A stretch of 63,669 nt of DNA, counting the filler, from Reclinomonas americana ATCC 50394 (taxonomy: Eukaryota): NCBI GenBank assembly GCA_048213135.1. It is 12 parts of 12 records of this genome, joined end to end, with 100 filler letters (N's around TTAATTAATTAA, not from the genome) between each part and the next. Parts side by side here need not be neighbours in the genome. Positions count along the whole stretch, not along the records: positions 1 to 4,771 come from AFZH01019994.1; positions 4,872 to 6,842 come from AFZH01019995.1; positions 6,943 to 9,183 come from AFZH01019996.1; positions 9,284 to 12,555 come from AFZH01019997.1; positions 12,656 to 14,962 come from AFZH01019998.1; positions 15,063 to 19,379 come from AFZH01019999.1; positions 19,480 to 27,600 come from AFZH01020000.1; positions 27,701 to 32,588 come from AFZH01020001.1; 4 more parts are not named here. One strand, 5' to 3'. The translations under genes were made by a program, and so were the position numbers. This document shows, in pieces, positions 1 through 63,669 of this stretch; positions within the stretch are counted from its first letter, which is position 1; each line of letters opens with the position of its first letter. The notes under the pieces are model-generated. The model was not told the origin of the DNA and ran no database searches. It was given only the letters and a program-made list of their open reading frames with translations.

Positions 1-790
1 AGCACCACTGAACGAGACGCTTCCACGACCCAGCCTGCTCCAGCAACTCCAGTGCGCACCCATCTATCGCACATAGACTGTACAGGAGAGCCGCAAACAG
101 TCCAACTGCTTGCGTCTTGATCTCGCCAGGCGCCGCCGCCGCCGCCGACCCGTACTGCGCATACTTTACGGGCACGAAGAGATCCAGCGCATGCATACAC
201 AGGCCGGCCAGACCCGACAGCGATCCGGCTTGTGTGCGACCCGATCGCTGCGCATAATGATGAATCAATATCGGGCATGTCGCTGCAGAGATAAGAACGC
301 GAATCGTGCGTCTCGTCGAGAAACACCAAGCGCACACAGACGTAGAGCGACCACAAACAAGAAGAGTGAAGAGAGAGGAATGACACGGTGGAATCACCGG
401 GGGAGCAGCGAGGAAGAATTCGACAAGCGAGGTGCGAGGGATCGATACCATCTTTCGGTGGATGGCGAGGATCTCAGCAGCGCACCAGAAGCAAGAGGAG
501 AGAGAGTGTGTGTGTGCGTGTGTGCGTGTGAGAAGAGAGAGAGAGAGTTAGAGAGAATGGAGACACGCAACTGCTTGATCGTACAGATCGTCAGCCTCGA
601 GCACCACACGCTGCATGAACTCGACATCGGCGACCATCAGAGAGATCACGCGCCATCGCGCTGCCTCTGCCGACTCGCATCGTTCCAGTGCCGTGCGAAG
701 ACGCAGGAGCAATGTATCCTTTCACATGTGTGAGTTGGAGAGAGGGAGAGGGAGAGAGACCATGACAGAGACACGAGCAACTCATACCAT
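1..790 (-). CDS. Hypothetical, probably alpha-helical protein; 5' part only, runs off the window start
   Basis: Manual splice model: ATG(790)|intron|DTLLLRLRTALERCES...DDLYDQA|GTTGCGT intron|ILAIHRKMVSIPRTSLVEFFLAAPR|intron|RTIRVLISAATCP...LLEQAGSWKRLVQWC. The frame is open to the window edge. No family recognised. Confidence 0.45.
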
Positions 791-1057
791 GGCAACACAC
801 TCGCGTCTCTCTTTCCTGCTGTGTGTGCGTATGCGCGCGGGTCTTGCTCTGCGTTCGTGTGGCGTCAATCGATTGAGAGCAAGTTCTCATACTGAACACA
901 CACGCGCACAGGCAGACCTTTCTCCTTCTTCTCCTTCGCAGTGCGCACAGAGCGTGCGTGTGGGTGTGTCTCACAGGAGGGAGAGACGCGCACACAGACA
1001 CGCACAGCAATGAGGTTCTGTTTGACGATCTGCTGCGATCAACAGATTCACGGCTGG

Positions 1058-2011
1058 ATGCTTCTCGTGAGTGCGCTCCCTCCCTCTTGCGCCTCTCTCT
1101 GCGCTCACTCACTCTCATGCACAGGTTCGCCTGTTGCAAGCACCACGCGTGCTGCTCGCTGGCGGCTCATGGTCAACTCTGACGCGACCGCTGTCCACAC
1201 AAGCCGACAACGCTGAAGGGTACTCTTCTCTCACTGCATGCCCTCTTACACACACACACACGCACTCACCCCTGCACACATGCACGTCAGGCAACGCGCG
1301 GCTCGTCGCGAGTACGCTCGCCAGTACTATCAACGCAATCGCGAACGCATCCTCGCCGCTCGCCGACGCACTCCTTCCTCTCCCGCTGCTGCTGCTGCTG
1401 CTGCGTCGTCTGCCGCCTCGTGGACTGCACCCGTGGCCACTCCACTGGCCGATAACCTCGAGTTGCCCGTGTCCATCAGTGCCGCAGCTGCGTCGTCGTT
1501 CACGGCCAAGGCGGTGGCTGCCATGCTGGAGGCCGAGGCCGCGGAGAAGGTGCTGGTGTGCGACTTGCGGCAGCGTGAGGCGCCGCTGTGCGATTACATG
1601 GTGATTGCTACGGGGCGCTCCATGGCTCACCTGCGTCACTTGTGCGACTATGTGGTGCAACAGGTCGGTGTTCCTTTCACTATCTCGCTCTCTCTCGCTC
1701 GCTCTGACTCGGCGTAGGGCAAGACCGCGGGAGTGGGCGCGGCGCCTGTGGAGGGGCGCAACAGTTCGTGGCTGGTGGCCGACTTTGACGACTTTATTGT
1801 GCATCTGATGACGGCGGAGGAGCGGGAGCGTGTGGCGTTGGAGAGTTTGTGGCTCAACCCTGTGGCGCCCCGAAAGACAGCCCGGAAGACGACGAGCGGT
1901 GGCGACGATGATGCAACTGGCGTGCGGAGACGAAAGAGGGAGCAGTCGGCGGAGTCGGCCTCTTCAACACGCCGACGAAGAGCAGCACCTCGCGCTGCTG
2001 GCGATCGATAG
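1058..2011 (+). CDS. Ribosomal silencing factor RsfS/Iojap family protein (MALSU1-like, probably mitochondrial)
   Basis: Spliced product contains VLVCDLR...CDYMVIATGRSMAHL and VEGRNSSWLVADFDDFIVHLMTAEERERVALESLW, matching the RsfS pattern (VIATG.S..H; W.L.D.GD.VVH...E.R..Y.LE.LW). The Arg/Leu/Ser-rich N-terminus resembles a presequence. Three introns. Confidence 0.85.
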
Positions 2012-2058
2012 ACCTAGAGAATTATGAACTTGATTTCGCACAAGAATTTATGATACGA

Positions 2059-4727
2059 TCATGAGGGGTTGTCGTTGGCCACCTCGCCCCGCATCACTCG
2101 CACCAGGTTGATGACGGACTGCACCGTGCACGTGACACAGAGGATGCTGCCTACGATGATGATGAGCCAGTCCACGGTCCACGCCCACCACGACAGACCG
2201 AATTGGTATTTGCCGTCGTTGACGGTGCGCTTGGTGTTGTTGGGTGAACGCATGATCTTCCAGTGGAAGAGTGCAGGGAACACAATGGCCAGCAGGACGC
2301 TGCCGAGACTGCCGACAACCCTGCATGTGTACCGTCACTTGCGCGTGAGCACGCGATTGCAGGAAGTCAACGCCTTGCAACGCAACGAGATGAATTCGCC
2401 AAAGTGTGGTATTCCGGTGGCAATAATGCCCGAGATGACCACGAGGAACAGCCGCCACAGCCATTGTTTCCACGAGATGCTGATTGTACAAGTGAGGCGA
2501 CCTCGGAGGTGGAATCGAGATGGCGATACACACACGAACCATTGCTTGAACTCGGTGGGGAACATGCGGTGCTCCGACAGCTCAATGACCGGCCACAATT
2601 GCAAGGGGTAGCTGAGTAGCAGACACACGGCGAGTGTGACCTTCACAAGGGCTATGGAGAGAAGTGAGTTCGTGTGGCAGCAGCAGCACGAGGTCTCACA
2701 AAAAATGCAACGCACATGCCGCCGACTGGTCAGCAATGTTCTCGAACACCAGCGCGCTGGTGTGCTCCTCGAATGCAAAGTACCCGCACAACCCAAACGC
2801 AGTGACCAAGATGGCCGTCGCTGCAAAGGCCACACTGAGCACCCACGAGAAGCGTTCGCGTCGGCGCAGATTTTGTTGAATCGGCAGCACGACCTGTGCG
2901 ACGGTGAGTGAACGCACAGACAGGCAAGCGCTCACATAAACTGAATGCCCACCGCGATTCTGCACGGAGAGGGTGATAGGGAAAGGGTAAGCACTTGGGA
3001 AGAGTGATATGAACAAAGGGGAATACAGGTACGCACCCCTCCATGGTGTACGCAAAGGTGCCGAGACCGACTGCAACCACGTTTCAGCGCAGGAACGGAT
3101 GAGGACACTGGTGCTGTGCGAGCGTACAGACCTGGGAATGACCACTGTGCCACAGAGGTGTGTTGAATGGTCTCGGTCGAGATGTGTCCGACATAGTTCC
3201 ACAGCACGACCACGTAGCCAATCAGAAACGCCACACTCGAAATGACACTGCAGACGACGACAGCGTCCATGTGAGTGATCCGATAGCGATGCACCGATGT
3301 GCCCTCCTGCGTACCTGAGTGGAGCAATGTACTTGAGACTCGGGGCGCAGCAGAGTGGATAGAGAATGAGAATGCAGATGCACACGCCGCCGAGGAACGA
3401 GATGCTTCCCGTCATGGACGACAGTGTCTCGGCTGCGTAGTGAGTTGTGAGCAACGCGATGAATGACCAACGCCTGTCTCGTCCCTCAACAAAGCAAGCA
3501 ACGCACCAATAAAGATCAAGTAGGCGCACAGGCAGCCGACTTGCGTGAACAGAACCATGGCGTCGACCTGCATGCACAAGTAAGTCTCGATCGGCGCACC
3601 TGTCATGCACCATTTCACAACGTACCGAGAGCGAGCCGATAGTGCCAAAAGCTGCGTACCCCACCTGTCCATCTGTGCGCACGTGTGTTTTTCGAGTCAA
3701 CATGACATCCGCCACTTCTCTGCCGCATGTGCGCATGTAACTCAACAATTCAGCACTTTGTGTCCCTGGTGATTTTGGTACGCCTCCTTGGCGATCACCA
3801 ACAGTCGGATGCATGAAAACGTGCACACAAACACCATGGACAGGAGAATCAAGCCGAGCTGCGCCGCCACGACAATGTAAGTCAGCAGATCTCGAGGAAA
3901 GCACACCATCATGATCCGGACACACACCACAGAGCCCGTCTGCCGAAATGCAAACGGCACCGCTGCAGAGGGCAAGAGACCACGTGAGGCCCACGGCATC
4001 GCCACACTCTCTCCCCCCCTTGACCACCCCCTCTCACGCAACACAAGATACCGCTGCCCACGAACGCCTTGAAGGTGTTGAGCAGAGCGGCCGCAACTCT
4101 GCATACAGCAGTAACAACACTTGTCAGCAGAATCCAGTGGTGGCATGCTCGCTGCTGCACACGTAACGAGGACTCGCCGGCACCACCACTACTGCCCGTG
4201 CGCCCGGTCGGTGACGAAACGCCGCCACCCTTGACCCGCGCACGCATGACACCATCCGAGGACAGCTCCAGCTCCTCTAGCTCGATCTGCTCATCCTCAT
4301 CGTCGTCGCCGCCGACATCGGTCGGTGCGGAACGCAGCATGAGAGAGGCCGACTCGACACCGTGCTTCGCCACTTGCCGTCGCAACTGTTGCGCCTGAGC
4401 ACGAGTGGGACCAGTGCCCACAACATCATCGTCATCGTCATCGTCATCGAACAAATCGTCCTGTGCTGCGGCCTCCGACAGCGGCGAGGAGGCAGACGAT
4501 CGTGGTCTCCGATCGGCGGTGGTGGACGAGAGCACAAGTGACGACGAGGAGGAGGCTGAGGAGATGGCAGAGGAGGACGACGACGAGAAGGGACGACGGC
4601 CGATCAGTGGCACCGACAGAATCGCCGGCGGCGGTGGCGCGAGTGAGGGAGAGGAGGCTAGCAGTGCTGAGCTCCGTGGCGAGAGGACGCCATCGTCGGA
4701 GGGTCGTGCAACGTGTGCGTACGACAT
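2059..4727 (-). CDS. Transmembrane amino acid transporter (Aa_trans/AAAP; SLC36/Avt3-like)
   Basis: Spliced motifs NTFKAFVGSGILSVPFAF, NYGQVGYAAFG, YTMEGIAVVLPI, FGLCGYFAF, SYPLQLWPV and IPHFGEFISVVGSLG. Long Ser/acidic N-terminal tail. Stop after ...ANDNPS at 2059. Confidence 0.9.
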
Positions 4728-4771
4728 TCCGAAAAAAACTGACCGTTGCAAAATCGTGGTGGAGGAGAAAA

Positions 4772-4871
4772 NNNNNNNNNNNNNNNNNNNNNNNNNNNNN
4801 NNNNNNNNNNNNNNNTTAATTAATTAANNNNNNNNNNNNNNNNNNNNNNNNNNNNNNNNNNNNNNNNNNNN
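4772..4871. other. Artificial contig linker (N-run + TTAATTAATTAA + N-run); identical linkers at 6843, 9184, 12556, 14963, 19380, 27601, 32589, 50131, 54045 and 58597
   Basis: Identical 100-nt blocks; the 12-mer places stop codons in all six frames. Confidence 0.98.
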
Positions 4872-7800
4872 CGGCCTTCAGCTGCTCGACGGTGATGTTG
4901 GGCGAGCCGCAAATGTGCGTCTCCATCTCCTCGGCGCTGAGCAGGCAGAACTCGTTGATCGGCAGCACAATGGCAATGCCCTGGCGCACAGCCGCCAGCT
5001 GCGGGTCTAGCTCCTTCAGGCGCGCCTCCAGCACCAGCGCGCGGAAGTGCTCCCAGTTCTCCGCCGTCACCGGCGTCGACGCACTGGCCTCGCCAATCAG
5101 GTCGATCTTGTGCACACCGTCCAAGCTGTGGATCGAGAACGTGGCCTCGGCATCTGTGCGACACACGCCTTCTTTCAGCACACTGCTACTCACTGCTCGA
5201 ACAAGAGGACAAGGGAATGTGACAAACCCTGCGCAGTCTCCAGCGACTCCAGCCACGGCATCGGATCCAACTCACGGTAGTCGGCCTCGGTGACTGTCTC
5301 GCCGCCCAGCTTCTTGAAGAAGAACTTGGGCAAGTCCAGCGGCAGCGGCGCGTGCGAGATGACAGCCATGCCCATGAGGAAGCCGAGGAACACAAAGTGT
5401 GCCATGCTCTCGTCGTCGGTCTTGGCCGGATTCACGATAAACTGACCCTTGACGCCGCCAATCGAGTACCGAGCACTCGGTGGCGGAATCAGCAAGTCGA
5501 ACGACTCCGACTGCAGATCCTGGCACATGTGGGAGATGCTCTCGCGGAACGGGCCACCGGCGTCCTGCGCTCGCTCGCCGCGAAGCTCGATGCGGTAGAT
5601 GCGGCTGTGGTTCTTGAAGTTGTACTCTGCCGTCTGCCACAGCAGCAGCTGCGGCTTCATCGCGTCCGAAATCTGCACAAACACCGGCTCTGGAAAACGC
5701 AAACGCAGACACACGCATACACCGAGTAAGTACGGAGGAGGGCAGTAACCCTCCAAAACCACACCCGACGGACGCAACTCGCACGGCCCTCGGAAGCGCC
5801 GATGCGGTCGACGGTAATGGCGATCGCTTCCGGACGCTTGCCACTGGCCTCCCGCAGCTGCAGCGCGCGAGCCAAGAGTCGCTTCTTGATGGACTCGAAA
5901 AGCAGGATCTTGAGCGTGCGGACAGCTCCAGACACCGACAGCACGTGCATCAGCGACTGCACGTCGATCTTGGTGCCGCGCAATTCGTCAAACGGACGGC
6001 GCGGCTGATCGGCCACCAAAGCTGCAGCAGCGCGCGACACATGCACGCATTAGCACGAAATCGCATGTGTGTGCGTGTCTGTCTGTCAGTCTCGCGCAAC
6101 TCATAAAGTCGGAGAACACCTTGTTGAGGTTCCACACGAGCTTGAAGCGAGCTGCACACTCGGCCGGAGTTCGGTTCTGCACACACACACACACACACGA
6201 CCTCAAGTCAGCTTGTGAAGTAGACAGAGAGAGCACTCTGGTGCACCGGCGCTCACCGGCAGCGCAGGGAACACGCCCTGCATCACGTGCGGCAACACAA
6301 AGCTCTGCTGGTTCTTGAGACGATCCTGATCGACCACGGCCTTCAGCATGTCGCGCAAGTCGTTGGAGATCTCTCGCGCACCTGCGCATGCACGACTCGC
6401 GAGTCAGCGATTCGAACGTATACGACAACATGCAGTGCTTTGGAAAACGCAACGACGATCGGCATCCGGCTCGGTGTCTTCGTCGGCCGGCGGCGGCAGG
6501 TGCTCACTCTGCGCAATCTCCATGACCAGGCGCACCAGTGCTGCACTCTCGTCCAGCGTCCACCGCCGCGAGCCCGGTGCATCGGTGCAAGCCAGTTCGT
6601 ATGGCTTGACACAGAGCGGTGGTGCACGACCGCTGTCGTCCGCACGGCGAGACTTGGAGTCGATCACGCGGAAGTTGTGGAAGTACCGAGCAGGGACCTG
6701 CGAGCGGCCCGACATGAAATTGCACTCGGCAAACAGCTCCAAAATGTGCAACGTCAACAGCGCTCGCGGGTGCCTGAATAGGAGGAAAGGCGACTTTAGT
6801 TTGAGTTTCGAGCGGGAAGACACGTTTCCTTGCGGCAAGTCGNNNNNNNNNNNNNNNNNNNNNNNNNNNNNNNNNNNNNNNNNNNNTTAATTAATTAANN
6901 NNNNNNNNNNNNNNNNNNNNNNNNNNNNNNNNNNNNNNNNNNGGATCCAGAGTGAGCTCCGTGGGCGACGAGCCGACAGCCGATGCACCAGTCGGCGAGC
7001 CAACGCTGCCCGAGCTCGGACCTGTTCGACACAACCCCAACACAGGTTGGTGAGTGTTCAAATAGCAATCGATCATCTGCTGTTCACCAACGACAAACCT
7101 GGACCGTCGGTGGCGGACCGCTCGACCTCCAAAAAGTCGCGAGGGACGAACGCTCCGTGGCCGGAGCGGCACTGACCGTTGAGATCGTTGCCGGTGCTGA
7201 AGCTCGAGTCGAACTCCACGCCAACAGAGTCGTCGCCAATGAAGCACACCACCACTGCAAAGTAATGTGAGTGGTCATGTCGCGCATGCAGACTTCTCCA
7301 ACACAGCAGGCATGCATGCATACCTCCACGAGCTCCGCTCGAGATACCCAAACCGTCCTGGTTGAGTACAACACGAGAGCCAATCACAACTTCGGCGGCA
7401 GCCGGACGCGCGGCCTCTGTGGCATCCGAGCCCAACACCTGCAGCTCATGTCGCAGCAGCGTGACGCCGCGGAACATGGGCGTCAGACCGTTGAGACTGG
7501 TGAGAAGTTGCGATGACTGTAGAAGGAGGGGATGTGTGTCAGCAAATGGAGTGACCGCCTCGCATCATCTTCTTGCGTACGCACCACATCCATCTCGACA
7601 CCAATGTGATCGCCATCAACAGCGCGCACAGCTGCACCAGCCCGTGTCAGATACAACAACGGATGAAGTGGTCAACATTGCTGACATGCTAAAAACTCAA
7701 CTGCCACGCTCGCCACGCAAAAACTCGACACTCGAGCCCGACACCACCACGCGTACTCCCGCGTACAACGAATCGCGTCTGCGTGTGTGCACACAGTGAG

Positions 7801-10800
7801 AATCCCATAAAGAGACCACAAATTTCGTACGACAACTACCGCACCGAGAGTCGACCGCATCCACCAGGCGGAGCGACGAGTACGCGTAGCTGCCCTTGAT
7901 GCGCTCAAAGTCGACTTGGACCAGGCACTCGCCCTCGCCCATGTACAGACGATTCTCCGTGTAGCCGGTCACCACACCGACGCCCAGGTGCGGTGCCGTG
8001 ATGCACTCCACACGCGCACCGATACGGAAGTGCAAGTGCGAGGTTGGGCGGTCGTTGCCACCGTATCCCACCGCATCACTGCCGTACATGCCGGCAAAGC
8101 CACGCGACATGTAGTACTCCATGCGACGCTCCTCTTGGGAGAGTTCGGGACCAGCCTCAGCGGCCACGTTGATGAGGAAGTACGTCACACCGTGATCGCC
8201 GCGAATGCGCACGCGGCGGAACGGTTGAATCACACTCTCCAAGTCTGCGACGGCAATGATGATTGTGTGCGTGTGAGCATCCACACAAAGAAAAGAAATC
8301 GGTGACGACGTCACAGTGGGAAATAAAACAAAACTTCGTGGACGCGCAGTCGGAGCACGGCGCGCAAACTGCAAGTCGGCCAAGTTGGCCACCGGCAACT
8401 CAATCGCTCCCTCGTTGTCCGTGTACGGCGGCGGCAGTGACGTGACAAACTTGAGCGTGCTCATCGGCACGCACAAGTGGCTGGCCTCGGCGTCGACATT
8501 ACCGCAGGCCACAGAGATCTTGCTCTCGCTCTGCTCCTCAATGAGGCGCACGGAGCACACAGTGTCTACAGATCGCGGAGAGTGAGTGAGCATGGCACAA
8601 AAAGGAGGAGCCTCTGTGTAAAACGCAACAGTCGCCAAGCATGGCGGAGAACCCGCTGGCGGTGGTGGTCACGGGCGACGGCGGAATGGTGGAACCAAGC
8701 CCAGTCTCGGCCACATCCATGCTGGACTCGGCGCAGTTGGAAGCCATCAATGCCGTCTGCTGTGCCAGCAGCTGGCTGCCGCTGCCGCTGCCACCGAGGG
8801 TGATGGTCGCGCCTGGGAATGGGCCAGCTGACGCTGTCGGGCCCACCGTAGACAGCACAAGACCGTACCCAGAGGACGAAGACGAAGACGCGATTGACGA
8901 CGGCACGTCGCATGCATCGTCGTACGCATCGCCACTGCCGTGGCCGTAGCTGCCAATGTCACTCGTACCAATGCCGCTGGAGGCATGCTGCGATCCACCC
9001 ATGCGGCTGGCGCGCTCTGCGCCATGGCCGAAGGCGACAGCAGAGTACTGACCTGAGCTGGCCTGTCCACTGCTGTTGTTGAGTGAGGACCGCCGAGCGA
9101 TAAAAGCCTCCAACTCGGCAAAGGATTCCTCGAAAATGGGCGGCAGCGACTCGGACGGACCGAGTACCACCGACGTTGGCGCANNNNNNNNNNNNNNNNN
9201 NNNNNNNNNNNNNNNNNNNNNNNNNNNTTAATTAATTAANNNNNNNNNNNNNNNNNNNNNNNNNNNNNNNNNNNNNNNNNNNNCCTCCTCTCCGCTGCTG
9301 CCCTCGGCAGCCGCCGTCATCGCGGCCACGGCAGCGGCAACAGTCGAAGCATTGGCTGCGGCGGCGGCGTCGGCGGCTGCGGCCTGCGACGACACGTCCA
9401 GCAGTCGGCAAATCATCTGCAGGCCACAGGCGTAGTAGTAGATGGACTGTTGGTTCTTGAGGGCGGTGTTGTAGAGGAACTCGGTGTCGGCGTGCGGCAT
9501 CTTCAAAAAGCGCATAAACTCGCCGACAAAGTGCGCACGACCAGCGTGAGCGCGACCATCGAGCGCGTCGTAGTGGTTGGGAGGCGACGACTGCGGCGTA
9601 TCGAACGGATTCGAGCCGCGATTGCCAGGCGTGGCGACCACATCCAACGACAGGGCGTGCACGGCAAATGTGCTGCGACGTGGGCAGCAATGGTGAGCGA
9701 AGGGTACAACTCGGCACGACAATGCGACAGTGACTCAACTGCGCCGAGTTGATCGAGTTGGAGCGCAACGAGCTGATCGGCGTCTCCTCGTGATCCAAAA
9801 AGTCAAACGACGACGACGCCCGTCGGTTATCGCCATGATTGTGTGTCTTTGGCACCGACTGTTCTCGCGGTGAGTGAGTGAGTGTGTGGACTGCATGCAT
9901 GCAAACCAGCACGACAGTACGCACGTTCTTGAAGGCAAACACCAAGTCGCAGCGATGCAAAAAGTCGACTGCGTACTCGCGCCACAGGTCGCTGATAAAG
10001 ACCTCGCGGCCTGACTCGGTCTTTTGGAACTCGGTGGCCTCCTCGCTGTTCTTGAATTCCTCGTAGGCGCGGTAAATGTTCTGCACAACGCGTCGCCGTC
10101 AGTCTCCATTTTGTGTCTTCTCTCGTCTCGCGCCGTCAGAGAAGAGAGAGCACGCAACGTTTTTCTGGAAGTGCAGCTGGCGGTACACGTTGCGGTGAAC
10201 ATCCATCCAAATGTCGTGCAGCTCGCGCGACACAATCACTTGGTTGTCGGTGAGACCTTGCTCCAGCTGCTCAGCGACGGCATACACCTCCTCGTCGATG
10301 CCGAATGCTTTCAGCACCACTGCCTCGGCGGCCAACATGCAGGCCTCGAAACCCTCGAGCAACGAATTTTGATTGTACAGGTTCTGTGTGCGGCACATGA
10401 AACAAGTCAGCAAGGCAAGACAAATACAAAAGCGATTAGTCTACAGCGAGGCGGACGCAACGGCAGGCAAGTGACGGCGAATCATGAATTCGGCAAACTT
10501 GTCCACTTGCTCGGCACGCCCGAGAGCCATCAGTGTGCTGCGATCGTTGTGGTCCAACACTCCAAAGGCGCGACTGAGCATGCGATGGGCAGTCTGCAAT
10601 CACAACCGCTGTGTGTGAGCACACTGAACTATCTTCGGCACACCACAACCGCAGTTTTGCCACGCAACCATCTTCTCCAGCTGGCGTTGAAGCAGGCCGC
10701 GAATGATCATCTCTCCAGTGACATAGTCGATTGGCTCGCGAGCAGAGAACACGTCGCGCATCGACATGGCAAAGTACGACGGCGAGCCGAGCGGAACCGC

Positions 10801-13800
10801 AGACGACGTGTTCCACGCCACACCGACGCTGCTGGACAAAATGTTGCCACCAAACGGCGGTCCGTTCGACGGCGTCGTGATGGTCAACTGCGACGGCAAC
10901 TGCGCGGCGAGAAGCGTACTCGGCTTCTCCGTGTTGGTGTCTTCCAGGCCACCGGATCCCAACATTCCGCTGAAAAAGTCGACAGCCTGTTTGCGTCGCT
11001 CCTCGTGCAGCTCGTCCACTGCTGCCGGCGAGTCAGCAGCAGAAAAAAGAGAAAGAAGAACAATGTGTGCATCCGCAACGTTCATCGTCTTCGCCGGCCA
11101 TTGACGACGACGCGGGTGGTGGCGACAACAAGGCCGACGCAGGGTTGGAGGTGCCGAGCAACAGCACAGATGGCGCCGACAGTACGCAGCATTCAACCGC
11201 GGTAATGGTGTCGACTGGATTCTCCGTCGCCACAATGCCTTGGCGGGAACGACGCGGAGTCCAACGACGGCGCGGTAGATTGCTGGTAATGTCGCCACCG
11301 GCGCACTGCAGCTTGAAGATGCGCTCGTAAAAGGTCACCAACGGCTGCCCGACGACACTCCAATAGCGCAGAGTTTCTGGCGTCACGTCGCTCGAGTTGG
11401 CGGCATACTGTGCAAGATTGCCGGCCAAGTCGGCCAGTGACGGCACCGTGGCCAGCGAGTACAGCGCGAAACCATCGACCACCGGCGACACAATGCCAAA
11501 CAGGCAAATGGCGTACTGTTTGGCGGGCAGCAAGTTTAGTGCACACTGGTACTAGTTTTTTCGCAACACTGAGCAAAACGAGAGTCGCAACCTCAGTGCT
11601 CGAGCATTGTGCGAGTTCGCGGTCCACCGACAGCAGGTACTGCACGAGGATGGCCGCGTACTCGGAAAGGTTGCCAACAAAGAAGGCGGCAGCGGCCAGC
11701 TCCACCAACTCCTCCAACAACATCTGCTGGAACTCAGTCAGCGATTCCGGATCCTCGGCTTGCAACCGCGCCAGGTGCAGCATGAACGAAAAGGCGGTCG
11801 GATCCTTGGCTGAGCAGGCCACAATGTCCTGCGAGAATGAACACCGTGGTGAGATCATTCACGCACATCCTAATCGACGAGTGATGAAAGAAAAGAGGCG
11901 ACGCACGGTGAACATAATCTTGCGCAGTGTTTGCGGGCTGTTGAGCGCCAAGCGCACGGCCTTGAGCACATCGGCCTTTTCTTGCATTGTTGCAGACTCG
12001 GCGCAAGCAACAGTCAACATTTCCACAAACTTGGCCGGCGTGTACGTCAGCGGGAACAGCGCCAGGCGAGTTTGCTGCATGGACTCATACAGTGCCTGCA
12101 TTGCAACAGTGAGCATCGCCACAATTGCAGCGTGACAAAAGACAGCAGGCAGAGGGACCTTCCACTTGGCACGGCCAGCCAGCAGTGTGTCGAGTGCCTC
12201 GAGTGCCAGCATCAAGTCACCCGACGCATCCTGCATGCCCGAGTCGACATAATCCTCGACAGCTGCAGTCGACGATGCGTTTGTGTTTGCGCTGTCGTCG
12301 CTGAGGAGTCGGCGCACAATCTCCAAGCATTCGCTGCAAATGACCTCAAAGTACACGTCTGTGCGGAGCCAAAAAGGTCAGTCCAGTGTCACCTTCAAGA
12401 CAGAAAGACAAGACAAACAAGAGTATGTGCACAAACCCTCCAGTCCATGTCGCCGACGATAGTCAATCGTGTGCAACAGCAGTGAGGCCACGAACGAGGC
12501 CACGCCAGGAGCGTTGATGAGATTCTACAATACGCATGGGGAGGGTCAGCTTCGTNNNNNNNNNNNNNNNNNNNNNNNNNNNNNNNNNNNNNNNNNNNNT
12601 TAATTAATTAANNNNNNNNNNNNNNNNNNNNNNNNNNNNNNNNNNNNNNNNNNNNGTAAACTTTGAGAACCACAGTCACCAAACCTCTACAGTGCGTGCA
12701 CGCTCCATGGAGAGGCTGTCCCGGTTGATGGTGACAATGTGGCACCGCTGCGTGGTGCAGTGAATCTCCAGCGTCAACTTGCCCAGCTCGTCGAACACGA
12801 TGCGTGTGCGCAGCACTGGACCCACGTCAAAGGCAAACTCCTGCACCGCACAACAGCACGTGTGAGTGTTTCTCCGTGGCATTCAGCTCTGACACGAGAA
12901 CGCAACCGTCGAGGCACTTGGCCGCAGCACAACTCCATCGACGTTTTGCACCGACAGGGTCGGTGTCGGCAACACAAAGGTGCTGATGCGTACACGTCCG
13001 TGCGACGGTGACACCTCAGCGACCACGATGCCGCCAGTGGGCATCGGGGCCCACGACTCCAGTGCATTGTCGTACACGGCAGCACTCTCGGCATTGCTCG
13101 ACGAGTGGCGCCGGTGGGAGTGGTGATGAGAGTGGTGGTGGTGATGGTGGTGCGAATGCTGGTGATACCCAGACATGTCGAGTGCAAACGTGGATTCGGC
13201 TGCGGCTGCGTGCGGCAGGAACGGATTGTGAGGCATCACGTGGCAGGCGACACGCCGACCGGACGATGATGAGGTGGACGACGACGATGATGGAGTGCCA
13301 CTGGTTCCTGTGCTGCTGGAGCTGCGGCGGCTCGGCGGCAACTCCACCACGGCACAGAGACGATTGTCGACCTCCATGAGAGCGAGTGCGCGGCGAGCTG
13401 CAACATGTGCGCGAGTGAGTGTCTTTCACATGCCGATTTCGTGCGATTCACCAGGAAGCAGCGCTACGCACCGGCAAACGGCAACGTAATCGTCTGCACG
13501 CCCTGCCACGACGACTCCTCGCTGACGCGCAGGAGCATGGCACCATCGGCTCCACTGGCCAGGAAATCAACGTGCGCCGGTGAGTCGCCAGCGTGAGCCA
13601 CCAGGCTCTCGGCGAACTCGTCAGGCAACACATGGACGGCTGGCATCACGCACACAAGTAAGTTACGTACACGAGTAAACGCACGGCGGCATTTTGGTGG
13701 GACGCACCAATGGGCACATGCTCCGTCCAGTCCATGTCTTGCAGCGAGTTTGTGGTAAAGTGGTTCACCACCGGGCGAGTGCTGGCGAGCGCGCTGGCGG

Positions 13801-15210
13801 TGCCAAGTCGCGGATCCTCGTCTACCACGCTGGCCAGGGCGTCGTATCGCTTCAGTACCGCTGACTGGCGGCGGTGCTGCAGTGGCTTGCCGCTCTTGGC
13901 CAGACGCATGAGCGACAGAATGGTCTTCATCAGCACCTGCACAGTTGGGGGAAATAAACACACACGCGCGGGAGCACCACAAGAGAGACGCGGCCAGTTG
14001 CAGATGCTCGCTGGCATTACCTCCGGTGCCTGGCCATCTTCGCACAGCTTGAGCGCCAGCCAGATCAACTCCTCGTTCTCGGAGGTGAGCGAGTCGTACA
14101 CGGCGTTGCACATGTCTGCCAGCGGCTCCATGTAGGCCACATTCGGCAGCATCTCAAACAAGGAGTGCACGAGTGGCAGCACGCGTTGCTGGACGACGGG
14201 TGACGGTGGAGGGCTGGCACCGCGCGGCGATGAGCGCTGCGGACGCGCCATGGCTTGCTCTCGGAGGACGGGCTTGACAAAGTTCTCAATGAATCCGCTG
14301 AGGATTCGCGACTGGAGACCCTGCTGCGGCTCGTCGCTACCGCTGGCTCCGGCGGCCGGCGAGGCGGCGGCGGCCAACGACGAGGGTGAAGCGGCGGCCG
14401 CAGCCATATCCACTCCCTCTTCCATGCCGACGGCACCACCGGCCGCAGCCGACAACGACATGGCACTGGCGGCACCGGCTGCTGGACGAACCGCGGTCGG
14501 CGAAGTCACGCTGCCAAACGCTCCAGTGTTGGCATTTCCAGTGGCGGCGCGTGTCTGTGAACACGGAAAGAGAGACGAGAAGAAGAGAGAGTGAGTCAAG
14601 CATGGAAGCAAAGGTTGGGTTGAGGGGTCACACTCTCGCGAAAGAAAAACGCAACAGGAAACAATGCCTCCGCCACCTGCACGTAATGCCGGCGGGCCAG
14701 CACATGAGCGGCGTGGTAGCGGTTCGGGTTTTGCGATGAACCACTGCTGGAGCCGGTTGGTGATGAGTCGCCTCCTGCGCTGCCGGCCTTGTTGGTGGGA
14801 GTCGTCGAGGAGACTGGTGACAAGTGATGAAAGTGCGAGGAGTTGCTGGCGCCGGAGGCGGACGGAGATCCACTGGCACCTGGCTCGTGATGCGAGAGGG
14901 CGGCGTAGGCGGCCGCCGTGACCGTCGATGTCGCTGTCGAGGCAGGCAGCGGCGGCGGCGGCNNNNNNNNNNNNNNNNNNNNNNNNNNNNNNNNNNNNNN
15001 NNNNNNTTAATTAATTAANNNNNNNNNNNNNNNNNNNNNNNNNNNNNNNNNNNNNNNNNNNNCGATGTGGAGGAGAGCAACGAGCTCGCACACAATCGAA
15101 CACACGCGCACAATCACAGACGAGGAACAGAGAGATAAAAAGAGAGAGAGCAACTGTACCTGCGCCAGTGGGGACGACGGCATGCGCCGTGGTCGTGAGG
15201 GATCGTCCAT
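4872..15210 (-). CDS. Very large HECT-type E3 ubiquitin ligase (large-HERC/HECTD-like HECT domain), multi-exon, spanning four linkers; C-terminus missing
   Basis: HECT N-lobe at 4872-5690: RIELRGERAQDAGGPFRESISHMCQDLQS...GQFIVNP...FVFLGFLMGMAV...PLPLDLPKFFFKKL...EARLKEL...AVRQGIAIVLP...ETHICGSPNITVEQLK. Minus-strand exons continue through the upstream contigs. That they form one gene, and the start at 15210, are inferred. Confidence 0.75.
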
Positions 15211-16062
15211 GCTGGCGATCACTGGCTATGCAACGTTCTTTTTTGTCACGCTCGCACACGCACGTGGACTGCTTCACTGAGAGTGCACGCTGCCGTGGTC
15301 AACGGTCGAGCACGAGATCGCACAGCAGCGATGGGTGAAGGGAAGAGGAGGGGAGAGGAGGAGGGGACGCGCGCGGTTGATTGAACACGAGAAGCGATGA
15401 CCGTTACACGTTCCGCATTTTCGCACATTTTCATTTTATGTGACGAGAGAAAGCAGACGGGAAGCACAACGGGAGAAGCACAGTGTGTGTGCGAGAGAGA
15501 TAGAAACATCACGGCTGGTACGGGAGAGAAAGGCTCTGTCGCGTGACGGCCGAGGGAGTAGAGAAGGATGGGAGAAAAAACACAGACTAACACACGCACG
15601 GACACATGGGTAGCCGGCGACACACGCAGAGTTTGGTGGGTCAGGATAGACATAAGGAGGAACCGCGAAAGACGCAAAGGATAGAAGCAGTATCTATTGA
15701 CGACAAGGTGGGAGAAGGAAATAAGGGGAGCAGAAGCACGTTTGCAGGCTAGTGTAGATCTCCTCAGTGGTGGAAGTACCAGTGGAAGCTCACGCACGCA
15801 GGATCAGGGTGTTACGTTTCTGGCCACCTTTCATGGCCCCCCTCTGCACCCAATCTCGACCGCGCGCTTAACACACCGTTGTAGCCGACATTCGTACACC
15901 GCTCGCCAAATTCTCCGCGCCCCATTCCCTGGGGCCTCACGCTCGCTTGCTGGATCGATGGCGGACCATCTTCATCCTCCTTGTCCTGACTTGACTACAG
16001 TGCGCTCCGGATAAGAGTGTGTGCGCGTGTGTCTGTGTGGCGGCGGCCGTTGATGCGGCCCC

Positions 16063-16986
16063 TCACCGCCTACGCAGGCGCTTCTTACTGCGCACCGCAT
16101 CGGAGCCGCAACCGGCGGCCGCAAGCGATGGAGACGGTGCTACACTCTGTCGCTTGATGTCCAGCGTGCTCGGCAGCGTCGTCGTGGCCGGTGCGCCGTG
16201 AACCACAGCCGCCACCTTTGCATTGCTGCCGCCGCTCCCACTGCGACTGCGACTGCGACTGCGACCACGGCTGCGACCGCGATGATGCCGACGCCGCGGG
16301 CGTGTCGCCGTCGATGATTGAACAGGGGTTGTCACGTCCACGACAGCGGCAGCTGACACACATGCCGGGTCTGTCGTGCAGAAGACAGTGTCTGGTTGGC
16401 CAGCTGACAACACAACAACCGAACAGGCACACACATACGTACCATTGCGTTTCCAGCGACCCAGTCTCTCCGGCAGGGTCGTCTCTGCGGCCGCCAAGTA
16501 GTCCGCTCGGACGCACTGCGTACACTCCGGGCACTGTGGAGTGCGCGTCGCATACGGCGGCGCATCGCAATCGCAGCGGTGCGAGACACACCGGACGACT
16601 TGGTCACCGTCGCCGTCGTCGTGGTCATCGCCATCGGAGTCGTCTTCTGCAGTGGCGCACCGGCGACTGCGCGCCGTGGCCACCAGCTCCATCTCCACCT
16701 CGCGAAGCACGGAGGCCATGCCATGCTCTCGGAAGAGTTTGATGGAGCGCGTACCATTCATGTCGTGCAGATGATCGTGGATCAGGTCGGGCAGACTGTT
16801 GATGTCCACCACGAGCTGATCGGCAGCTGGATCTCGGAGTGCCGCACACACCTCGCCGAGAGCGCGCGTGGCCTTGTAGTACGCCATTTTGAACAGTTGC
16901 GTTGGCACCTTCTTGGTGAACTCTGCCAGAAAGCATTCCACTCGCGCGAGAAGATCTTCGCGCTGGCTTGTTGCCCCCATAGCCAT
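16063..16986 (-). CDS. Hypothetical protein
   Basis: Long open frame with a helical N-terminal half, an acidic patch, a Cys cluster (CxxxxCxC...CxxCxxC) and an RS-rich tail. Probably one intron near 16370-16442. No family recognised. Confidence 0.45.
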   Translation of the reverse strand: MAMGATSQREDLLARVECFLAEFTKKVPTQLFKMAYYKATRALGEVCAALRDPAADQLVVDINSLPDLIHDHLHDMNGTRSIKLFREHGMASVLREVEMELVATARSRRCATAEDDSDGDDHDDGDGDQVVRCVSHRCDCDAPPYATRTPQCPECTQCVRADYLAAAETTLPERLGRWKRNGTYVCACSVVVLSAGQPDTVFCTTDPACVSAAAVVDVTTPVQSSTATRPRRRHHRGRSRGRSRSRSRSGSGGSNAKVAAVVHGAPATTTLPSTLDIKRQSVAPSPSLAAAGCGSDAVRSKKRLRRR

Positions 16987-17325
16987 TGTCGTCAGTGAGT
17001 GACTTGCTGTCGCTCTCAACTCGACGGCAAAAACAATAAATCCGACAACCTTGATTTCCGATCCACCGCCGCAGCTGTCCCGTCAGCTATGACAGGTTCA
17101 TTTTGTTGGCAGATAATTTTTTTGTTGAGTAAGGCTTGGACCAAAGAGGTAAGCTGCACTCACTGTATCCGGTAGTTCGTCTAGCCGCAGTTGTGCCGAG
17201 ATATACACGTCGCACTCACGCACTCTCTCTCTCTCTCTCCTCTGTCTCGCTGTGATTTCCTTCTGTTTCTTGTGGTACTGTTGGGCTGTCGTCGTCCTTG
17301 TATTCACCGCCCCCCTTGACAGATA

Positions 17326-17985
17326 ATGGGGACTGAGCACTCGACGCCTCGCACACTGCCGCACGGTCGACACTCGCTTGACAATCAGGCGCAAGCGATC
17401 GTCCGATTCTTGCGTGAACAACAAGTGCAGAACACCATTGGCTTGCCACTCCCACCGCAGCCCATCAAGTCGGAGCGCGACGCTCTGCTTGCCTTGTGGA
17501 GATTGCGAGACAATCTGCCGCAGGTGCAACAGGCGCGACAAGCCAATGCAACGAGGATGCATGACGAGCAAGTGCGCGAACTTGCCGAGAGCGTGGAGAC
17601 GCTGCGAGAGGCCGCGAAACGCGATCGCGCCGCCATGCTGGCCATGTGTCGTGCCATTCGACAGTGCACAACCACGGTACTGCACTGCTTCTTCTCACCA
17701 GCTGCTGCAGCTGCTCACAACCAACTCCTACAGCGCTCCTCGACAGACGAGGTGGCGAGCGACAGCACGCCACAGGCGACCAGGCCGCACGATAGCGACG
17801 ATGCCAGTTGGTGCGACAACCGCGACGGCGATGACGGCGATGCGCAGCAGGCGGCAACGCGTGATCCACCCTCCGCTGCTCCACGCGTGTTGATGGAGGT
17901 GGTGGCGGGCCCAGTGGAGATCCCACCGCCCTACACACTGGCCACTGTTCGCGACGCCGTCACACACTCCATCAATGAGCAGCAG

Positions 17986-18018
<33 letters not shown>

Positions 18019-18436
18019 GCGTGGACGCTCGTCAATGACTTCACCAGCGCCGACAGTCACGTGCTGGCCTGCGTGGTTCCACTGACACTGGCAGCCATTG
18101 ATGGTGCCTGTCACATGCTGGCAGAGCACGCTCGCAGCGCCAAAGGTCCGATCCCACACCCACACACACTGCTGACAATCTCTCGACGTCGCTCATGCAC
18201 TGTTGCGTGCAGTGAATTTGCAGGAGCGTCACCACGGGGTGATTTTGCTCGTGAATCAAGTGCTGAGTGCAGAACAGAAAGCCGACGTGATCGCCGAGGT
18301 TCTTGCGCGCGGTGTGGTGAGCGACGCGCGACAAGTGGGCGTGGTGGCTGTGGAGGCCGACGACGTCGCGTTGCGCGTGGCTGCAGACGATAGTGCATGG
18401 CTGTCGGCGTTTGTTGATCGCCTGGTGGAGCGCTGA
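17326..18436 (+). CDS. Hypothetical protein (N-terminal coiled coil, poly-Thr)
   Basis: Long frame 17326-18145 splices at GT..AG to the terminal exon VNLQERHHGVILLVNQ...FVDRLVER*. No family recognised. Confidence 0.5.
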
Positions 18437-18518
18437 GCCAACAATGTAATGAAGGAGAGGAGAGGAGAGCAAGCGTCGAGGAGTGTCCTGCGCAACTTCG
18501 TTTCTCTTTTACGCTCAA

Positions 18519-19317
18519 ATGGCGACAAGACCACGCACCGATCTCTTTATGCAGTACCGAGCGTTGCGTTGCCTCTGCCTCTGCCTCATCTCATTGTGCA
18601 CACACTCTCTGTGTGCGTTCGTGCTCTGGTGATGGCCATGGCCACCACTTTTACAGAAGCACTCCTGCGTGTGTGTGACTTCCCTCTGCTCTCTTTTACA
18701 CACAATCGTCTCTCGTTGTGTGTGTATATACGTGTGCATGTGTCGCTGTCATATGTCATCTTCTGTGTCACACACAGACACACAGAACGCGTGTCGTGTA
18801 TTTCAGCACTCTCACTTTCCTCTTACACACACACAGTGCGGCACTCACGCCAGCTGGTACGGGCATTGAGATGACAGGTGGTGGCAAGGGTGCGGGTGGA
18901 CGAGTGCGTTTCACTGGTCGCGGTGGCGACACGGATGGTCTGTTGGAGGCGGATGCGGCAGAGCGCGGCATGCGTGGTGTGCGCTCGGATAGTGGCGAGC
19001 CAGTGTATGTGCCGGGCTTCATGCGCATGCGTGAGGCCATTCAGGAGGGCATGAAGGACATCCAAACACAGAGTTGCGACAGGCTGCTCTTCGTTTTCTG
19101 TCCTCATTGTTTTCGTGCGCCAACGATGTGCTTTTTGCACGTGCAGTGCGGAGGCTGAAGGACCTGTACAAGCAGCAGCTGCAGCCGCAGTTTGATGCGT
19201 CGGACACGGAGCAGCAGATTGACATTGTGACACGCGAGATCAAGACGCTGTTCCGCGAGTGCGAGGCGAATGTCAAACTGATTTGCACGGAGCAGGAGGG
19301 CGAGGTGTTGGAGACAG
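18519..19317 (+). CDS. STX16: Syntaxin-16/Tlg2/SYP4-type Qa-SNARE, 5' part (3' end lost at linker)
   Basis: N-peptide MATRPRTDLFMQYR; Habc helices IQEGMKDIQTQMRRLKDLYKQQLQPQFDASDTEQQIDIVTREIKTLFRECEANVKLI. Confidence 0.8.
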
Positions 19318-19479
19318 GTGAGGCTCCATGAGGTTTCTTTGTCCGTGCACTCGCCCTGACTTCTCTCTCTCTCCTCCCTNNNNNNNNNNNNNNNNNNNNN
19401 NNNNNNNNNNNNNNNNNNNNNNNTTAATTAATTAANNNNNNNNNNNNNNNNNNNNNNNNNNNNNNNNNNNNNNNNNNNN

Positions 19480-22400
19480 ATCCAGCAAGTGGAAGCACGT
19501 GTGTGCCACCGGCACGTGATCGGGAGGCATGCCGGAGCCCTGCACCCGCAGCACACCGTCGCTCGGCAGCCCCGGCTGACCGGTGACGTACTCGAGGAAG
19601 AGGCGCAGTTCGAAATCTGTAAAGTTACTCAGAACCTGACGACACACAGTGGAGTGAGTACTGCGCGTGCAGACGTTGTTGCCGCGGAGTGACGCAACAT
19701 CGATCAGCATTTGCGGCACGGTGCTGTCTTCGGGGAAGCCAGAGAATCGAAGCGAGTCCATCAGCGACTGCGTGTCAACGCGATCGTCGCTGCACAGCAG
19801 GCACATCCACTCGAACGCTCCCATGCCCCGCAGTACGTCTCGGTCAAAGTCCTGCTCCATGCACTCGAACATGCCGAGACGCACAATCTGCACGGCTCGG
19901 TCGCGTCCCTCGCCCAGCAGATACGTACGAATGCGACTGCACACGTACGCCATGCGATTCTGCTCCGTCACGGCGTCGCATTCAGCTGCGCACACGCATG
20001 CAGTCACAATCAGCAATGATGAGCAGACGACATGGAGTGGCACGGCGTACCGACACCCGGCGGCAAGAAGGCATCAGGGATGCCCTCGAATGTCATGCCG
20101 TCGACGCAGTCGACCAGAATGAACCGCAGCGAGCGCACCAGCGTCGGATCCACCGGCTGCAGTGCACGCAACAGCAGTGCACACTCGGTGGCCACGGCCG
20201 TCGTGCCGTGACACAGTCGGCCAACTGCGCACATTTTCCAGGGAGTGTCAACACACAGACCTGTGAGTTTGTTGTGCCTCGCGTTGTGCAACGCAACTCG
20301 GCGACGACTCGGACAGCAGATCCCAAAACACGGGCGCCAGCAGCGGTGAGGGAACTTTGCGATCGTCGGCCAGCGCCTTGGCCAGCGCTCGCCCAAAGGA
20401 GCGCAGGGTGCGCTCGACTTGTGGCCTCAAATGAGCCGACACACTGTGCAGTGGCACCGGCAAGTACACCTCGCTGTCGTCTTCCCGTGTGAATGCTGGC
20501 GACTCGCGACACACGCCGCGGAAGAACTGCACAAACATCTCTGACGTCGGGCCACCTGCATTGTTGGAGTGAGACAACATGGCGTACGGCGGGGGTGGAG
20601 CAAGATCGTCGTGCCACGCGCCTTCATCGATGCCCTCCTCGCCCTGGAACGCGACTCGCGTACGTGCCAGCCACCGACTCGGTTCCATGTCGCCAAAGCG
20701 ACGCACAACTGGGCGGAAGAAGAACGGGTGTCGTTAGTTTTGCATGCTTTAGACACACGACTGAACACACAAACCATCGTCCACCAGCGCCGAGCGCCTG
20801 ATGCGCAGCAACAGTTGCGGAATGTCGCCGGATCCCTCTCGCTGCACACGATCGTACCTGGCCTCTGTGAGTGCCCCGCGGAACAACTGCACTCGCAGTT
20901 CGAGAGCCTCCAGTTGCGGGAATGCGCAGATGAGCTGTGTGCGATTGGCCAAAAAGTATGGATGGCACAAGGCGTCGGCCGCCGGGATTCGTTGGTGCAT
21001 GGGCGCAAACTGCACAGACGACACAGGAATGTGAGGGCGACTGCGAGTGCACCACTTTGGTCACACGTATACACACCAGCGACTGCAGCAGAGCAATCAA
21101 GTGTGGCGAGTCACGACAGGCCGACGCGTCAAACTGTGCCTTGCTTGACACGGGATCCACCATGACGTGCGCGTCGACGCCGGCGTATGCGCGGAACAAC
21201 ATCACCCCAAAGGCCCACATGTCGCGCTGCTCGCAAAAACGGTGAGCATATCTTTCAACGACAGTGTCACGACGCAGTGTACGCACCGACGGCATTGACT
21301 GTCCCTCCCCGAGAATCAACTCTGGCGCCACGTATCCGGCCGTGCCGCGGAAGAGAGCTGGAGGCAACCGCCGAGTAAGAACTCTGCTAGAAGTGAAACA
21401 AGCCATGCAGCTTCAAAATGACCGACCTGTCTGCGTGCCTGTTTGCGTGAGCGCAAAGTCCGAGGCCTTGGCGATATCAAAACTGTGGGGTTACCAGCAG
21501 CAGCAGGAAGCGGATCAGACAGCAGAGCGCTTCAACGAGCGGGAGCTGGCTGGCAATCACGAAACTCGACAATCACTGGTCGTCCGTCAGGCTGCATCAC
21601 CACGTTTTCGAGCTTCAGGTCGGCATGTACCACGTCGCGCTGGTGCAGAGCGTGCAAGCCCTACACAATTTGCACGTGTTCAGCTATGGACAACTTGCAC
21701 GAAAGCCTGTAACGAAGAGCAATTCGCGCACCTGCAGCACTCCGTAAAACACCGCGTGAACCTCGTCGTCACCGCGACGGCCGGCAAGCAGCCAGTCGCG
21801 CAAGTGACATGACCCGAGATACGGCAACCGCACCACCACCGTGCCCTCCTCCTGCACTCATCGCGTTATTTCCTACGGAATGCACGTGCAAGAGCACCAG
21901 CGCTGCGCAACTTCATCCGCGAAAAACACTCCTTCCAGCTTTACAACATTCGGGTGGCGAATGTTGGTCAACACGCTCAGCTCTGTCGCCAGTCACTCGT
22001 GAGAACACACGCAGCACAGAAGGAAAGCAGCGCCTCGTGAGACCTTTGAGCAGTGCGCGCCTCGCGCGTGCCTCTTGCACGTTGAAGAGCTTCAGCACGC
22101 ACACAGTCCCATCATGACGATATCTGCCGACACACCAGCACAAGTCATTTTCCAAGCACACTGCGCACTCCAATGCAGACACACACACACACACACACCT
22201 GGCCTTGTGTACGACGTTGCGTGAGCTGAGGCTCTGCAACACCTCGAAATCCGCCAGTTTGGTGCTGCTGAGGAACAGCGGGCTCTCCTGGAGCACGCGA
22301 GGCAGCCGAGCGGCAAAGGGGTGGCTAGCCGACGCCGACGCATCGCCCGCATCCACTGCGGCCGCACGCAAGGCGAACTCGGGCACCAGTTCCGATGCAT

Positions 22401-25302
22401 TCTCCAGCTCCAGCTGCTTTTGTAGCGAACGTGACAGCTCGGCCTGCGCTTCGGATACTCGCAGTCGTGCGCTGTCCACCTGCCGCTCCAGTTGTTGCAG
22501 CAAGTCTTCGCTGGCTCCATCGCGACGCCGCCGACGCACCAGAATGCGTGCCTCGTCCAGCTCGATTGCCGCGTCCTCCACACGGCGGCGGGCGGCGGCC
22601 ACCTCCTGCAGAATCGTGTCGGCCATGTCGTGGGCGACAATGGCCTCGCGCAGTCGCGCCGTCTGCATGGTGCATTCGCTGCAAGAAGCATACCAAGCAC
22701 CTCAGTGACGACGCTGCACGGGAGAGCGGGGATCATTATTCACGCAATACTCACCCCATCAGCGTCTGCTGCTCCTCGGTCCACCGGCGACGATGCGCGC
22801 GCGAGGTGTGAATCTGCGCCGTAAGTGAGCGAAAGTGCTGAAGGGATTACAAGCGAGAGGGAGGGGTTAGAACACGGCGTGCCTTGAGAATGGCGGCGCG
22901 CAGATCGTCGTGGGTCACTGGGAGAGCGCGAATCGACGCCTCCAGTGTCTGCATTTCATGCTCGATCGCTCGCATGAGTGCCGCAGCACTGCACGTCTCC
23001 GACTCTAGAGACTCGTCGGTTGTCATGGCGCAGTCGCGCAGACCACTGGCGTGTCTGCGTGCCCATTGCTCCAATCGAGTGTGGACGTCGGCCAAATTGA
23101 CTGCGACGGAGGCGTCGTGAGATGATGGTGAGGGTAAGGAAAGGATTAGAGAGAAACGGTACCATTTTGCAGGGCGGACGACGTGGGCGTCGGCGGTCCG
23201 TCGGCATCCTCAAAGCCACTCATGTCCACCTGCGGGAGTACGGTCACCAGCTCCAGGCCTGTGACGCGCGTCTGCAGACAGTCGACGACGTCTTGTAGTG
23301 CGCGCTCGGCGGCCACATATTCCGCCCTCCGTTGCTTGCACGCCTGCATGACTTCGTCGGTCCACGTACCGCATTGTACCACCACTTGCCGCGCGCGCAG
23401 CGACGCTCTTCTTGCGCTCTCCATACGCTCCAGCGAGAGCGCCTGCGCCTTGCGGAGCGCGACGGCGAATTCGTCGTCTGCACCGGCCACCTGTCGCAAG
23501 GGGGAAATTCAGACGCCACTTCCACTCATCAGGTCTCTCGCACAGTCGACGCAACGTCGGGATCGGTAGACAGCAGTCGGAGCAAGTGTGGAATGCGGAA
23601 CCGTCGTAATCGCGCGCGCAGCTCGAGTACGCGTTCCGTGTGTCGCTGCAGGGTCTGCAGACGACGCTGCGACTGCTGCATCGCATGCAGTGCGGTCTCC
23701 AGTGGCGACACATTGGCACGAGCAGAGAGCTGAGAGTCTGTGTCCGCGGTGCGCATGTGTAAGTCACGCCGTCAATGAATATGCGTCTCCGTTTCATGCT
23801 CACCCGGTGAACTTGGTCCCTCCTTTTGTGCCTTGTTGCGATCGAGGTACGGCTGGAACACTCGATCGACATCGCCACCGCACTCGACGGCCACCAGCGA
23901 CTTGTTGCCGCGCACGGCCTCCTCCAGCGCGCTGAGTGCACCAGCAGCGACAAACGGATTCACTGCGGGGGAACCAAAAAAGGCGGTGAGGCAAGAGAGA
24001 AAGGAGTGCAGCGTGACCTGGCCACTAAACTCGACAGATTGAGCGACGTGAGCGACGTGTTGAGGCCGAGGGCACTGGCAATGTGAGCCACTCCACCGGC
24101 CCCAATCTGGTTGCCGCGGAGATTGAGTGTGTGCAGGCCACCATTGTAACTAACGCAACGAGAGAGAGAGAGAGAGTCAAGCCAACGCACTCGGAGCGAC
24201 AAAAAAGAGCGCAAGTACACCAACCGCAATGCTGTGCCCAGCGCCTCCGCACACTTGTCGTTGAGCTGACAAGCGGCCAGTTGCAGCGACTCGAGCGTGT
24301 GATTCGTCTGCAGCGCCTTGGAGAGCGCCAGCACACCGCTGACTCCGATGCCATCCTCCTCTGCGCCACGCACACGAGTCACAACACGAGCGGGTAGTGA
24401 CAGGTGCATACGCAGTGGCTCCACCCACCGACAAGCGAGAGGTGATGCAGCGAGGAGTTTGCTCGCAACGCGTTACCGAGCAACTCCATGCCAGTGGCCG
24501 ACACTGCACATCCTCGCAGAGACAAGGAGCGCATCGTCCGGTTCAGCGACAACGCCACCGCCAGCGCTTCCACGCCCTGATCCACCATATTGTACGACTG
24601 CAACGACAGCGCAGTCAACGTGCAATTCTCACGCAGCGCATCGCCGAGCAGGTCCACTCGCTGAACGCGTCGTCGATTTCCTGCACACACCAAGCTGCCG
24701 GGTGAGAACGCGACAATGCACACAGTCTCTCTCTCTTCTTCCGCGCACACACACCCCACAGTTCCAACGAGCGGAGCACCATGTTCACGCGCAGTGCACT
24801 CGACAGCTGCAGCGTGGCCTGATCACTCAGCAAGTTGCCCACGCCCAGGTTGAGGTGCGTCAGCGAGGTGTTCTCTCGCAGCGCCTTGAGCACCTGCTCC
24901 ACGCCACTATCCATGAAATTGTTGTCTGCATGTGCATGTCAGCACAGTGACACGCAGACACACACACTCTCACACGAAACTTCCGAGTAAGAGCGTGGCA
25001 AGCGACGTCGACTGGCGAATGCTCCGCGCGAGGCACTCGGCGCCACTCTCGCCCAATCGCACTCCGCTGACATTGACGCTTTCCACGCGACACTCGGGTC
25101 GACTGAGCAGCTCACACAGCTGCTCAAACTCGCCGCCCGACACTGCCCGATGCGTCCACTCAATCTGCACGCATGCACAATGAGTGTCGAGTGAGCGCAT
25201 TTTGAGAAGAAAAGCAAGGCGACTTGCCTGTCGCACAGTGCCGCGTGACACCTCCTCCAGTGTGCGCACACACGAGTCGGGCGAGAGCGCGCGTGCGGCC
25301 AT
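19480..25302 (-). CDS. Multidomain protein: RI-like leucine-rich repeats - coiled coil - protein kinase - HECT E3 ligase (last residues lost at linker)
   Basis: LRRs (ALRENTSLTHLNLG, ALQTNHTLESLQL, LHTLNLRGNQIGAGG); kinase motifs (VLKLF, HPNVVKL, HADLKLEN, DFD, GTAGYVAPE, DMWAFG, ALCHPYF); HECT motifs (FQGEEGIDEGGPTSEMF, FLEYVTG, PVAHTCF). Exons join in frame. Confidence 0.85.
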
Positions 25303-25461
25303 TCTATTTTTTTCGATATGATATGACGATTGTCCGGAAAGTTGCACAATCTGTCCGATCACTGGCGGCTCTCACTCTCGGGACGATCAGCGACTCTGCA
25401 TTGTGTGTGTGTGCGAGAGAGTGAGAGAGTGAGTGAGTGTGTGAGTGAGGGGTGTGTGCAG

Positions 25462-27582
25462 ATGCCACGCGTTCGCTTTGTGGTGCGTCGGCAAGTGTAT
25501 TTCGGCGAGTGTGTGGCGGTCATGGGCAGTGTGAGTGCGCTGGGTGCGTGGTCCACTGCAGCTCCGTTGCCGCTCACCTGGGCGCCTGGTGATGTGTGGC
25601 GTGTGGAGTGTGAGGTGAGAGAGAGATCTGTGTCGTCGTCGGAATATCTTTCCTGTTGTTGTCGTCGTGGTTGCTCACATCGAGGCGGTGTGCAGATCAA
25701 CGAGGAGGTGACCGAGTACAAGTACGTGGTGTTGAGAAGACCTCCGGTGGCCGTCGGCGCCAGTGCCAGTGCAGTGGAGGTGCGCGCGTTATTTCTCTGA
25801 CTCATTCTCTCCCTCTGTCGCTGTGCTCACCTTCGCCACCGCCAGCTGCAATGGGAACCCGGTCCCAACCGCCTGCTCCGCCTCGGCTCGGAGACACCGA
25901 ATGCGAGCGGCATTATTGTTGTCAGTGACGACTGGGTGAGCTGCTCTTCTCTTTGCGCGTGTGTGTCGCCACCCCCTTCCATCTGCTGATCCGTGCGTGT
26001 TACAGCATGCGGTGCCGACCAAGGTGGTTTTCGAGGTGCAGAAGCACGTCGAGTATGGCGAGAGCCTGGCCGTGTATGGATCGTCCAAGCGGCTCGGTGA
26101 ATGGAATCTCCTGGCGCCCGTGCGCATGCAGTGGTGCGAAGGTGACGTGTGGCGATCGCCGCCTGTCGAGGTGCGTTGATTCCCTTGCTGCGAGGCGCTG
26201 TATTTGGTTCGAGAACTGAGTGACTGACTGATTGCGATCTTGCAGTTCTCGGCCGAGGAGACCACGTTTGAAATGTCGTACAAGTATGCGGTGGTTCGCA
26301 TTCTGCCCAGTGTCGACAGTACGGCGGTGGATCCGGGTCCGACGTGGGACGTGCGGTGGGAGAACGACGTGAATCGCGTCGTGTTTATCGATCGGTGTGC
26401 CGACATGCCGGGTGCGCGCGATGCGGAGAGTGGTGTGGTGACACTGCGCGACACGTGGCGACCGCACCTGCGACTTGTGCTTGTCGAGTGCCAGGGTCGC
26501 GTGCAGTTTGGCGAGCGACTGGCCCTGGTCGGCTCGTGCGCGACCCTCGGGTCGTGGGACGTGCAGCAATCGGTGCCGATGGAGTGGAACGAGAACGACG
26601 TGTGGACGGTGCGCGTTGCGGTGCCGGCGGGGGCACACTTTTACTTCAAGTTTGTGGTGGTCACCGACATGGAGCTGAATCGCTCGACCAGCAACGGCGT
26701 GACAACTGCCACGGTGAGCGCTGTTGCATGCCACGCGCACGAAGTTTCCTTGTCGCTCACCTTCAAGTTCCCAACAGTGGACGGCGCCGGTCAACGTGCT
26801 GTGGTGGGAGCCGGGTGACAACCACGTGGGCTTCCTCAGCGACGAGGGTGAATTCGGGTGGCACACGTCCTTCCGGCCGTCTACCGAGGCCGAGGAACAG
26901 GAGGCGTGGGCCGTTCACCGACAACACATGCCGCCGCAGTCGCCGCCAATGTCACCGTCGCGGACTCATCGCTCGCCGCACCGCTCGCCATCACGCTCAC
27001 CACCACTGGCACCCGTGCACACAGACGACGGCTCCGGCAGTGGTGGTGGCGGCAGTTCTGGTGTGCCTCCGTCGCTCTCACTCTACAACTCGATGGTGGT
27101 GGCGGCCGCTCTCCGCTCGCACGCCGACGACACGTTGCGTTTGTTTCTCCGGCCTCACTCCCCCACTATTTACTGTGTTGCTTACCAATACATGCAGGCC
27201 GTGCACGTGCTCCCGGTGCCGCGATGGCCAGCACGGCATGCTGATTTTGAGTCCGACGTCCACCACCGCACAACCACCGCACGACTTGTCACCGCAAACA
27301 GCAGCTCGACTGGCCATTCCATCGCTGATGCCCAAGTTCCCCGTGCACGTGCGCTCGTGGGAAGTGCGACCGGCCGCCTCGTCGGCTGTGCGTTTGCGTT
27401 TCGACGTCAGGTGAGCGAGACGCAATCTCCTCCCCTCCCCGTCTCACTCTCCCTCTTCCTCACATCCAACGGCGTGCAGATTAACCCCTCCTCCACTGCC
27501 GCCGACAGAGATTAGTGTAGAAGCAGCAGCAGCAGGGGAGAGTACGGCGATTGCCGCTCCCTTTGTTGTGCACGTCACATAG
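25462..27582 (+). CDS. Protein with three tandem CBM20 starch/glycogen-binding domains and a Ser/Pro-rich tail
   Basis: Three repeats of the CBM20 pattern: FGECVAVMGSVSALGAW...WAPGDVW...EYKYV...WEPGPNR; YGESLAVYGSSKRLGEW...WCEGDVW...YKY...WENDVNR; FGERLALVGSCATLGSW...WNENDVW...FKFV...WEPGDNH. The 3' end is less certain. Confidence 0.85.
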
Positions 27583-27700
27583 TAAAAAAAACCAAGCCGT
27601 NNNNNNNNNNNNNNNNNNNNNNNNNNNNNNNNNNNNNNNNNNNNTTAATTAATTAANNNNNNNNNNNNNNNNNNNNNNNNNNNNNNNNNNNNNNNNNNNN

Positions 27701-29939
27701 AAGTATAATATCAAGACGTTCAGCGACCTTCCGAATCCACTTCGTGCCGACACCGACAGCCTCCCGTTCCCCTTTATGGATGTTGCGTGGCGTGTGAGAT
27801 GGCACTCTCTTTCCCTCTGGATCTCATCCCGTGTGCACGGCTGACAGCTGGTGGATCGTGTGGTCAAACTACGAGTTCTCAGCGTGTTGCGCAAGTTGTG
27901 GGTGTCGACGGCTCCCAACGAGAAAGTACGCTGGCCGCTGTACGAAAAGTACTTTGCCGACGGCCTCTATCAGTTGGTGAGTGGGCACGCACGCTTTGGG
28001 GCGATCGTGCACCATGCCCACACTCACGCCGTGCACAGCAATTCCACCCATCGCTCGTGGAGGGCGAATACTACGCGCTGCAAGAGCCGCCCGCTGAAAC
28101 TGCAGCCGTCGCTGCCACGCCCGCCACTGCTACGGCAGCGGCGGCGGCGGCAACTGTTGCTGGTGCCGGGGCTGCCGAGGCACCGACGGCATCGTCGCCA
28201 GCAGGTGCTGCGGAGGGAGGCGACCAGGCCGCACCGATTGCGGCAGAAGGTGACGCAGCAGCAGCAGCAGCAGCGGAAGCAGCACCAGAGATCGCCGCGT
28301 CGCAGCTCGACGACTTCTTCAGTGTGTACCGCATGGTCAGCAACGGTACACAGACGGAGGAGGGCGGCACGCGAGCAATCGCACTCTTGCAAGAGTACGA
28401 GGAGTGGGAGCAGCACATGGTCAAGGACGAGACGCCGCTGTCCAAATTGTTGTCGTTTGACAGCACCGGCAATCTCGTGTTCCGCAACAGCTCGAGTCCG
28501 CCGCGATCCGCAGCAACCACCTACCGCATACCCACACCAAGCGTGCAGCCGCTCACCGAAGAGCTGCAATCGCCACCTGTGGGAGGAGAGGCGGCTGTCG
28601 GAGCGAGTGGAGAGACGGGAATCGATGCTGCTGCTGCTGCTGCAGTCGAATCGCCGGCGCCAGTGGACGGTGGTGCAGCTGCTGTCGTGGGCTCGACATT
28701 GGATGTGGAGTCGCTGTTGCGTGCACAACGTTGTGTTGCGTTTATTGTACGTTGTTGGCTCACGAGTGCGCAGTGGTACCAGCGGTAGGGCTGTCGGAAC
28801 GCCACTGCTGACTGTGATGAATACGGAGCGCTCGACAGATACAAGCAGTCGGCGGCGACAGCGGGCGGCTTCGATATTTGCCAATTCCGCGGACATGCCG
28901 TCGGCCTTTGCCGGGCCGTCGTCCTTCGCGCAGGCGCCATCAACACAAGTGGCGTCGCAGATCAAGATGCACATCTTCCGGCTGGAGACGGAGAACAAGC
29001 AAGTGCGCGAGCTGCAGTCGCTGGTGGCCAACATGGAGAATGAGATCTCGTCGCTCCAGCTGCAGTTGTGGATCCAGGAGGAGCAGTTGAAGAATGCACA
29101 GGTGGACGACACGAGTGGCGGCTTTGATGTAATTAGCTCACCGTCCATGAGCCGGGCTGCGTCGCGTGGAGGTCCCAGCATGCCCGACGTGGCCAAGTTC
29201 CGTGCGCGCATGCTCATGCGCAAGTGGAACATTGAGGTGGCGAAGCGCAAGTTCCACGGTCTGCTCGAGCGTTCGCGCTCCGTCCCCGAGTTCCCCTCGT
29301 TCATGGCCGACATTGGCCCCGTGGATGTGGATCGGCCGATTCTCGGTGCATCGCGCGTCCCCTCACGCGCTGGTCGCTCTCGGCCCCAAGTACCAGTGTT
29401 CACAGCCAAGGGTTTGTGCTGCTGCTCTTTCCTCTCTTCATTTGTTCACCGTGTGCTAATCGCGCCTTCGGCGTCGCAGTCGACCTTGCACCGAAACGTC
29501 GCAAGACCCCCACACAGAACCAGAACAAGCCGCCACTGCAGCTGTCGAATGAGAGGACGACCATTGAGATGTTGCTGAGTTGGGTCCCTTTGCAGTCCGT
29601 CTGCTGTGATATGCGCCTCCTGTCATGCTAACCCTCTTTCCCCTTGCAGAGGCACAGGCGGATGCGGAGGAGCGAGCACGCCAGGAGGCCGAGGCGCAGG
29701 AGGCGCTGCGCCAGCAAGAGTTGGAGGCTGAGCGGAAGCGATTATTGGCGGGCTCCAGGCAACTGCCGCGGCAGTCGTCGGACCCCGACTTGCAACACCA
29801 CGACAAGTCGGGTGAGTTGGAGATTGGAGTGGCGGAGGGCGAAGGACCGGCCGTGTTGCACGAGGACGGAACTCTGCGCCGAAGTCACTCGGCGAGTACC
29901 ATGTCGCTGCTGAACCGCTTGACATCGACAAGCGAGTAA
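27701..29939 (+). CDS. Hypothetical protein, 3' part (Ala-rich linker, coiled coils)
   Basis: Plus-strand exons joined by GT-AG introns; coiled-coil segments IFRLETENKQVRELQSLVANMENEISSLQLQL and AEERARQEAEAQEALRQQELEAERKRLL; stop at 29939. Confidence 0.55.
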
Positions 29940-30518
29940 AACGTGTGCGACAGAAGCGTTTGTTGTATTTTCTTCATGGCGAGATATTTTCTACAGTTGT
30001 ATGTATATACATCGAGGTACACGTACAGATACATCCACACCCACACGTACGGTCTCACTGGGGATGAGCCTCGTGGTACTGCGCAACACACAACAACAAC
30101 AAGTGTCAGACAGGTCAACGCTTCACAGCAAACAGCAGCAAGCACGACGCACTTGTTCCAGCAGCGTAAACATGCCACGCTGTCGCTCCGATGAGGTGAA
30201 CGAGTCCGACTGAGACCGAGAAGCACGGTGAGGCAAAAGTGTACGCGCCACACTAAGAGTGAGAGAGAAAAAGGAAACGCACCAAGAAGCCGAGCTCGTG
30301 AGATTGTGATGAGTAGCCACTGGAACCCGATCGATCTGGCAGCACAAGAAAGTGAGCGGCGCGAGCGAGGCTTTCACTGCACCGCAACACGACACACTCA
30401 CCGACGCTAAAGAGCGAGCGACGAGCACGATAGCCATCGCGAGCCTGTGCGTAGTGATCCGAGCCGATCATGGACGAATTGACCGAGCTTTCCTGCACGG
30501 ACAGACACACCCAGAAGA

Positions 30519-33500
30519 TTAAGCACGATCAACCTGAAACAAACACACAATCCGTGCGTACCATGTCAGCAGGTGGCAGGTACGACTGCTGCTGCTGCTG
30601 CTGTTGTTGCTGCTCGTGCTCGGCGTGAAGCAACGGCTCGCCTTGAATTTCGGACTGCGTCAGCAGGCGACCATCCGCCAACCCAATGGAAGGCGGCTGT
30701 TGCTGCTGTTGGGCGAACAACATCTCCTCCTCCTCCAAGTCCTCGGCTCCCAACAGCGGCGCGTTCGGTGGTCTGGCCACGTAGGAGTCCTGCGGGCCAA
30801 GGGCAGCACCAGCGGCAGCAGTAGCGCCACCGGCAGCGGCATGCGACCGAGCTGCCAGCGGTACCGCGCCTGGAGACACAGCATCCGGGAACGAGTCGGC
30901 AAACTCAAAATCGTCGAATGAGCCCGAATGCGCGACATCGACATCGGCACCGGCAGCACTGCTCTCCGCTGCTGGGCGCGCTGTTGCACGCTGTTGCTGC
31001 TGAGGCTTGGTTTGCGGAGATGGCATCGGCGACGGTCGCTGCAGCATACGGCTGCCCTCAACCGAAAAGATGACAGGCATTGGCACAAACTGCAACAACA
31101 CCAAGGTCAGCGAGTTGCAGAAGAAGAGGGCAGGGAAGGCTGACGCAAAAACATAGAGACAAACCGGCTGTGCGAATGCTGGTCTTGTGCCACGAACGAC
31201 TTGCGGTTGTGGTGCGGGCGGAGCAGGTGCAGGCGCAGGTGCTGCAGGCGCTTCTACTGGCTGCACAGGTCTCATCGGCACGTGTGGCGCCGGTCTGTTC
31301 ATGCCAACCCGCACTTCAGCCAACGGCAACACCATACTGTCGTCTTGCGGCGGCTGTGCGCGACGAACTGGGCCTGGGCGATCGCCTGGTGACGCGTCGC
31401 CAACGTGACGAGCCTGCAGAACAGGAAAAGGCGTGTCAATGAAAGTAAGAGAAAATACAGGACAGTAAAAGTGCACGAAACCACAGCGAGTCCAACGCCC
31501 TCCTCGGCCATATTGAACGATCCGTGCTGGTCCCATCGCATTCTATGAACGAGGTAAAGGTGAATGAAATAGAAGAATCGGAAGCACGACTTCATCGGTT
31601 GCACATACCCTGGGAAGCGATTGGCCAGTGCCGGTGGTACATAACTCGGGCTCGTGGGTACCACGCCGCTCGCCGTCATCATCATCGATGCGCTCACCGG
31701 CGACAGCATGTCGCGCGGGAACTGCTGTCGCAACTCGAATTCGGCGTCTGGATTCTGCTGCGCAAACGTGCTCAGGCTCTCCATCAACTCCTGGCCGCCA
31801 CTGTTGGCGGGCGGGATCCACTGCGGGTGGTTGGCGAGGAAGTTGATGAACGACTTTTCCATCTTGCCGTGGCGCGAGTGGCTGAGACGGCCGCCGTCGC
31901 CGCCGACTCGAGAACCAAACTGTGTGAATCAGCAGGTGCACAGTTATGAGAAAGGCAAGCATGGCAAAACAAAAATGGACACGGAATCAACGCACTCGCG
32001 GGTTGCCGTGGCGGTGGAAGTTGAAGGTCGAGAAGGAACACACGTAGCCGAGACCCTCCACCTCCACCGAGTTGTCGCGCACAAAGTCGACCATTTTCTC
32101 TAATGTGCGCAACCGCGTCAACCACAGCTCGGCAGCATTTTCAGAAAACAGGCAACTCACCGGCACTGTTGGGCATCGAGAACCAGAAAATGAGCGGCGT
32201 CAACACCACACTAGCCATCTCTTGGATGAACAACTCGACGCGGTAGCGGAAGAGCTCAGTAAACTGACGCAGAACCTGTCAATGCAAGCGAGACAGATGT
32301 GAGGAAGGCAGGAGCAAGAATTATCACAAGAATGCAGTGCCACACACACCTCGTGGCTGCCGGGCTGGAGACGCCACTGCTTCGGCACATAGTGCGTGTA
32401 GCTAATGACCTGCTTCAAGTACAGCTCGGGGAGGAACACAAACGACTCGTCGCCGACAGACTTGCGCAGCGCAGCGAGGCACGTGGCCAAGATCACCAAA
32501 TACCACGCCAGCGGTCGGTCATACAACTGTGCACAGACTCAGTCAGACGACACGAGCGCGATATGCCTGGCCAGAGACAGAGACACACNNNNNNNNNNNN
32601 NNNNNNNNNNNNNNNNNNNNNNNNNNNNNNNNTTAATTAATTAANNNNNNNNNNNNNNNNNNNNNNNNNNNNNNNNNNNNNNNNNNNNACCTCCAACCCC
32701 ATAAACATGGGTTCGTTGATGAGTGCAATGAGAATAAGAACGGCGGCGAGACCGCCGAGAATGAAGAGTGCCGCAGAGGAGATGGTGGACAGCAGGTGAT
32801 CGGGGTACTGGTCGACAAAGTTGCGTGCCGGCCGTGACGACATTTTCATGCGCTGCTCGAACACGTGCGGCAGCTCGTTGAATTCGCGGAACTTCCATCG
32901 CGCCAAGGGCGACCACGTGCGCGCTCCCATGGTGGCCAGCGACGACCGGAATTCCTGCGCCACAAGCTCAATCAGTCTTCCGCGCTCGCCACTCTCTCTC
33001 TCTATCCAATCGCTGCTCTCACCTCGAGGTAGCGGAACAGAAACTCGACAAACAGGTACACGATGATGAAGGGCGCCATCAGCAGGTTGACAAAGCCGAG
33101 CACCACAAATTCGGTCTTCAGCGCGCTGACAATGCCCTCGCGATCACGGCGGGCCAGCGCCTGCCGATCGAGCAACGAGCGCACAATCTTCATGAGATTG
33201 TATTCCAGCGATCGCGTGAGGATGCTGGTGTTGGAGAAGAACGGCAGCGGGATGTGTAAATCGAGCAAGTTCTTGTTGACCAGGCCAATCAAGTAATTCT
33301 GCTGGCGCATGATCCGGCTGGCGATATCTGTCAACGCGGGGGGAGAAGACAGTCAGCACGTGTCACAACACTGACTCCTCCACGCGCCGACTCACCCAGC
33401 GCCGTCTGCTTGCGCTGCAATGTGAGCTGCATTCGCTCCTGCAGCAACTCCAGATTGTGCGCCACCACATGCCACTCGACGCTCTGCACATCGGACTACT

Positions 33501-34471
33501 CACACGCAACAGTGGTCAACAAGACGACGCGTGAGAAGACACACACAGGTGCACGCAAGCGCAACATCAGTCATCTTCAAGTGTGTGCTGTAAAACGCTC
33601 GTGATCGACGCGCCGCCGCAATGGTTCCGATCGACAGCCACAACTTCCAGCCCCAAAACACCACAAATCCCAGTTCGAGTACGGCCACATACCACTGTGC
33701 CGCCTCCATGCTGTTCCCACGCACACACACACATGATGAGTGTGGACAACAACTCGGAGTCTAATCTGACGATTCTTCAAAGATCCTCCTCTGCTTTCGT
33801 GTGCGTGTGTGCTTTGCTGCGATCTCTCTCTGCGTGCGCGCGTGTGTGTGTGTAACGACTACAGTGCGTGTGAGCGGCAAACCTCCTGAACGGATGCTCG
33901 TGGATTTTACGCGCGTGTCGGAAACACTCGAGCGTGTCACACCGATTCAGCGCATCCCAGTCGACAAAGATGACCAGGAACGTGGTGAATGTGATCAAGA
34001 AGGCAATCGCTCTGTGTAAGAGAGAGCGCGCGCGCGTAAGTGAGTGAAACCGCACATCATTACAGTGTGAGTTGACGCAACAGCGACGACAGCACTTCGC
34101 TGAGCACGATACACCAGTAGCCCTTTCTCACATAGTACTGATACAACTAGGAAGACGAAGAAGACGACGATTCAAAGTGAGCATATGTAATCGGCGAAGA
34201 GAGAAGGAACAGACGTTACCTCCACAAAGAAATCATCGACATCGCCGGCGACCAATGGCGCCAATCGCTCATGTTCTGCCACCAGTGGAGCCGCGGCGGC
34301 GGCAGCAGAAGAAGAGGACGACGACGAGCGCACAGCTGCCAACTCCACATCGGCACCACTGGAGAAGAGCGAGGCGCCGGGCTCGACACCAAACAAACGC
34401 CGTGACGACGAGGACGACGACGACGCTGGCATAGAGCTGTCCTCGTGTTGAGGAAGGCGCACGTACGCCAT
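30519..34471 (-). CDS. ATG9: Autophagy-related protein 9 (lipid scramblase), multi-exon, crossing the linker at 32589
   Basis: DVDDFFVELYQYYVRKG, DIASRIMRQQNYLIGLVNK, LTRSLEYNL, GARTWSPLARWKFREFNELPHVFEQRM, THYVPKQW, VEGLGYVCSFSTF and GKMEKSFINFLANHPQW are hallmark ATG9 motifs. Confidence 0.95.
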
Positions 34472-34550
34472 AGTACGCGCGCGCGCAAAGAACGATACGA
34501 AAAACGAACAGAAATAGCTTAATCCGTCGATCGGTCTTTTGCTTTGTGTC

Positions 34551-35561
34551 ATGGAAGACGACGCGTTTGTGAGTCGCCTGGAGTGCGCTGGTGTGGAGGT
34601 GCTGTTGTATCGACCGGGTGTGTTGGTGGCGGTGAACAAACCGGCGGGAATGCTGTCGGTGCCGGGTGGTCGTCGTCATTGCGGCGATTGGCGATCGCGA
34701 CAGGAGCATTGGGCGGCGTGTTTGCAGCTGGAGAGCACGCGACAGCGCGTGTTGTTGTGTGTGGAGGGTGGGGATGGGTTGTGCTGGTGGCAGCGGTGTG
34801 TGGACAAGGTGGTGCGTGAGGCGGTGAATGTGCCGCGGCGTGCTGATAAGTTTGTGGCGAGCTGTGTGCGCGCGTGGAAGCGCGAGTTTGCGGCGGTGGC
34901 GCGGGAGGATGTGGAGCAGGTGGCGCGTGTGGTGTTTGATGTGTGCGATGAGTGCATGGCGATCATGGAGGAGGAGGAGGAAGAAGAGGAAGTGTCGGCA
35001 CTGTCGGTGTTGGAGCTGTGCGGGCGTCATGCACATGCAGTGCATCGGTTGGACATGGAGACGTCGGGTGTGCTGCTCGTGGCACTGGACGCACGTGTGG
35101 CGGCGGTGCTGTGCGAGCAGTTCCGGCGAGATGATTGCGTGCAGAAGACGTATGTGGCGGTGGTGGAGGGCGACGGCGGGTGGGAACACGGCCAGAGTGG
35201 CGTGTGTGAGCAGCCGATATGTGCCGAGCCTGAACGCCGGCCGCGGCAGCAGCTCGATGTGAGCGGCGGCAAACCCGCGGTGACACGGTGGGAAGTGCTG
35301 CAACGCGGCGTCGACAGTGCGACCACTCGGATGCGCCTGCAGCCGATCACGGGTCGAACGCACCAACTGCGCGTGCACATGGCGCTGGCTCTGCGACACC
35401 CTATCGTGGGAGACTCGCTGTATGGTCGAGCATCGGAGCGGTTGTTGCTGCACGCTGAAACGCTGGAGCTGTTTGATGTGCGTGAGGTGGCCAGTGGCTC
35501 CGGATGGGAGGTGGCACACGATGCCCCCCGGCTGCGTCTGGAAGCCGTTTGCCCTTTTTGA
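34551..35561 (+). CDS. RluA-family RNA pseudouridine synthase (RPUSD-like), single exon
   Basis: VNKPAGMLSVPG, catalytic HRLDMETSGVLL, KTYVAVV, GKPAVTRW, LQPITGRTHQLRVHM, HPIVGDSLYG, LLLHAETL. Confidence 0.95.
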   Translation: MEDDAFVSRLECAGVEVLLYRPGVLVAVNKPAGMLSVPGGRRHCGDWRSRQEHWAACLQLESTRQRVLLCVEGGDGLCWWQRCVDKVVREAVNVPRRADKFVASCVRAWKREFAAVAREDVEQVARVVFDVCDECMAIMEEEEEEEEVSALSVLELCGRHAHAVHRLDMETSGVLLVALDARVAAVLCEQFRRDDCVQKTYVAVVEGDGGWEHGQSGVCEQPICAEPERRPRQQLDVSGGKPAVTRWEVLQRGVDSATTRMRLQPITGRTHQLRVHMALALRHPIVGDSLYGRASERLLLHAETLELFDVREVASGSGWEVAHDAPRLRLEAVCPF

Positions 35562-35921
35562 TGGAACAACTGTACGGATGCAGAAGGCAGGCCGGCCGTG
35601 CGACTGACAATCTCCGCGTTCGGTAAATCACCGCCGCCATTCATTCCCTCCACCCTGTTTTTGCACCCGCGAGAGAGCAAAGGCAACTACAGCTCCCGCA
35701 CGACGATCAAGTCTGTTGTACGCAACAGCACTCCTCCCGCTGACGGCGCACGACAGGAGACACGACAGGTGTGTTTGTAGCGCGTCGTTGATTCTTGTCT
35801 ACTCGCTCGGCTCAAAATTGGCGTGGACGATCACAGGCTCAAGCGGGTGGGCATGCGAAGGTTCGCGAGGACGGAGGAGGGTGCAACTTGCACGGGATGC
35901 GTGGAGGCTGAAGCCGCAGCC

Positions 35922-38900
35922 ATGTCTGTCTCGTCGGCAATGGCGGCGGCGGCGGCGGCAGGAGCAGCGGCAGCAGCACCGTTCTCGGACGACCCCCAAC
36001 CTCAGCTCACCACGGACAACACGGAGACGGCTGCGCAACAACGCGTCTCGTACATAGAAGCACTCGCAATGATGTGCTATTGTGCTCTCTTTTACGCGTT
36101 GACCGCGCGCGACCAGCTGACGAAGGAAAAATGGCCAAGTTGCGTACCCGCAGATGAGAGAATGATCCTTCGATTTCTACCGAGTCACTGTATCCATATT
36201 TGTGTGTGTTTCTTCCTCTACTGACCCCCTGTCACTCCCAGTGTTTGTGATGAACATGCTGTTGGCACTGGTCAGTGCATTGTCATACTATGCCGTCAGC
36301 GGCGGGACTATGTTTGGAGTCCGTGGCTGGGGTCGATTTTTGACGATGTCGCCAAGTGTGCTGGAGACCAACACGGTGCGGACACGCACTGCGGCTGTGC
36401 GTTCTTCGCCCCTTGATGTACCCATGCACTGTGTGTGTTGTGTAACGTGCAGTCGGTAAACGCTCCGACAATAGCGCGTATCGGGGGCTTGCTCGGCCCG
36501 CTTCTGATGCAGTTCTTTCGACCGTCGCTGAGGTGAAATTTGGTCAACATTGGTGCTTTTCTCCTCACATCACTCACCGTCGTCAAACACTGCTCACATA
36601 GTGTGCACATCATTGGTCATGCACTGCTCGGCTGCACATTCTCTGTCTGGGTGTCCGAGAGAAAGTTTGTTGCGTCTCGGAAACCGATGTGCATGTGCGC
36701 TCTCGTCGACGTCGTCTGTGAAGCTGACGGCCCTTTGCGCACACAGTTGACACTGACGATGATCCTGCACATGATTGTCGGCTACTGGCGTACGCTCGCT
36801 TTGGGGTATTCGTGGGTGAGTACCCTGGCCGCAGTCACGGCGTTCATGGACGTGCTGAGATTCCCGATTTTTTGCTCTTCCACAACAAATAGGATACCGG
36901 CTTGGCCGTCACAATAATTCCACTGATTCTCGGTACCCGTGTGCTGGTGAGTATTCCCCGTCCCTGCCCGTGCAAGTGAGGCAGACTGGAAAAAGAAATC
37001 GGCTGACTTGTCCTGCTGCGTGCGCAGAACACGTACTACGAGACACACGGAATTGTGGCGCACTTGCGGCAAGCGAACCAGATGCTGCAGGAGCTGAACT
37101 CGCGTCTCGAGTGTGCCAACACATTGTTGGACGAGAAGGCCGCAGCACTGCAGGAGGCCATTGAAGACAAGGATCTGTTTCTGAGCAAGGTGAGACTGAG
37201 CGCCGCGAATTAGCAGCAGCACATGTGGTGCGGAAACTCACCCTGTGTTGCAGTGCTCGCACGAATTGCGACAGCCATGCTTCGGCATCATGTCGGCACT
37301 GGAGAGCTACACGTCTCTGTCGAAGCACAGCGATCCTGCAATCGCCGAGGCCATTTCATCGTCGCCCAGCATTGAAAAGATTGCACGATACGATGATTCT
37401 TGTGTTGCGTGGACTGTCTTGTAGGCGTGTGTCTTTCTGGGTCATCCGAGTGTTCTCACTCCATTGTCAACTGTATGCAGGTGCACGACGGACTGCAGGC
37501 AACGCGGACATTGCTGGCTCTGTTGAATGGTCTGTATCTGTGTGCTTGATATGTTCATCGCGCATCTTGCACTCACGTCGTTGATCGTCGGCAGAGCTGT
37601 TGGATCTGATGAAGCAAAAGCGAATGACCATTAATGTGAAACTGGCTCCCGAGTCACTGGTGGAGGTGTTGGCGTCGGGAGTACGTTGTATGAGGCACAT
37701 GGCACAGAGGCAAGTCAACTGAATGCAGCAGCTTGAGTGATTGATTGCAGCTCACGATGAATATGACCTTGTGTGCACAGTGCTGGTCTCGGCCTGTCAC
37801 TGCGAATTGGTCCGATTCTCATGTACTATCACCGACGTGGTGTGCGGACGTGGATGGATCGACTCCGAATCATTCAATGCCTCAGCAACCTGCTCAGCAA
37901 TGCCATCAAGGTTTGTCGTCTCGTGTGTGTTTTTCGTGTCATTAGTTCTGAGACTCACGTGTGAGTGGTAGTTCACCGAGGCTGGTTCAGTGTCTGTGAC
38001 TGCCGACCTGTGCACGCGCACCAAAGCCGATCCAGGGGAAATATCACAGCACGGCATCTGGGGAGGTTGCGTTTGCGCCCACCTCGTCTTGAGGTTGACA
38101 CCAGACTGACGTGGTGTCGCTCCGCAGAACCGGAGTACATGTACTTGCCCATGTATGACATGCAGCAGTTCCTCGTGGCTCCGACACGCTTCGCGTCCGA
38201 GGTACAAGAGCACCCCTCCGAGTACTACGTGCGCGTGTGTGTGGCCGACACAGGTCAGGGAGTGTCGTTAGAGGATGCGACACACTTGCTGGAGCCATTC
38301 TACCAGAGTTCCACCAGTCGAACGCGACATCAGTTCGCCGGCACGGGTCTTGGTCTGACACTGGTGCGCGACATGTGCCGTACGCTGTGGGATGGCGATC
38401 TGTGGTGCGTACTGCGGTGGAGGCGACTTGTGTTCGAGTGCGTCGGGATGTTCACCGACGATGGTTGCAGGTTCGAGACTCAAGCTGGCATCGGATCGCG
38501 GTTCTACTTTTCCTTCCCCTACAAGCCTGCATCATCGTCGCCGTTGCGTTTCTTCTTAGATGTACTTACTGTCTCGTATGTTTCCTTGACAATTGAGAGC
38601 AGCGGTGCCGACGTGGCAGCCACCTCCGAGACACCACAGAATTCCGACGCACAACAGGCCGCCACCGTTGAGACCAAGAAGTCGACAGAGCATGTGACGC
38701 CAGGTGCGCCCGTTCAGGCCCTCCCTGCGACCAGCACGCCGCCACCGCCGGTGCGCCAACGACCACAGCTGTCGTGCGTGATTGTCGATGACAGTCGCGT
38801 GGTGGTCAAGGCACTCGAGCGGCTGTGCGTGTCGCACCCAGTTGAGTGCGCCGTGTAGTGCTTCTGGTGGTTACCTGGTGTAACACAGAAGCTGACTGCG

Positions 38901-39916
38901 ACACAGATGCTGGAGGTGCGAGTGGACGAGTCATTTCCGGACGGCAGACCGTTCCTCGACTGGCTCCAACTACGACTCGACTCGTACAGTGCGAGGCGTG
39001 AAGAGAAAGGCGAGATGGCGAGCTCAATGACGTTGCCGGATGTGATCTTCTTGGATATGCACCTGCAGCGAGTGCATGGAAAGGAGACGATGGAGGCGAT
39101 CAGCAACATGTGTCGAGCGTATCGAGTTCACCGGCGACCGCTGACGGTGCTTATGAGTGGCGACGCCGTGTGTGTCGTTCCGCGCTCACCTGGTTTGTCC
39201 CCAGTCCTGTGCGCCGGTCGCCAGTTGTCCACCGTTACTAAATCTACACACAAACAGAGGTTGAAGATGATGGACCTGCATTTGTGCTGCAAAAGCCGAC
39301 TCCGAGGGTGAGTCGTCGTTGTGCGGTGATTGATAGCTTGCGAGTGCGAAAATTGCTGAGTTGGGTGTTGCAGACGGCTGTGCATCAGCTGTTGACTGCG
39401 GTCGCGGTGCGGCGAGGCATTCTTCCGCAATCTCATCCTTTCGAAATCGACTCGCCGCCGCTGATGACCGGTGGCACCCTGTCGCGTCGCACATCGAACT
39501 CTGCGCGATCTTCGGCAACTCCAGCGCGTTCATCGCCCCTGCATCACTCGAGGACAGCCACACTTCAGCAGCATCGACCGCCGCCAGACCCCACATCCAA
39601 ACCATCAGTGCCGTGGCTCAAGACGTCTCCGTCATCGTCCTCCACACCTATCCTTGGCGATGTGGCCGCGCTGCTGTCGCCCACTGCGATGCACTCGAAG
39701 TCGCCTTTGTCGCACTGTGCAACTCCAGCAAAGCAGAAACGGGTGGAGGACGCTGCTCGTATTGCCACTGAACTGGACCTGCCGTCATTGTCGCCACACT
39801 CGCTGATGAGCACGGTCCTACTCTACGACGGTGATGGTTGGTCGTCTCACAGCAGCAACGGCGACAGCAGCGCCCCTCCAGTTTTCTCGAGTGCACGAGC
39901 CTCGCCGATTAGTTAA
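35922..39916 (+). CDS. Membrane-bound hybrid sensor histidine kinase, copy A (multi-TM - coiled coil - HisKA - HATPase_c - REC)
   Basis: H-box FLSK|CSHELRQP, N-box QCLSNLLSNAIK|FT, G1 VADTGQG, F-box EPFYQ, G2 GTGLGLTLVR; receiver IVDDS...DVIFLDMHL...LMSGD...LQKP. An alternative in-frame ATG lies at 35853. Confidence 0.9.
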
Positions 39917-40184
39917 GATCGATGCGTGTGTGCGCGAGATAGATAGACAAACAACTAATGGTAAATGTACATTGTTTTGCTTGCACGAAGGAATCGACGA
40001 GAGTTGAGAGAAGAGTCGCCCGAGTAGGCAGTCAGCAGAATCAAACCTGTTTCATGCTTCCATTGGGTGCGCAGACACAACACCCTGCATCACCAATTCG
40101 GGAGGAGAGCGGAGAGAACGAGCCCCCCAGACGTGTGCTCTCGCTGTTTCTCGACACCTGCGCGCGCTCACACGTATTGGTGAC

Positions 40185-43100
40185 ATGCTGTCCACTGCCG
40201 CTAGCGAAGACCGTGACACCTCAGTGACAGCGACGCAGTCCTTGCAAGAGGCGGCCACATCGATGTTGCCATCGGAGGACTCTGTTCCTCTGAGAGCTGA
40301 TGCGGATGTCGACGACGATGCAGAGATGGCGGAGGAAGAGGAAGAAGAGGAGGAGGAGCACGGGGAAGGAGAGGAGCCATTGTTGCTGCCGGCGACAACA
40401 AGTCAGTACTTGGAAGGCGTTTGTGTCACAGTCGCCGCCTGTGTGTGTGCCTGCTGCACAGCGTTGCACTGGTGGTTCACGGAGCACAGTCTCATGAGTT
40501 ACATGCACTCTTCGTGCTGCTGCTGCCTCATGTGTGTGATGCGCTGACAGTGTTGCATTGTGATGACAGTGCTGTTCTTATTGTTGAGTACGCTGGCGGC
40601 GTTCACTGTGTGGTTTGTCAAGTTGGCGGGTACATGGTGGCTTTCGCCGCACGCGTGGCGGAAGATGATTTCGATTGCAGGAGGCCTTCGTGCCGTAATC
40701 GAGGTCAGTGAGGCATTACGAGTTGTCTTCGCTGCGACCTCACTTCTCATGTTCTGCAACACCAACAGATTATCCGTGCTCGCCGATGGACGTACATGCT
40801 GCTCGGTGTCACTGCAAACGTCATTGTGACTGCCTTCGTGCCGGCGATAAGGTGTGTGTTGGTTATCACTGTTGTTGTAGTTGGTGCACCAGTGAAAAGT
40901 TGACTTGTGAGTGCAGCTTGACACTGCTTACCTCGATTATTATGTCGGGCATTGTCACCACCTGGCTGTACCCCTCGCCGTCACTGGTTTGTGTGCTCCT
41001 TGTCCCTTCTGCAATCGTCGTCGCCATCGTTGACAAGTGCTTGCCTCTATGCACAGTCGGCATTGAACCTTTTGCTCAATTCTGCCGTCAACTGCTACAA
41101 GGCGTACTCATTCGGCCTATCACTGGTCTGTCTGCGTCCGTGCTTTGCTTCCGTGCGCGTTGCGTGCTGATTGGATGGGCATGAAGGATATGTGTTTTTT
41201 CGCCACCATCCAGCCACTGCTGCTGGGTTTGCGAGCATATGTTGCGTGTGCTGCGACTGCACTGCCATCACTCCTCTCCTCCATGTTTACTGTGCTACAG
41301 AACTCGTTTGGCGATGTGCACACGGCGATTGAGGACTTGCGTGTTGTCAACACTCGCATTCACGACACCAACACGAAACTGGAGTGTGCCAACACGTTGC
41401 TCACGGAGAAGGCTGAGGCACTCACCGAGGCCATTGAAGACAAGGATCTGTTTCTGAGCAAGGTGAGACCAAGTGCTGTGCAGGAGCAGCAGCACATGTG
41501 GTGCATCAACTCACTCTGTGTTTGCAGTGCTCGCACGAGTTGCGACAGCCTTGCTTCGGCATCATGTCGGCACTGGAGAGCTACACGTCTCTGTCGGAGC
41601 ACAGCGATCCCGCAATTGCCGAGGCCATCTCGTCGTCACCCAGCATCGAAAAGATTGCACGATACGATGATTCTTGTGTTGCGTGGACTGTCTTGTAGGC
41701 GTGTGTCTTTCTGGGTCAACCGAGTGTTCTCACTCCATTGTCAACCCCATGCAGGTGCACGACGGACTGCAGGCGACGCGAACACTGCTGGCTCTGTTGA
41801 ATGGTCTGTATCTGTGTGTTTGATGTTTTCATCGTGCTTCTTGCCACTCACGTCGTTGATCGTCGGCAGAGCTGTTGGATCTGATGAAGCAGAAGCGAAT
41901 GACCATCAATGTGAAACTGGCTCCCGAGTCACTGGTGGAGGTGTTGGCGTCGGGAGTACGTTGTATGAGGCACATGGCACAGAGGCAAGTCAACTGAATG
42001 CAGCAGCTTGAGTGATTGATTGCAGCTCACGATGGAAATGACCGTGTGTGCACAGTGCTGGTCTCGGCCTGTCACTGCGAATTGGTCCGATTCTCATGTA
42101 CCACTACCCACGTGGTGTGCGGACGTGGATGGATCGACTCCGGATCATTCAATGCCTCAGCAACTTGCTCAGCAATGCCATCAAGGTTTGATGGCAGAAT
42201 ATGAACTTGATTGCAGCAGTTCTGATTCTCACTTGTGAGTTGTTAGTTCACCGAAACCGGCTCCGTGACTGTAACTGTCGTTCTGGCCACTCGCACCAAG
42301 GCCGACCCAGAAGAGCTGGCACGCCGAGGCATCTGGGGAGGTTTCGTTTGTACTCACTCTGATACGAGATTGACACCGGACTGACGAGGTGCCGCTCCGC
42401 AGAACCGGAGTACATGTACTTGCCCATGTATGACATGCAGCAGTTCCTCGTGGCTCCGACACGCTTCGCGTCCGAGGTACAGGAGCACCCCTCCGAGTAC
42501 TACGTGCGCGTGTGTGTGGCCGACACAGGTCAGGGAGTGTCGCTGGAGGATGCAGCACACTTGCTGGAGCCATTCTACCAGAGTTCCACCAGTCGAACGC
42601 GACATCAGTTCGCCGGCACGGGTCTTGGTCTGACACTGGTGCGCGACATGTGTCGTACGCTGTGGGATGGCGATCTGTGGTGCGTATCTTCGAGAAGGTG
42701 GGGAACCGAAGGATACTTATATATGATTGCAGGTTTGAGTCGAAAGTCGGCGTCGGATCACGGTTCTACTTCTCCTTCCCCTACAAGCCTTCATCGTCAT
42801 CGTTTCGTCATTTTATTGTGTACTTGTGGTCATATCCTCCTGTTTGGTTTCTGACTTTGGACATAATGCAGCGACAGCAGCTCCGAGACGCACCATGACG
42901 CCAGTTTGCAACAGGCAGTTGTCGGTGAGACGGCGATGTCAACCGAGAATGTGACGCAAGCCAAGCCCGTTCGGGTCCACTCGCCTTTGCCGCAGCAGGC
43001 CAGTGCCCTACCGTCGCCGATGAACCAACGACCACAGCTGTCGTGTGTGATTGTCGATGACAGTCGCGTGGTGGTCAAGGCGCTCGAGCGGCTGTGTGTG

Positions 43101-44125
43101 TCGCATCCAGTTGAGTGTGCCGTCTGGTGGTTGTCTGGTGTGACACAGAAGCTGACTGCGACACAGATGCTGGAGGTGCGAGTGGACGAGTCATTTCCGG
43201 ATGGCCGTCCGTTCCTCGACTGGCTCCAGCAACGCCTCGACACGTACAGCGCAAAGCGTGAAGAGAAGGGTGAATCGGCGTGTTCGACAATGCTGCCGGA
43301 CGTGGTGTTCTTGGATATGCACTTGCAGCGAGTGCACGGGGCAGAGACGATGGAGGCGATTAGCAACATGTGTCGGGCGTACAGAGTTCATCGACGACCG
43401 CTGACAGTGTTGATGAGTGGTGACGCCGTGTGTGTTCTCCCACAGTCACAAGGTGCGGCTTGTGACGCATTTCTTTGTTGCTTGTTGCGTTCTCGCTGTT
43501 GATAGCCTTCCCACAGAGAGTGAAGACGACGGACCTGCATTTGTGCTGCAAAAGCCGACCCCGAGGGTGAGTCGTCGTTGTGCGGTGGTTGTCTCCGAGT
43601 TTGCTGACTTGGGTGTTGCAGACGGCCGTGCATCGCTTGCTGACTGCAGTCGCTGTGCGGCGAGGCATTCTCCCGGGTATGCACCACTGCACCGAGATCG
43701 ACTCGCCGCCACCGTTGGCCGTGAACAGCAATACCACGGTGGTTCCACCGTGTCCGCCGCCCACAGCACCAGTGCGATCGCCACCAAAGGCATTCCGTTG
43801 GGTTCCATCAAACAACACACCTCTGACGACGGCACCACTGCAGCAGCAGCAACAACGTCCTCGACAACGACCAAGATTACTGCGTTCTTCGTCGTCGTTC
43901 ACATCGTCGGTGGCCGCAGGCGAAGCCAGCACTTCCGAGTCCGCAGCGGAACATCACACTGCCACTCGTGCGCATGCTGCCAGAGTTGCCGCCGAGCTGG
44001 ATCTGCCGTCGGCGTCTCACCATTCACTGATTACCACGGTTCTTGCGTATGGTGTTGGCGAGTCGTCGTCGCACAGTAGTGGCAGTGCAAGTAGCAAGCG
44101 GGGGGGAGAGATGAGCGTGACTTAG
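40185..44125 (+). CDS. Membrane-bound hybrid sensor histidine kinase, copy B
   Basis: Same H/N/G1/F/G2 boxes and REC motifs as copy A; acidic N-terminus followed by a hydrophobic multi-TM region; stop TAG at 44125. Confidence 0.9.
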
Positions 44126-44334
44126 TGAACCTGTGTACATGGTGAAAAGTGCGCTCCCCTTGTTGTTTGAGCTTGGGGGTAAAACAAGGGGAATCGATGG
44201 AGGAGGGAAGTATTCGATATCCGTATTGCGCACCCGCGCACACCCAATTTAGGAGACTCAGGAGAGCGAAGAGAACCTGTCTCCCGGCAGCGTGCTCTCT
44301 GTCGCTGTTTCTCAGCACTGCACGTAAGGCGACC

Positions 44335-47300
44335 ATGCTGTCCGCTCGTGCGGATGATGGCCGCGAAAACACTGGTGGAGTATCGACGATGTCGGCAGCC
44401 GGAGTGGGCAAATTGAATTTGCCGTCATCGCGTTCGAGGGCTGAAGTGGCCGGCGACGATGCAGAGATGACAGAGGAGGAGGAAGAGGGCGAGGAGGAGG
44501 AGGAGGAGGAGGAGGCCGACGACGACCCACCGCTGGCGCCAATAACCACCAGTCAGTATTTGGAGAGCTTGTGTGTCACAGTCGCCGCCTGCGCGTGCAT
44601 CTTCGGCGGCGTGCTGCACTGGTGGCAGACCGAAGGCTCTGTGACAAGTTGCGTACACGCACGCACACACACACGCTCTCTCTCTCTCTCTCTCTTATCA
44701 TTCATTCTCTCACCACGTGCCACGGAATCCAGTGTTGGTTGTGTGGTTGGGACTGCTGGCGGCCGCCACTGTGTCGTTTGTCAAGTTGGCGGGTGCTTCG
44801 TGGCTTTCGCCATACGCATGGCAACGGATGATGACGATTGCGGGTGGTCTTCGTGCCGGAATCGAGGTCTGCACGATGACGAATCACTCGCTGATGGTCC
44901 TCGCCCTCACGCATTGTGTGTGCAGAGGATCCGCGCACGGCGATGGTTGTATGTGCTCCTGGGCCTACTTGCGAACGCGATCATCATTCTCTCCATGCAT
45001 CGATTGAGGTGTGACGCCTTGCGCGCCATCCAAGTCCAGAAAGTGCAACACCCTTCGTCTTAGTGAGTCTGCTGTTGCACACAGTTTCGTTCTTATTGGC
45101 TCGATCCTTTTGTCGGGCATTGTCACAACCTGGTTGTACCCCTCGCCGTCACTGGTTTGTAGTCCCTTCTGCCAATCTCGATGTCAGCATCGTTGACAAC
45201 CCTGCGTGACAAGATTGCGTGGAGTCTGCTGCTCAACTCTGCAGTCAACTGCTACAAGGCGTACTCATTCGGCCTTTCACTGGTCTGTCTGCGTCCGTGC
45301 TCTGCTTCCGTGCGCGTTGCGTGCTTATTGAATGGGCATGCAGGATATGTGTTTCTTCGCCACCATCCAGCCACTGCTGCTGGGTTTGCGAGCATATGTT
45401 GCGTGTGCTGCGACTGCACTGCCATCACTCCTCTCCTCCATGTTCACTGTGCTGCAGAACTCGTTTGGCGATGTGCACACGGCGATTGAGGACTTGCGAG
45501 TTGTCAACACTCGCATTCACGACACCAACACGAAACTGGAGTGTGCCAACACGTTGCTCACGGAGAAGGCCGAGGCACTCACCGAGGCCATCGAAGACAA
45601 GGATCTGTTTCTGAGCAAGGTGAGACCAAGTGCTGTGCAGGAGCAGCAGCACATGTGGTGCATCAACTCACCCTGTGTTTGCAGTGCTCGCACGAGTTGC
45701 GACAGCCATGCTTCGGTATCATGTCGGCACTGGAGAGCTACACGTCTCTGTCGAAGCACAGCGATCCTGCGATCGCCGAGGCCATTTCGTCGTCACCTGG
45801 CATCGAAAAGATTGCACGATACAACGACTCTTGTGTTGCGCGAAGCGTCTTGTCGTCTTCGGCATCATCCGAGTGTTCTCACTTCATGATCAACCCCATG
45901 CAGGTGCACGACGGACTGCAGGCAACGCGGACATTGCTGGCTCTGTTAAACGGTCTCTCTTTGTTTGTTCTGACGTGTTCGTCGTGCTTCTTGCCACTCA
46001 CGTCGTTGATCGTCGGCAGAGCTGTTGGATTTGATGAAGCAAAAGCGAATGACCATCAATGTGAAACTGGCTCCCGAGTCACTGGTGGAGGTGTTGTTAT
46101 CAGGCGTGCAATGTATGAGGCACATGGCGCAGAGGCAAGTCAACTGAATGCAGCAGCTTGAGTGATTGCAGCTCACGATGAAAATGACCGTGTGTGCCCA
46201 GTGCTGGTCTCGGCTTGTCACTGCGAGTTGGTCCGATTATCATGTACCATCACCGACGTGGTGTGCGGACGTGGATGGATCGACTCCGAGTCATTCAGTG
46301 CCTCAGCAACCTGCTCAGCAATGCGATCAAGGTTTGCTGTCCTAATGGGAATATGGTTGCAGCGATTGCGAGACTCATGTGTGAGTTCAGTTCACCGAAA
46401 CTGGCTCGGTGGCGGTGACTGTCGTTCTGGCCACTCGCGCAAAGGCTGATCCAGACGAGTTGACACGGCGTGGCATCTGGGGAGGTAGCGTTTGAGTCCA
46501 CCTCGTTCTCGAGATTGACGCCAGACTGAAGTGGTGCCGCTCCGCAGAACCGGAGTACATGTACTCGCCCTTGTATGACATGCAGCAGTTCCTCACGGCA
46601 CCAACACACTTCGCATCCGAGGTGCAAGAGCACCCCTCCGAGTACTACGTGCGCGTGTGTGTGGCCGACACAGGTCAGGGAGTGTCGCTGGAGGATGCGG
46701 CACACTTGCTGGAGCCATTCTACCAGAGTTCCACCAGTCGGACGCGACATCAGTTTGCCGGCACGGGCCTCGGTCTGACGCTGGTGCGCGACATGTGCCG
46801 TACGCTGTGGGATGGTGATCTGTGGTGCGTATTGCGGTGGAGGCGACTTGTGTTCGAGTGCGTCGGGATGTTCACCAACGATGGTTGCAGGTTCGAGACT
46901 CAAGCTGGCATCGGATCGCGGTTCTACTTTTCCTTCCCGTTCAGACCGACGTCGTCGCCGTTGCGTTTTCTCCTCTGCTGTGCTTGCAGTCTCGTTTATT
47001 TTCTTGACGATCGAGAGCAGCGGTGCCGACGTGGCAGCCACCTCCGAGACACCACAAAATCCCGACACGCAACAGGCCGCCACCGTTGAGACGGCAAAGT
47101 CGACAGAGAATGTGACGTCAGCCGAGCCCGTTCAGGCCCTCCCTCCGTCGCAACAGGCGACCAGCACGCCGCCACCGCCGGTACGCCAACGACCACAGCT
47201 GTCGTGCGTGATTGTCGATGACAGTCGAGTGGTGGTCAAGGCGCTCGAACGGCTGTGTGTGTCGCATCCAGTTGAGTGCACCGTCTGGTGGTTGCCTGGT

Positions 47301-48337
47301 GTGACACGGAAGCTGACTGCGACACAGATGCTGGAGGTGCGAGTGGACGAGTCGTTTCCGGATGGCGGGCCGTTTCTCGACTGGTTCCAGCAACGCCTCG
47401 ATGCGTACGGCAAGAAGCGCGAAGAGGAGGGAGAGACGGCGTGTTCGACAATGCTGCCCGATGTGATCTTCTTGGATATGCACTTGCAGAAAGTGCACGG
47501 GGAGGAGACAATGGAGTCGATCAGCAACATGTGTCGAGCGTATCGAGTTCATCGGCGACCGCTGACGGTGCTGATGAGTGGTGACGCCGTGTGTGTCGTT
47601 CCGCGCTCACTGGGTTCGTCCCTCTCACGTGTGTTTCCTGTTGTTGCAAGTTGTCTGTGTTGACAGCCGTTCCACAGAGAGTGAAGACGACGGACCTGCA
47701 TTTGTGCTGCAAAAGCCGACCCCGAGGGTGAGTCGTCGTGTGCGGTGATTGATCACTTCCTTGGGCAGGGATCAGCTGACTTGAGGTGTGTTGCATGCTG
47801 CAGACGGCTGTGCACCAGGTGTTGACCGCGGTCGCGGTGCGGCGAGGCATTCTTCCGCAATCGTCACATTCGCTTGCCACCGAGTCGCCGCCCGTGGCGG
47901 TCGGAAGCGTGCAATCACAGCGTGTGCCACGCGCGGTTCCACTGCGACCGCAGCCGAAAGCGGCGCCAGCAAACAAGGCCAAGGCAACCACCACAACCAC
48001 TTCGAGACAACACCGCCCACGATCAGCGCTGCATGCACAATCGCAGTCGCTGCGGATGCGGTCAAGGTCGTCGCGCTCATCTGCCTCATCGTCGTCGCTC
48101 GCCGGAGATACACGCACTCCCGCTGCGGAGCATTGGAGTGCCACTCACGTGCAGGCGGCCAGGGTGGCTGCCGAACTGGACCTGCCGACCGTATCGCAAC
48201 GGACGCTGATGACGACAGTCCTAGCCTGCGGCATTGGAGACTCTTCGTCGCACAGCAGCAGCAGCGGCAGCGTCAACAGCGCTCCTCCTCATTCAGTGCA
48301 CACGGGACACGAAAGAGGAGAGATGAATATTGCGTGA
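44335..48337 (+). CDS. Membrane-bound hybrid sensor histidine kinase, copy C
   Basis: Same exon structure and catalytic motifs as copy B; stop TGA at 48337. Confidence 0.9.
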
Positions 48338-48598
48338 AGCCGGCGCCGGTGTCGTCGGTGTGACAGCAAATGTATGGCGGTGGCTGTGTTCTTGAATGTT
48401 GCGCTCCTCTTCTTTTGTGTGGATGTGCGCGCCCGCGAGGTGCAAGTGCGCAAGAAAACGATTCGCCACGACGACGACGAAGCCGGCGACGGATTTGGAA
48501 AATTCAATTGCTCACTGTGTGTTTGTTGCACGCAAGCACGCGTGAGCGCGTAAAAGGGGTTTGCGTGTGTGCTGGCATTCACAGTGTGTGTGTCAACA

Positions 48599-50130
48599 AT
48601 GTCGGCAGCGAGCGGTGACGACGGTGGCGCAGCACCAACACAACCTCTGCCCTCCCCTCCCTCTCCACCAGCTCGCTCCTCCTCCGCCTCCTCTCTCTCC
48701 TCCAGAGAGGAGCGCAGAGCACGAGGCGCGGCAGAGGAGGAGAGGATAGTGGTGGAGGAGAAAATGGAGAAGGAGGAGGAAACGACTGTGAACACCAGTC
48801 AGTACATGGAGGGCATCTGTCTCACCATTGTCTCGTTCTTCTGCGCGCTCGGCAGTCCACTGCACTGGTGGCTTGTGGAGGGCAACCTCGCCAGTTCCGT
48901 ACGCGAGCACAGCGCCAGTGTGCGTATTCCTCACTTCCTCTCTCTCACACATGCGCACGCACGCGCACACACGCACACAGTGTTCCTGTTCCTCATGGGC
49001 GCTCTGGTGGTCATTACTGTGTGCTTTGTCAAGCTCGCGGGTGCCTCGTGGATGTCACCACGCGGGTGGTATCAGATGATATCAATTGCCGTCGGCCTGC
49101 GCGCCGGACTTGAGGTCTGTGAGCTCGTGAGATCTCTGCTCGCTCACTCACTCATTTGTGTACCGCACACCACAGACAATTCGCGCACGCAGATGGATGT
49201 ATGTGGCGATGGGATTGGTGGTGAACGGCACAGTCGTTGTATTGGTGCCAAGATTGAGGTGGTGTCTTCTTTTTTTCTTTGCTTCCTTCCTCTTCTGCTC
49301 GACTGTGACGTGGAGACTCACCGTGAGTCTGATTGGCGCAGCTTGGTGCTGCTCTCATCGGTACTGCTGTCTGGTATCATCACCACATGGCTGTATCCGA
49401 CACCGACGCTGGTGTGCACCATTTGTATTCTGCGCAACAAGATGTCGATTGTGGCTGATCGCGCGTGTTCTCTGTACGCAGACGGCGTGGAACATGCTGC
49501 TCAATGCAGCGGTGAACTGTTACAAGGCGTACTCTTTTGGCCTGCCGCTGGTCTGTCTGCGTCGCTGGCTCCGAGCGTGCAGCCGGTCGCGCAGCTCACC
49601 AATCCTTTATGCAGGACATGTGTTTTTTTGCCACCGTGCTGCCACTGTTGCTGGGTCTGAGGGCATTCGTTGCGTGTGCAGCGGGAAGGGGCGTCAGCTG
49701 TCGAACAACTTTCCGCCCGGGCTCACAACTTGCGCGCGCAGAACTACTTTGGCGATGTGTATGCCATGATCCAGGACTTGCGCGAGTTTATTCATCGCAT
49801 CAACGACACCAATACGAAACTCGAGTGCGCCAACACGTTGCTCACCGAGAAGGCCGAGGCGCTCACCGAGGCCATCGAGGACAAGGATCTGTTCCTCAGC
49901 AAGGTGAGACCCGGCGCAGTGAGTCAGCAGTGGGTGGATGATGTGAGCTCACACGTGCTGGCCGTTGCAGTGCTCTCACGAGCTGCGGCAACCGTGTTTC
50001 GGTATCCTGTCGGCACTCGAGGCGTACACGCCCCAGACAACGTCGACGCCGCACAAGTTGTCCCTCACAGTGCAAAATGAGTCTTGCGTTGCGTGCATGG
50101 GCTTGGGGAGAGAGGGGGGGAGGGGCTTCA
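48599..50130 (+). CDS. Membrane-bound sensor histidine kinase, copy D; truncated by the linker just after the H-box
   Basis: TM region homologous to B and C (SQYMEG, LHWW, FVKLAG, TTWLYP, NCYKAYSFG), then KDLFLSK|CSHELRQPCFGILSALE. Confidence 0.85.
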
Positions 50131-50285
50131 NNNNNNNNNNNNNNNNNNNNNNNNNNNNNNNNNNNNNNNNNNNNTTAATTAATTAANNNNNNNNNNNNNN
50201 NNNNNNNNNNNNNNNNNNNNNNNNNNNNNNGAGAGAGAGAGAGTGATGTGGCGATGGAGTGACTAATCGTCTTTTGTTGTGCCAG

Positions 50286-50682
50286 CCATTCCTCCCGCGC
50301 AAATCACACCGTCGACACTAAACGTGCCGACTGCCGGCTTGTCGTCGGGAGCATCGGTCGGCACAGTGTCTACCACATCAGGCACTGGATTTACATTCAC
50401 GTTGGCGGCGGCGAGTGGCAGCAACAACAATGCGCTGTTCACCATCGCCACACCGAGCACCGGTGCTGTTACGTTGGCGTCGGCGTTCACGTGGCCACAG
50501 GCAGTGACAAGTCGCACATTGGAGGTGGTGGTGTCAGATGGCACGTACTCGGCGACACAGTCGCTGACGATCACGGTGACGAACTCGTGTCCTGGAAACT
50601 GCAGCAGCCACGGCACGTGTGCTGCGGCGACGGGAGTGTGTACGTGCACTGGAGGATATTTGTCGTCTGCGTGCGGTGAGTT

Positions 50683-50719
<37 letters not shown>

Positions 50720-53700
50720 TGGCGATGGAGTGACTAATTGTCTTCTGTTGTGCCAGCCATTCCTCCTGTGCAAATCACACCGTCGACTCTGAATGTGCCA
50801 ACAACTGGCTTGTCGTCGGGTGCATCGGTCGGCACCGTGTCTGCCACATCTGGCACTGGTTTCACCTTCACGCTGGCGGCAGCGAGTGGCAGCAATGACA
50901 ATGCAGTCTTCACCATAGCGACGCCGAGCACTGGTGCAGTGACACTGGCGTCGGCATTCACGTGGCCACAAGCAGTGACGAGTCGCACACTGGAGGTGGT
51001 GGTATCGGACGGCACGTACTCGGCGACACAATCGCTGACCATCACGGTGACCAACGCATCGGCGTCGGGCACGCCGCCATCGAATCTCCAGTTCTCAGTC
51101 ACCTCAATTCTGGTTCCGCCACCAAGTGGACTGGCCATCAATGCCAGCGTCGGCACGGTAACCGCCGATGGCGACACACCGCTGTCGTTCAGTCTCGCCG
51201 CGGCCAGTGGCAGCAACGACAACGCACAGTTCAAGTTTGCGAGTGCATCGTCGGGCGCGGTGTCGCTGGCGGCAGCCATTTCGTGGCCGACTGCACTCAC
51301 GTCTCTGCGACTGGAGGTGGTGGTGTCGAATGGCGCCGGATCGGCATCCAAGGTGTTCACGCTGACGGTGTCTAATTCGTGCCCGGGCAACTGCAGCAGC
51401 CACGGCACGTGTGCGGCAGCGACGGGAGTGTGCACATGCACTGGAGGATACTTGTCGTCTGCATGCGGTGAGTGGGAGATGGAGAAGAAGGGGGCGTGGA
51501 GATCGATGACTAATTGTCTTTTGTTGTGGCAGCGATTCCTCCCGCGCAAATCACACCGTCGACACTGAATGTGCCGACTGCCGGCCTGTCATCGGGTGCA
51601 TCGGTGGGCACAGTGTCTGCCACAGCAGGCACTGGTTTCACATTCACGCTGGCGGCAGCGAGTGGCAGCAACAACAATGCACTGTTCACAATTGCCACAC
51701 CCAGTACTGGCGCTGTTACGTTGGCGTCGGCATTCACGTGGCCGCAGGCAGTGACGAATCGCACGCTGGAGGTGGTGGTATCGGATGGCACGTACTCGGC
51801 GACACAGTCGCTGACGATCACGGTGACGAACTCGTGTCCGGCCAACTGCAGCAGCCACGGCACGTGCGCTGCGGCGACGGGAGCGTGTACGTGCACTGGA
51901 GGATATTTGTCGTCTGCGTGCGGTGAGTGGGAGATGGAGTAGAAGGCGATGTGGAGGTGGAGTGACTTACCTCGCTTTCTTTGGTTCTGCCAGCCATTCC
52001 TCCCGCACAAATCACACCGTCGACGCTGAATGTGCCAACAACTGGCCTGTCGTCGGGAGCATCGGTGGGCACGGTTTCAGTGACTGCCGGCAGTGGTTTC
52101 ACCTTCACGCTGGCGGCGGCGACTGGCAGCAACAACAATTCACTGTTCACAATTGCCACACCCAGTACTGGCGCTGTTACGTTGGCGTCGGCGTTCACTT
52201 GGCCACAAGCAGTGACGAGTCGCACGCTGGAGGTGGTGGTGTCAGATGGCACTTACTCGGCGACACAATTACTGACCATTACGGTGACGAACTCGTGTCC
52301 GAGCAACTGCAGTGGCCATGGCACGTGTACGGTATCAACTGGAGTGTGCGCGTGCACAACGGGATACGCCCTGCCATCTTGCAGTTTCGCACAAACTACA
52401 AGCTTTGTTGTTTTCTTGCGTAGCATTACTCATTCTCCTTGACACTGCACAGCCAACATTGCGCCGACCAACTTGTCGCTCAGCGCCTCGACCATCACGA
52501 TTCCAACAATTGGCCGGGGCATTGGGTTCTTGGTGGGGACGGTCTCTGCCGTGGATGCGCAGTCAATCACCTACTCGTTGGCCACGCCGGGCGTTACAAA
52601 CAACAACAGCTTGTTCGCGGTCAATGCTTCCACCGGAGCCCTCACCCTCGCGCAGGCCTTGACGTGGCCGTACACTGCTTTGACGTCGCTGGTGGTGGCC
52701 TTTGTTGCCACTGATAGCGGCTCGCCGCCTGCCTCAAGTAGCCAGTCGGTGTCGCTCACCGTCTCCAACGCATGCACGCCGCCGTGTGCGGTATGCGATT
52801 CGTCCACGGGCACCTGCCTGTCCATGTGCACTCAGGCGAATGTCACTGGTCCCACTTGCAGTGGTGAGCAACAGAATCGAGGTCTCACGCGCACTTCCAT
52901 GGCTCCTCACATCGTCGCATGTGCGCAGATTGTGTGCAAGACTACTATCCTGCTCCCTCCATCGGCGGCCAGTGCACTGTGCTGTTGCGTCCGCATTTGT
53001 TGCCAGATCATTCACACAACAGCTGACTCTGCGTTGTGTCTTGAACAGTTGCACGCGTGCGGCAACGTGCAACAACCACGGCAGCTGTTCGTCGTATGGC
53101 TTGTGGTGCGTATCTCGATGCGCACACACCTCCTTGTCGTAAAAGAGTTGCTCATTCAGGGATTAGTGTCTGCGACACGGGATTCTCCGGCGATGCCTGT
53201 GAATGTTGCGACGGTCCCCGACCCTCTCACTTGTTTTCGCGTGCTCACTGATGTTGACAGCATTCGCAATTTCGGTAACGCCGGTCAACATTCCACTCTC
53301 GCAAGCCTCCACTGTCGTCGTCAGTGGCTCCGGCCTACTCTCGGACATGATTGTGTCGGTGGTGACCCTTAGCACTGCCGGCTGCTCCGCAGACACAGTG
53401 GCCGCCGGAGCGTCGGGCCTCGCCCTCAATTCGGTGAGCCCTGTAACGTCGGGTGGCTCAACCACACTGGTTCTGTCGATCACTGCCACGGAGCCCGCCA
53501 GTCTTCTGGTGTGCGTCCAGTACGCTTCGAGTGGCGCCTTTGTCTTTACGTCCAATCCAGCTGCTGCTCGCCTGACGGCCGGCATTCGTTGCGTGTCAAT
53601 TTGTGAGGGCCATTGTCGTGATGAAGTTCTCAACATGTCGCGCACACCGCAGCCTCCATCGCTGGATCCACCGGTCTGGCAGCGGCTGGCGAGTCATCAT

Positions 53701-53799
53701 CGTGGCGCACAAGCCGACCATCAGCCGGCACTAGTCCGCGCACCTTCCGACAGGCAGTCACATACGCAAAGATGTTTGCCGCAGCCCCAGTTGTGATGG
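50286..53799 (+). CDS. Extracellular repeat protein: alternating cadherin-like and EGF-like domains, then IPT/TIG-like and possible H-type lectin domain (internal fragment)
   Basis: Repeated ~100-aa beta-rich unit (GASVGTVS...FTI....GAVTL...VVVSDGTYSATQSLTITVTN; last copy VATDSGSPPASSSQSVSLTV) followed by CPGNCSSHGTCAAATGVCTCTGGYLSSAC. Confidence 0.8.
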
Positions 53800-53814
53800 T
53801 GTGTATGTGTGCCA

Positions 53815-53966
<152 letters not shown>

Positions 53967-54144
53967 CGTCGTGTCGTCTCGTTCGTTACGTTACTTACGT
54001 TACGTAGTGTAGTGTGTCGTCGTCGTGTCGGTAGGTGTCGTTCGNNNNNNNNNNNNNNNNNNNNNNNNNNNNNNNNNNNNNNNNNNNNTTAATTAATTAA
54101 NNNNNNNNNNNNNNNNNNNNNNNNNNNNNNNNNNNNNNNNNNNN

Positions 54145-54279
54145 ACTCACTCACTCACTCACTCACTCACTCACTCACTCACCACTCACTCACACACTCA
54201 CTCACTCACTCACTCACTCACTCACTCACTCACTCACTCACTCACTCACTCACTCACTCACTCACTCACTCACTCACTC
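54145..54279. repeat. (ACTC)n microsatellite
   Basis: Near-perfect tetranucleotide run at the contig start. Confidence 0.95.
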
Positions 54280-54375
54280 TTTCCCTCCATGTCTCCCCTC
54301 CATCCCCTCCCTTCCCTTCCCTCTCTCCCCCTCCCCTTCCCTCCACTCACTCACCCTCCCTCTTCCCCCATCCAG

Positions 54376-56249
54376 TGGGCACCAAGCGAGGCCGATCTCG
54401 CGTGACGGAGCTGTGCACGTTCTTCACCAAGTACGGACGGTGCAAGCGTGGCGATCACTGCCGTTATGTGCACGATGTGGCGCGGAGAGGCATCTGTCGA
54501 GCGTTTCTGCGTGGCTCGTGTGAGCACATGGAGCGGCCGCAGGAGTGTCTGTTGTCGCATGAGATGGTGAGGCTTCTTTGCGGGGAAAGGGGAGAGAGGG
54601 AGAGAGAGAGGAGGGAAGAGAGAGAGAGAGGGAAAGGGAAGGGAAGAAAGGGAAGAGGGGAAGAGGGAGAGAAGAGGGGAAGAGGGAGAGAAGAGGGGAA
54701 GAGGGGGAGAGAAGACCAAGGGTGATGTGCGACCTGAGAGAGGCCTCCATCCCCTCCTTGCTCTGTGGTCGCATTCCTTTTTCACTCTCTCCTCCTTTCT
54801 CAGTGGTCTCTCTACTCTCATTCTGTTCATGTTTGTTCCTTGGAAGTTGTTCCTCTTCTCTGGCTCTCCGCTGCCATGCTGCTTCCCATGTTATCATCTC
54901 TGTTTTTCTCTCTGTCTTTCCTTTCATTGCTCCGCATCTCTCGCTCTCTCTCTCCCTCATCCCCCTCTCCCTCCTCCTCCCTCCTCCTCCCTCGCCCCCC
55001 CCCCAGGTCACCTGGGTGGCCACTCCGCTGTGAGAGAGCTTTAGCAGGAGGAGTGTGTGTGTGTGAGAGAGAGGAGTGGAGAGCGTGGGATGCTGTAAAG
55101 CAGCGGAGAGAGAAAGAAAAAGGTCACTCCAACTGGGAATACAGAAGAGCAGCGAGAAACGGAGAAAAGAAACAATGCAACATGGAGAAAGAGAGAGAGA
55201 GTGTGTATGTGTGTCTCTCTCTCTCACTCACCCGTAGCCTTTCCTCTACTTCCCTTCTGTGCATCTGTGCTCTTCCTTACTCCTCCGTTTGCGATTACTT
55301 GTCTCCTCTCTTTCTCACCATGTTCCTGCCCTCTTCTGCCCTTCCATGTTCCTCCTTTTCTTCCCTCATCCCTCATTCACTCCTCTTCCACCCTCGCCGC
55401 AGGACCCCCGCCGCATGCCCGCCTGCTTGCACTTTCTCCGCGGCTCCTGTACGGCCACCGACTGCAAGTTTCCGCACCAGCAGCTCAGCGCCGACGCACC
55501 GCTCTGTCCCGCATTCAAGAAGGGTACACAAGCGCACCCATCACCTCACTGTGCTGTTGTCGTCGCTTACGCCCTTTTTGAGCAGGTTTTTGTGAAAATG
55601 GTGCCTCGTGCCCCATGCTGCACGCGTTTGTGAGCAAAAAGGCGGCGGCGGAAGCGGTCGACGTGAGCGATTCGCTGAGACCGCACTTTGCGGACGAAGT
55701 GGATGAAGTGGAGGAGGAAGAAGAGGATGGCGAGGAGCAAGAGGACGAAGAGGGCGAAGAGGAAGAGGGTGTGACTGAACACGTGGTCGGTGCGTGTTGC
55801 ATTTCGCATGTTCATTCTGGGTTGTTGGCGCAGAGTACGGCAGCGATGAGGAAGAGGAGGAGGTTGAGGAGGAGGAGGATGAGGAGCCGGCACTCAAGAG
55901 GCGTCGACTGAGGTGTGTTTTCGCGTTCGATGCCCTCGTTCCCCTCCGCTGCCCTCATTTGCTTGTGTGCTCCAGCAACGAGGAGCCACAAACGCCATCA
56001 TTTCTTCGTGTGGCCGCGGAGGACACACCGCAGTCGGCAACTGGCGACGGACTGGGGTTTCGGGTGTGCCTTCTCTCTTGTCTCACTGCGTGAATTCTCC
56101 GTATGTGTGTGCGTGTGCCCGCCCCGCTGATTGGTGAGAGCGACAAACAGGAGGAGTCGTCAGGTCGGCTGTCCATGGACGGGCCCATCGACATTAGACC
56201 ATTCTTCTTCCTCGAGTCCGACAGCGCTGTGACGCCGAGCGACGAGTGA
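54376..56249 (+). CDS. Tandem CCCH zinc-finger protein, ZC3H3/Red5-like (3' part)
   Basis: CTFFTKYGRCKRGDHCRYVHD...ICRAFLRGSC...CLLSH|...MPACLHFLRGSC...CKFPH...LCPAFKKG|FCENGASCPMLH. Finger spacing and linkers resemble ZC3H3; acidic tail. Confidence 0.8.
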
Positions 56250-56739
56250 GTGCGTGCGTGGTTACGTGGTGGTGCGTGTGTGTGTGCGTGAACTCCAGGC
56301 CAATTGGGATTTTGTTCCACATTTGAATGAGCTCTGCACCCTGAAAAAATAAACAGCCGCCAAAGTGCCTCGCAAGTGACGATCGAGGGCTGAGATTTGG
56401 AGAAGGAGCTGCGGAGCAGTGCAAGTTTCTGGCGGCCTCGTCGTACGTTCTGCGTGATAACTATCTGGATGAAGCAGATTGCAGCCAAACAATCAGCCAT
56501 CATTGACGTCGAGATCGGCAGGACACGACGAGGTTTTGTTGACCAGAAGCCCTTTTCCTGCACATCGAGCGCAGCACTCCCTCTAGCGCAGTACAGCGCA
56601 CTGTCTTCTCACTCTCCCCGCGTGCATTCCTCCCCAACGTCGCACCACTGACATCGACGTCGCCAAGCGGGCCCACAGGACACGCCCACTCACCTGCTCA
56701 CTTGCCCGTGAACGCACACCTTTACACACTCCACACACC

Positions 56740-58596
56740 ATGGCTTCTGCTGCTTCCTCGTCCGGCGCTCCGGCGTCCGCTGCCTCCGGCTCGGCCAGCA
56801 GGCCCCCGGCAGAGAACTCATTCTTGGAGCTCTGCGCGCGTCTCAGCCTGCCTCGCGAACGTTGCGCATCACAGGCACTTTCATAGACAGAGACAGAGAG
56901 CGCGACTGCACGCAGAGGTTCACAAGAGAGGAAAAAGCGTGTGTGTGTGCGTGCGCGGAAGAAAAATGGCCAACTTGAGCAACACTTTGTTTCTTTTGTG
57001 TGTGTTTGCCACTCACTGCGTGTCTCTCTTTCTTGCCACGCACATGTGTGTCTCTCACGCACAGAGTGTCGTACGAATGCGCTGTGAGAAAAGAGTGCAA
57101 AAGTTTGTTTGTTTTGCGGGACATTTCCCCGTGTGTGAGAGACACACTACTTGCACACTTTCTCTCTTCGTCACTGTCAACACACGCGTGTGCGTGCATG
57201 TGTGTGTGCGCACAGACGCTCGTGTGTGCACGAGAGAGACAAGATGACACTCCTTATGTGTGTGTGCGTGTTTGAAGTGACATGTCGCGCGACTCCTTTG
57301 TGTGTGTGGTCACTTTGCATGACACATGAGAACACTCTTGCCTTGTGCGTGTGTCTCTCGTGTGCTTAACTCTCACTCTGTGAACGTGCAAGGAAGAGAA
57401 GATGCAATTGTATTGACACTCCCCTCAATGCAAACACACGCGCGCACACACACTCACACACATACACGCACACGCTCACACACACACGCACTCTCTCTCT
57501 CTCTCACAGAGCACTCTATCTCATTTGTTTATCTTTAGGATCTCTCACTTGTCACTCACTCTAATCATTTTGTGTTTCCTTTTTTATGCAGTGTCGGCCT
57601 CGTTGAACACTCTGGTCAACTCGCAGCAGTTCCGCGATGCGTGCGTCGAGGCGTTCGAGGCGGCCGATACCGATCGCAGTGGTCGTTGCGTTTTTATGTC
57701 TCTCGGAGAAAAAGTCCGCTCTTGTGCATTCTCGTGTCTGTCATGATTGGTACCTCTGTCTGCTCGTGCATGCGCACTTGTACTTTGTTGCATGGTCGCT
57801 CGTGTGAGTGTTGCCACTCCTCTGCTTGAGTCAGTCTTCCCTCTGTTCGTTTCTTTCTCGCGCGCTCGCCGCTCCTTGGTTGAGTCACCCCTTTTGCATT
57901 TCTTTTTTCACATGTTTTGCACGCGTTTGCGCTGTTCGGAAGTCTTGCTCTCAAATCTTTTTATCTTTCTTTCACTCATCACCTCTCTGTTTTCCTCCGC
58001 GCTTTTCCTCTCTGTTCTCGCGCGCACTCCGGCGAATATGCGTCATCAATCTCGACCTTCGTCCTCTTGTGTTTTTTCCTTGTACCTCACCCCTTCACCC
58101 TTCTCCTTTTCCTCCCTCCTTCCCCTTCTGCTCACCCTTTTTCTCTTCTGCTCCCCACAGGCCTGGAGGCCAAGGAGTACAACTCCGTCGTCCAGACGCT
58201 GCTCGAGATGGTTTGTGTTTCACGAGTGCCTTCTTCAAAAGTCGATTCGCCCCCCTCACCATCCGTGCTCGCAGTTCGTGGACTTCCTGCCGTACCACGA
58301 CACCACCTTCTCCACCGACGATGTGAACGCCGTGCTCGGCGCGTTCGACACGAGCGGTGACGGCACCATCGACAAGGGCGAGGTACGCGCGCGTGTCTTT
58401 GTCAGTTGGGAACTCTGCAGGATGCTTACCTTGCATAATTCTTGTGGCAGCTCCAAATCGCCGCCAAGATGCTTGTGCTGCTCCGCGCGTACTCGGACTA
58501 CAAGTACCAGCAGGCGCATCGCGAGGTTGTCAGCCACCTCCGCGTGGAGGGTGTGGTCGGTGCGTGGTGGAATCAGATGCTGTGTGTCGCCCTGTT
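56740..58596 (+). CDS. EF-hand calcium-binding protein (3' end lost at linker)
   Basis: Two canonical 12-residue loops after splicing: DTDRSGRLEAKE and DTSGDGTIDKGE. The first exon is less certain. Confidence 0.8.
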
Positions 58597-58696
58597 NNNN
58601 NNNNNNNNNNNNNNNNNNNNNNNNNNNNNNNNNNNNNNNNTTAATTAATTAANNNNNNNNNNNNNNNNNNNNNNNNNNNNNNNNNNNNNNNNNNNN

Positions 58697-59160
58697 AGGA
58701 GGGAGAGGGGGAGGAAGGAGAGACGAGAAGGGAGGAGGAAGGAGAGACGAGAAGAGGAGAGAAGGACAGTGAAGGAAGAAAGGAGGAAGGAGAAGGGAGG
58801 AGAGAAGAGGAGAGAAGAGAAGAGGATAGAAGAGAAGAGGAGAGAAGAGAAGAGGAGAGAAGAGAAGAGAGGAGAGGAGAGGAGAGGAGAGCGGAGAGCC
58901 GAGAAGACAGAAACATAATTGGAGAGAAGGGAAGAGCGGGAAAGAGAGGCAGAGGCACAGCTGCAGAGGCAGAGAGAAAGAGAGAAAGAGTGACGGCACG
59001 CAGAACAAGACGGAGACAGGAAGACAAGGACAGGAGCAGAAGAAGAGCGAGTGTGTGCAAGAGAGTGAGAGCGGCAAACAGAGAATGTGTGTGAGAGAGA
59101 GGCACCCAGAAGCAAGAAGACAAAGAAAGAGGCAAAGACACAAGAGAGAGAGGATGAGCA
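58697..59160. repeat. Purine-rich (GA/GAGAA) low-complexity tract
   Basis: Almost pure A/G on the plus strand with GAGAA/GAGAG iterations. Confidence 0.9.
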
Positions 59161-59279
59161 AGTTGCATTGCATCCTCACAGACAACTCTGCCTCTCTCTC
59201 TCACGTATGTGAGTCTGCATGCGTCCTCACAGACAACTCTTCCTCTCGCTCTCACTCACATAATCACTCACTTCCTTCA

Positions 59280-59311
<32 letters not shown>

Positions 59312-59551
59312 TCCTCTTCGAGTGTGCAAGTCTGAATGCGTCCTCAGAGACAACTCTTTCTCACACTTGCAAAATCACTCACTTCATCTCTCTCACACAC
59401 TCTCACTCTCCCCTTCTCTCTCTCTCTCTCTCTCTCTCACTGACCTTTCCACTGCTGCACAAGTCGACCGAGACACTCTCCAACACAGAGAGGCATCCTC
59501 GACAATGTTGAGGAACGGTGCTATAATCAGCTGTCCAAGCAATGAGGAAGC

Positions 59552-59582
<31 letters not shown>

Positions 59583-59639
59583 CTGCCTCCTCCTCTGCGT
59601 CTTTCCATCTCAGAATCGATTGCAAACATGCGGGACATG

Positions 59640-60430
59640 ATCCATCATGACAAAGTGTGGAGGGATGCCTGTTCTCGAAGTACGTTGCCGGTGTGCTCTT
59701 GTCACTGTAATCGATAAGCGCACGTGGGGTTGTCTTGGCGAAGAAGGTTTTGGAAAACTTCTGACAACTTCTTGCAAGGGCACATTATGATCAACAACAA
59801 CTTCCGGATCCATGACAAAGTGTTGAGGGATGCCTTGTCGAAGTGCGTTGCCGGTGTGCAGTTGGCACTGTAAGCGAGAAGCGCACGTGGAGTTGTCTTG
59901 GCGACGCCGATATTTGGGAAAACCTCTGGCAACTTCTTGCAAGGGCACATCAACAACAACTTCCATGACAAAGTGTTGAGGGATGCCTTGTCGAAGTGCG
60001 TTGCCGGTGTGCAGTTGTCACTGTAATCGAGAAGCGCACGTGCGTTTGTCTTGGCGAAGTCGGTTTTTGGGAAAACCTCTGGCAACTTCTTGCAAGGGCA
60101 CATCAACAACAACTTCCATGACAAAGTGTTGAGGGATGCCTTCTCGAAGTGCGTTGCCGTTGTGCAGTTGTCACTGTAATCGAGAAGCGCACGTGCGTTT
60201 GTCTTGGCGAAGTCGGTTTTTGGGAAAACTTCTGCAGCTGACGACTTCGAGGGTTTCATGCATGTGCAGACTTCTCTTCTTGCGCATGCAAGGGCACAAC
60301 AACAACAACTTCCATGACAAAGTGTGGAGGGATGCCTTCCGGAAGTGCGTTGACTGTGTGCACTTGTCACTGCAATTGAGGAGTTGTCTTGGCGACGTCG
60401 ATTATTGGGAACCTCTGACAACTTCGAGAG
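59640..60430. repeat. Tandem repeat, ~153-bp unit, about 5 copies (outer copies degenerate)
   Basis: CATGACAAAGTG recurs at about 59646, 59811, 59964, 60117 and 60313. Confidence 0.9.
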
Positions 60431-60716
60431 TTGCATACAGCCTTCTCTCTTTCTTGCTAGGGCACAGCAACCAACTCGTTCCGCTCACTGTTCTCCTCAA
60501 CACGTAAACAGAAACTCACCGTGTGAGGAGCGAGCGCCCGCTCTCTCTCTCCCTCCCCCTCCCCTCTCTTCCCCCTTCCCTCTCCCCCTTCTCTCTCCCG
60601 CACAATCACATCGCTGCAGCTGTTTGTCACTTTTACACGTAAAGCGATGCGCGACAACAAAAAGCAGCACACAGAACACAAGAGAGGATTGGTAAACCTG
60701 GGGACGACCTCGCCCC

Positions 60717-63464
60717 TCAGTAAATCTCGCAAAAGTCGGGCATGACCGGACCGGCAGCGATTCCGCGGTTGGCCATGCGGCAACGCTGGGCGGCGAGACG
60801 CGGCAGAGCGGCGCCAGCACTGCGTGACCAGTTAGCGTCACAATCAAAGAGTCAACGACTTGCCGCCTCCTGACAACGCAACTCAGTGACCGTCTTGGCC
60901 GACCACAGGCGCTCGGACGCGGCGCATGCGCGAGGCCACACACGGCCGTCAAAGTTGACCTGATCCACCTGCTCGCTCCACATGCTGTGCGTGTACAGAC
61001 AGACAGTCAACACCACGCTTCAGCGCCTGCCAGCCTCACCCATGAAAAGAGACGCAACGCGGCCTCTCCACCCAGCACCAGAGCCTCCTGCGCCGGGGTC
61101 AGGCGGCCCGGCTGGATCGGCTCGTTGGCGTAGAAATCCTTCCACGTGTCCTCCCACTCGTAGTGCGTGCTCTTGCCGGGCACCTGCTTGTCGAGGTACC
61201 AGCCGGCGGCGAGGATGCCGCGGTCTGCAACGAACAAAGAGAGAGGGAGATGAGTTGAGCAGCAGCAAGCAGGAAAAGAGGGCTTGTCGAGAAGACGCAA
61301 CGGCCGGCCTGCACAATGTTGTAGAGCATGTCTTGCGAAATCCACGCCTCGACAATCGTGTCGGGGTCCATCTGCACACCGGCCTCGAACACCTCCTGCC
61401 ACACGACGTTGGTCTTGCCGTTGGCCTTGAGCAGCGGGGACATGTTGTTCTCAAAGTAGTTCATCAGCTTGTCGTAGTTGCCTGCGTAAGAAGGGGAAAG
61501 AGTGAGGCGAAAGGGAAACAAAGGGAAAGGGATTGCAAAGGGAAAGGGAGAGGAGACAAGAGGGATAGTGAAGAAAATAGACAAGCCGGGACGTCGAGTG
61601 TGCAAGCAAAACTGATAGAAAGGTAGAGTGCACAGAAAACATGCAGATGGTCCACCGTTTGTAATGAGAGCGACGGGTGAATAGTGCTCTCGGAGAGGCG
61701 AGACGAGACAAGGAGAGTTGCACACAGAGTGGGTAAAATAGGACGTTGAATGGACGGAAATCAGACGAAGCAACTGCTCCGACAGCAGAGGAAAGAGGGC
61801 AGTCGAGACGTGGAAGAAGTCCAACGGTTGTAGTGAAGCGACGGGTGAGTAGCCTGCTTTCGGAAACGGGAGAAATGCGAGTAGAGAGTAGCGTAGCAGA
61901 TACGGCAGCACAGGATGTAAATGAGCGAGTAACGCAGCAGCAGCGTACGCTCTCCGACAGCAGGTCAAAAAGTGCAAAATACGTACGGCAGCCGTCGCGA
62001 GATCGACAGAACGACATTGGGAAGCAGCATGCTCTCGAAACGCGAGACAGCGAACTGAGAGTTGTGTAGCAGCGCGATCTCGAAACGGAAAAACAACGGG
62101 AGACACAGAGGGCGGAAAGGCTCCCCGATAGCGAGACAGCGAATTGAGAGTTGCGTAGCAGCGCGATCTCGAAAGGAAAAACAACGGGAGACACAGAGAG
62201 CGGAAAGGCTCACCGATAGCGAGACAGCGAATTGAGAGTTGCGTAGCAGCGCGATCTCGAACGGAAAAACAACGGGAGACACAGAGGGCGGAAAGGTTCC
62301 CCGATAGCGAGACAGCGAATTGAGAGTTGTGTAGCAGCGCGATCTCGAAAGGAAAACCAACGGGAGACACAGAGGGCGGAAGGGCTCCCCGATAGCGAGA
62401 CAGCGAATTGAGAGTTGTGTAGCACCGCGATCTCGAAAGGAAAAACAATGGGAGCCACAGAGGGCGGAAAGGCTCATCGATAGCGAGAGGCGTGCACGTG
62501 CAACGCAAGAACATAAGAGAAACAGAATAACGGGCGACATAAGACGAAGAAAACAAGCCCGAAGTGAGCAGAGAACAAGATCACGACTGATCACTCCTCT
62601 GCAAGAATTCACGCACACAGACCTGCTGCCCAACCTGCCACACTGCGGGATTGATATCCTTCTCCCCTTCCACCCTTCTCCCCTCCAACCCTTCTCCCCT
62701 CCCAACCTTCTCCCCACCCCCACCCTTCTCCCCTCGCATCCTTACCCCATCCCCATCCTTCTCCCTTCTCCCCACCCATCATCCGTCTCCCCTTCCAACC
62801 CTTCTCCCCACCCCAACCCTTCCCCTTTACGCAACTTCCCCACCCCTTCTGCTGCATGAACGACACAATCGACTGATCCTGCGCCCAGCACTCGTACACC
62901 ACCTCGTCGCCGCCAGTGTGCACATACTTGTCGGTGAAGAGCGGCAGGGCGTCGTTGAAAAAGTTGCGCAAGAAATCGTAGGTGCCGCTCAGCGCCGGAT
63001 TCAGGGGGATGTTGTTGACGTTGGCCGACCAGCTCGGGCACTTGGCGGTGAGGTACGAGTACGCCTGGCCCCAGCTGTACGAGTGGCCGGGCATGTCGAA
63101 CTCGGGCAGCACACGCACGCCGCGGTCCTTGGCGTACGACACCAGCGTCTGCACGTCCTGGTGCGAGTACGTGCAGTTGGAGCACCACACCAGGGCCTGC
63201 GAGAGGAGCGGGTACGGCGTCGACTGGAACGGGAAGGACTGCGCGTCGGTGATGTGCCAGTGCATGGTGTTGAACTTGTTGTAGGCCAGCGCGTCGACAA
63301 TGTGCAGCAGCTGCTGGAAGGGGTAAAAGTGGCGCGAGGTGTCCACCAGCATGCCACGCCACGGGAAGCGCGGGGTGTCGGAGATGCTGAGGGGGACGGA
63401 GCCGATGGTGTAGGTGCGGGAGGGGCGGTCGTAGGTGATGAGCTGGGAGAAGGTTTCCAGGGCG
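60717..63464 (-). CDS. Beta-N-acetylhexosaminidase, glycoside hydrolase family 20 (HexA/HexB-like); 5' end outside the window
   Basis: ALETFSQL, DTPRFPWRGMLVDTSRHF, NKFNTMHWHITDAQSFP, RGVRVLPEFDMPGH, catalytic HTGGDEV, WYLD, GGEAAMWSE, RVWPRACAASERLWS, RCRMANRGI. Confidence 0.97.
62030..62490. repeat. Tandem repeat, 88-bp unit, ~5 copies, inside the 1.35-kb hexosaminidase intron
   Basis: GCGAGACAGCG recurs at about 62042, 62131, 62219, 62307 and 62395, with a partial copy at 62483. Confidence 0.93.
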
Positions 63465-63533
63465 CTGCAAGGGAGGGGGAAGGGGGGAGGGACATATTAG
63501 GGAAGGGAAAGGGAAAGGGAGAGAGATGTGAGC

Positions 63534-63578
<45 letters not shown>

Positions 63579-63669
63579 TGGAGAGAGAACGAACGAGAGG
63601 AGGAGAGAGAGAGAGAGAGGAGGAGGTAGAGTACGAGAGACGCGTCGTGTGAGAGAGAGTGCGTGTGTG

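Follow-up and report, generated by a model that had tools for sequence, protein, structure and literature searches.

A one-base-shifted GTTGCGT/GTTGAGT donor as the largest single 5' splice site class in a 64-kb window of Reclinomonas americana

Donors of the GTGCGT/GTGAGT form are typical of GC-rich genomes, e.g. those of green algae, and the ordinary donors of Reclinomonas americana (class B) have, like them, G at both -1 and +5 as well as T at +6. In contrast to such genomes, a second and commoner reading of the same word, cut one base upstream, is found here (class A). Rare 5' splice sites of shifted register are reportedly known from a human study of shifted base-pairing to U1. As in class A, GU stands at +1/+2 of the cut, the usual G-U of +5/+6 lies at +6/+7 and U+3 replaces U+2, all U1 pairs being moved by one position; the mammalian GUUAAGU-type sites have the same layout as GUUGAGU and GUUGCGU of this genome. 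The pairing differs, with C here where A would pair and a computed energy on textbook U1 of -1.4 kcal/mol vs -7.6 kcal/mol for the human examples. The frequency differs as well: according to PMC4856993, all validated human non-canonical registers together make up about 1.5% of 201,541 sites, a rare exception, whereas class A is the largest single donor class here (32 introns vs 23 of class B, of 121). The same source includes a bulge +3 (or +2) register among human 5' splice sites, in which GU and the downstream G-U are likewise set apart by one intronic nucleotide more. There, exon -1 still pairs with C9, while the long class here is without the G at -1 of class B.

Motif abundance and donor classes

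The whole sample was one 64-kb window of the genome, i.e. the entire analysed stretch of 63,669 nucleotides including filler. In the sequence-only reading of this window, introns with a shifted donor were claimed to be a major class, over 30 in number and not paralogous, and a GTTGCGT frequency at donors no higher than in background sequence was named beforehand as speaking against it. GTTGCGT was found in 53 copies on both strands, where 16.59 +/- 3.97 are expected from 100 dinucleotide-preserving shuffles, none of which reached 53 (maximum 29). With a single-base change the excess is gone (both strands summed: GTAGCGT 2, GTCGCGT 17, GTGGCGT 15, ATTGCGT 7, CTTGCGT 13, TTTGCGT 10). Relative to predicted gene spans, 41 of the 53 copies run in the sense and 6 in the antisense direction, 6 having no assignment, and 33 (62%) are followed 40-130 nt downstream by a branch-like motif and then YAG, compared with 2899 (33%) of all 8673 GT 7-mers.

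When a donor-blind gene finder was given GT..AG and codon usage only, the hexamer that it chose most often as a donor was GTTGCG, with 14 of 97 introns at first and 22 of 113 afterwards. Both classes were counted from our own gene models, class A being defined by GTTGCG/GTTGAG-type donors and class B by GTGCGT/GTGAG donors. The 121 modelled introns comprise 32 of class A, 23 of class B and 66 of neither class, several of the last being clearly wrong merges of neighbouring genes, as the models are noisy. Class A is therefore not only a major class but the largest in the window, and retention would break the frame or add a stop for 31 of its 32 introns. The number of over 30 was reproduced (n=32, including one paralogous pair, 37404/41678), and the class is real with regard to the excess over shuffles, sense bias, donor-blind gene finding and homologue profiles, which confirms the observation of a one-base-shifted donor class.

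The motif is present on the expected strand at all 28 individual sites proposed by the sequence-only reading (20 GTTGCGT, 4 GTTGCG[A/C], 2 GTTGAGT, 2 GTTTCG), with G at -1 in none. GTAACGT, named there in the text, occurs at none of the listed coordinates. Seventeen of the 28 are donors in the purpose-built gene finder and 13 passed a flank-coding test (threshold: 95th percentile of 1200 random GT sites), the union being 18. Neither test backs the other 10, some of which are outside confident gene models: 571, 3746, 21565 and 21911 on the minus strand and 18563, 52384, 52984, 53205, 56861 and 57685 on the plus strand. Another 15 sites beyond the list were supplied by the gene finder, giving the class A total of 32.

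Individual introns and their junctions

The cut position was set by the GT-AG rule together with homology, and the GTTGCGT donor was ranked first by homologue profiles at 5 of 6 junctions tested, i.e. at all four of the GH20 hexosaminidase gene and at one of two in the second HECT gene, which places the motif at exon ends. The GH20 introns (minus strand, all GTTGCGT, all listed) are 61482..62835 (1354 nt, top of 7 GT/GC-AG alternatives with the homologue HMM), 61225..61301 (77 nt, top of 17, rank 1/56 with free boundaries), 60985..61058 (74 nt, top of 31) and 60820..60882 (63 nt, top of 6, rank 1/57 with free boundaries). Around the first of them the Pfam GH20 match stops at 62840 with positions 1-191 and picks up near 61479 with positions 193-260. 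In the second HECT gene the unlisted in-frame intron 19636..19698 (minus, GTTGCGT, 63 nt) is top of 25 alternatives; 16.8 bits are lost on its retention and homologues match in two stretches, skipping the intron. The other HECT junction, at 20297 (unlisted, 20225..20297, minus, GTTGCGT, 73 nt, a gene-finder donor), was ranked 4/12 by homology, 2.3 bits under the top. With free boundaries, homology does not resolve the cut at the level of single bases: the protein is unchanged at two of the four GH20 junctions when both ends are moved by +1, and the loss at the other two is only 1.4-1.8 bits, while at the first GH20 junction the GT-AG model is outscored by 18 non-GT-AG variants, by up to 3.3 bits.

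The remaining listed class A introns on the minus strand, all GTTGCGT, are gene-finder donors at 2309..2386 (78 nt, amino-acid transporter gene, flank test passed), 3963..4042 (80 nt, flank test failed), 5690..5778 (89 nt, large HECT gene), 23491..23555 (65 nt, flank test passed) and 34012..34081 (70 nt), and were found by the donor-blind pass at 8566..8629 (64 nt, flank test passed) and 10081..10158 (78 nt, flank score 14.5 vs a null 95th percentile of 5.6). On the plus strand the gene finder supports 19073..19146 (GTTGCGA, 74 nt, flank score 15.6), 27134..27197 (GTTGCGT, 64 nt, CBM20 gene), 36139..36241 (GTTGCGT, 103 nt) and 38841..38906 (GTTGAGT, 66 nt), the last three having passed the flank test, and together with the donor-blind pass 28716..28788 (GTTGCGT, acceptor uncertain: 58, 67 or 73 nt) and 53588..53693 (GTTGCGT, 106 nt). 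The GTTGCGT intron 27782..27847 (plus, 66 nt) is probable, as it passed the flank test and is skipped by the gene finder, which jumps a masked stretch.

All unlisted introns are supported by the gene finder. Those found also by the donor-blind pass lie on the minus strand at 6022..6100 (GTTGCGC, 79 nt), 9673..9739 (GTTGAGT, 67 nt), 10384..10461 (GTTGCGT, 78 nt), 11022..11079 (GTTGCGG, 58 nt) and 12841..12906 (GTTGCGT, 66 nt); the last of these and 10594..10668 (minus, GTTGCGT, 75 nt) are the two class A introns with G at -1. At 6382..6453 (minus, GTTGCGT, 72 nt) the donor-blind pass took a GT 3 nt upstream. The other minus-strand introns are 7632..7701 (GTTGAGT, 70 nt) and 33496..33565 (GTTGCGC, 70 nt, upstream part of the ATG9 gene). 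On the plus strand, all GTTGCGT, are the histidine-kinase introns 37404..37480 (copy 1) and 41678..41754 (copy 2), paralogues of 77 nt each with 98% identity, 44648..44732 (85 nt), and 46960..47020 (61 nt), located directly past the HATPase_c domain of copy 3 as seen from the Pfam match.

Class B is represented for comparison by G|GTGAGA in the ATG9 gene (32955..33022, minus, 68 nt), where the Pfam ATG9 match breaks, with profile position 265 last, at base 33023, and position 264 again near 32960; by G|GTGCGT in the CBM20 gene (26171..26245, plus, 75 nt) and GTGCGT with C at -1 (11829..11906, minus, 78 nt), both from the donor-blind pass; and by G|GTGCGT at 38405..38470 (plus, 66 nt, paralogue 46825), in-frame within HATPase_c, over which the Pfam match takes 102 residues for 76 profile positions.

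Signals of the two classes

The short GT-AG introns of the window have a median of about 74 nt, a CTCAC/CTGAC branch site and a CAG acceptor. CTCAC is found in 14/32 class A and 11/23 class B introns, CTGAC in 6/32 and 5/23, CAG in 28/32 vs 21/23, and the median lengths are 73.5 and 75 nt; since branch site, acceptor and length are alike, both classes point to the same machinery at the 3' side. On the 5' side class A is the counterpart of GTGCGT/GTGAGT, its conserved G-T lying one base deeper in the intron, as claimed in the sequence-only reading: T at +7, which is not part of the class definition, is present in 28/32 class A introns, its counterpart being T at +6 in 16/23 of class B, and C and A alternate at the equivalent position in both classes, with C over A by 29 to 3 in class A.

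The last exon base separates the classes. G at -1 is present in 2/32 class A introns vs 17/23 of class B, in 1/23 vs 16/19 in one donor-blind pass (Fisher p 9e-8) and in 1/16 vs 8/11 in the other. Since G precedes GTTG infrequently throughout the window (98/692, 14%), this is to be read for class A as an absent preference for G at -1 and not as proven avoidance. The -1 contrast between the ordinary and the long donor class is a new observation, and text searches of the literature found no report of a GTTGCGT-type donor.

Reading of the donor by U1

It is probable that class A comprises ordinary short GT-AG spliceosomal introns which share with class B one seven-base 5' word, G-(G/T)-T-G-(C/A)-G-T, read by U1 in a shifted register. 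The -1 contrast suggests that in either class the cut precedes the GT that the word happens to contain. With G as the second base the sole GT stands at bases 2-3 and the cut would fall after the first G, as in textbook G|GTGCGT; with T as the second base GT stands at bases 1-2 and the cut would precede the first G (|GTTGCGT). U1 snRNA would bind this word alike in both classes, and we infer that in the long class its pairing, seen from the cut, is moved by one base towards the intron, through G+1/C9, U+3/A7, G+6/C4 and U+7/A3, the cut itself being presumably set by later steps (U5/U6/Prp8), which require GU. This suggests a splicing machinery set one position off the textbook arrangement on many introns.

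The alternatives range from a different cut to a different U1. That the motif is a matter of chance, or of gene models built round it, is barely credible: 10 of 28 listed sites are without independent support and the models are noisy, but no shuffle of 100 reaches the observed count, sense copies outnumber antisense ones by 41 to 6, GTTGCG was the top donor when the finder was given just GT..AG and codon usage, and homology backs GTTGCGT at 5 of 6 junctions. Equally remote is an inherited 5' end, copied with a mobile introner element or with duplicated genes. Introner families with common ends are present in several protists and algae, and an identical 5' end on many short introns is what class A shares with them; nevertheless, it is without a common body or flanking duplication and its short introns vary from 58 to 106 nt. 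On comparing the bodies of the short introns (31 of class A, 21 of class B), strong matches were confined to histidine-kinase paralogues (37404/41678 and class B sets), the rest being 12-18-nt low-complexity, and target-site duplication was not detected (longest common substring of donor and acceptor windows, mean 4.58 vs 4.46 in mismatched pairs), so the class is derived neither from paralogues, as the sequence-only reading had it, nor from mobile elements, the histidine-kinase copies excepted. It is also very unlikely that the cut lies elsewhere, either with GTT exonic before a GC-AG intron (GTT|GCGT) or after the first G (G|TTGCGT), the acceptor then also moving on by one base. The GTT|GCGT reading never breaks the frame and comes second at all four GH20 junctions and HECT 19698, but it scores 1.7, 5.3, 6.4, 5.6 and 6.1 bits worse at these five, and GTT is invariant across the intron phases of class A (10 phase 0, 14 phase 1, 8 phase 2) and hence is not a codon. 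G|TTGCGT is compatible with the free-boundary homology scores; it would, however, leave CAG one base inside an intron end whose last base shows no preference (T 8, G 9, A 8, C 7) and place U at intron position 1, contrary to the near-universal G+1.

More weight, though still improbable, is given to a bulged U at +2/+3 in the textbook register (G+1/C8, exon -1/C9), for GTTGCGT is GTGCGT plus one T and such registers are experimentally proven in human cells (PMC4856993). A bulge preserves the C9/exon -1 pairing, so that a preference for G at -1 like that of class B would be expected, against the 2/32 vs 17/23 observed and only 1/23 vs 16/19 in the donor-blind pass. The -1 contrast instead suggests that the intron's own first G replaces the last G of the exon, i.e. 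a shifted register; moreover, a bulged +3 base would be free to be non-T (a bulge at +2 still requires T at +3), yet T alone is enriched, which fits pairing of U+3 with an A of U1. Of the "shifted or bulged" pairing put forward in the sequence-only reading, the shifted form is thus favoured over the bulged one, its interpretation as a whole being partly supported.

The shifted register by itself leaves the energetics to be explained. With the textbook U1 end (ACUUACCU) the computed shifted duplex of GUUGCGU has the mentioned -1.4 kcal/mol, while G|GUGCGU reaches -7.9 to -9.3 kcal/mol; if U1 is unchanged, a move of the register is therefore not enough to explain why this class is the commonest, and pairing this weak makes an altered U1 in this organism plausible, one of the variants (U1/U6 snRNA or U1-associated proteins) that the sequence-only reading proposed. 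In its strongest form, a lineage-specific U1 or second U1 paralogue whose 5' end could pair with GUUGCGU along its whole length (for example A in place of C8 and G/C in place of the two pseudouridines), this is unlikely; the long class would then be canonical for that U1 and GTGCGT would be served via another U1 or a mismatch. The U1 5' end is one of the most conserved RNA sequences and GTGCGT in GC-rich algae is served by unchanged U1, both of which speak against it, and the snRNA gene search of the window gave no match at gathering threshold or at E<=1. Speculatively, the shifted register could be combined with a U1 whose position 5, facing the conserved C, is G, and with a U6 that accepts a cut lying one base further from the G-T with which it pairs. 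The excess of C over A in class A is the reverse of what pairing with pseudouridine predicts, and hypothetical U1 ends are computed to pair far better with GUUGCGU, at -7.3 to -9.3 kcal/mol with G at position 5 and at -13.6 kcal/mol with A at position 8 in addition.

Frequency of the long donor in the window

The DNA of the window has a GC content of about 58% and is gene-dense, with many short introns per gene; (GT)n/(CA)n microsatellites are plentiful throughout it and often intronic, and GTGTGTG (205 copies) is the top GT 7-mer. A sequence-only reading had proposed that introns beginning with a long donor (GTTGCGT/GTTGAGT) form a major class beside those with the ordinary donor (GTGCGT/GTGAGT), and had listed 28 intron starts. 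Below, class A comprises introns with GTTGCG or GTTGAGT and class B those with GTGCGT or GTGAG. The motif is present at all 28 on the strand claimed (GTTGCGT 20, GTTGCG[A/C] 4, GTTGAGT 2, GTTTCG 2). On both strands together GTTGCGT occurs 53 times, against 16.6 +/- 4.0 copies in dinucleotide-preserving shuffles, none of which (0/100, maximum 29) reached 53. The excess is specific for the word, as the count falls to 2-17 when base 3 or base 1 is swapped. A branch-like motif followed by YAG is found 40-130 nt downstream of 33 of the 53 copies (62%), compared with 2899 of 8673 of all GT 7-mers (33%). Relative to the predicted genes 41 copies are sense and 6 antisense, the other 6 having no confident gene around them, and 25 of the 53 serve as donors in the gene models. 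A chance origin of the excess is excluded by the shuffle test together with the bias of 41 sense to 6 antisense copies.

The gene finder was a self-written dynamic programming procedure with codon usage, GT..AG and an intron penalty as inputs, where codon usage was seeded with 1549 codons lying under Pfam matches. In the donor-blind pass, made without any donor motif, GTTGCG was the top donor hexamer (14/97 introns). After a 3' rule of YAG plus branch site was added it reached 22 of 113 introns, against 10 for GTGCGT, and self-training on donor 7-mers gave GTTGCG in 29 of 121 introns, plus three with GTTGAG. Noise in the models is considerable, with 66 of 121 introns assignable to neither class and false merges of neighbouring genes behind several of the long introns. 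The proposal of a major class is supported by 32 class A and 23 class B introns, counted in self-made models of one 64-kb window, and the proportions are provisional. When retained, 31 of the 32 class A introns break the frame or bring a stop, and fifteen of them are additional to those listed earlier.

As for the individual starts proposed in the sequence-only reading, the finder recovers 17 of 28 and a stricter flank-coding test (threshold set by the 95th percentile among 1200 GT sites drawn at random) is passed by 13, which gives a union of 18. The remaining ten (571, 3746, 18563, 21565, 21911, 52384, 52984, 53205, 56861 and 57685) have support from neither test and are not refuted. The flank-coding test needs 25 open codons on each side, is blind to short exons and long introns, and returned "no short intron model" at 8 of the 28 sites.

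Intron type and homology at the junctions

Class A introns start with GT in 32/32 cases, as imposed by the finder, and end with YAG in 31/32; a YTNAY branch motif is present in 30/32, with a median of 23 nt from the branch A to the acceptor. The 3' halves of the two classes are alike, for class A and class B respectively, in the branch motifs CTCAC (14/32 and 11/23) and CTGAC (6/32 and 5/23), in the CAG acceptor (28/32 and 21/23) and in the median intron length (73.5 and 75 nt). By their ends, their branch site and the homologous protein restored on their removal, class A introns appear to fit the U2-type GT-AG kind.

Homology was followed in detail in a GH20 hexosaminidase gene located at 60.8-63.7 kb (60717-63669) on the minus strand, which holds four of the listed introns. 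Against a profile built from 60 homologues the spliced model reaches 600 bits; among these homologues Andalucia godoyi is best (59%), Stygiella incarcerata next (55%) and amoebozoans come after, so that the nearest relatives of this protein are, as far as sequence similarity tells, jakobids; the protein collection searched contains none from the organism of the window itself. At 4/4 junctions the GTTGCGT donor with its acceptor is top among the in-frame GT/GC-AG alternatives at most 60 nt away (7, 17, 31 and 6 of them), and at the first intron Pfam coordinates are concordant. With free boundaries homology places the GH20 cuts less finely than to the single base, and the exact cut is therefore set by the GT-AG rule. 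The in-frame 63-nt intron at 19698, in a divergent HECT gene, is top among 25 alternatives, its retention costing 16.8 bits, and the junction at 20297 ranks 4/12, 2.3 bits under the top. A metagenome scan with a GH20 exon gave no close relative (80 loci kept, all of 35-42% identity), a homologue search for ATG9 at 1e-22 gave no match, and the class B check in that gene used Pfam coordinates only. The first GH20 intron (61482-62835, minus) is 1354 nt long, about 18 times the usual length, starts with a G-rich purine repeat and contains GTTGCGT twice in antisense orientation (62150, 62238).

Several other readings of these introns were weighed. U12-type introns have the donor consensus RTATCCTT and a TCCTTAAC-like branch site, and neither the donor nor the branch motif of class A resembles them. 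A GC-AG reading, with the cut placed as GTT^GCGT (caret, cut), is the runner-up at each of five well-resolved junctions, yet it scores 1.7-6.4 bits lower at 5/5, and GTT is invariant across all three intron phases. If the cut fell after the first G, the conserved CAG would lie one base inside the intron, to be followed by a random last base. Origin from introners or paralogues would be expected to leave similarity of intron bodies and/or target-site duplication. For this window such an origin is excluded, as bodies are shared only among histidine-kinase paralogues and no flanking duplication is found, which agrees with the earlier statement that the class is not paralogous.

One donor word in two forms and its proposed pairing with U1

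A G at -1 precedes 17 of 23 class B donors and only 2 of 32 in class A; the donor-blind runs gave 16/19 class B vs 1/23 class A (Fisher p 9e-8) and 8/11 vs 1/16, and among the listed sites it was 0/28. Because G before GTTG is rare window-wide (14%), class A is to be described as having no preference for G at -1, and not as proven to avoid it. The earlier idea that the long donor is the ordinary one with one extra base is well reflected in the sites, T at +7 in 28/32 class A introns mirroring T at +6 in 16/23 of class B. At +3 T alone is enriched, and G+6/T+7 is found in 26 of 112 donor-blind introns vs 6.4% of all GT sites. Class B G^GTG(C/A)GT and class A ^GTTG(C/A)GT are thus one seven-base word in which the second base differs, and each form is apparently cut before whichever GT is present. 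At the variable position class A uses C over A, 29 to 3, though A would pair. Minor donors are G^GTACGC (minus strand; 3314, 20050 and 30561, each of the three with G at -1) and GTAACG(T), GTTACGT and GTTTCGT (24476, 34219 and 4167 minus; 42341 plus), with C-G-T at +5 to +7; GTAACGT would fit textbook U1 with a bulged C.

The sequence-only reading had named shifted or bulged U1 pairing together, and the base at -1 bears on which of the two applies. In the bulged form U1 would keep the textbook register with one U looped out (+2/+3), so that C9 would still pair with exon -1 and a preference for G there should persist. Class A shows no such preference, and the bulge is an unlikely description of it. 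The probable reading is the register shifted one base into the intron, in which G+1 would replace exon -1; the layout of class A is what such a register predicts. G+1 would lie opposite C9, U+3 opposite A7, G+6 opposite C4 and U+7 opposite A3, and the position of the cut would be chosen afterwards by the catalytic spliceosome.

With the textbook U1 5' end (ACUUACCU) the computed pairing energies are -1.4 kcal/mol for GUUGCGU, -5.8 for GUUGAGU, -7.9 to -9.3 for G^GUGCGU and -12.3 for G^GUGAGU, and therefore the commonest donor is the weakest partner of textbook U1. Were position 5 of U1 a G, computation predicts a shifted class A duplex of -7.3 kcal/mol, and with A at position 8 in addition one of -13.6 kcal/mol. 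It is conceivable, though on balance doubtful, that this lineage has a rebuilt code for its 5' splice sites, with an altered U1 5' end (a G facing the conserved C, perhaps A for C8), a cut uncoupled from the U1 register genome-wide and a donor of +1 to +7 as the main class. The usual G-U partner of the U6 ACAGAGA box would, in class A, lie one base farther from the cut, and U6 would need to accommodate this additional base separating its ACAGAGA pairing from the scissile bond. Rfam searches of the window found no snRNA, with 0 matches at gathering scores and just 10 weak miRNA/sRNA-type matches at E<=1.

Few signals of eukaryotic gene expression are, to our knowledge, as conserved as the consensus of the 5' splice site and the 5' end of U1, and we know of non-canonical U1 registers solely as rare exceptions, proven site by site in human cells. 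Published text on the donor motif, on jakobids and Andalucia and on unusual protist 5' splice sites or U1 reports no such donor; logos in figures and supplements are beyond a text search. In the part of the human work considered (PMC4856993), shifted and bulged registers are proven and rare, validated non-canonical cases making about 1.5% of 201,541 sites, whereas class A is the leading donor class in the window. What is found here would be a known rare pairing mode turned leading donor class. Andalucia godoyi, the one published jakobid genome, is described as intron-poor, its 864 genes carrying 134 introns, every one of them GT-AG, in contrast to the many short introns of the window; the passages considered give no donor consensus (PMC7050145).

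If the rebuilt code were true, nature would have provided, on the scale of a whole genome, an example of change in the U1 5' end, which is otherwise near-invariant in eukaryotes. A genome in which the shifted donor is the commonest would offer a natural system for cut-site choice independent of U1 pairing and a test of the co-evolution of U1/U6 with their targets. There is also a warning for annotation, since donor models with one register and independent positions would blur two sharp classes and may put exon ends a few bases off.

Other loci of the window

An RluA-type pseudouridine synthase is encoded by a single exon at 34551-35558 (plus). Its named matches are all bacterial, the first-listed with 33% identity over 96% of the query and others with 41-54% over about half, and no match in the protein collection exceeds about 54% identity; the gene may be organelle-targeted or laterally acquired. 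Between 4772 and 58696 there are 22 runs of 44 N in eleven pairs, with 12 bases between the members of a pair, which look like deliberate masking and break several gene models (ATG9, a CBM20 gene, HECT). The region 50200-53700 carries repeated EGF-like/cadherin units with recurring exon ends 'actcgt^GTCC' and a branch-like 'gactaattgtc'; gene models of opposite strands are in conflict there, and of the four donors listed in it (52384, 52984, 53205 and 53588) only 53588 is supported. Three hybrid histidine-kinase genes stand in tandem at 35900-47700 (plus), with HATPase_c at 37965-38855, 42363-42851 and 46496-47086; a search of a histidine-kinase ORF against PDB sequences gave no match at 1e-5. 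The introns of these copies are 90-98% identical, which suggests that the genes were duplicated recently or have undergone gene conversion, and at corresponding positions the donor class is unchanged from copy to copy.

Follow-up and report, generated by a model that had tools for sequence, protein, structure and literature searches.

The window, a 63,669-nt stretch of DNA from Reclinomonas americana ATCC 50394 (assembly GCA_048213135.1), is made up of 12 contigs separated by 11 joiners of N44 + TTAATTAATTAA + N44. On the contig at 19480-27600 (AFZH01020000.1), splice-site enumeration and exon assembly gave one stop-free frame of 1414 codons on the minus strand, running from an ATG at 25302 to 19480. 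The frame is divided into 25 exons by 24 introns of 45-83 nt (median, 66 nt). Read from its sequence, the locus is probably one nuclear gene of a gene-dense, intron-rich eukaryote, and its predicted product carries four modules: LRRs, a long helical region, a protein kinase domain and a HECT domain. The features are as follows (residues are those of the spliced model).

19480..25302, minus: coding region, 25 exons listed high to low, 3′ end missing; family profile E 2.2e-113
25302-25228, 25164-24981, 24925-24755, 24680-24429, 24360-24225, minus: exons 1-5
24149-24031, 23962-23804, 23737-23544, 23490-23163, 23100-22874, minus: exons 6-10
22813-22755, 22678-22199, 22123-22044, 21982-21912, 21851-21732, minus: exons 11-15
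21660-21566, 21482-21427, 21381-21287, 21226-21077, 21009-20775, minus: exons 16-20
20708-20622, 20555-20298, 20224-20057, 19985-19699, 19635-19480, minus: exons 21-25
25227-25165, minus: in-frame intron, 63 nt, GC-AG, less certain
21286-21227, minus: in-frame intron, 60 nt, GT-AG
20621-20556, minus: in-frame intron, 66 nt, GC-AG
19636..19698, minus: in-frame, stop-free intron, 63 nt, GT-AG; database matches fall in two stretches that skip it
23898..25164, minus: eleven ribonuclease-inhibitor (RI)-type LRRs, residues 26-334, interrupted by 5 introns; from LRR_6, PDB matches and repeat lay-out
23738..23803, minus: intron from LRR part to helical region, 66 nt, GT-AG (GTGAGC...ACACAG); retention gives a stop at 23774-23772
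22261..23813, minus: helical, coiled-coil-like region, residues 363-774, rich in A, R, L and E; from the heptad score and family alignment of its end
20953..22260, minus: protein-kinase domain, residues 775-1036, 9 exons; from Pfam Pkinase on exons and family alignment
22092-22090, minus: Lys806, by family alignment
21627-21619, minus: His-Ala-Asp899, by family alignment
21565-21483, minus: intron splitting the DFD motif
20680..20952, minus: kinase-to-HECT linker, residues 1037-1105 (...IRRSALVDDVVRRF...); matches the family column by column
19480..20679, minus: HECT domain, residues 1106-1414, starting at GEEGIDEGG; last ~27 residues missing
19497-19495, minus: catalytic Cys1409 in PVAHTCF
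19380..19479, no strand: artificial contig joiner, N44 + TTAATTAATTAA + N44, which ends the gene's contig

Pfam was run exon by exon, and whole-protein comparisons were made by script on the spliced model. As the three in-frame introns of the kinase-HECT part were spliced out, the family-profile score rose from 331.9 to 352.9, 384.1 and 408.1 bits. The gene's own annotated protein was not found among database proteins with the largest exon as query, and automatic annotation may be distorted by the contig break and by the four in-frame introns free of stops, of which two are GC-AG. The contig ends 5 codons past the catalytic Cys, and homologues continue for ~27 residues. Since 19480 is the contig end, the gene is short by ~27 codons, and the assembly lacks the HECT domain's C-terminal tail, which in HECT ligases carries a conserved Phe close to its end. 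A pseudogene was ruled out by the finding of zero stops across the 1414 codons, and an opposite-strand gene by Pfam matches in 0/7 plus-strand frames. The LRR part lies on the same strand as the kinase-HECT part and occupies the interval between that part and a divergent neighbour, whose ATG (25462) is 160 bp from the ATG at 25302.

Two stop-free frames matched LRR_6 (PF13516) above the cut-off (30.7 bits vs 23.4), and an 83-aa exon (24430-24678) matched ribonuclease inhibitor (3tsr; E 2.3e-14). In the PDB search, the same exon also matched LRRC34 and the LRRs of NLRP5/14, and NOD2-like chains were among the matches. Laid out by eye, this part forms eleven repeats of 26-29 residues, in agreement with the tandem 28-29-residue repeats, of LxxLxLxxN/C pattern and with an alpha-helical half, that define RI-type LRRs. 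The helical region that follows has a heptad score, an ad hoc measure, of 0.205 vs 0.128 +/- 0.025 in 200 shuffles, and four heptad-like stretches are found at residues ~378-414, 482-511, 554-600 and 648-724. Its final ~130 residues, with an RRRWT...PE motif, align to a kinase-HECT family, the alignments beginning at residues 642-693; before residue ~640, the alignment is of low confidence only. In one homologue (P0057), the counterpart of this region is predicted as long helices.

The protein kinase profile (Pkinase, PF00069) matched the 31-aa catalytic-loop exon (E 3.7e-5) and the next exon (E 0.0063) at collinear positions. Singly, these exons score 23.7 and 16.4 bits, below the Pfam cut-off of 31.7. 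Of the features of active kinases, the beta3 Lys, the alpha-C Glu, the catalytic Asp and Asn and the metal-binding Asp are all there, but a Gly-rich loop is missing, with no GxGxxG found in the kinase domain of the spliced model. The motifs present are VLK, KELSVL (containing the alpha-C Glu), HADLKLEN (with the Asn in LKLEN), DFD and YVAPE. A PDB search with the catalytic-loop exon gave 9gmp as its best match (E 2.8e-4), and the beta1-beta3 stretch (22045-22290, intron included) gave none. The last exon block matched HECT (PF00632) with an E value of 1.8e-13 over profile positions 133-279, and N-lobe, C-lobe and Cys were all found. The domain also matches E6AP. The C-lobe exon is very divergent, having 28 matches at E<=1e-3 among 1.84 billion representatives. 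Within the linker, a helix is predicted in P0057 (444-461). The initial annotation had described exons joining in frame from RI-like LRRs through a long coiled coil into a kinase and a HECT domain that keeps its catalytic Cys. The spliced model agrees on each of these modules, with a segmented helical region of ~410 residues; the claim that the kinase runs directly into the HECT domain was mistaken, as a conserved linker of ~70 residues lies between them.

The end of the helical region, the kinase, the linker and the HECT domain form a single block in alignment with a protist family (31-member profile), and comparison with its members gave one HMMER domain, which begins at residues 642-790 of the spliced model and runs to the end. 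P0003 (711 aa) was matched over residues 55-684 (E 7e-60), and P0032, from the kinetoplastid Papus, over kinase, linker and HECT (E 7e-48). Pkinase stood just before HECT in 8 of the 10 longest matches to the HECT exon, and one Pkinase+HECT cluster of 71 members turned up in the Atlas. The window protein shares the family's signatures: no Gly-rich loop, DFD/DFE for DFG, the linker motif and AHTCF. Because the block is conserved in many protists, the presence of helical region, kinase and HECT in one gene is strongly supported.

The N-terminus differs. One database search returned 26 proteins with Pkinase and HECT; Kelch families accompanied them in 16 and LRR families in none, and Atlas look-ups of Pkinase+HECT found neither LRR forms nor a full-length trypanosomatid architecture. 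Nodes 1-485 of the family profile are unmatched by the window protein, which has RI-type LRRs instead of a Kelch propeller. The N-terminal Kelch varies within the family, and its absence therefore marks a variant rather than an exclusion. P0003 and P0057 (842 aa) are members with no N-terminal repeat domain.

The kinase-HECT fusion, unrecognised in the initial annotation, had been pointed out for Naegleria and Ectocarpus in a 2013 passage (PMC3673628). Secondary passages describe TKUL/HECT12 of Leishmania as a dual kinase/HECT ligase that requires autophosphorylation for its ligase activity, and as a ligase with an integrated regulatory kinase domain; the TKUL paper is Fokkens et al. 2025 (Mol Cell 85:3711), as cited in PMC13196369. 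No LRR-kinase-HECT protein was found in the literature searched, in keeping with the earlier view that such a protein is undescribed. As judged from sequence, the LRR head is the only part that looks new. Taken as a group, these proteins form a protist-wide kinase-HECT family with one studied member, in which, as the passages on TKUL present it, the built-in kinase is a ligase switch.

Like the window protein, Leishmania mexicana TKUL/HECT12 (LmxM.34.4000) carries a kinase immediately before HECT in one polypeptide. The likeness is one of kinase and HECT; ahead of these, the window protein carries 11 RI-type LRRs. The PDB entry 9gmp is probably the TKUL kinase domain, based on its kinetoplastid-like sequence; its title gives no organism. 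It was also the best PDB match for the kinase part of P0003 (E 1e-22 vs 4e-18 for the next) and for P0032 (E 2e-58 vs 4.5e-25), and it has DFG whereas the window protein has DFD.

A parallel in lay-out comes from ochrophyte Kelch/coiled-coil/Pkinase/HECT proteins (Chrysophaeum taylorii KAJ8610544.1, Aureoumbra lagunensis A0A7S3JMR1, and those of Cladosiphon, Nemacystus, Scytosiphon and Epipyxis). These are collinear with the window protein (repeat domain, long helical region, kinase without a Gly-rich loop, linker, HECT), with a Kelch propeller in place of the LRR solenoid and 30-39% identity in the HECT C-lobe. A HECT insertion is common to the window protein and a pelagophyte-like subgroup; however, that subgroup lacks the kinase catalytic residues, which the window protein keeps. 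The ochrophyte proteins are probably the ‘GL-Bikonta’ HECTs with ‘unusual protein kinase domains’ mentioned by Grau-Bove et al. 2013 (PMC3673628).

The HECT fold and catalytic Cys are common to the window protein and canonical ligases (HUWE1, E6AP, the NEDD4 family). The family's HECT domain matches HUWE1 by sequence (E 4e-24), and a model of P0057 matches the HECT structures of WWP2, ITCH and HUWE1 with TM scores of up to 0.80, normalised to target length. In contrast to canonical HECTs, the window protein has no C2/WW, RCC1, ankyrin or ARM modules, has a kinase fused upstream and is very divergent in sequence. LRRs serve as binding heads beside Cys-dependent ligases or kinases in IpaH/SspH NEL ligases, F-box/LRR receptors and ROCO/LRRK kinases. 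The window protein has no NEL, F-box or Roc-COR domain, and its likeness to these LRR-plus-E3 and LRR-plus-kinase proteins is one of analogy only. LRR and Kelch are described as alternative substrate receptors of F-box proteins in a passage of PMC4327156. Membership of the ROCO/LRRK kinases was rejected: there is no Roc/COR Pfam match and no P-loop, and the 410-residue spacer between LRRs and kinase is helical and heptad-like. NLR/STAND membership was likewise rejected, with no NACHT/NB-ARC Pfam match on any fragment and no Walker A in the model.

Based on these observations, we think it probable that this one gene encodes an LRR/helical stalk/kinase/HECT protein that belongs to the TKUL-type family as a variant with a new N-terminus and is a kinase-switched ligase. 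At the level of sequence, the exon structure, the four modules, the block homology, the kinase Lys, Glu, Asp, Asn and DFD residues and the HECT Cys are established. The HECT domain would be the effector, passing ubiquitin from an E2 to a target via a Cys1409 thioester. By analogy with what is reported of TKUL, the kinase would act mainly in cis, switching the ligase activity. The LRRs may form a target- or ligand-binding head, the counterpart of the Kelch propeller in the ochrophyte relatives, and the helical stalk may space or pair molecules. The front end of the family thus appears modular: an LRR solenoid stands in for the more common Kelch propeller, and the stalk-kinase-linker-HECT core is retained in full. 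Should the head serve to choose targets or ligands, comparison of LRR, Kelch and head-less members could reveal how the kinase switch receives its input.

The LRR part is joined to the rest via a single ordinary 66-nt intron, a predicted splice. Since the other family members lack LRRs, this join has no confirmation from a second organism. Two genes may be present instead: a short LRR-only protein ending at 23774-23772, and a helical-kinase-HECT gene starting from an internal ATG, the join being a reading artefact. We consider this unlikely. Members with no N-terminal repeat domain (P0003, P0057) and the 0/26 count for LRRs are in its favour, as is an in-frame ATG just past the stop that is read when the intron is left unspliced. 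However, this next possible in-frame ATG is ~16 nt on, so that a terminator and promoter would not fit between two genes. The intron (23738..23803) also resembles the other 23 in size and ends, and in relatives the kinase is normally preceded by a repeat domain and a long helical region (Kelch in 16/26). Of the single gene proposed in the initial annotation, the helical region, kinase and HECT thus stand as a strongly supported unit, and the addition of the LRRs depends on a typical but predicted intron.

The variant reading of the TKUL-type family can be extended to a ligand-gated switch, in which LRR binding of a specific protein or foreign molecule would be relayed by the paired helical stalk to set off kinase autophosphorylation and thereby HECT activity, the sensor head being swapped by lineage. 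We regard this extension as quite unlikely. If true, it would describe a one-polypeptide device to sense, phosphorylate and ubiquitinate, with LRRs here and Kelch in ochrophytes.

A further reading takes the kinase domain as a non-catalytic scaffold (pseudokinase); the protein would then be simply a HECT ligase whose substrate receptor is the LRR part. A canonical Gly-rich loop occurs in no aligned family member, and the HxD Asp is lost in 7/31 relatives and the DFx Asp in 6/31, while the HECT Cys is kept in all 7. Catalysis is therefore not universal in the family, because those seven relatives lack the catalytic-loop Asp. The window copy itself has Leu in LKLEN for a Pro that is invariant in all 31 aligned members. 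Nevertheless, it keeps Lys806, the alpha-C Glu, Asp899, the Asn and DFD, and TKUL, the characterised relative, is reported in secondary passages to autophosphorylate. A pseudokinase thus seems decidedly unlikely.

The initial annotation favoured an innate-immune or surveillance receptor of a phagotrophic protist, whose LRRs would sense a foreign or danger molecule, turn on the kinase and so trigger HECT ubiquitination; RI-type LRRs are sensor modules of NLRs, and such gating is mechanistically possible because the TKUL kinase gates its ligase in the passages cited above, but we judge this reading very unlikely, as NACHT/NB-ARC, death-fold and TIR modules and a Walker A are missing, RI-type LRRs occur in many non-immune proteins, axonemal LRRC34-type proteins and ribonuclease inhibitor are among the best LRR matches, and there is no paralogue expansion in the window, where tblastn with the spliced model (E<=1e-3) found no second gene copy.

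Elsewhere in the window, another HECT fragment (5193-5987) has no match to the kinase-HECT family profile, and a GH20 exon has its best named match in Andalucia godoyi (58% identity).

By sequence, the predicted kinase-HECT core of the gene on contig 19480-27600 falls within a family that is already known and in part characterised. At E≤1e-3, a search of 1.84 billion representatives with the HECT C-lobe exon yielded only 28 proteins, the top match sharing 39% identity, and the HECT domain is thus very divergent. A Pkinase domain lies directly upstream of HECT in 8 of the 10 longest matches to this exon. A search seeded with residues 560-1230 of a Paraphysomonas protein listed 26 proteins with both Pkinase and HECT; N-terminal Kelch families were found in 16 of these, and an LRR family of any kind in none of the 26. 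Named sources include the pelagophytes Chrysophaeum and Aureoumbra, the chrysophytes Paraphysomonas and Epipyxis, the brown algae Scytosiphon, Cladosiphon and Nemacystus, and the kinetoplastid Papus.

The coding signal of the locus is confined to the minus strand, where LRR-like, helical, kinase-like and HECT-like text occurs in differing stop-free frames; none of seven plus-strand frames inside the locus had a Pfam match. Introns were found by listing, wherever the reading frame changes, the GT/GC...AG pairs whose removal leaves it open, and the model was then assembled by script. It starts with an ATG at 25302 and runs as far as 19480, where the contig ends; its 25 exons and 24 introns give 1414 codons without a stop. 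The introns measure 45-83 nt (median 66), and 20 of the 24 are obligatory because the frame shifts or stops if they are left unspliced. Four are in-frame and stop-free (60-66 nt, two with GC donors):

25227-25165, minus, in-frame stop-free intron
21286-21227, minus, in-frame stop-free intron
20621-20556, minus, in-frame stop-free intron
19698-19636, minus, in-frame stop-free intron

Taking out three of the four improved the match to a profile built from relatives step by step, from 331.9 bits at the start to 408.1 bits at the end, and database matches skip segment 19698-19636. Since the score gives no support to intron 25227-25165, the N-terminus may extend 21-24 residues further. Automatic gene callers would probably mistake these four introns for coding insertions within the kinase and HECT domains.

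Once spliced, the model aligns with its relatives as one continuous HMMER domain from the stalk end through kinase and linker to HECT (E 7e-60 for the family protein P0003; E 2.2e-113 for a profile of 31 members), and the alignment with a second member, P0053, spans model residues 672-1436. Signatures common to the family are RRKWT...PELF before the kinase, VVLKGF, the lack of a Gly-rich loop, DFD/DFE, a linker motif, VTFxGExGxDEGG and AHTCF. Alignment with the family is of low confidence upstream of about residue 640, and the first 485 nodes of the family profile (Kelch and early stalk) are unmatched by the model.

The modules and their catalytic residues are present. Residues 363-774 form a stalk rich in A, R, L and E with heptad-like stretches (heptad score 0.205, versus 0.128 ± 0.025 for shuffled controls and 0.056 for the kinase-HECT part). 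The kinase domain (residues 775-1036) is spread over nine exons, whose Pkinase matches fall at collinear profile positions; it has Lys806, the alpha-C Glu, HAD(899)LKLEN and DFD, and no GxGxxG loop. The catalytic-loop Asp has been lost in 7 of the 31 members, all seven of which still have the HECT Cys. The copy in the window retains the catalytic set and has Leu where Pro is invariant in the 31 members. The initial annotation had the kinase running directly into HECT, which needs correction, as a linker of about 70 residues separates them. The HECT domain (Pfam E 1.8e-13) has Cys1409 within PVAHTCF, and the contig ends five codons further on, where relatives run on for about 27 residues, with an LD[IVL]PxY motif and a Phe at the fourth position from the C-terminus. 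The missing HECT end is an assembly matter rather than biology. The 63,669-base window (G+C about 55-62%) consists of 12 contigs set end to end by 11 joiners of N44 + TTAATTAATTAA + N44, a sequence with a stop in all six frames:

4772-4871, joiner 1
6843-6942, joiner 2
9184-9283, joiner 3
12556-12655, joiner 4
14963-15062, joiner 5
19380-19479, joiner 6
27601-27700, joiner 7
32589-32688, joiner 8
50131-50230, joiner 9
54045-54144, joiner 10
58597-58696, joiner 11

Adjacency across joiners therefore has no meaning, and any gene that reaches a contig end is cut short.

Structural comparisons were also made. An AlphaFold model of the homologue P0057, built with the family alignment (mean pLDDT 78.7, pTM 0.50), begins with three long helices at the N-terminus; a kinase fold follows, its beta1-beta2 insert disordered, then a linker helix and lastly a HECT fold that matches HUWE1, WWP2 and ITCH. 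The kinase structure PDB 9gmp is the best solved match of the family kinase (E 1e-22; the next match scores 4e-18); the Papus member matches it at E 2e-58 (next match 4.5e-25), and the 31-residue catalytic-loop exon of the window gene at E 2.8e-4. For two family members, the nearest ESM Atlas cluster is a 'MAPKKK' cluster of 847 aa and 71 members (Pkinase 100%, HECT 90%). Its recorded taxa are mostly Streptophyta, which was unexpected as the family is otherwise seen in protists, and could reflect contamination or a real plant-lineage branch.

Residues 26-334 comprise eleven RI-type (ribonuclease-inhibitor-type) LRRs of 26-29 residues each, and Pfam LRR_6 exceeds its cut-off there. The LRR part lies on the same strand as the kinase-HECT part and is linked to the stalk by a 66-nt minus-strand intron, 23803-23738 (GTGAGC...ACACAG), with ends resembling those of the other introns. 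Left unspliced, it brings a stop at 23774-23772, only about 16 nt short of the next in-frame ATG, too small a gap to hold separate transcription signals. The gene's ATG and that of a divergent plus-strand gene carrying CBM20 domains (25462) are 160 bp apart, indicating that the LRR part is the true N-terminus and that the genome is compact. A repeat domain and stalk before the kinase is also the usual arrangement in the family. Against a single gene, the LRR-to-stalk join was found in no second organism. On balance, the LRR part and the stalk-kinase-HECT part likely constitute one predicted gene, with LRRs, coiled coil-like stalk, kinase and HECT in one stop-free spliced frame, as first annotated.

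The architecture had also been thought uncharacterised. This stands for the LRR form but not for the core, given TKUL (HECT12), the characterised Leishmania mexicana member. A passage in PMC13196369, citing Fokkens et al. (2025, Mol Cell), describes TKUL as having an integrated regulatory kinase domain; in the passages available, its ligase activity needs autophosphorylation, and both activities are important in amastigotes. Kinase-HECT fusions in Naegleria and Ectocarpus had been noted in 2013 by Grau-Bove et al. (PMC3673628), whose main text does not mention LRRs, and our literature search found no LRR-kinase-HECT protein or further named kinase-HECT fusion. On the evidence available, which for TKUL consists of passages, the RI-type LRR head is a novel variation on the family; if TKUL carries LRRs, the architecture is not new.

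Based on the family and the TKUL passages, HECT would be the conserved effector and the kinase an in-cis switch, with a stalk that may space or pair molecules. The LRRs could serve as a binding head in place of the Kelch propeller, much as a passage in PMC4327156 presents LRR and Kelch as alternative receptor domains of F-box proteins. That the protein is an immune or surveillance receptor, as initially suggested, we consider improbable: nothing was found in its support, the model has no detectable STAND NTPase or P-loop, and its LRRs match non-immune proteins equally well (the matches of one LRR exon include ribonuclease inhibitor, at E 2.3e-14, as well as LRRC34 and the LRRs of NLRP proteins).

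Other genes in the window were as follows:

25462-27512, plus, divergent neighbour with at least three CBM20 starch-binding domains (ORFs 25327-25797, 25940-26179, 26228-26815)
5193-5987, minus, second HECT-domain fragment, on another contig (Pfam E 1.3e-7)
37965-38855, plus, HATPase_c (histidine-kinase-type ATPase) ORF
46496-47086, plus, HATPase_c ORF on the same contig
61102-63496, minus, GH20 beta-hexosaminidase gene
34518-35558, plus, pseudouridine synthase ORF (Pfam E 2.3e-30)
2338-4033, minus, amino-acid transporter fragments

The second HECT fragment is unmatched by the kinase-HECT family profile and so represents a different HECT class. The HATPase_c ORFs may represent a pair of sensor histidine kinase genes, or a single one that was duplicated. 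The pseudouridine synthase and transporter fragments, on contigs other than that of the kinase-HECT gene, seem ordinary. The best named relative of the GH20 gene, from the jakobid Andalucia godoyi, has only 58% identity, indicating that the protein collection searched contains nothing closely related to the source organism.

Follow-up and report, generated by a model that had tools for sequence, protein, structure and literature searches.

A tandem array of hybrid histidine kinases in Reclinomonas americana with a six-helix membrane input that matches no catalogued family tested

Is the run of histidine kinase genes on one Reclinomonas americana contig a genuine tandem array, and what does the membrane region of the encoded proteins represent? 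In the window (the whole stretch of DNA analysed, 63,669 nucleotides), four genes, A-D, follow one another head to tail with start-to-start spacings of 4263, 4150 and 4264 bases, as the first-pass annotation had described at ~4.1-4.3 kb. Copies A, B and C are open throughout their models, while copy D is open across 8 exons until the contig ends within intron 8, so that the array may continue beyond the contig (Table 1).

Table 1 Features of the array, in window coordinates.
Feature	Position	Strand	Description
Array-bearing contig G000:C4535	32689..50130	.	separate contigs with N spacers between them make up the window
Copy A	35922..39916	+	18-exon hybrid histidine kinase, 919 aa; coordinate-based model, intron 16 acceptor uncertain
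Copy A six-helix membrane domain	36039..36946	+	exons 1-6; invariant Glu codon 36057
Copy B	40185..44125	+	18-exon hybrid histidine kinase, about 944 aa
Copy B six-helix membrane domain	40398..41240	+	exon 1, TM1; exon 2, TM2 and cytoplasmic Trp loop; exons 3-6, single helices
Copy B coiled coil	41301..41462	+	exon 7, 54 residues, leading from TM6 directly to the H box
Copy B HisKA/DHp	41528..41803	+	exons 8-9; phospho-His codon 41534 (CSHELRQP)
Copy B HATPase_c	41870..42801	+	exons 10-14; N, G1, F and G2 boxes intact; family-specific insertion ahead of G1
Copy B linker and receiver domain	42872..43566	+	exons 15-17; acidic pair, phospho-Asp (codon 43314), Ser and Lys-Pro all there
Copy C	44335..48337	+	18-exon hybrid histidine kinase, 958 aa; His codon 45691, Asp codon 47475
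Copy D	48599..50130	+	membrane domain, coiled coil, H-box exon (His codon 49977)

Gene models and the reality of the array

Across both array contigs, 116 of the 116 modelled junctions are GT/GC-AG. The junctions were chosen to preserve the reading frame, and therefore independent support for the models was taken from elsewhere: their retention in a second haplotype, the intron phases common to the dispersed genes E and H and to a homologue from another species (found in a public metagenome), and gene I, which encodes TM3-TM6 in a single exon.

The second haplotype is contig C4423, which is colinear with the array contig at 92.1% identity over 17,271 columns and ends at the same base, whereas copies A-C within the array contig are 83-85% alike. 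Copies A-D are not themselves haplotypes, because this second contig has an A-B-C-D array of its own. The array thus stands against the suspicion, raised with the first-pass annotation, that it is an artefact of haplotype assembly.

The phospho-His of the SHELRQP motif is intact in A-D and the phospho-Asp of FLDMH in A-C, and Pfam scans of single open frames matched HATPase_c (PF02518) at E 1.9e-12 in an A frame, HisKA at E 0.15 in a C frame and Response_reg (PF00072) at E 1.8e-4 in one frame. The N, G1, F and G2 boxes are readable in the A-C models, and the C-terminal receiver of these copies has its acidic pair, phospho-Asp and Lys all present. Copies A-C are therefore predicted to be complete eukaryotic hybrid histidine kinases, comprising membrane domain, coiled coil, HisKA, HATPase_c and REC. 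In the H box CSHELRQP of A-D the phospho-His is followed by an acidic residue and the +4 residue is Gln, where Thr/Asn is usual. The same genome also encodes a conventional PAS-type kinase with SHELRTP.

A conserved six-helix membrane domain

Hydropathy resolves the membrane domain into six hydrophobic helices and one amphipathic Trp loop. Of the 6-7 hydrophobic segments reported at first, six stand as helices and the extra segment is this loop. Charge counts place a Lys/Arg cluster in the 30-residue cytoplasmic loop 2, and therefore both the N-terminus and the C-terminus face inward. The outer loops, predicted at ~7, 3 and 9 residues, are too short to fold, and a domain of this predicted geometry leaves only intramembrane sensing. 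A continuous 54-residue coiled coil, which we take to be signalling-helix-like, spans TM6 to the H box with no other input domain between; the protein sequence of this exon 7 is identical in copies B and C. For TM3-TM6 of gene I (four of the six helices), AlphaFold2 modelled four separate helices (pLDDT 70, pTM 0.39), which fit the exon-sized helices and the helix boundaries of copy B. With such a pTM the helix packing is not settled by the model, and fold searches using it gave generic helical matches.

This domain of ~170 residues is common to A-D, the dispersed genes E, H and I, F in part, and the other-species homologue, whose intron phases are the same as those of the array genes. The results support a lineage- or protist-restricted family of hybrid kinases, as had been supposed from the array. 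Outside B-D, which are 60-73% identical to each other, members share 16-31% identity, with left-out profile scores of 54-208 bits. The sensor of copy A is the most divergent in the array (16-21% identity to B-D), joined to a core almost the same as in B and C; it lacks the B-D motifs yet is the same domain, sharing six intron phases and scoring 71 bits when left out. The motifs initially noted in B-D (SQY.E, LHWW..E and others) are there, but they mostly reflect recent duplication and conversion, and the positions invariant across 8 of 8 members number seven.

Five of these seven face the cytoplasm (TM1 Glu, loop-2 Trp, TM4 Trp, TM6 Arg and the following Asn). Among the six deep members, conservation reaches 50% in loop 5 and 33% in TM6, compared to 10-17% in loop 1, TM2, TM3 and TM5, and the best-conserved patch is a polar K/R/H-A-Y-x-x-G-x-x-D at the outer end of the TM5-TM6 hairpin. 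Identity of the outer and inner halves is 23.5 vs 23.9% in the deep members and 56.5 vs 67.7% within B-D. No conserved His or Cys, as for metal or haem, was found among the eight aligned members.

It is very unlikely that the helices merely anchor the protein in the membrane, with input arriving from elsewhere and paralogues differing in location or expression. The poor conservation of TM2 and TM3 (12-16%, deep members) would suit such a role, but the seven invariant residues, several of them charged, persist across members from two species that are 20-30% identical, and the segment from TM6 to the H box offers no alternative input domain.

The genome holds at least nine kinase loci of this subtype, four of them in tandem, and the allelic dN/dS of the membrane domain (0.07-0.29) indicates purifying selection. 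The expansion, at first likened to a chemoreceptor cluster, is modest, and its sensors are under purifying rather than diversifying selection. Bacterial chemoreceptor and NLR-type sets likewise place divergent sensors on a conserved signalling part; compared with them, the array family is small and without hypervariability.

Comparison with known sensors

Profile tests against CqsS/LqsS-like, PilS, ethylene-binding, MASE1, MASE7, HisKA_7TM and LytS sensors gave family profile scores of at most 4 bits, and hhalign probabilities against five bacterial families (0.07-0.8%) fell within the shuffle range, with a within-family control at 96.7%. Sequence homology to CqsS/LqsS, sampled as six kinases recovered from nine cqsA-like loci, was not detected, with hhalign at 0.16-0.29% (shuffles to 0.81%) and a best HMM score of 2.7 bits. 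The ethylene-binding domain (ETR1_N, PF25487; 10 members) likewise gave no match, at no more than 2.8 bits either way and hhalign 0.12%; a His stands ahead of the TM1 Trp pair in four of the eight family members, and no Cys is conserved. Profile similarity was likewise not seen for MASE1 (PF05231; 10 members, hhalign 0.5-0.8%, shuffles up to 1.2%), with one member at 8.6 bits in the reverse search, or for 6TM_PilS (PF25323; 11 members, hhalign 0.07%, best HMM 4.0 bits). HisKA_7TM (PF16927), MASE7 (PF20967) and 5TM-5TMR_LYT (PF07694), sampled by just 2, 1 and 1 members, scored at most 2.1 bits.

Histidine-kinase rhodopsins have seven helices and an invariant retinal-binding Lys in the last. A microbial rhodopsin was rejected here on six helices, a Lys located in helix 5 and present in six of eight members (Arg in A, His in I), and the absence of a rhodopsin match in the Pfam scans. 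Inputs of the CHASE/Cache/PAS/GAF type are folded domains of 100 or more residues, and were rejected on the short outer loops and the coiled coil that alone precedes the H box. The original statement that the membrane region matches no CHASE, ethylene-binding, rhodopsin, MASE or PAS/GAF input thus holds for the families tested. Pfam/NCBIfam scans would in addition cover MASE2-6, MASE8-12, MHYT, 7TMR-DISM_7TM and cyclase anchors; the uninterrupted exons of gene I (TM1-2, TM3-6) found no match there, with the limited power of divergent single half-domains as queries.

Several known systems are nevertheless alike in design. The alpha-hydroxyketone receptors CqsS/LqsS/JqsS also have six short helices, short outer loops and a direct histidine kinase link, and CqsS/LqsS are a precedent for ligand sensing inside such a bundle (PMC4821796, PMC3376566). 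The array family differs in the absence of the TM1-loop motifs conserved in six sampled CqsS sequences, in a longer loop 2, and in a conservation peak at TM5-TM6 instead of TM1-TM3. Ethylene receptors are eukaryotic hybrid kinases with an intramembrane ligand site, resembling the candidate site here, but they have three helices, a conserved Cys-x3-His pair as copper site and usually GAF, as opposed to six helices, no conserved Cys/His and no GAF. In early plants and in brown-algal viral inserts, MASE1 kinases also join an integral-membrane input to a eukaryotic kinase (PMC6324907), with ~280 residues in MASE1 against ~170 here.

Multi-TM kinases without a named input domain have already been described as expanded in protists: 70 in Tetrahymena, 24 in Naegleria groups II-IV, most in Capsaspora, half in Thecamonas, and MpusiHK2/3 with Guillardia HK3/5/8/10 (PMC6324907). 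Like the array kinases, they carry HisKA-HATPase-REC behind several helices with no recognised domain and show lineage-specific family growth. The array domain is delimited, aligned and seen in two species, whereas these sets were compared by description only; the main text of PMC6324907 does not mention "tandem", and the accession rows of its supplement gave no motif match.

It is quite possible, although we would not call it probable, that the domain is a far-diverged known sensor or anchor (CqsS/LqsS, class III adenylate-cyclase anchors, MASE) or the same as the unnamed inputs of Tetrahymena, Naegleria, Capsaspora, Thecamonas or Micromonas. The short-helix, short-loop design is common to CqsS and the cyclase anchors, whose clusters link at 20-25% identity (PMC4821796), many protists have multi-TM kinases of this unnamed kind (PMC6324907), and large-library searches would miss relatives as distant as the family members A, I and X. 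The shuffle-range hhalign probabilities against a 96.7% control, a loop 2 much longer than in the six CqsS-like sequences and the unmatched exons of gene I argue the other way. Such a domain would work as proposed below, but would not be a new family.

Proposed sensing, shared core and output

The explanation that we find somewhat probable is that A-D detect small lipophilic cues from within the membrane and all feed into a single phosphorelay. The kinases would act as dimers, and a small lipophilic or amphipathic molecule would bind within the bundle's outer half, close to the TM5-TM6 hairpin patch, with the variable TM1-TM3 side setting ligand specificity. The invariant cytoplasmic-side residues may couple binding to the coiled coil, which would switch His autophosphorylation and transfer to the kinase's own Asp. 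Several observations count against this explanation: no homology to CqsS or the other tested ligand-binding membrane sensors was detected, no eukaryotic HPt turned up in the exon-wise search described below, the TM3-TM6 model has a low pTM, and the equal halves of the deep members speak against a variable outer pocket in general, the outer/inner contrast appearing only within B-D.

DesK and PilS sense membrane state or a partner membrane protein. A domain that similarly reads the state of the membrane (its thickness, fluidity or stress) or a partner, binding no small molecule, would be consistent with the absence of an outer ligand-binding loop, the cytoplasm-facing majority of invariant residues, the amphipathic Trp-rich interfacial loop and the lack of conserved His/Cys for metal or haem. 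We consider this unlikely: a physical sensor hardly explains why eight or more sensors, 16-31% identical, are maintained by purifying selection; conservation is highest in the polar outer patch of TM5-TM6; and no similarity to 6TM_PilS is seen.

The sensors and the core have different histories. Between A and B the membrane domain is 20% identical (dS about 1.6) and the HATPase 92% identical (dS 0.19). In a tree of exons 8-10, A groups with B (0.994) and A2 with B2 (0.976), that is, by haplotype, unlike the sensor exons, which group by gene. The kinase core appears, from these comparisons, to have been homogenised between tandem neighbours by gene conversion. Part of the signal could be assembly or polishing cross-talk between repeats, as A2 and B2 share 149 and 199 identical bases in a 349-base stretch with a single mismatch. 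That the whole mosaic of old sensors and shared core arose from mixed reads of near-identical repeats is, in our view, very doubtful, given that A/B introns 8-10 in the window haplotype are 91-96% alike and not identical, B/C intron 6 is 97% alike in one haplotype and 100% in the other, the protein of the A/B core is ~92% identical in both haplotypes but 41-50% to E, H and X, and exact shared A/B tracts are under 200 bases. Gene conversion would keep the core alike while the sensors differ, giving several inputs and one output.

That output would most likely be a His-Asp phosphorelay. The search for an HPt partner, suggested with the first-pass annotation, found no eukaryotic HPt in an exon-wise search of 16,441 contigs: two of four candidates matched the HPt profile, both on bacterial sequence, and two motif patterns revealed nothing HPt-like in the inspected loci (for the second, 2 of 153 matches). 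Of 138 candidates put to the REC profile in the same kind of search, 52 scored, each as an unbroken match over its full length. These HPt results would fit kinases that signal without HPt, phosphorylation of their own receiver and the low-complexity tail directly controlling the binding of a eukaryotic effector; the ~170-residue tail of A-C is indeed under purifying selection (allelic dN/dS 0.14-0.29). We regard this as rather unlikely, since in a genome this fragmented a short, intron-split HPt is easily missed exon by exon and hybrid kinases of eukaryotes as a rule relay through an HPt (PMC6324907, PMC6944256). Bolder and still less likely is a new six-helix receptor fold of one protist lineage, a small chemosensory repertoire of ancient and highly divergent sensors, perhaps for lipid-like signals from kin or from prey bacteria, wired by conversion to one interchangeable core that signals without HPt.

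The six-helix input, which matches no catalogued family tested, would be a further representative of a class of protist receptors that is known but has gone unstudied. Surveys list the membrane histidine kinases of free-living protists merely as having multiple hydrophobic helices and no known domain. One such input, seen in two species, is now delimited, with a candidate pocket and an alignment of eight members in which seven residues are invariant; profile searches in other protists and ligand screens with chimeric receptors thereby become straightforward, although the small family size limits the weight of the finding. Old sensors on a converted common core suggest how a eukaryote may widen its inputs without rewiring its output.

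Architecture of the tandem array

The first-pass annotation had described a head-to-tail array of at least four hybrid histidine kinase genes, and haplotypes assembled in series would have been its trivial explanation. The window strings together separate contigs with N spacers between them, and the array sits on one, G000:C4535 (32689-50130). A contig of the second haplotype, C4423, aligns over the entire array contig at 92.1%, with copies A, B, C and D in identical order and with the same end base; copies A-C inside one contig are 83-85% alike. The tandem array of four genes is thus borne out and is not a haplotype artefact, as C4423 carries its own A-B-C-D set. Alleles are closer in exons than in introns for every gene (A, 2543/2739 vs 984/1175; B, 2695/2817 vs 929/1070; C, 2750/2859 vs 969/1093; D, 972/984 vs 488/502). 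Identity between the haplotypes reaches 96-98% in flanking genes and 92% over the whole contig, a high heterozygosity. Gene counts in this assembly (108 Mb in 16,441 contigs, bacterial contigs among them) are often doubled because the haplotypes were assembled as separate contigs.

Features of the array locus and of other contigs in the window
Feature	Position	Strand	Description
ATG9 and RluA-type pseudouridine synthase	32691-35558	ATG9 -, synthase +	head to head, directly upstream of copy A
RluA-type pseudouridine synthase	34518-35558	+	intronless
Copy A	35922-39916	+	18 exons, open frame of 919 residues
Copy B	40185-44125	+	18 exons, open frame of about 944 residues
Copy C	44335-48337	+	18 exons, open frame of 958 residues
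Copy D	start 48599	+	interrupted in intron 8 by the contig end
RsfS-family protein	1217-1714		other contig
HECT ligase	5193-5987		other contig
GH20 hexosaminidase	62612-63496		other contig

The genes adjoining the array, ATG9 and the RluA-type synthase, indicate that it is nuclear DNA of an intron-rich eukaryote; a synthase lacking introns is unusual for this genome. Gene models were built by coordinates from candidate splice sites, with junctions picked so that the frame stays open. On both haplotype contigs, 116 of 116 modelled junctions are GT/GC-AG. Independent support for them comes from the second haplotype, which keeps them, from the dispersed genes E and H and the metagenome homologue X, which share the phases, and from dispersed gene I, in which helices TM3-TM6 form a single exon that aligns to exons 3-5, their introns appearing as gaps. 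A GC donor occurs at intron 10 of A, B and C (37710, 41985, 46135), where the second-haplotype A has GT, and at intron 6 of X.

The genes start 4263, 4150 and 4264 bases apart and encode an acidic or low-complexity N-terminus, the membrane domain (exons 1-6), a coiled coil of 54 residues (exon 7), HisKA with HATPase_c and, after a linker, REC followed by a low-complexity tail. On single frames, Pfam detects HATPase_c (E 1.9e-12) and REC (1.8e-4), while HisKA is only hinted at (0.15). Copies A-C preserve the catalytic His and, in HATPase_c, the N, G1, F and G2 boxes, with the receiver residues likewise intact.

Thr is the usual residue four positions after the phospho-His. All family members seen carry Gln there (HE[LIV]RQ; 37254-37280 and equivalents), whereas Thr is found in a conventional intron-bearing histidine kinase with PAS-like segments and an SHELRTP H box (the phospho-His motif) on C513 (L251, about 19700-22700, minus strand). 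This Gln may bear on phosphatase activity.

The next contig holds (50263-53369) tandem beta-rich units of ~100 residues that alternate with EGF-like modules (Pfam EGF_2, E 5e-4 to 1e-3). Pfam gave no match on the beta-rich unit, which we take to be cadherin-like, and we read the repeat protein as a large surface protein.

A six-helix membrane domain shared across the family

Family members were sought by searches of the same genome, and totals are lower bounds. Further kinases of the array subtype are E (C6307), F (C637/C1774), G (C11222/C11204), H (C291) and I (C278/C3972), giving at least nine loci; the membrane domain is complete in seven, gene F shows its last two helices and gene G the HisKA-HATPase_c-REC core only. 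Three fragments (L084 on C6224, L086 on C6309, L087 on C13245) carry receiver-domain ends of the same subtype and are probably the C-termini of G and E. Of 577 metagenome stretches scanned, 3 were confirmed. One of these, X (L248, JADMIO011126974.1), is a complete homologue with six matching membrane-domain introns (phases 1,0,2,0,0,0), and it belongs to another species, since its adjoining primase gene is only 53% identical to that of our genome; the remaining two showed no trace of the membrane domain.

Membrane-domain identity is 60-73% among B-D and 16-31% for all other pairs, and when each member is left out in turn, a profile of the remaining seven still gives it 54-208 bits (shuffled copies of I, ≤10 bits; 298 of 300 scored). 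The motifs that had been read from B-D as hallmarks of the domain do not hold as such: given these scores and the low identities outside B-D, copy A belongs to the family without them and most of them are recent. In gene I (L063:5645-5989, C278, minus strand) four membrane-domain introns are absent, and the intron before the H box interrupts the His codon itself, 7 bases further downstream than in A-E, H and X, where it falls between Lys and Cys; the shift is possibly an intron slide.

Averaged hydropathy resolves six peaks and one weak stretch. The earlier count of roughly six to seven segments therefore narrows to six helices, the seventh being the weak stretch, a loop of about 33 residues with an amphipathic Trp-rich segment and 2-7 Lys/Arg, which place it on the cytoplasmic side. 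Loops 1, 3 and 5 span about 7, 3 and 9 residues. Together, loop lengths and charges give six helices with both termini cytoplasmic and no outer domain. AlphaFold2 on TM3-TM6 of gene I returned four helices with borders as expected (pLDDT 70; pTM 0.39, at which the packing is unreliable); a single-sequence model (pLDDT 57) was set aside. A search for an internal repeat between helix hairpins gave none.

All 8 members share seven invariant positions: on the inner side the TM1 Glu, the loop-2 Trp, the TM4-end Trp, the TM6-end Arg and the adjoining Asn, and, towards the outside, Gly and Asp in the TM5-TM6 hairpin. At the TM5 Lys position six of the eight have Lys, A has Arg and I has His; the TM1 His occurs in four. 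That the helices are a mere anchor we regard as very improbable. Among the six deep members, conservation is highest in loop 5 (50%) and TM6 (33%) and lies at 10-17% in loop 1, TM2, TM3 and TM5. The outer and the inner half do not differ in overall conservation there (23.5 vs 23.9%) and so lend no support to a variable outer pocket; a pocket-like difference is confined to B-D (56.5 vs 67.7%). Sensing of a physical stimulus or of a partner, instead of a small cue, is unlikely in our assessment.

Comparison with known sensor domains

None of the membrane exons, not even the two that are uninterrupted in gene I, gave a meaningful Pfam or NCBIfam match. Members of candidate sensor families were fetched and compared with the spliced alignment by script (CqsS/LqsS-like, 6, from 9 cqsA-like loci; 6TM_PilS, 11; ETR1_N, 10; MASE1, 10; HisKA_7TM, 2). 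Against these five families hhalign returned 0.07-0.8%, within the shuffle range, as opposed to 96.7% for the within-family control (B-C-D vs A-I), and the eight-member profile scored ≤4.0 bits on them and on MASE7 and 5TM-LYT (n=1 each). Scans of 26 cyanobacterial genomes for MASE7 and 111 gammaproteobacterial genomes for MASE6 yielded no members for comparison. A rhodopsin or seven-helix reading is out (six helices, Lys variable), as is an ethylene-type Cys-His site, found in B only.

At an E-value limit of 10, alignment A4 (TM3-TM6) matched none of 8000 scored candidates; in 301 gammaproteobacterial genomes it had 4 matches with E ≤ 0.01, roughly the chance expectation; alignment A3 (H box) matched 0 of 814. 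Profile A1 found none among 1.84 billion representatives, a weak blank, as A1 misses A and I and gives X just 15.7 bits. The family profile reached at best 8.0 bits on 2035 bacterial open frames and proteins (including loci of genome G002), and H-box pattern scans confirmed none of 79 metagenome stretches and none of 22 viral ones. A search with the HATPase exon yielded 15 matches among 280 candidates, 35-51% identical across a portion of the query and with no close relative among them. In simulations, queries with introns lose relatives below about 30% identity.

In structure-based searches, Foldseek with the TM3-TM6 model returned nothing at E up to 0.001, and the VIA-align matches, 14-3-3 best (Z 9.1, rmsd 3.4, 90 aligned) and then TPR-like and other bundles, reflect a generic helical arrangement. 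PDB sequence searches, one of them with a misaligned stacked-exon alignment (A5), gave nothing relevant. In the ESM Atlas, exons 1-2 of D hit amino-acid permease fragments (0.90, 154 shared features), rejected as a weak match from a frame that contained an intron, and exon 2 of gene I had no usable match.

Excerpts of a survey (PMC6324907) count 70 kinases in Tetrahymena and 24 in Naegleria, the majority of them bearing multiple hydrophobic helices; in Tetrahymena they mostly lack a known N-terminal domain and are attributed to rapid expansion, and comparable multi-TM kinases are listed in Capsaspora, Thecamonas, Vitrella, Micromonas and Guillardia. This kind of kinase is thus already known; matches in the supplement were to accession rows and to no sequence motif, so that the likeness is one of description. 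A substantial possibility, to which we give somewhat less than even chances, is that the domain is a remote member of a known group or of an already listed unnamed one, with which the same mechanism would be compatible.

Probable core conversion and proposed signalling

Allelic dN/dS in the membrane domain is 0.29 (A), 0.12 (B), 0.24 (C) and 0.07 (D), indicating that the sensors are under purifying selection and not hypervariable. Frames open in both haplotypes and dN/dS below 0.3 rule out pseudogenes. Between copies A and B, identity is 20% over the membrane domain (dS about 1.6) and 92% over the HATPase (dS 0.19). On the second haplotype, identity of this pair is 100% in introns 8 and 9, where the A alleles agree at 68 and 85%; in the window, B and C introns 5-7 are alike at 93-98%. 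A tree of exons 8-10 pairs A with B (0.994) and A2 with B2, their second-haplotype counterparts (0.976), as opposed to grouping by gene for exons 2-5, 11-14 and 16-18. We read this mosaic as gene conversion that would homogenise the kinase core while old sensors stay. Assembly cross-talk could add to the signal in A2/B2, with their 149 and 199 identical bases, but the A/B introns of the window haplotype are similar and not identical, and we consider it quite unlikely that the mosaic is an assembly artefact.

An HPt profile matched 2 of 4 candidates; the first lies within a chemotaxis operon, the second on a bacterial contig of megabase size. Two HPt motif patterns gave 6 (control 3) and 153 (control 229) matches. 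Candidates at eukaryotic loci C355, C3148, C32 and C140 were read and are not HPt. A short, intron-split HPt could escape these searches, and output without HPt appears improbable to us. Phosphorelay background is given in excerpts of PMC6944256 and PMC4758236.

Architecture, intact catalytic motifs, topology (from charge and loop length), selection and the mosaic are shown by the data; the remainder of the mechanism we infer, and we lean towards it by a modest degree. The kinases would be dimeric receptors, with a small lipophilic or amphipathic cue bound close to the TM5-TM6 polar patch, on the outer side of the helix bundle. From there the change would reach the H box by way of TM6 and the coiled coil, and the kinases would supply one common His-Asp relay. 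The closest working model, without a family assignment, is CqsS/LqsS, described in excerpts as having six helices, short loops and lipophilic autoinducers bound inside the membrane (PMC4821796, PMC3376566). The observation of the first-pass annotation is hence confirmed, and its interpretation, a lineage-specific receptor family with a possibly new ligand-sensing domain, is supported in part.

In the openly accessible literature, at the level of titles and abstract beginnings, neither the six-helix domain nor conversion in a kinase array is described. The six-helix input domain of these protist hybrid kinases is apparently uncatalogued; it is now delimited, present in two species and carried in a tandem array with a converted core.
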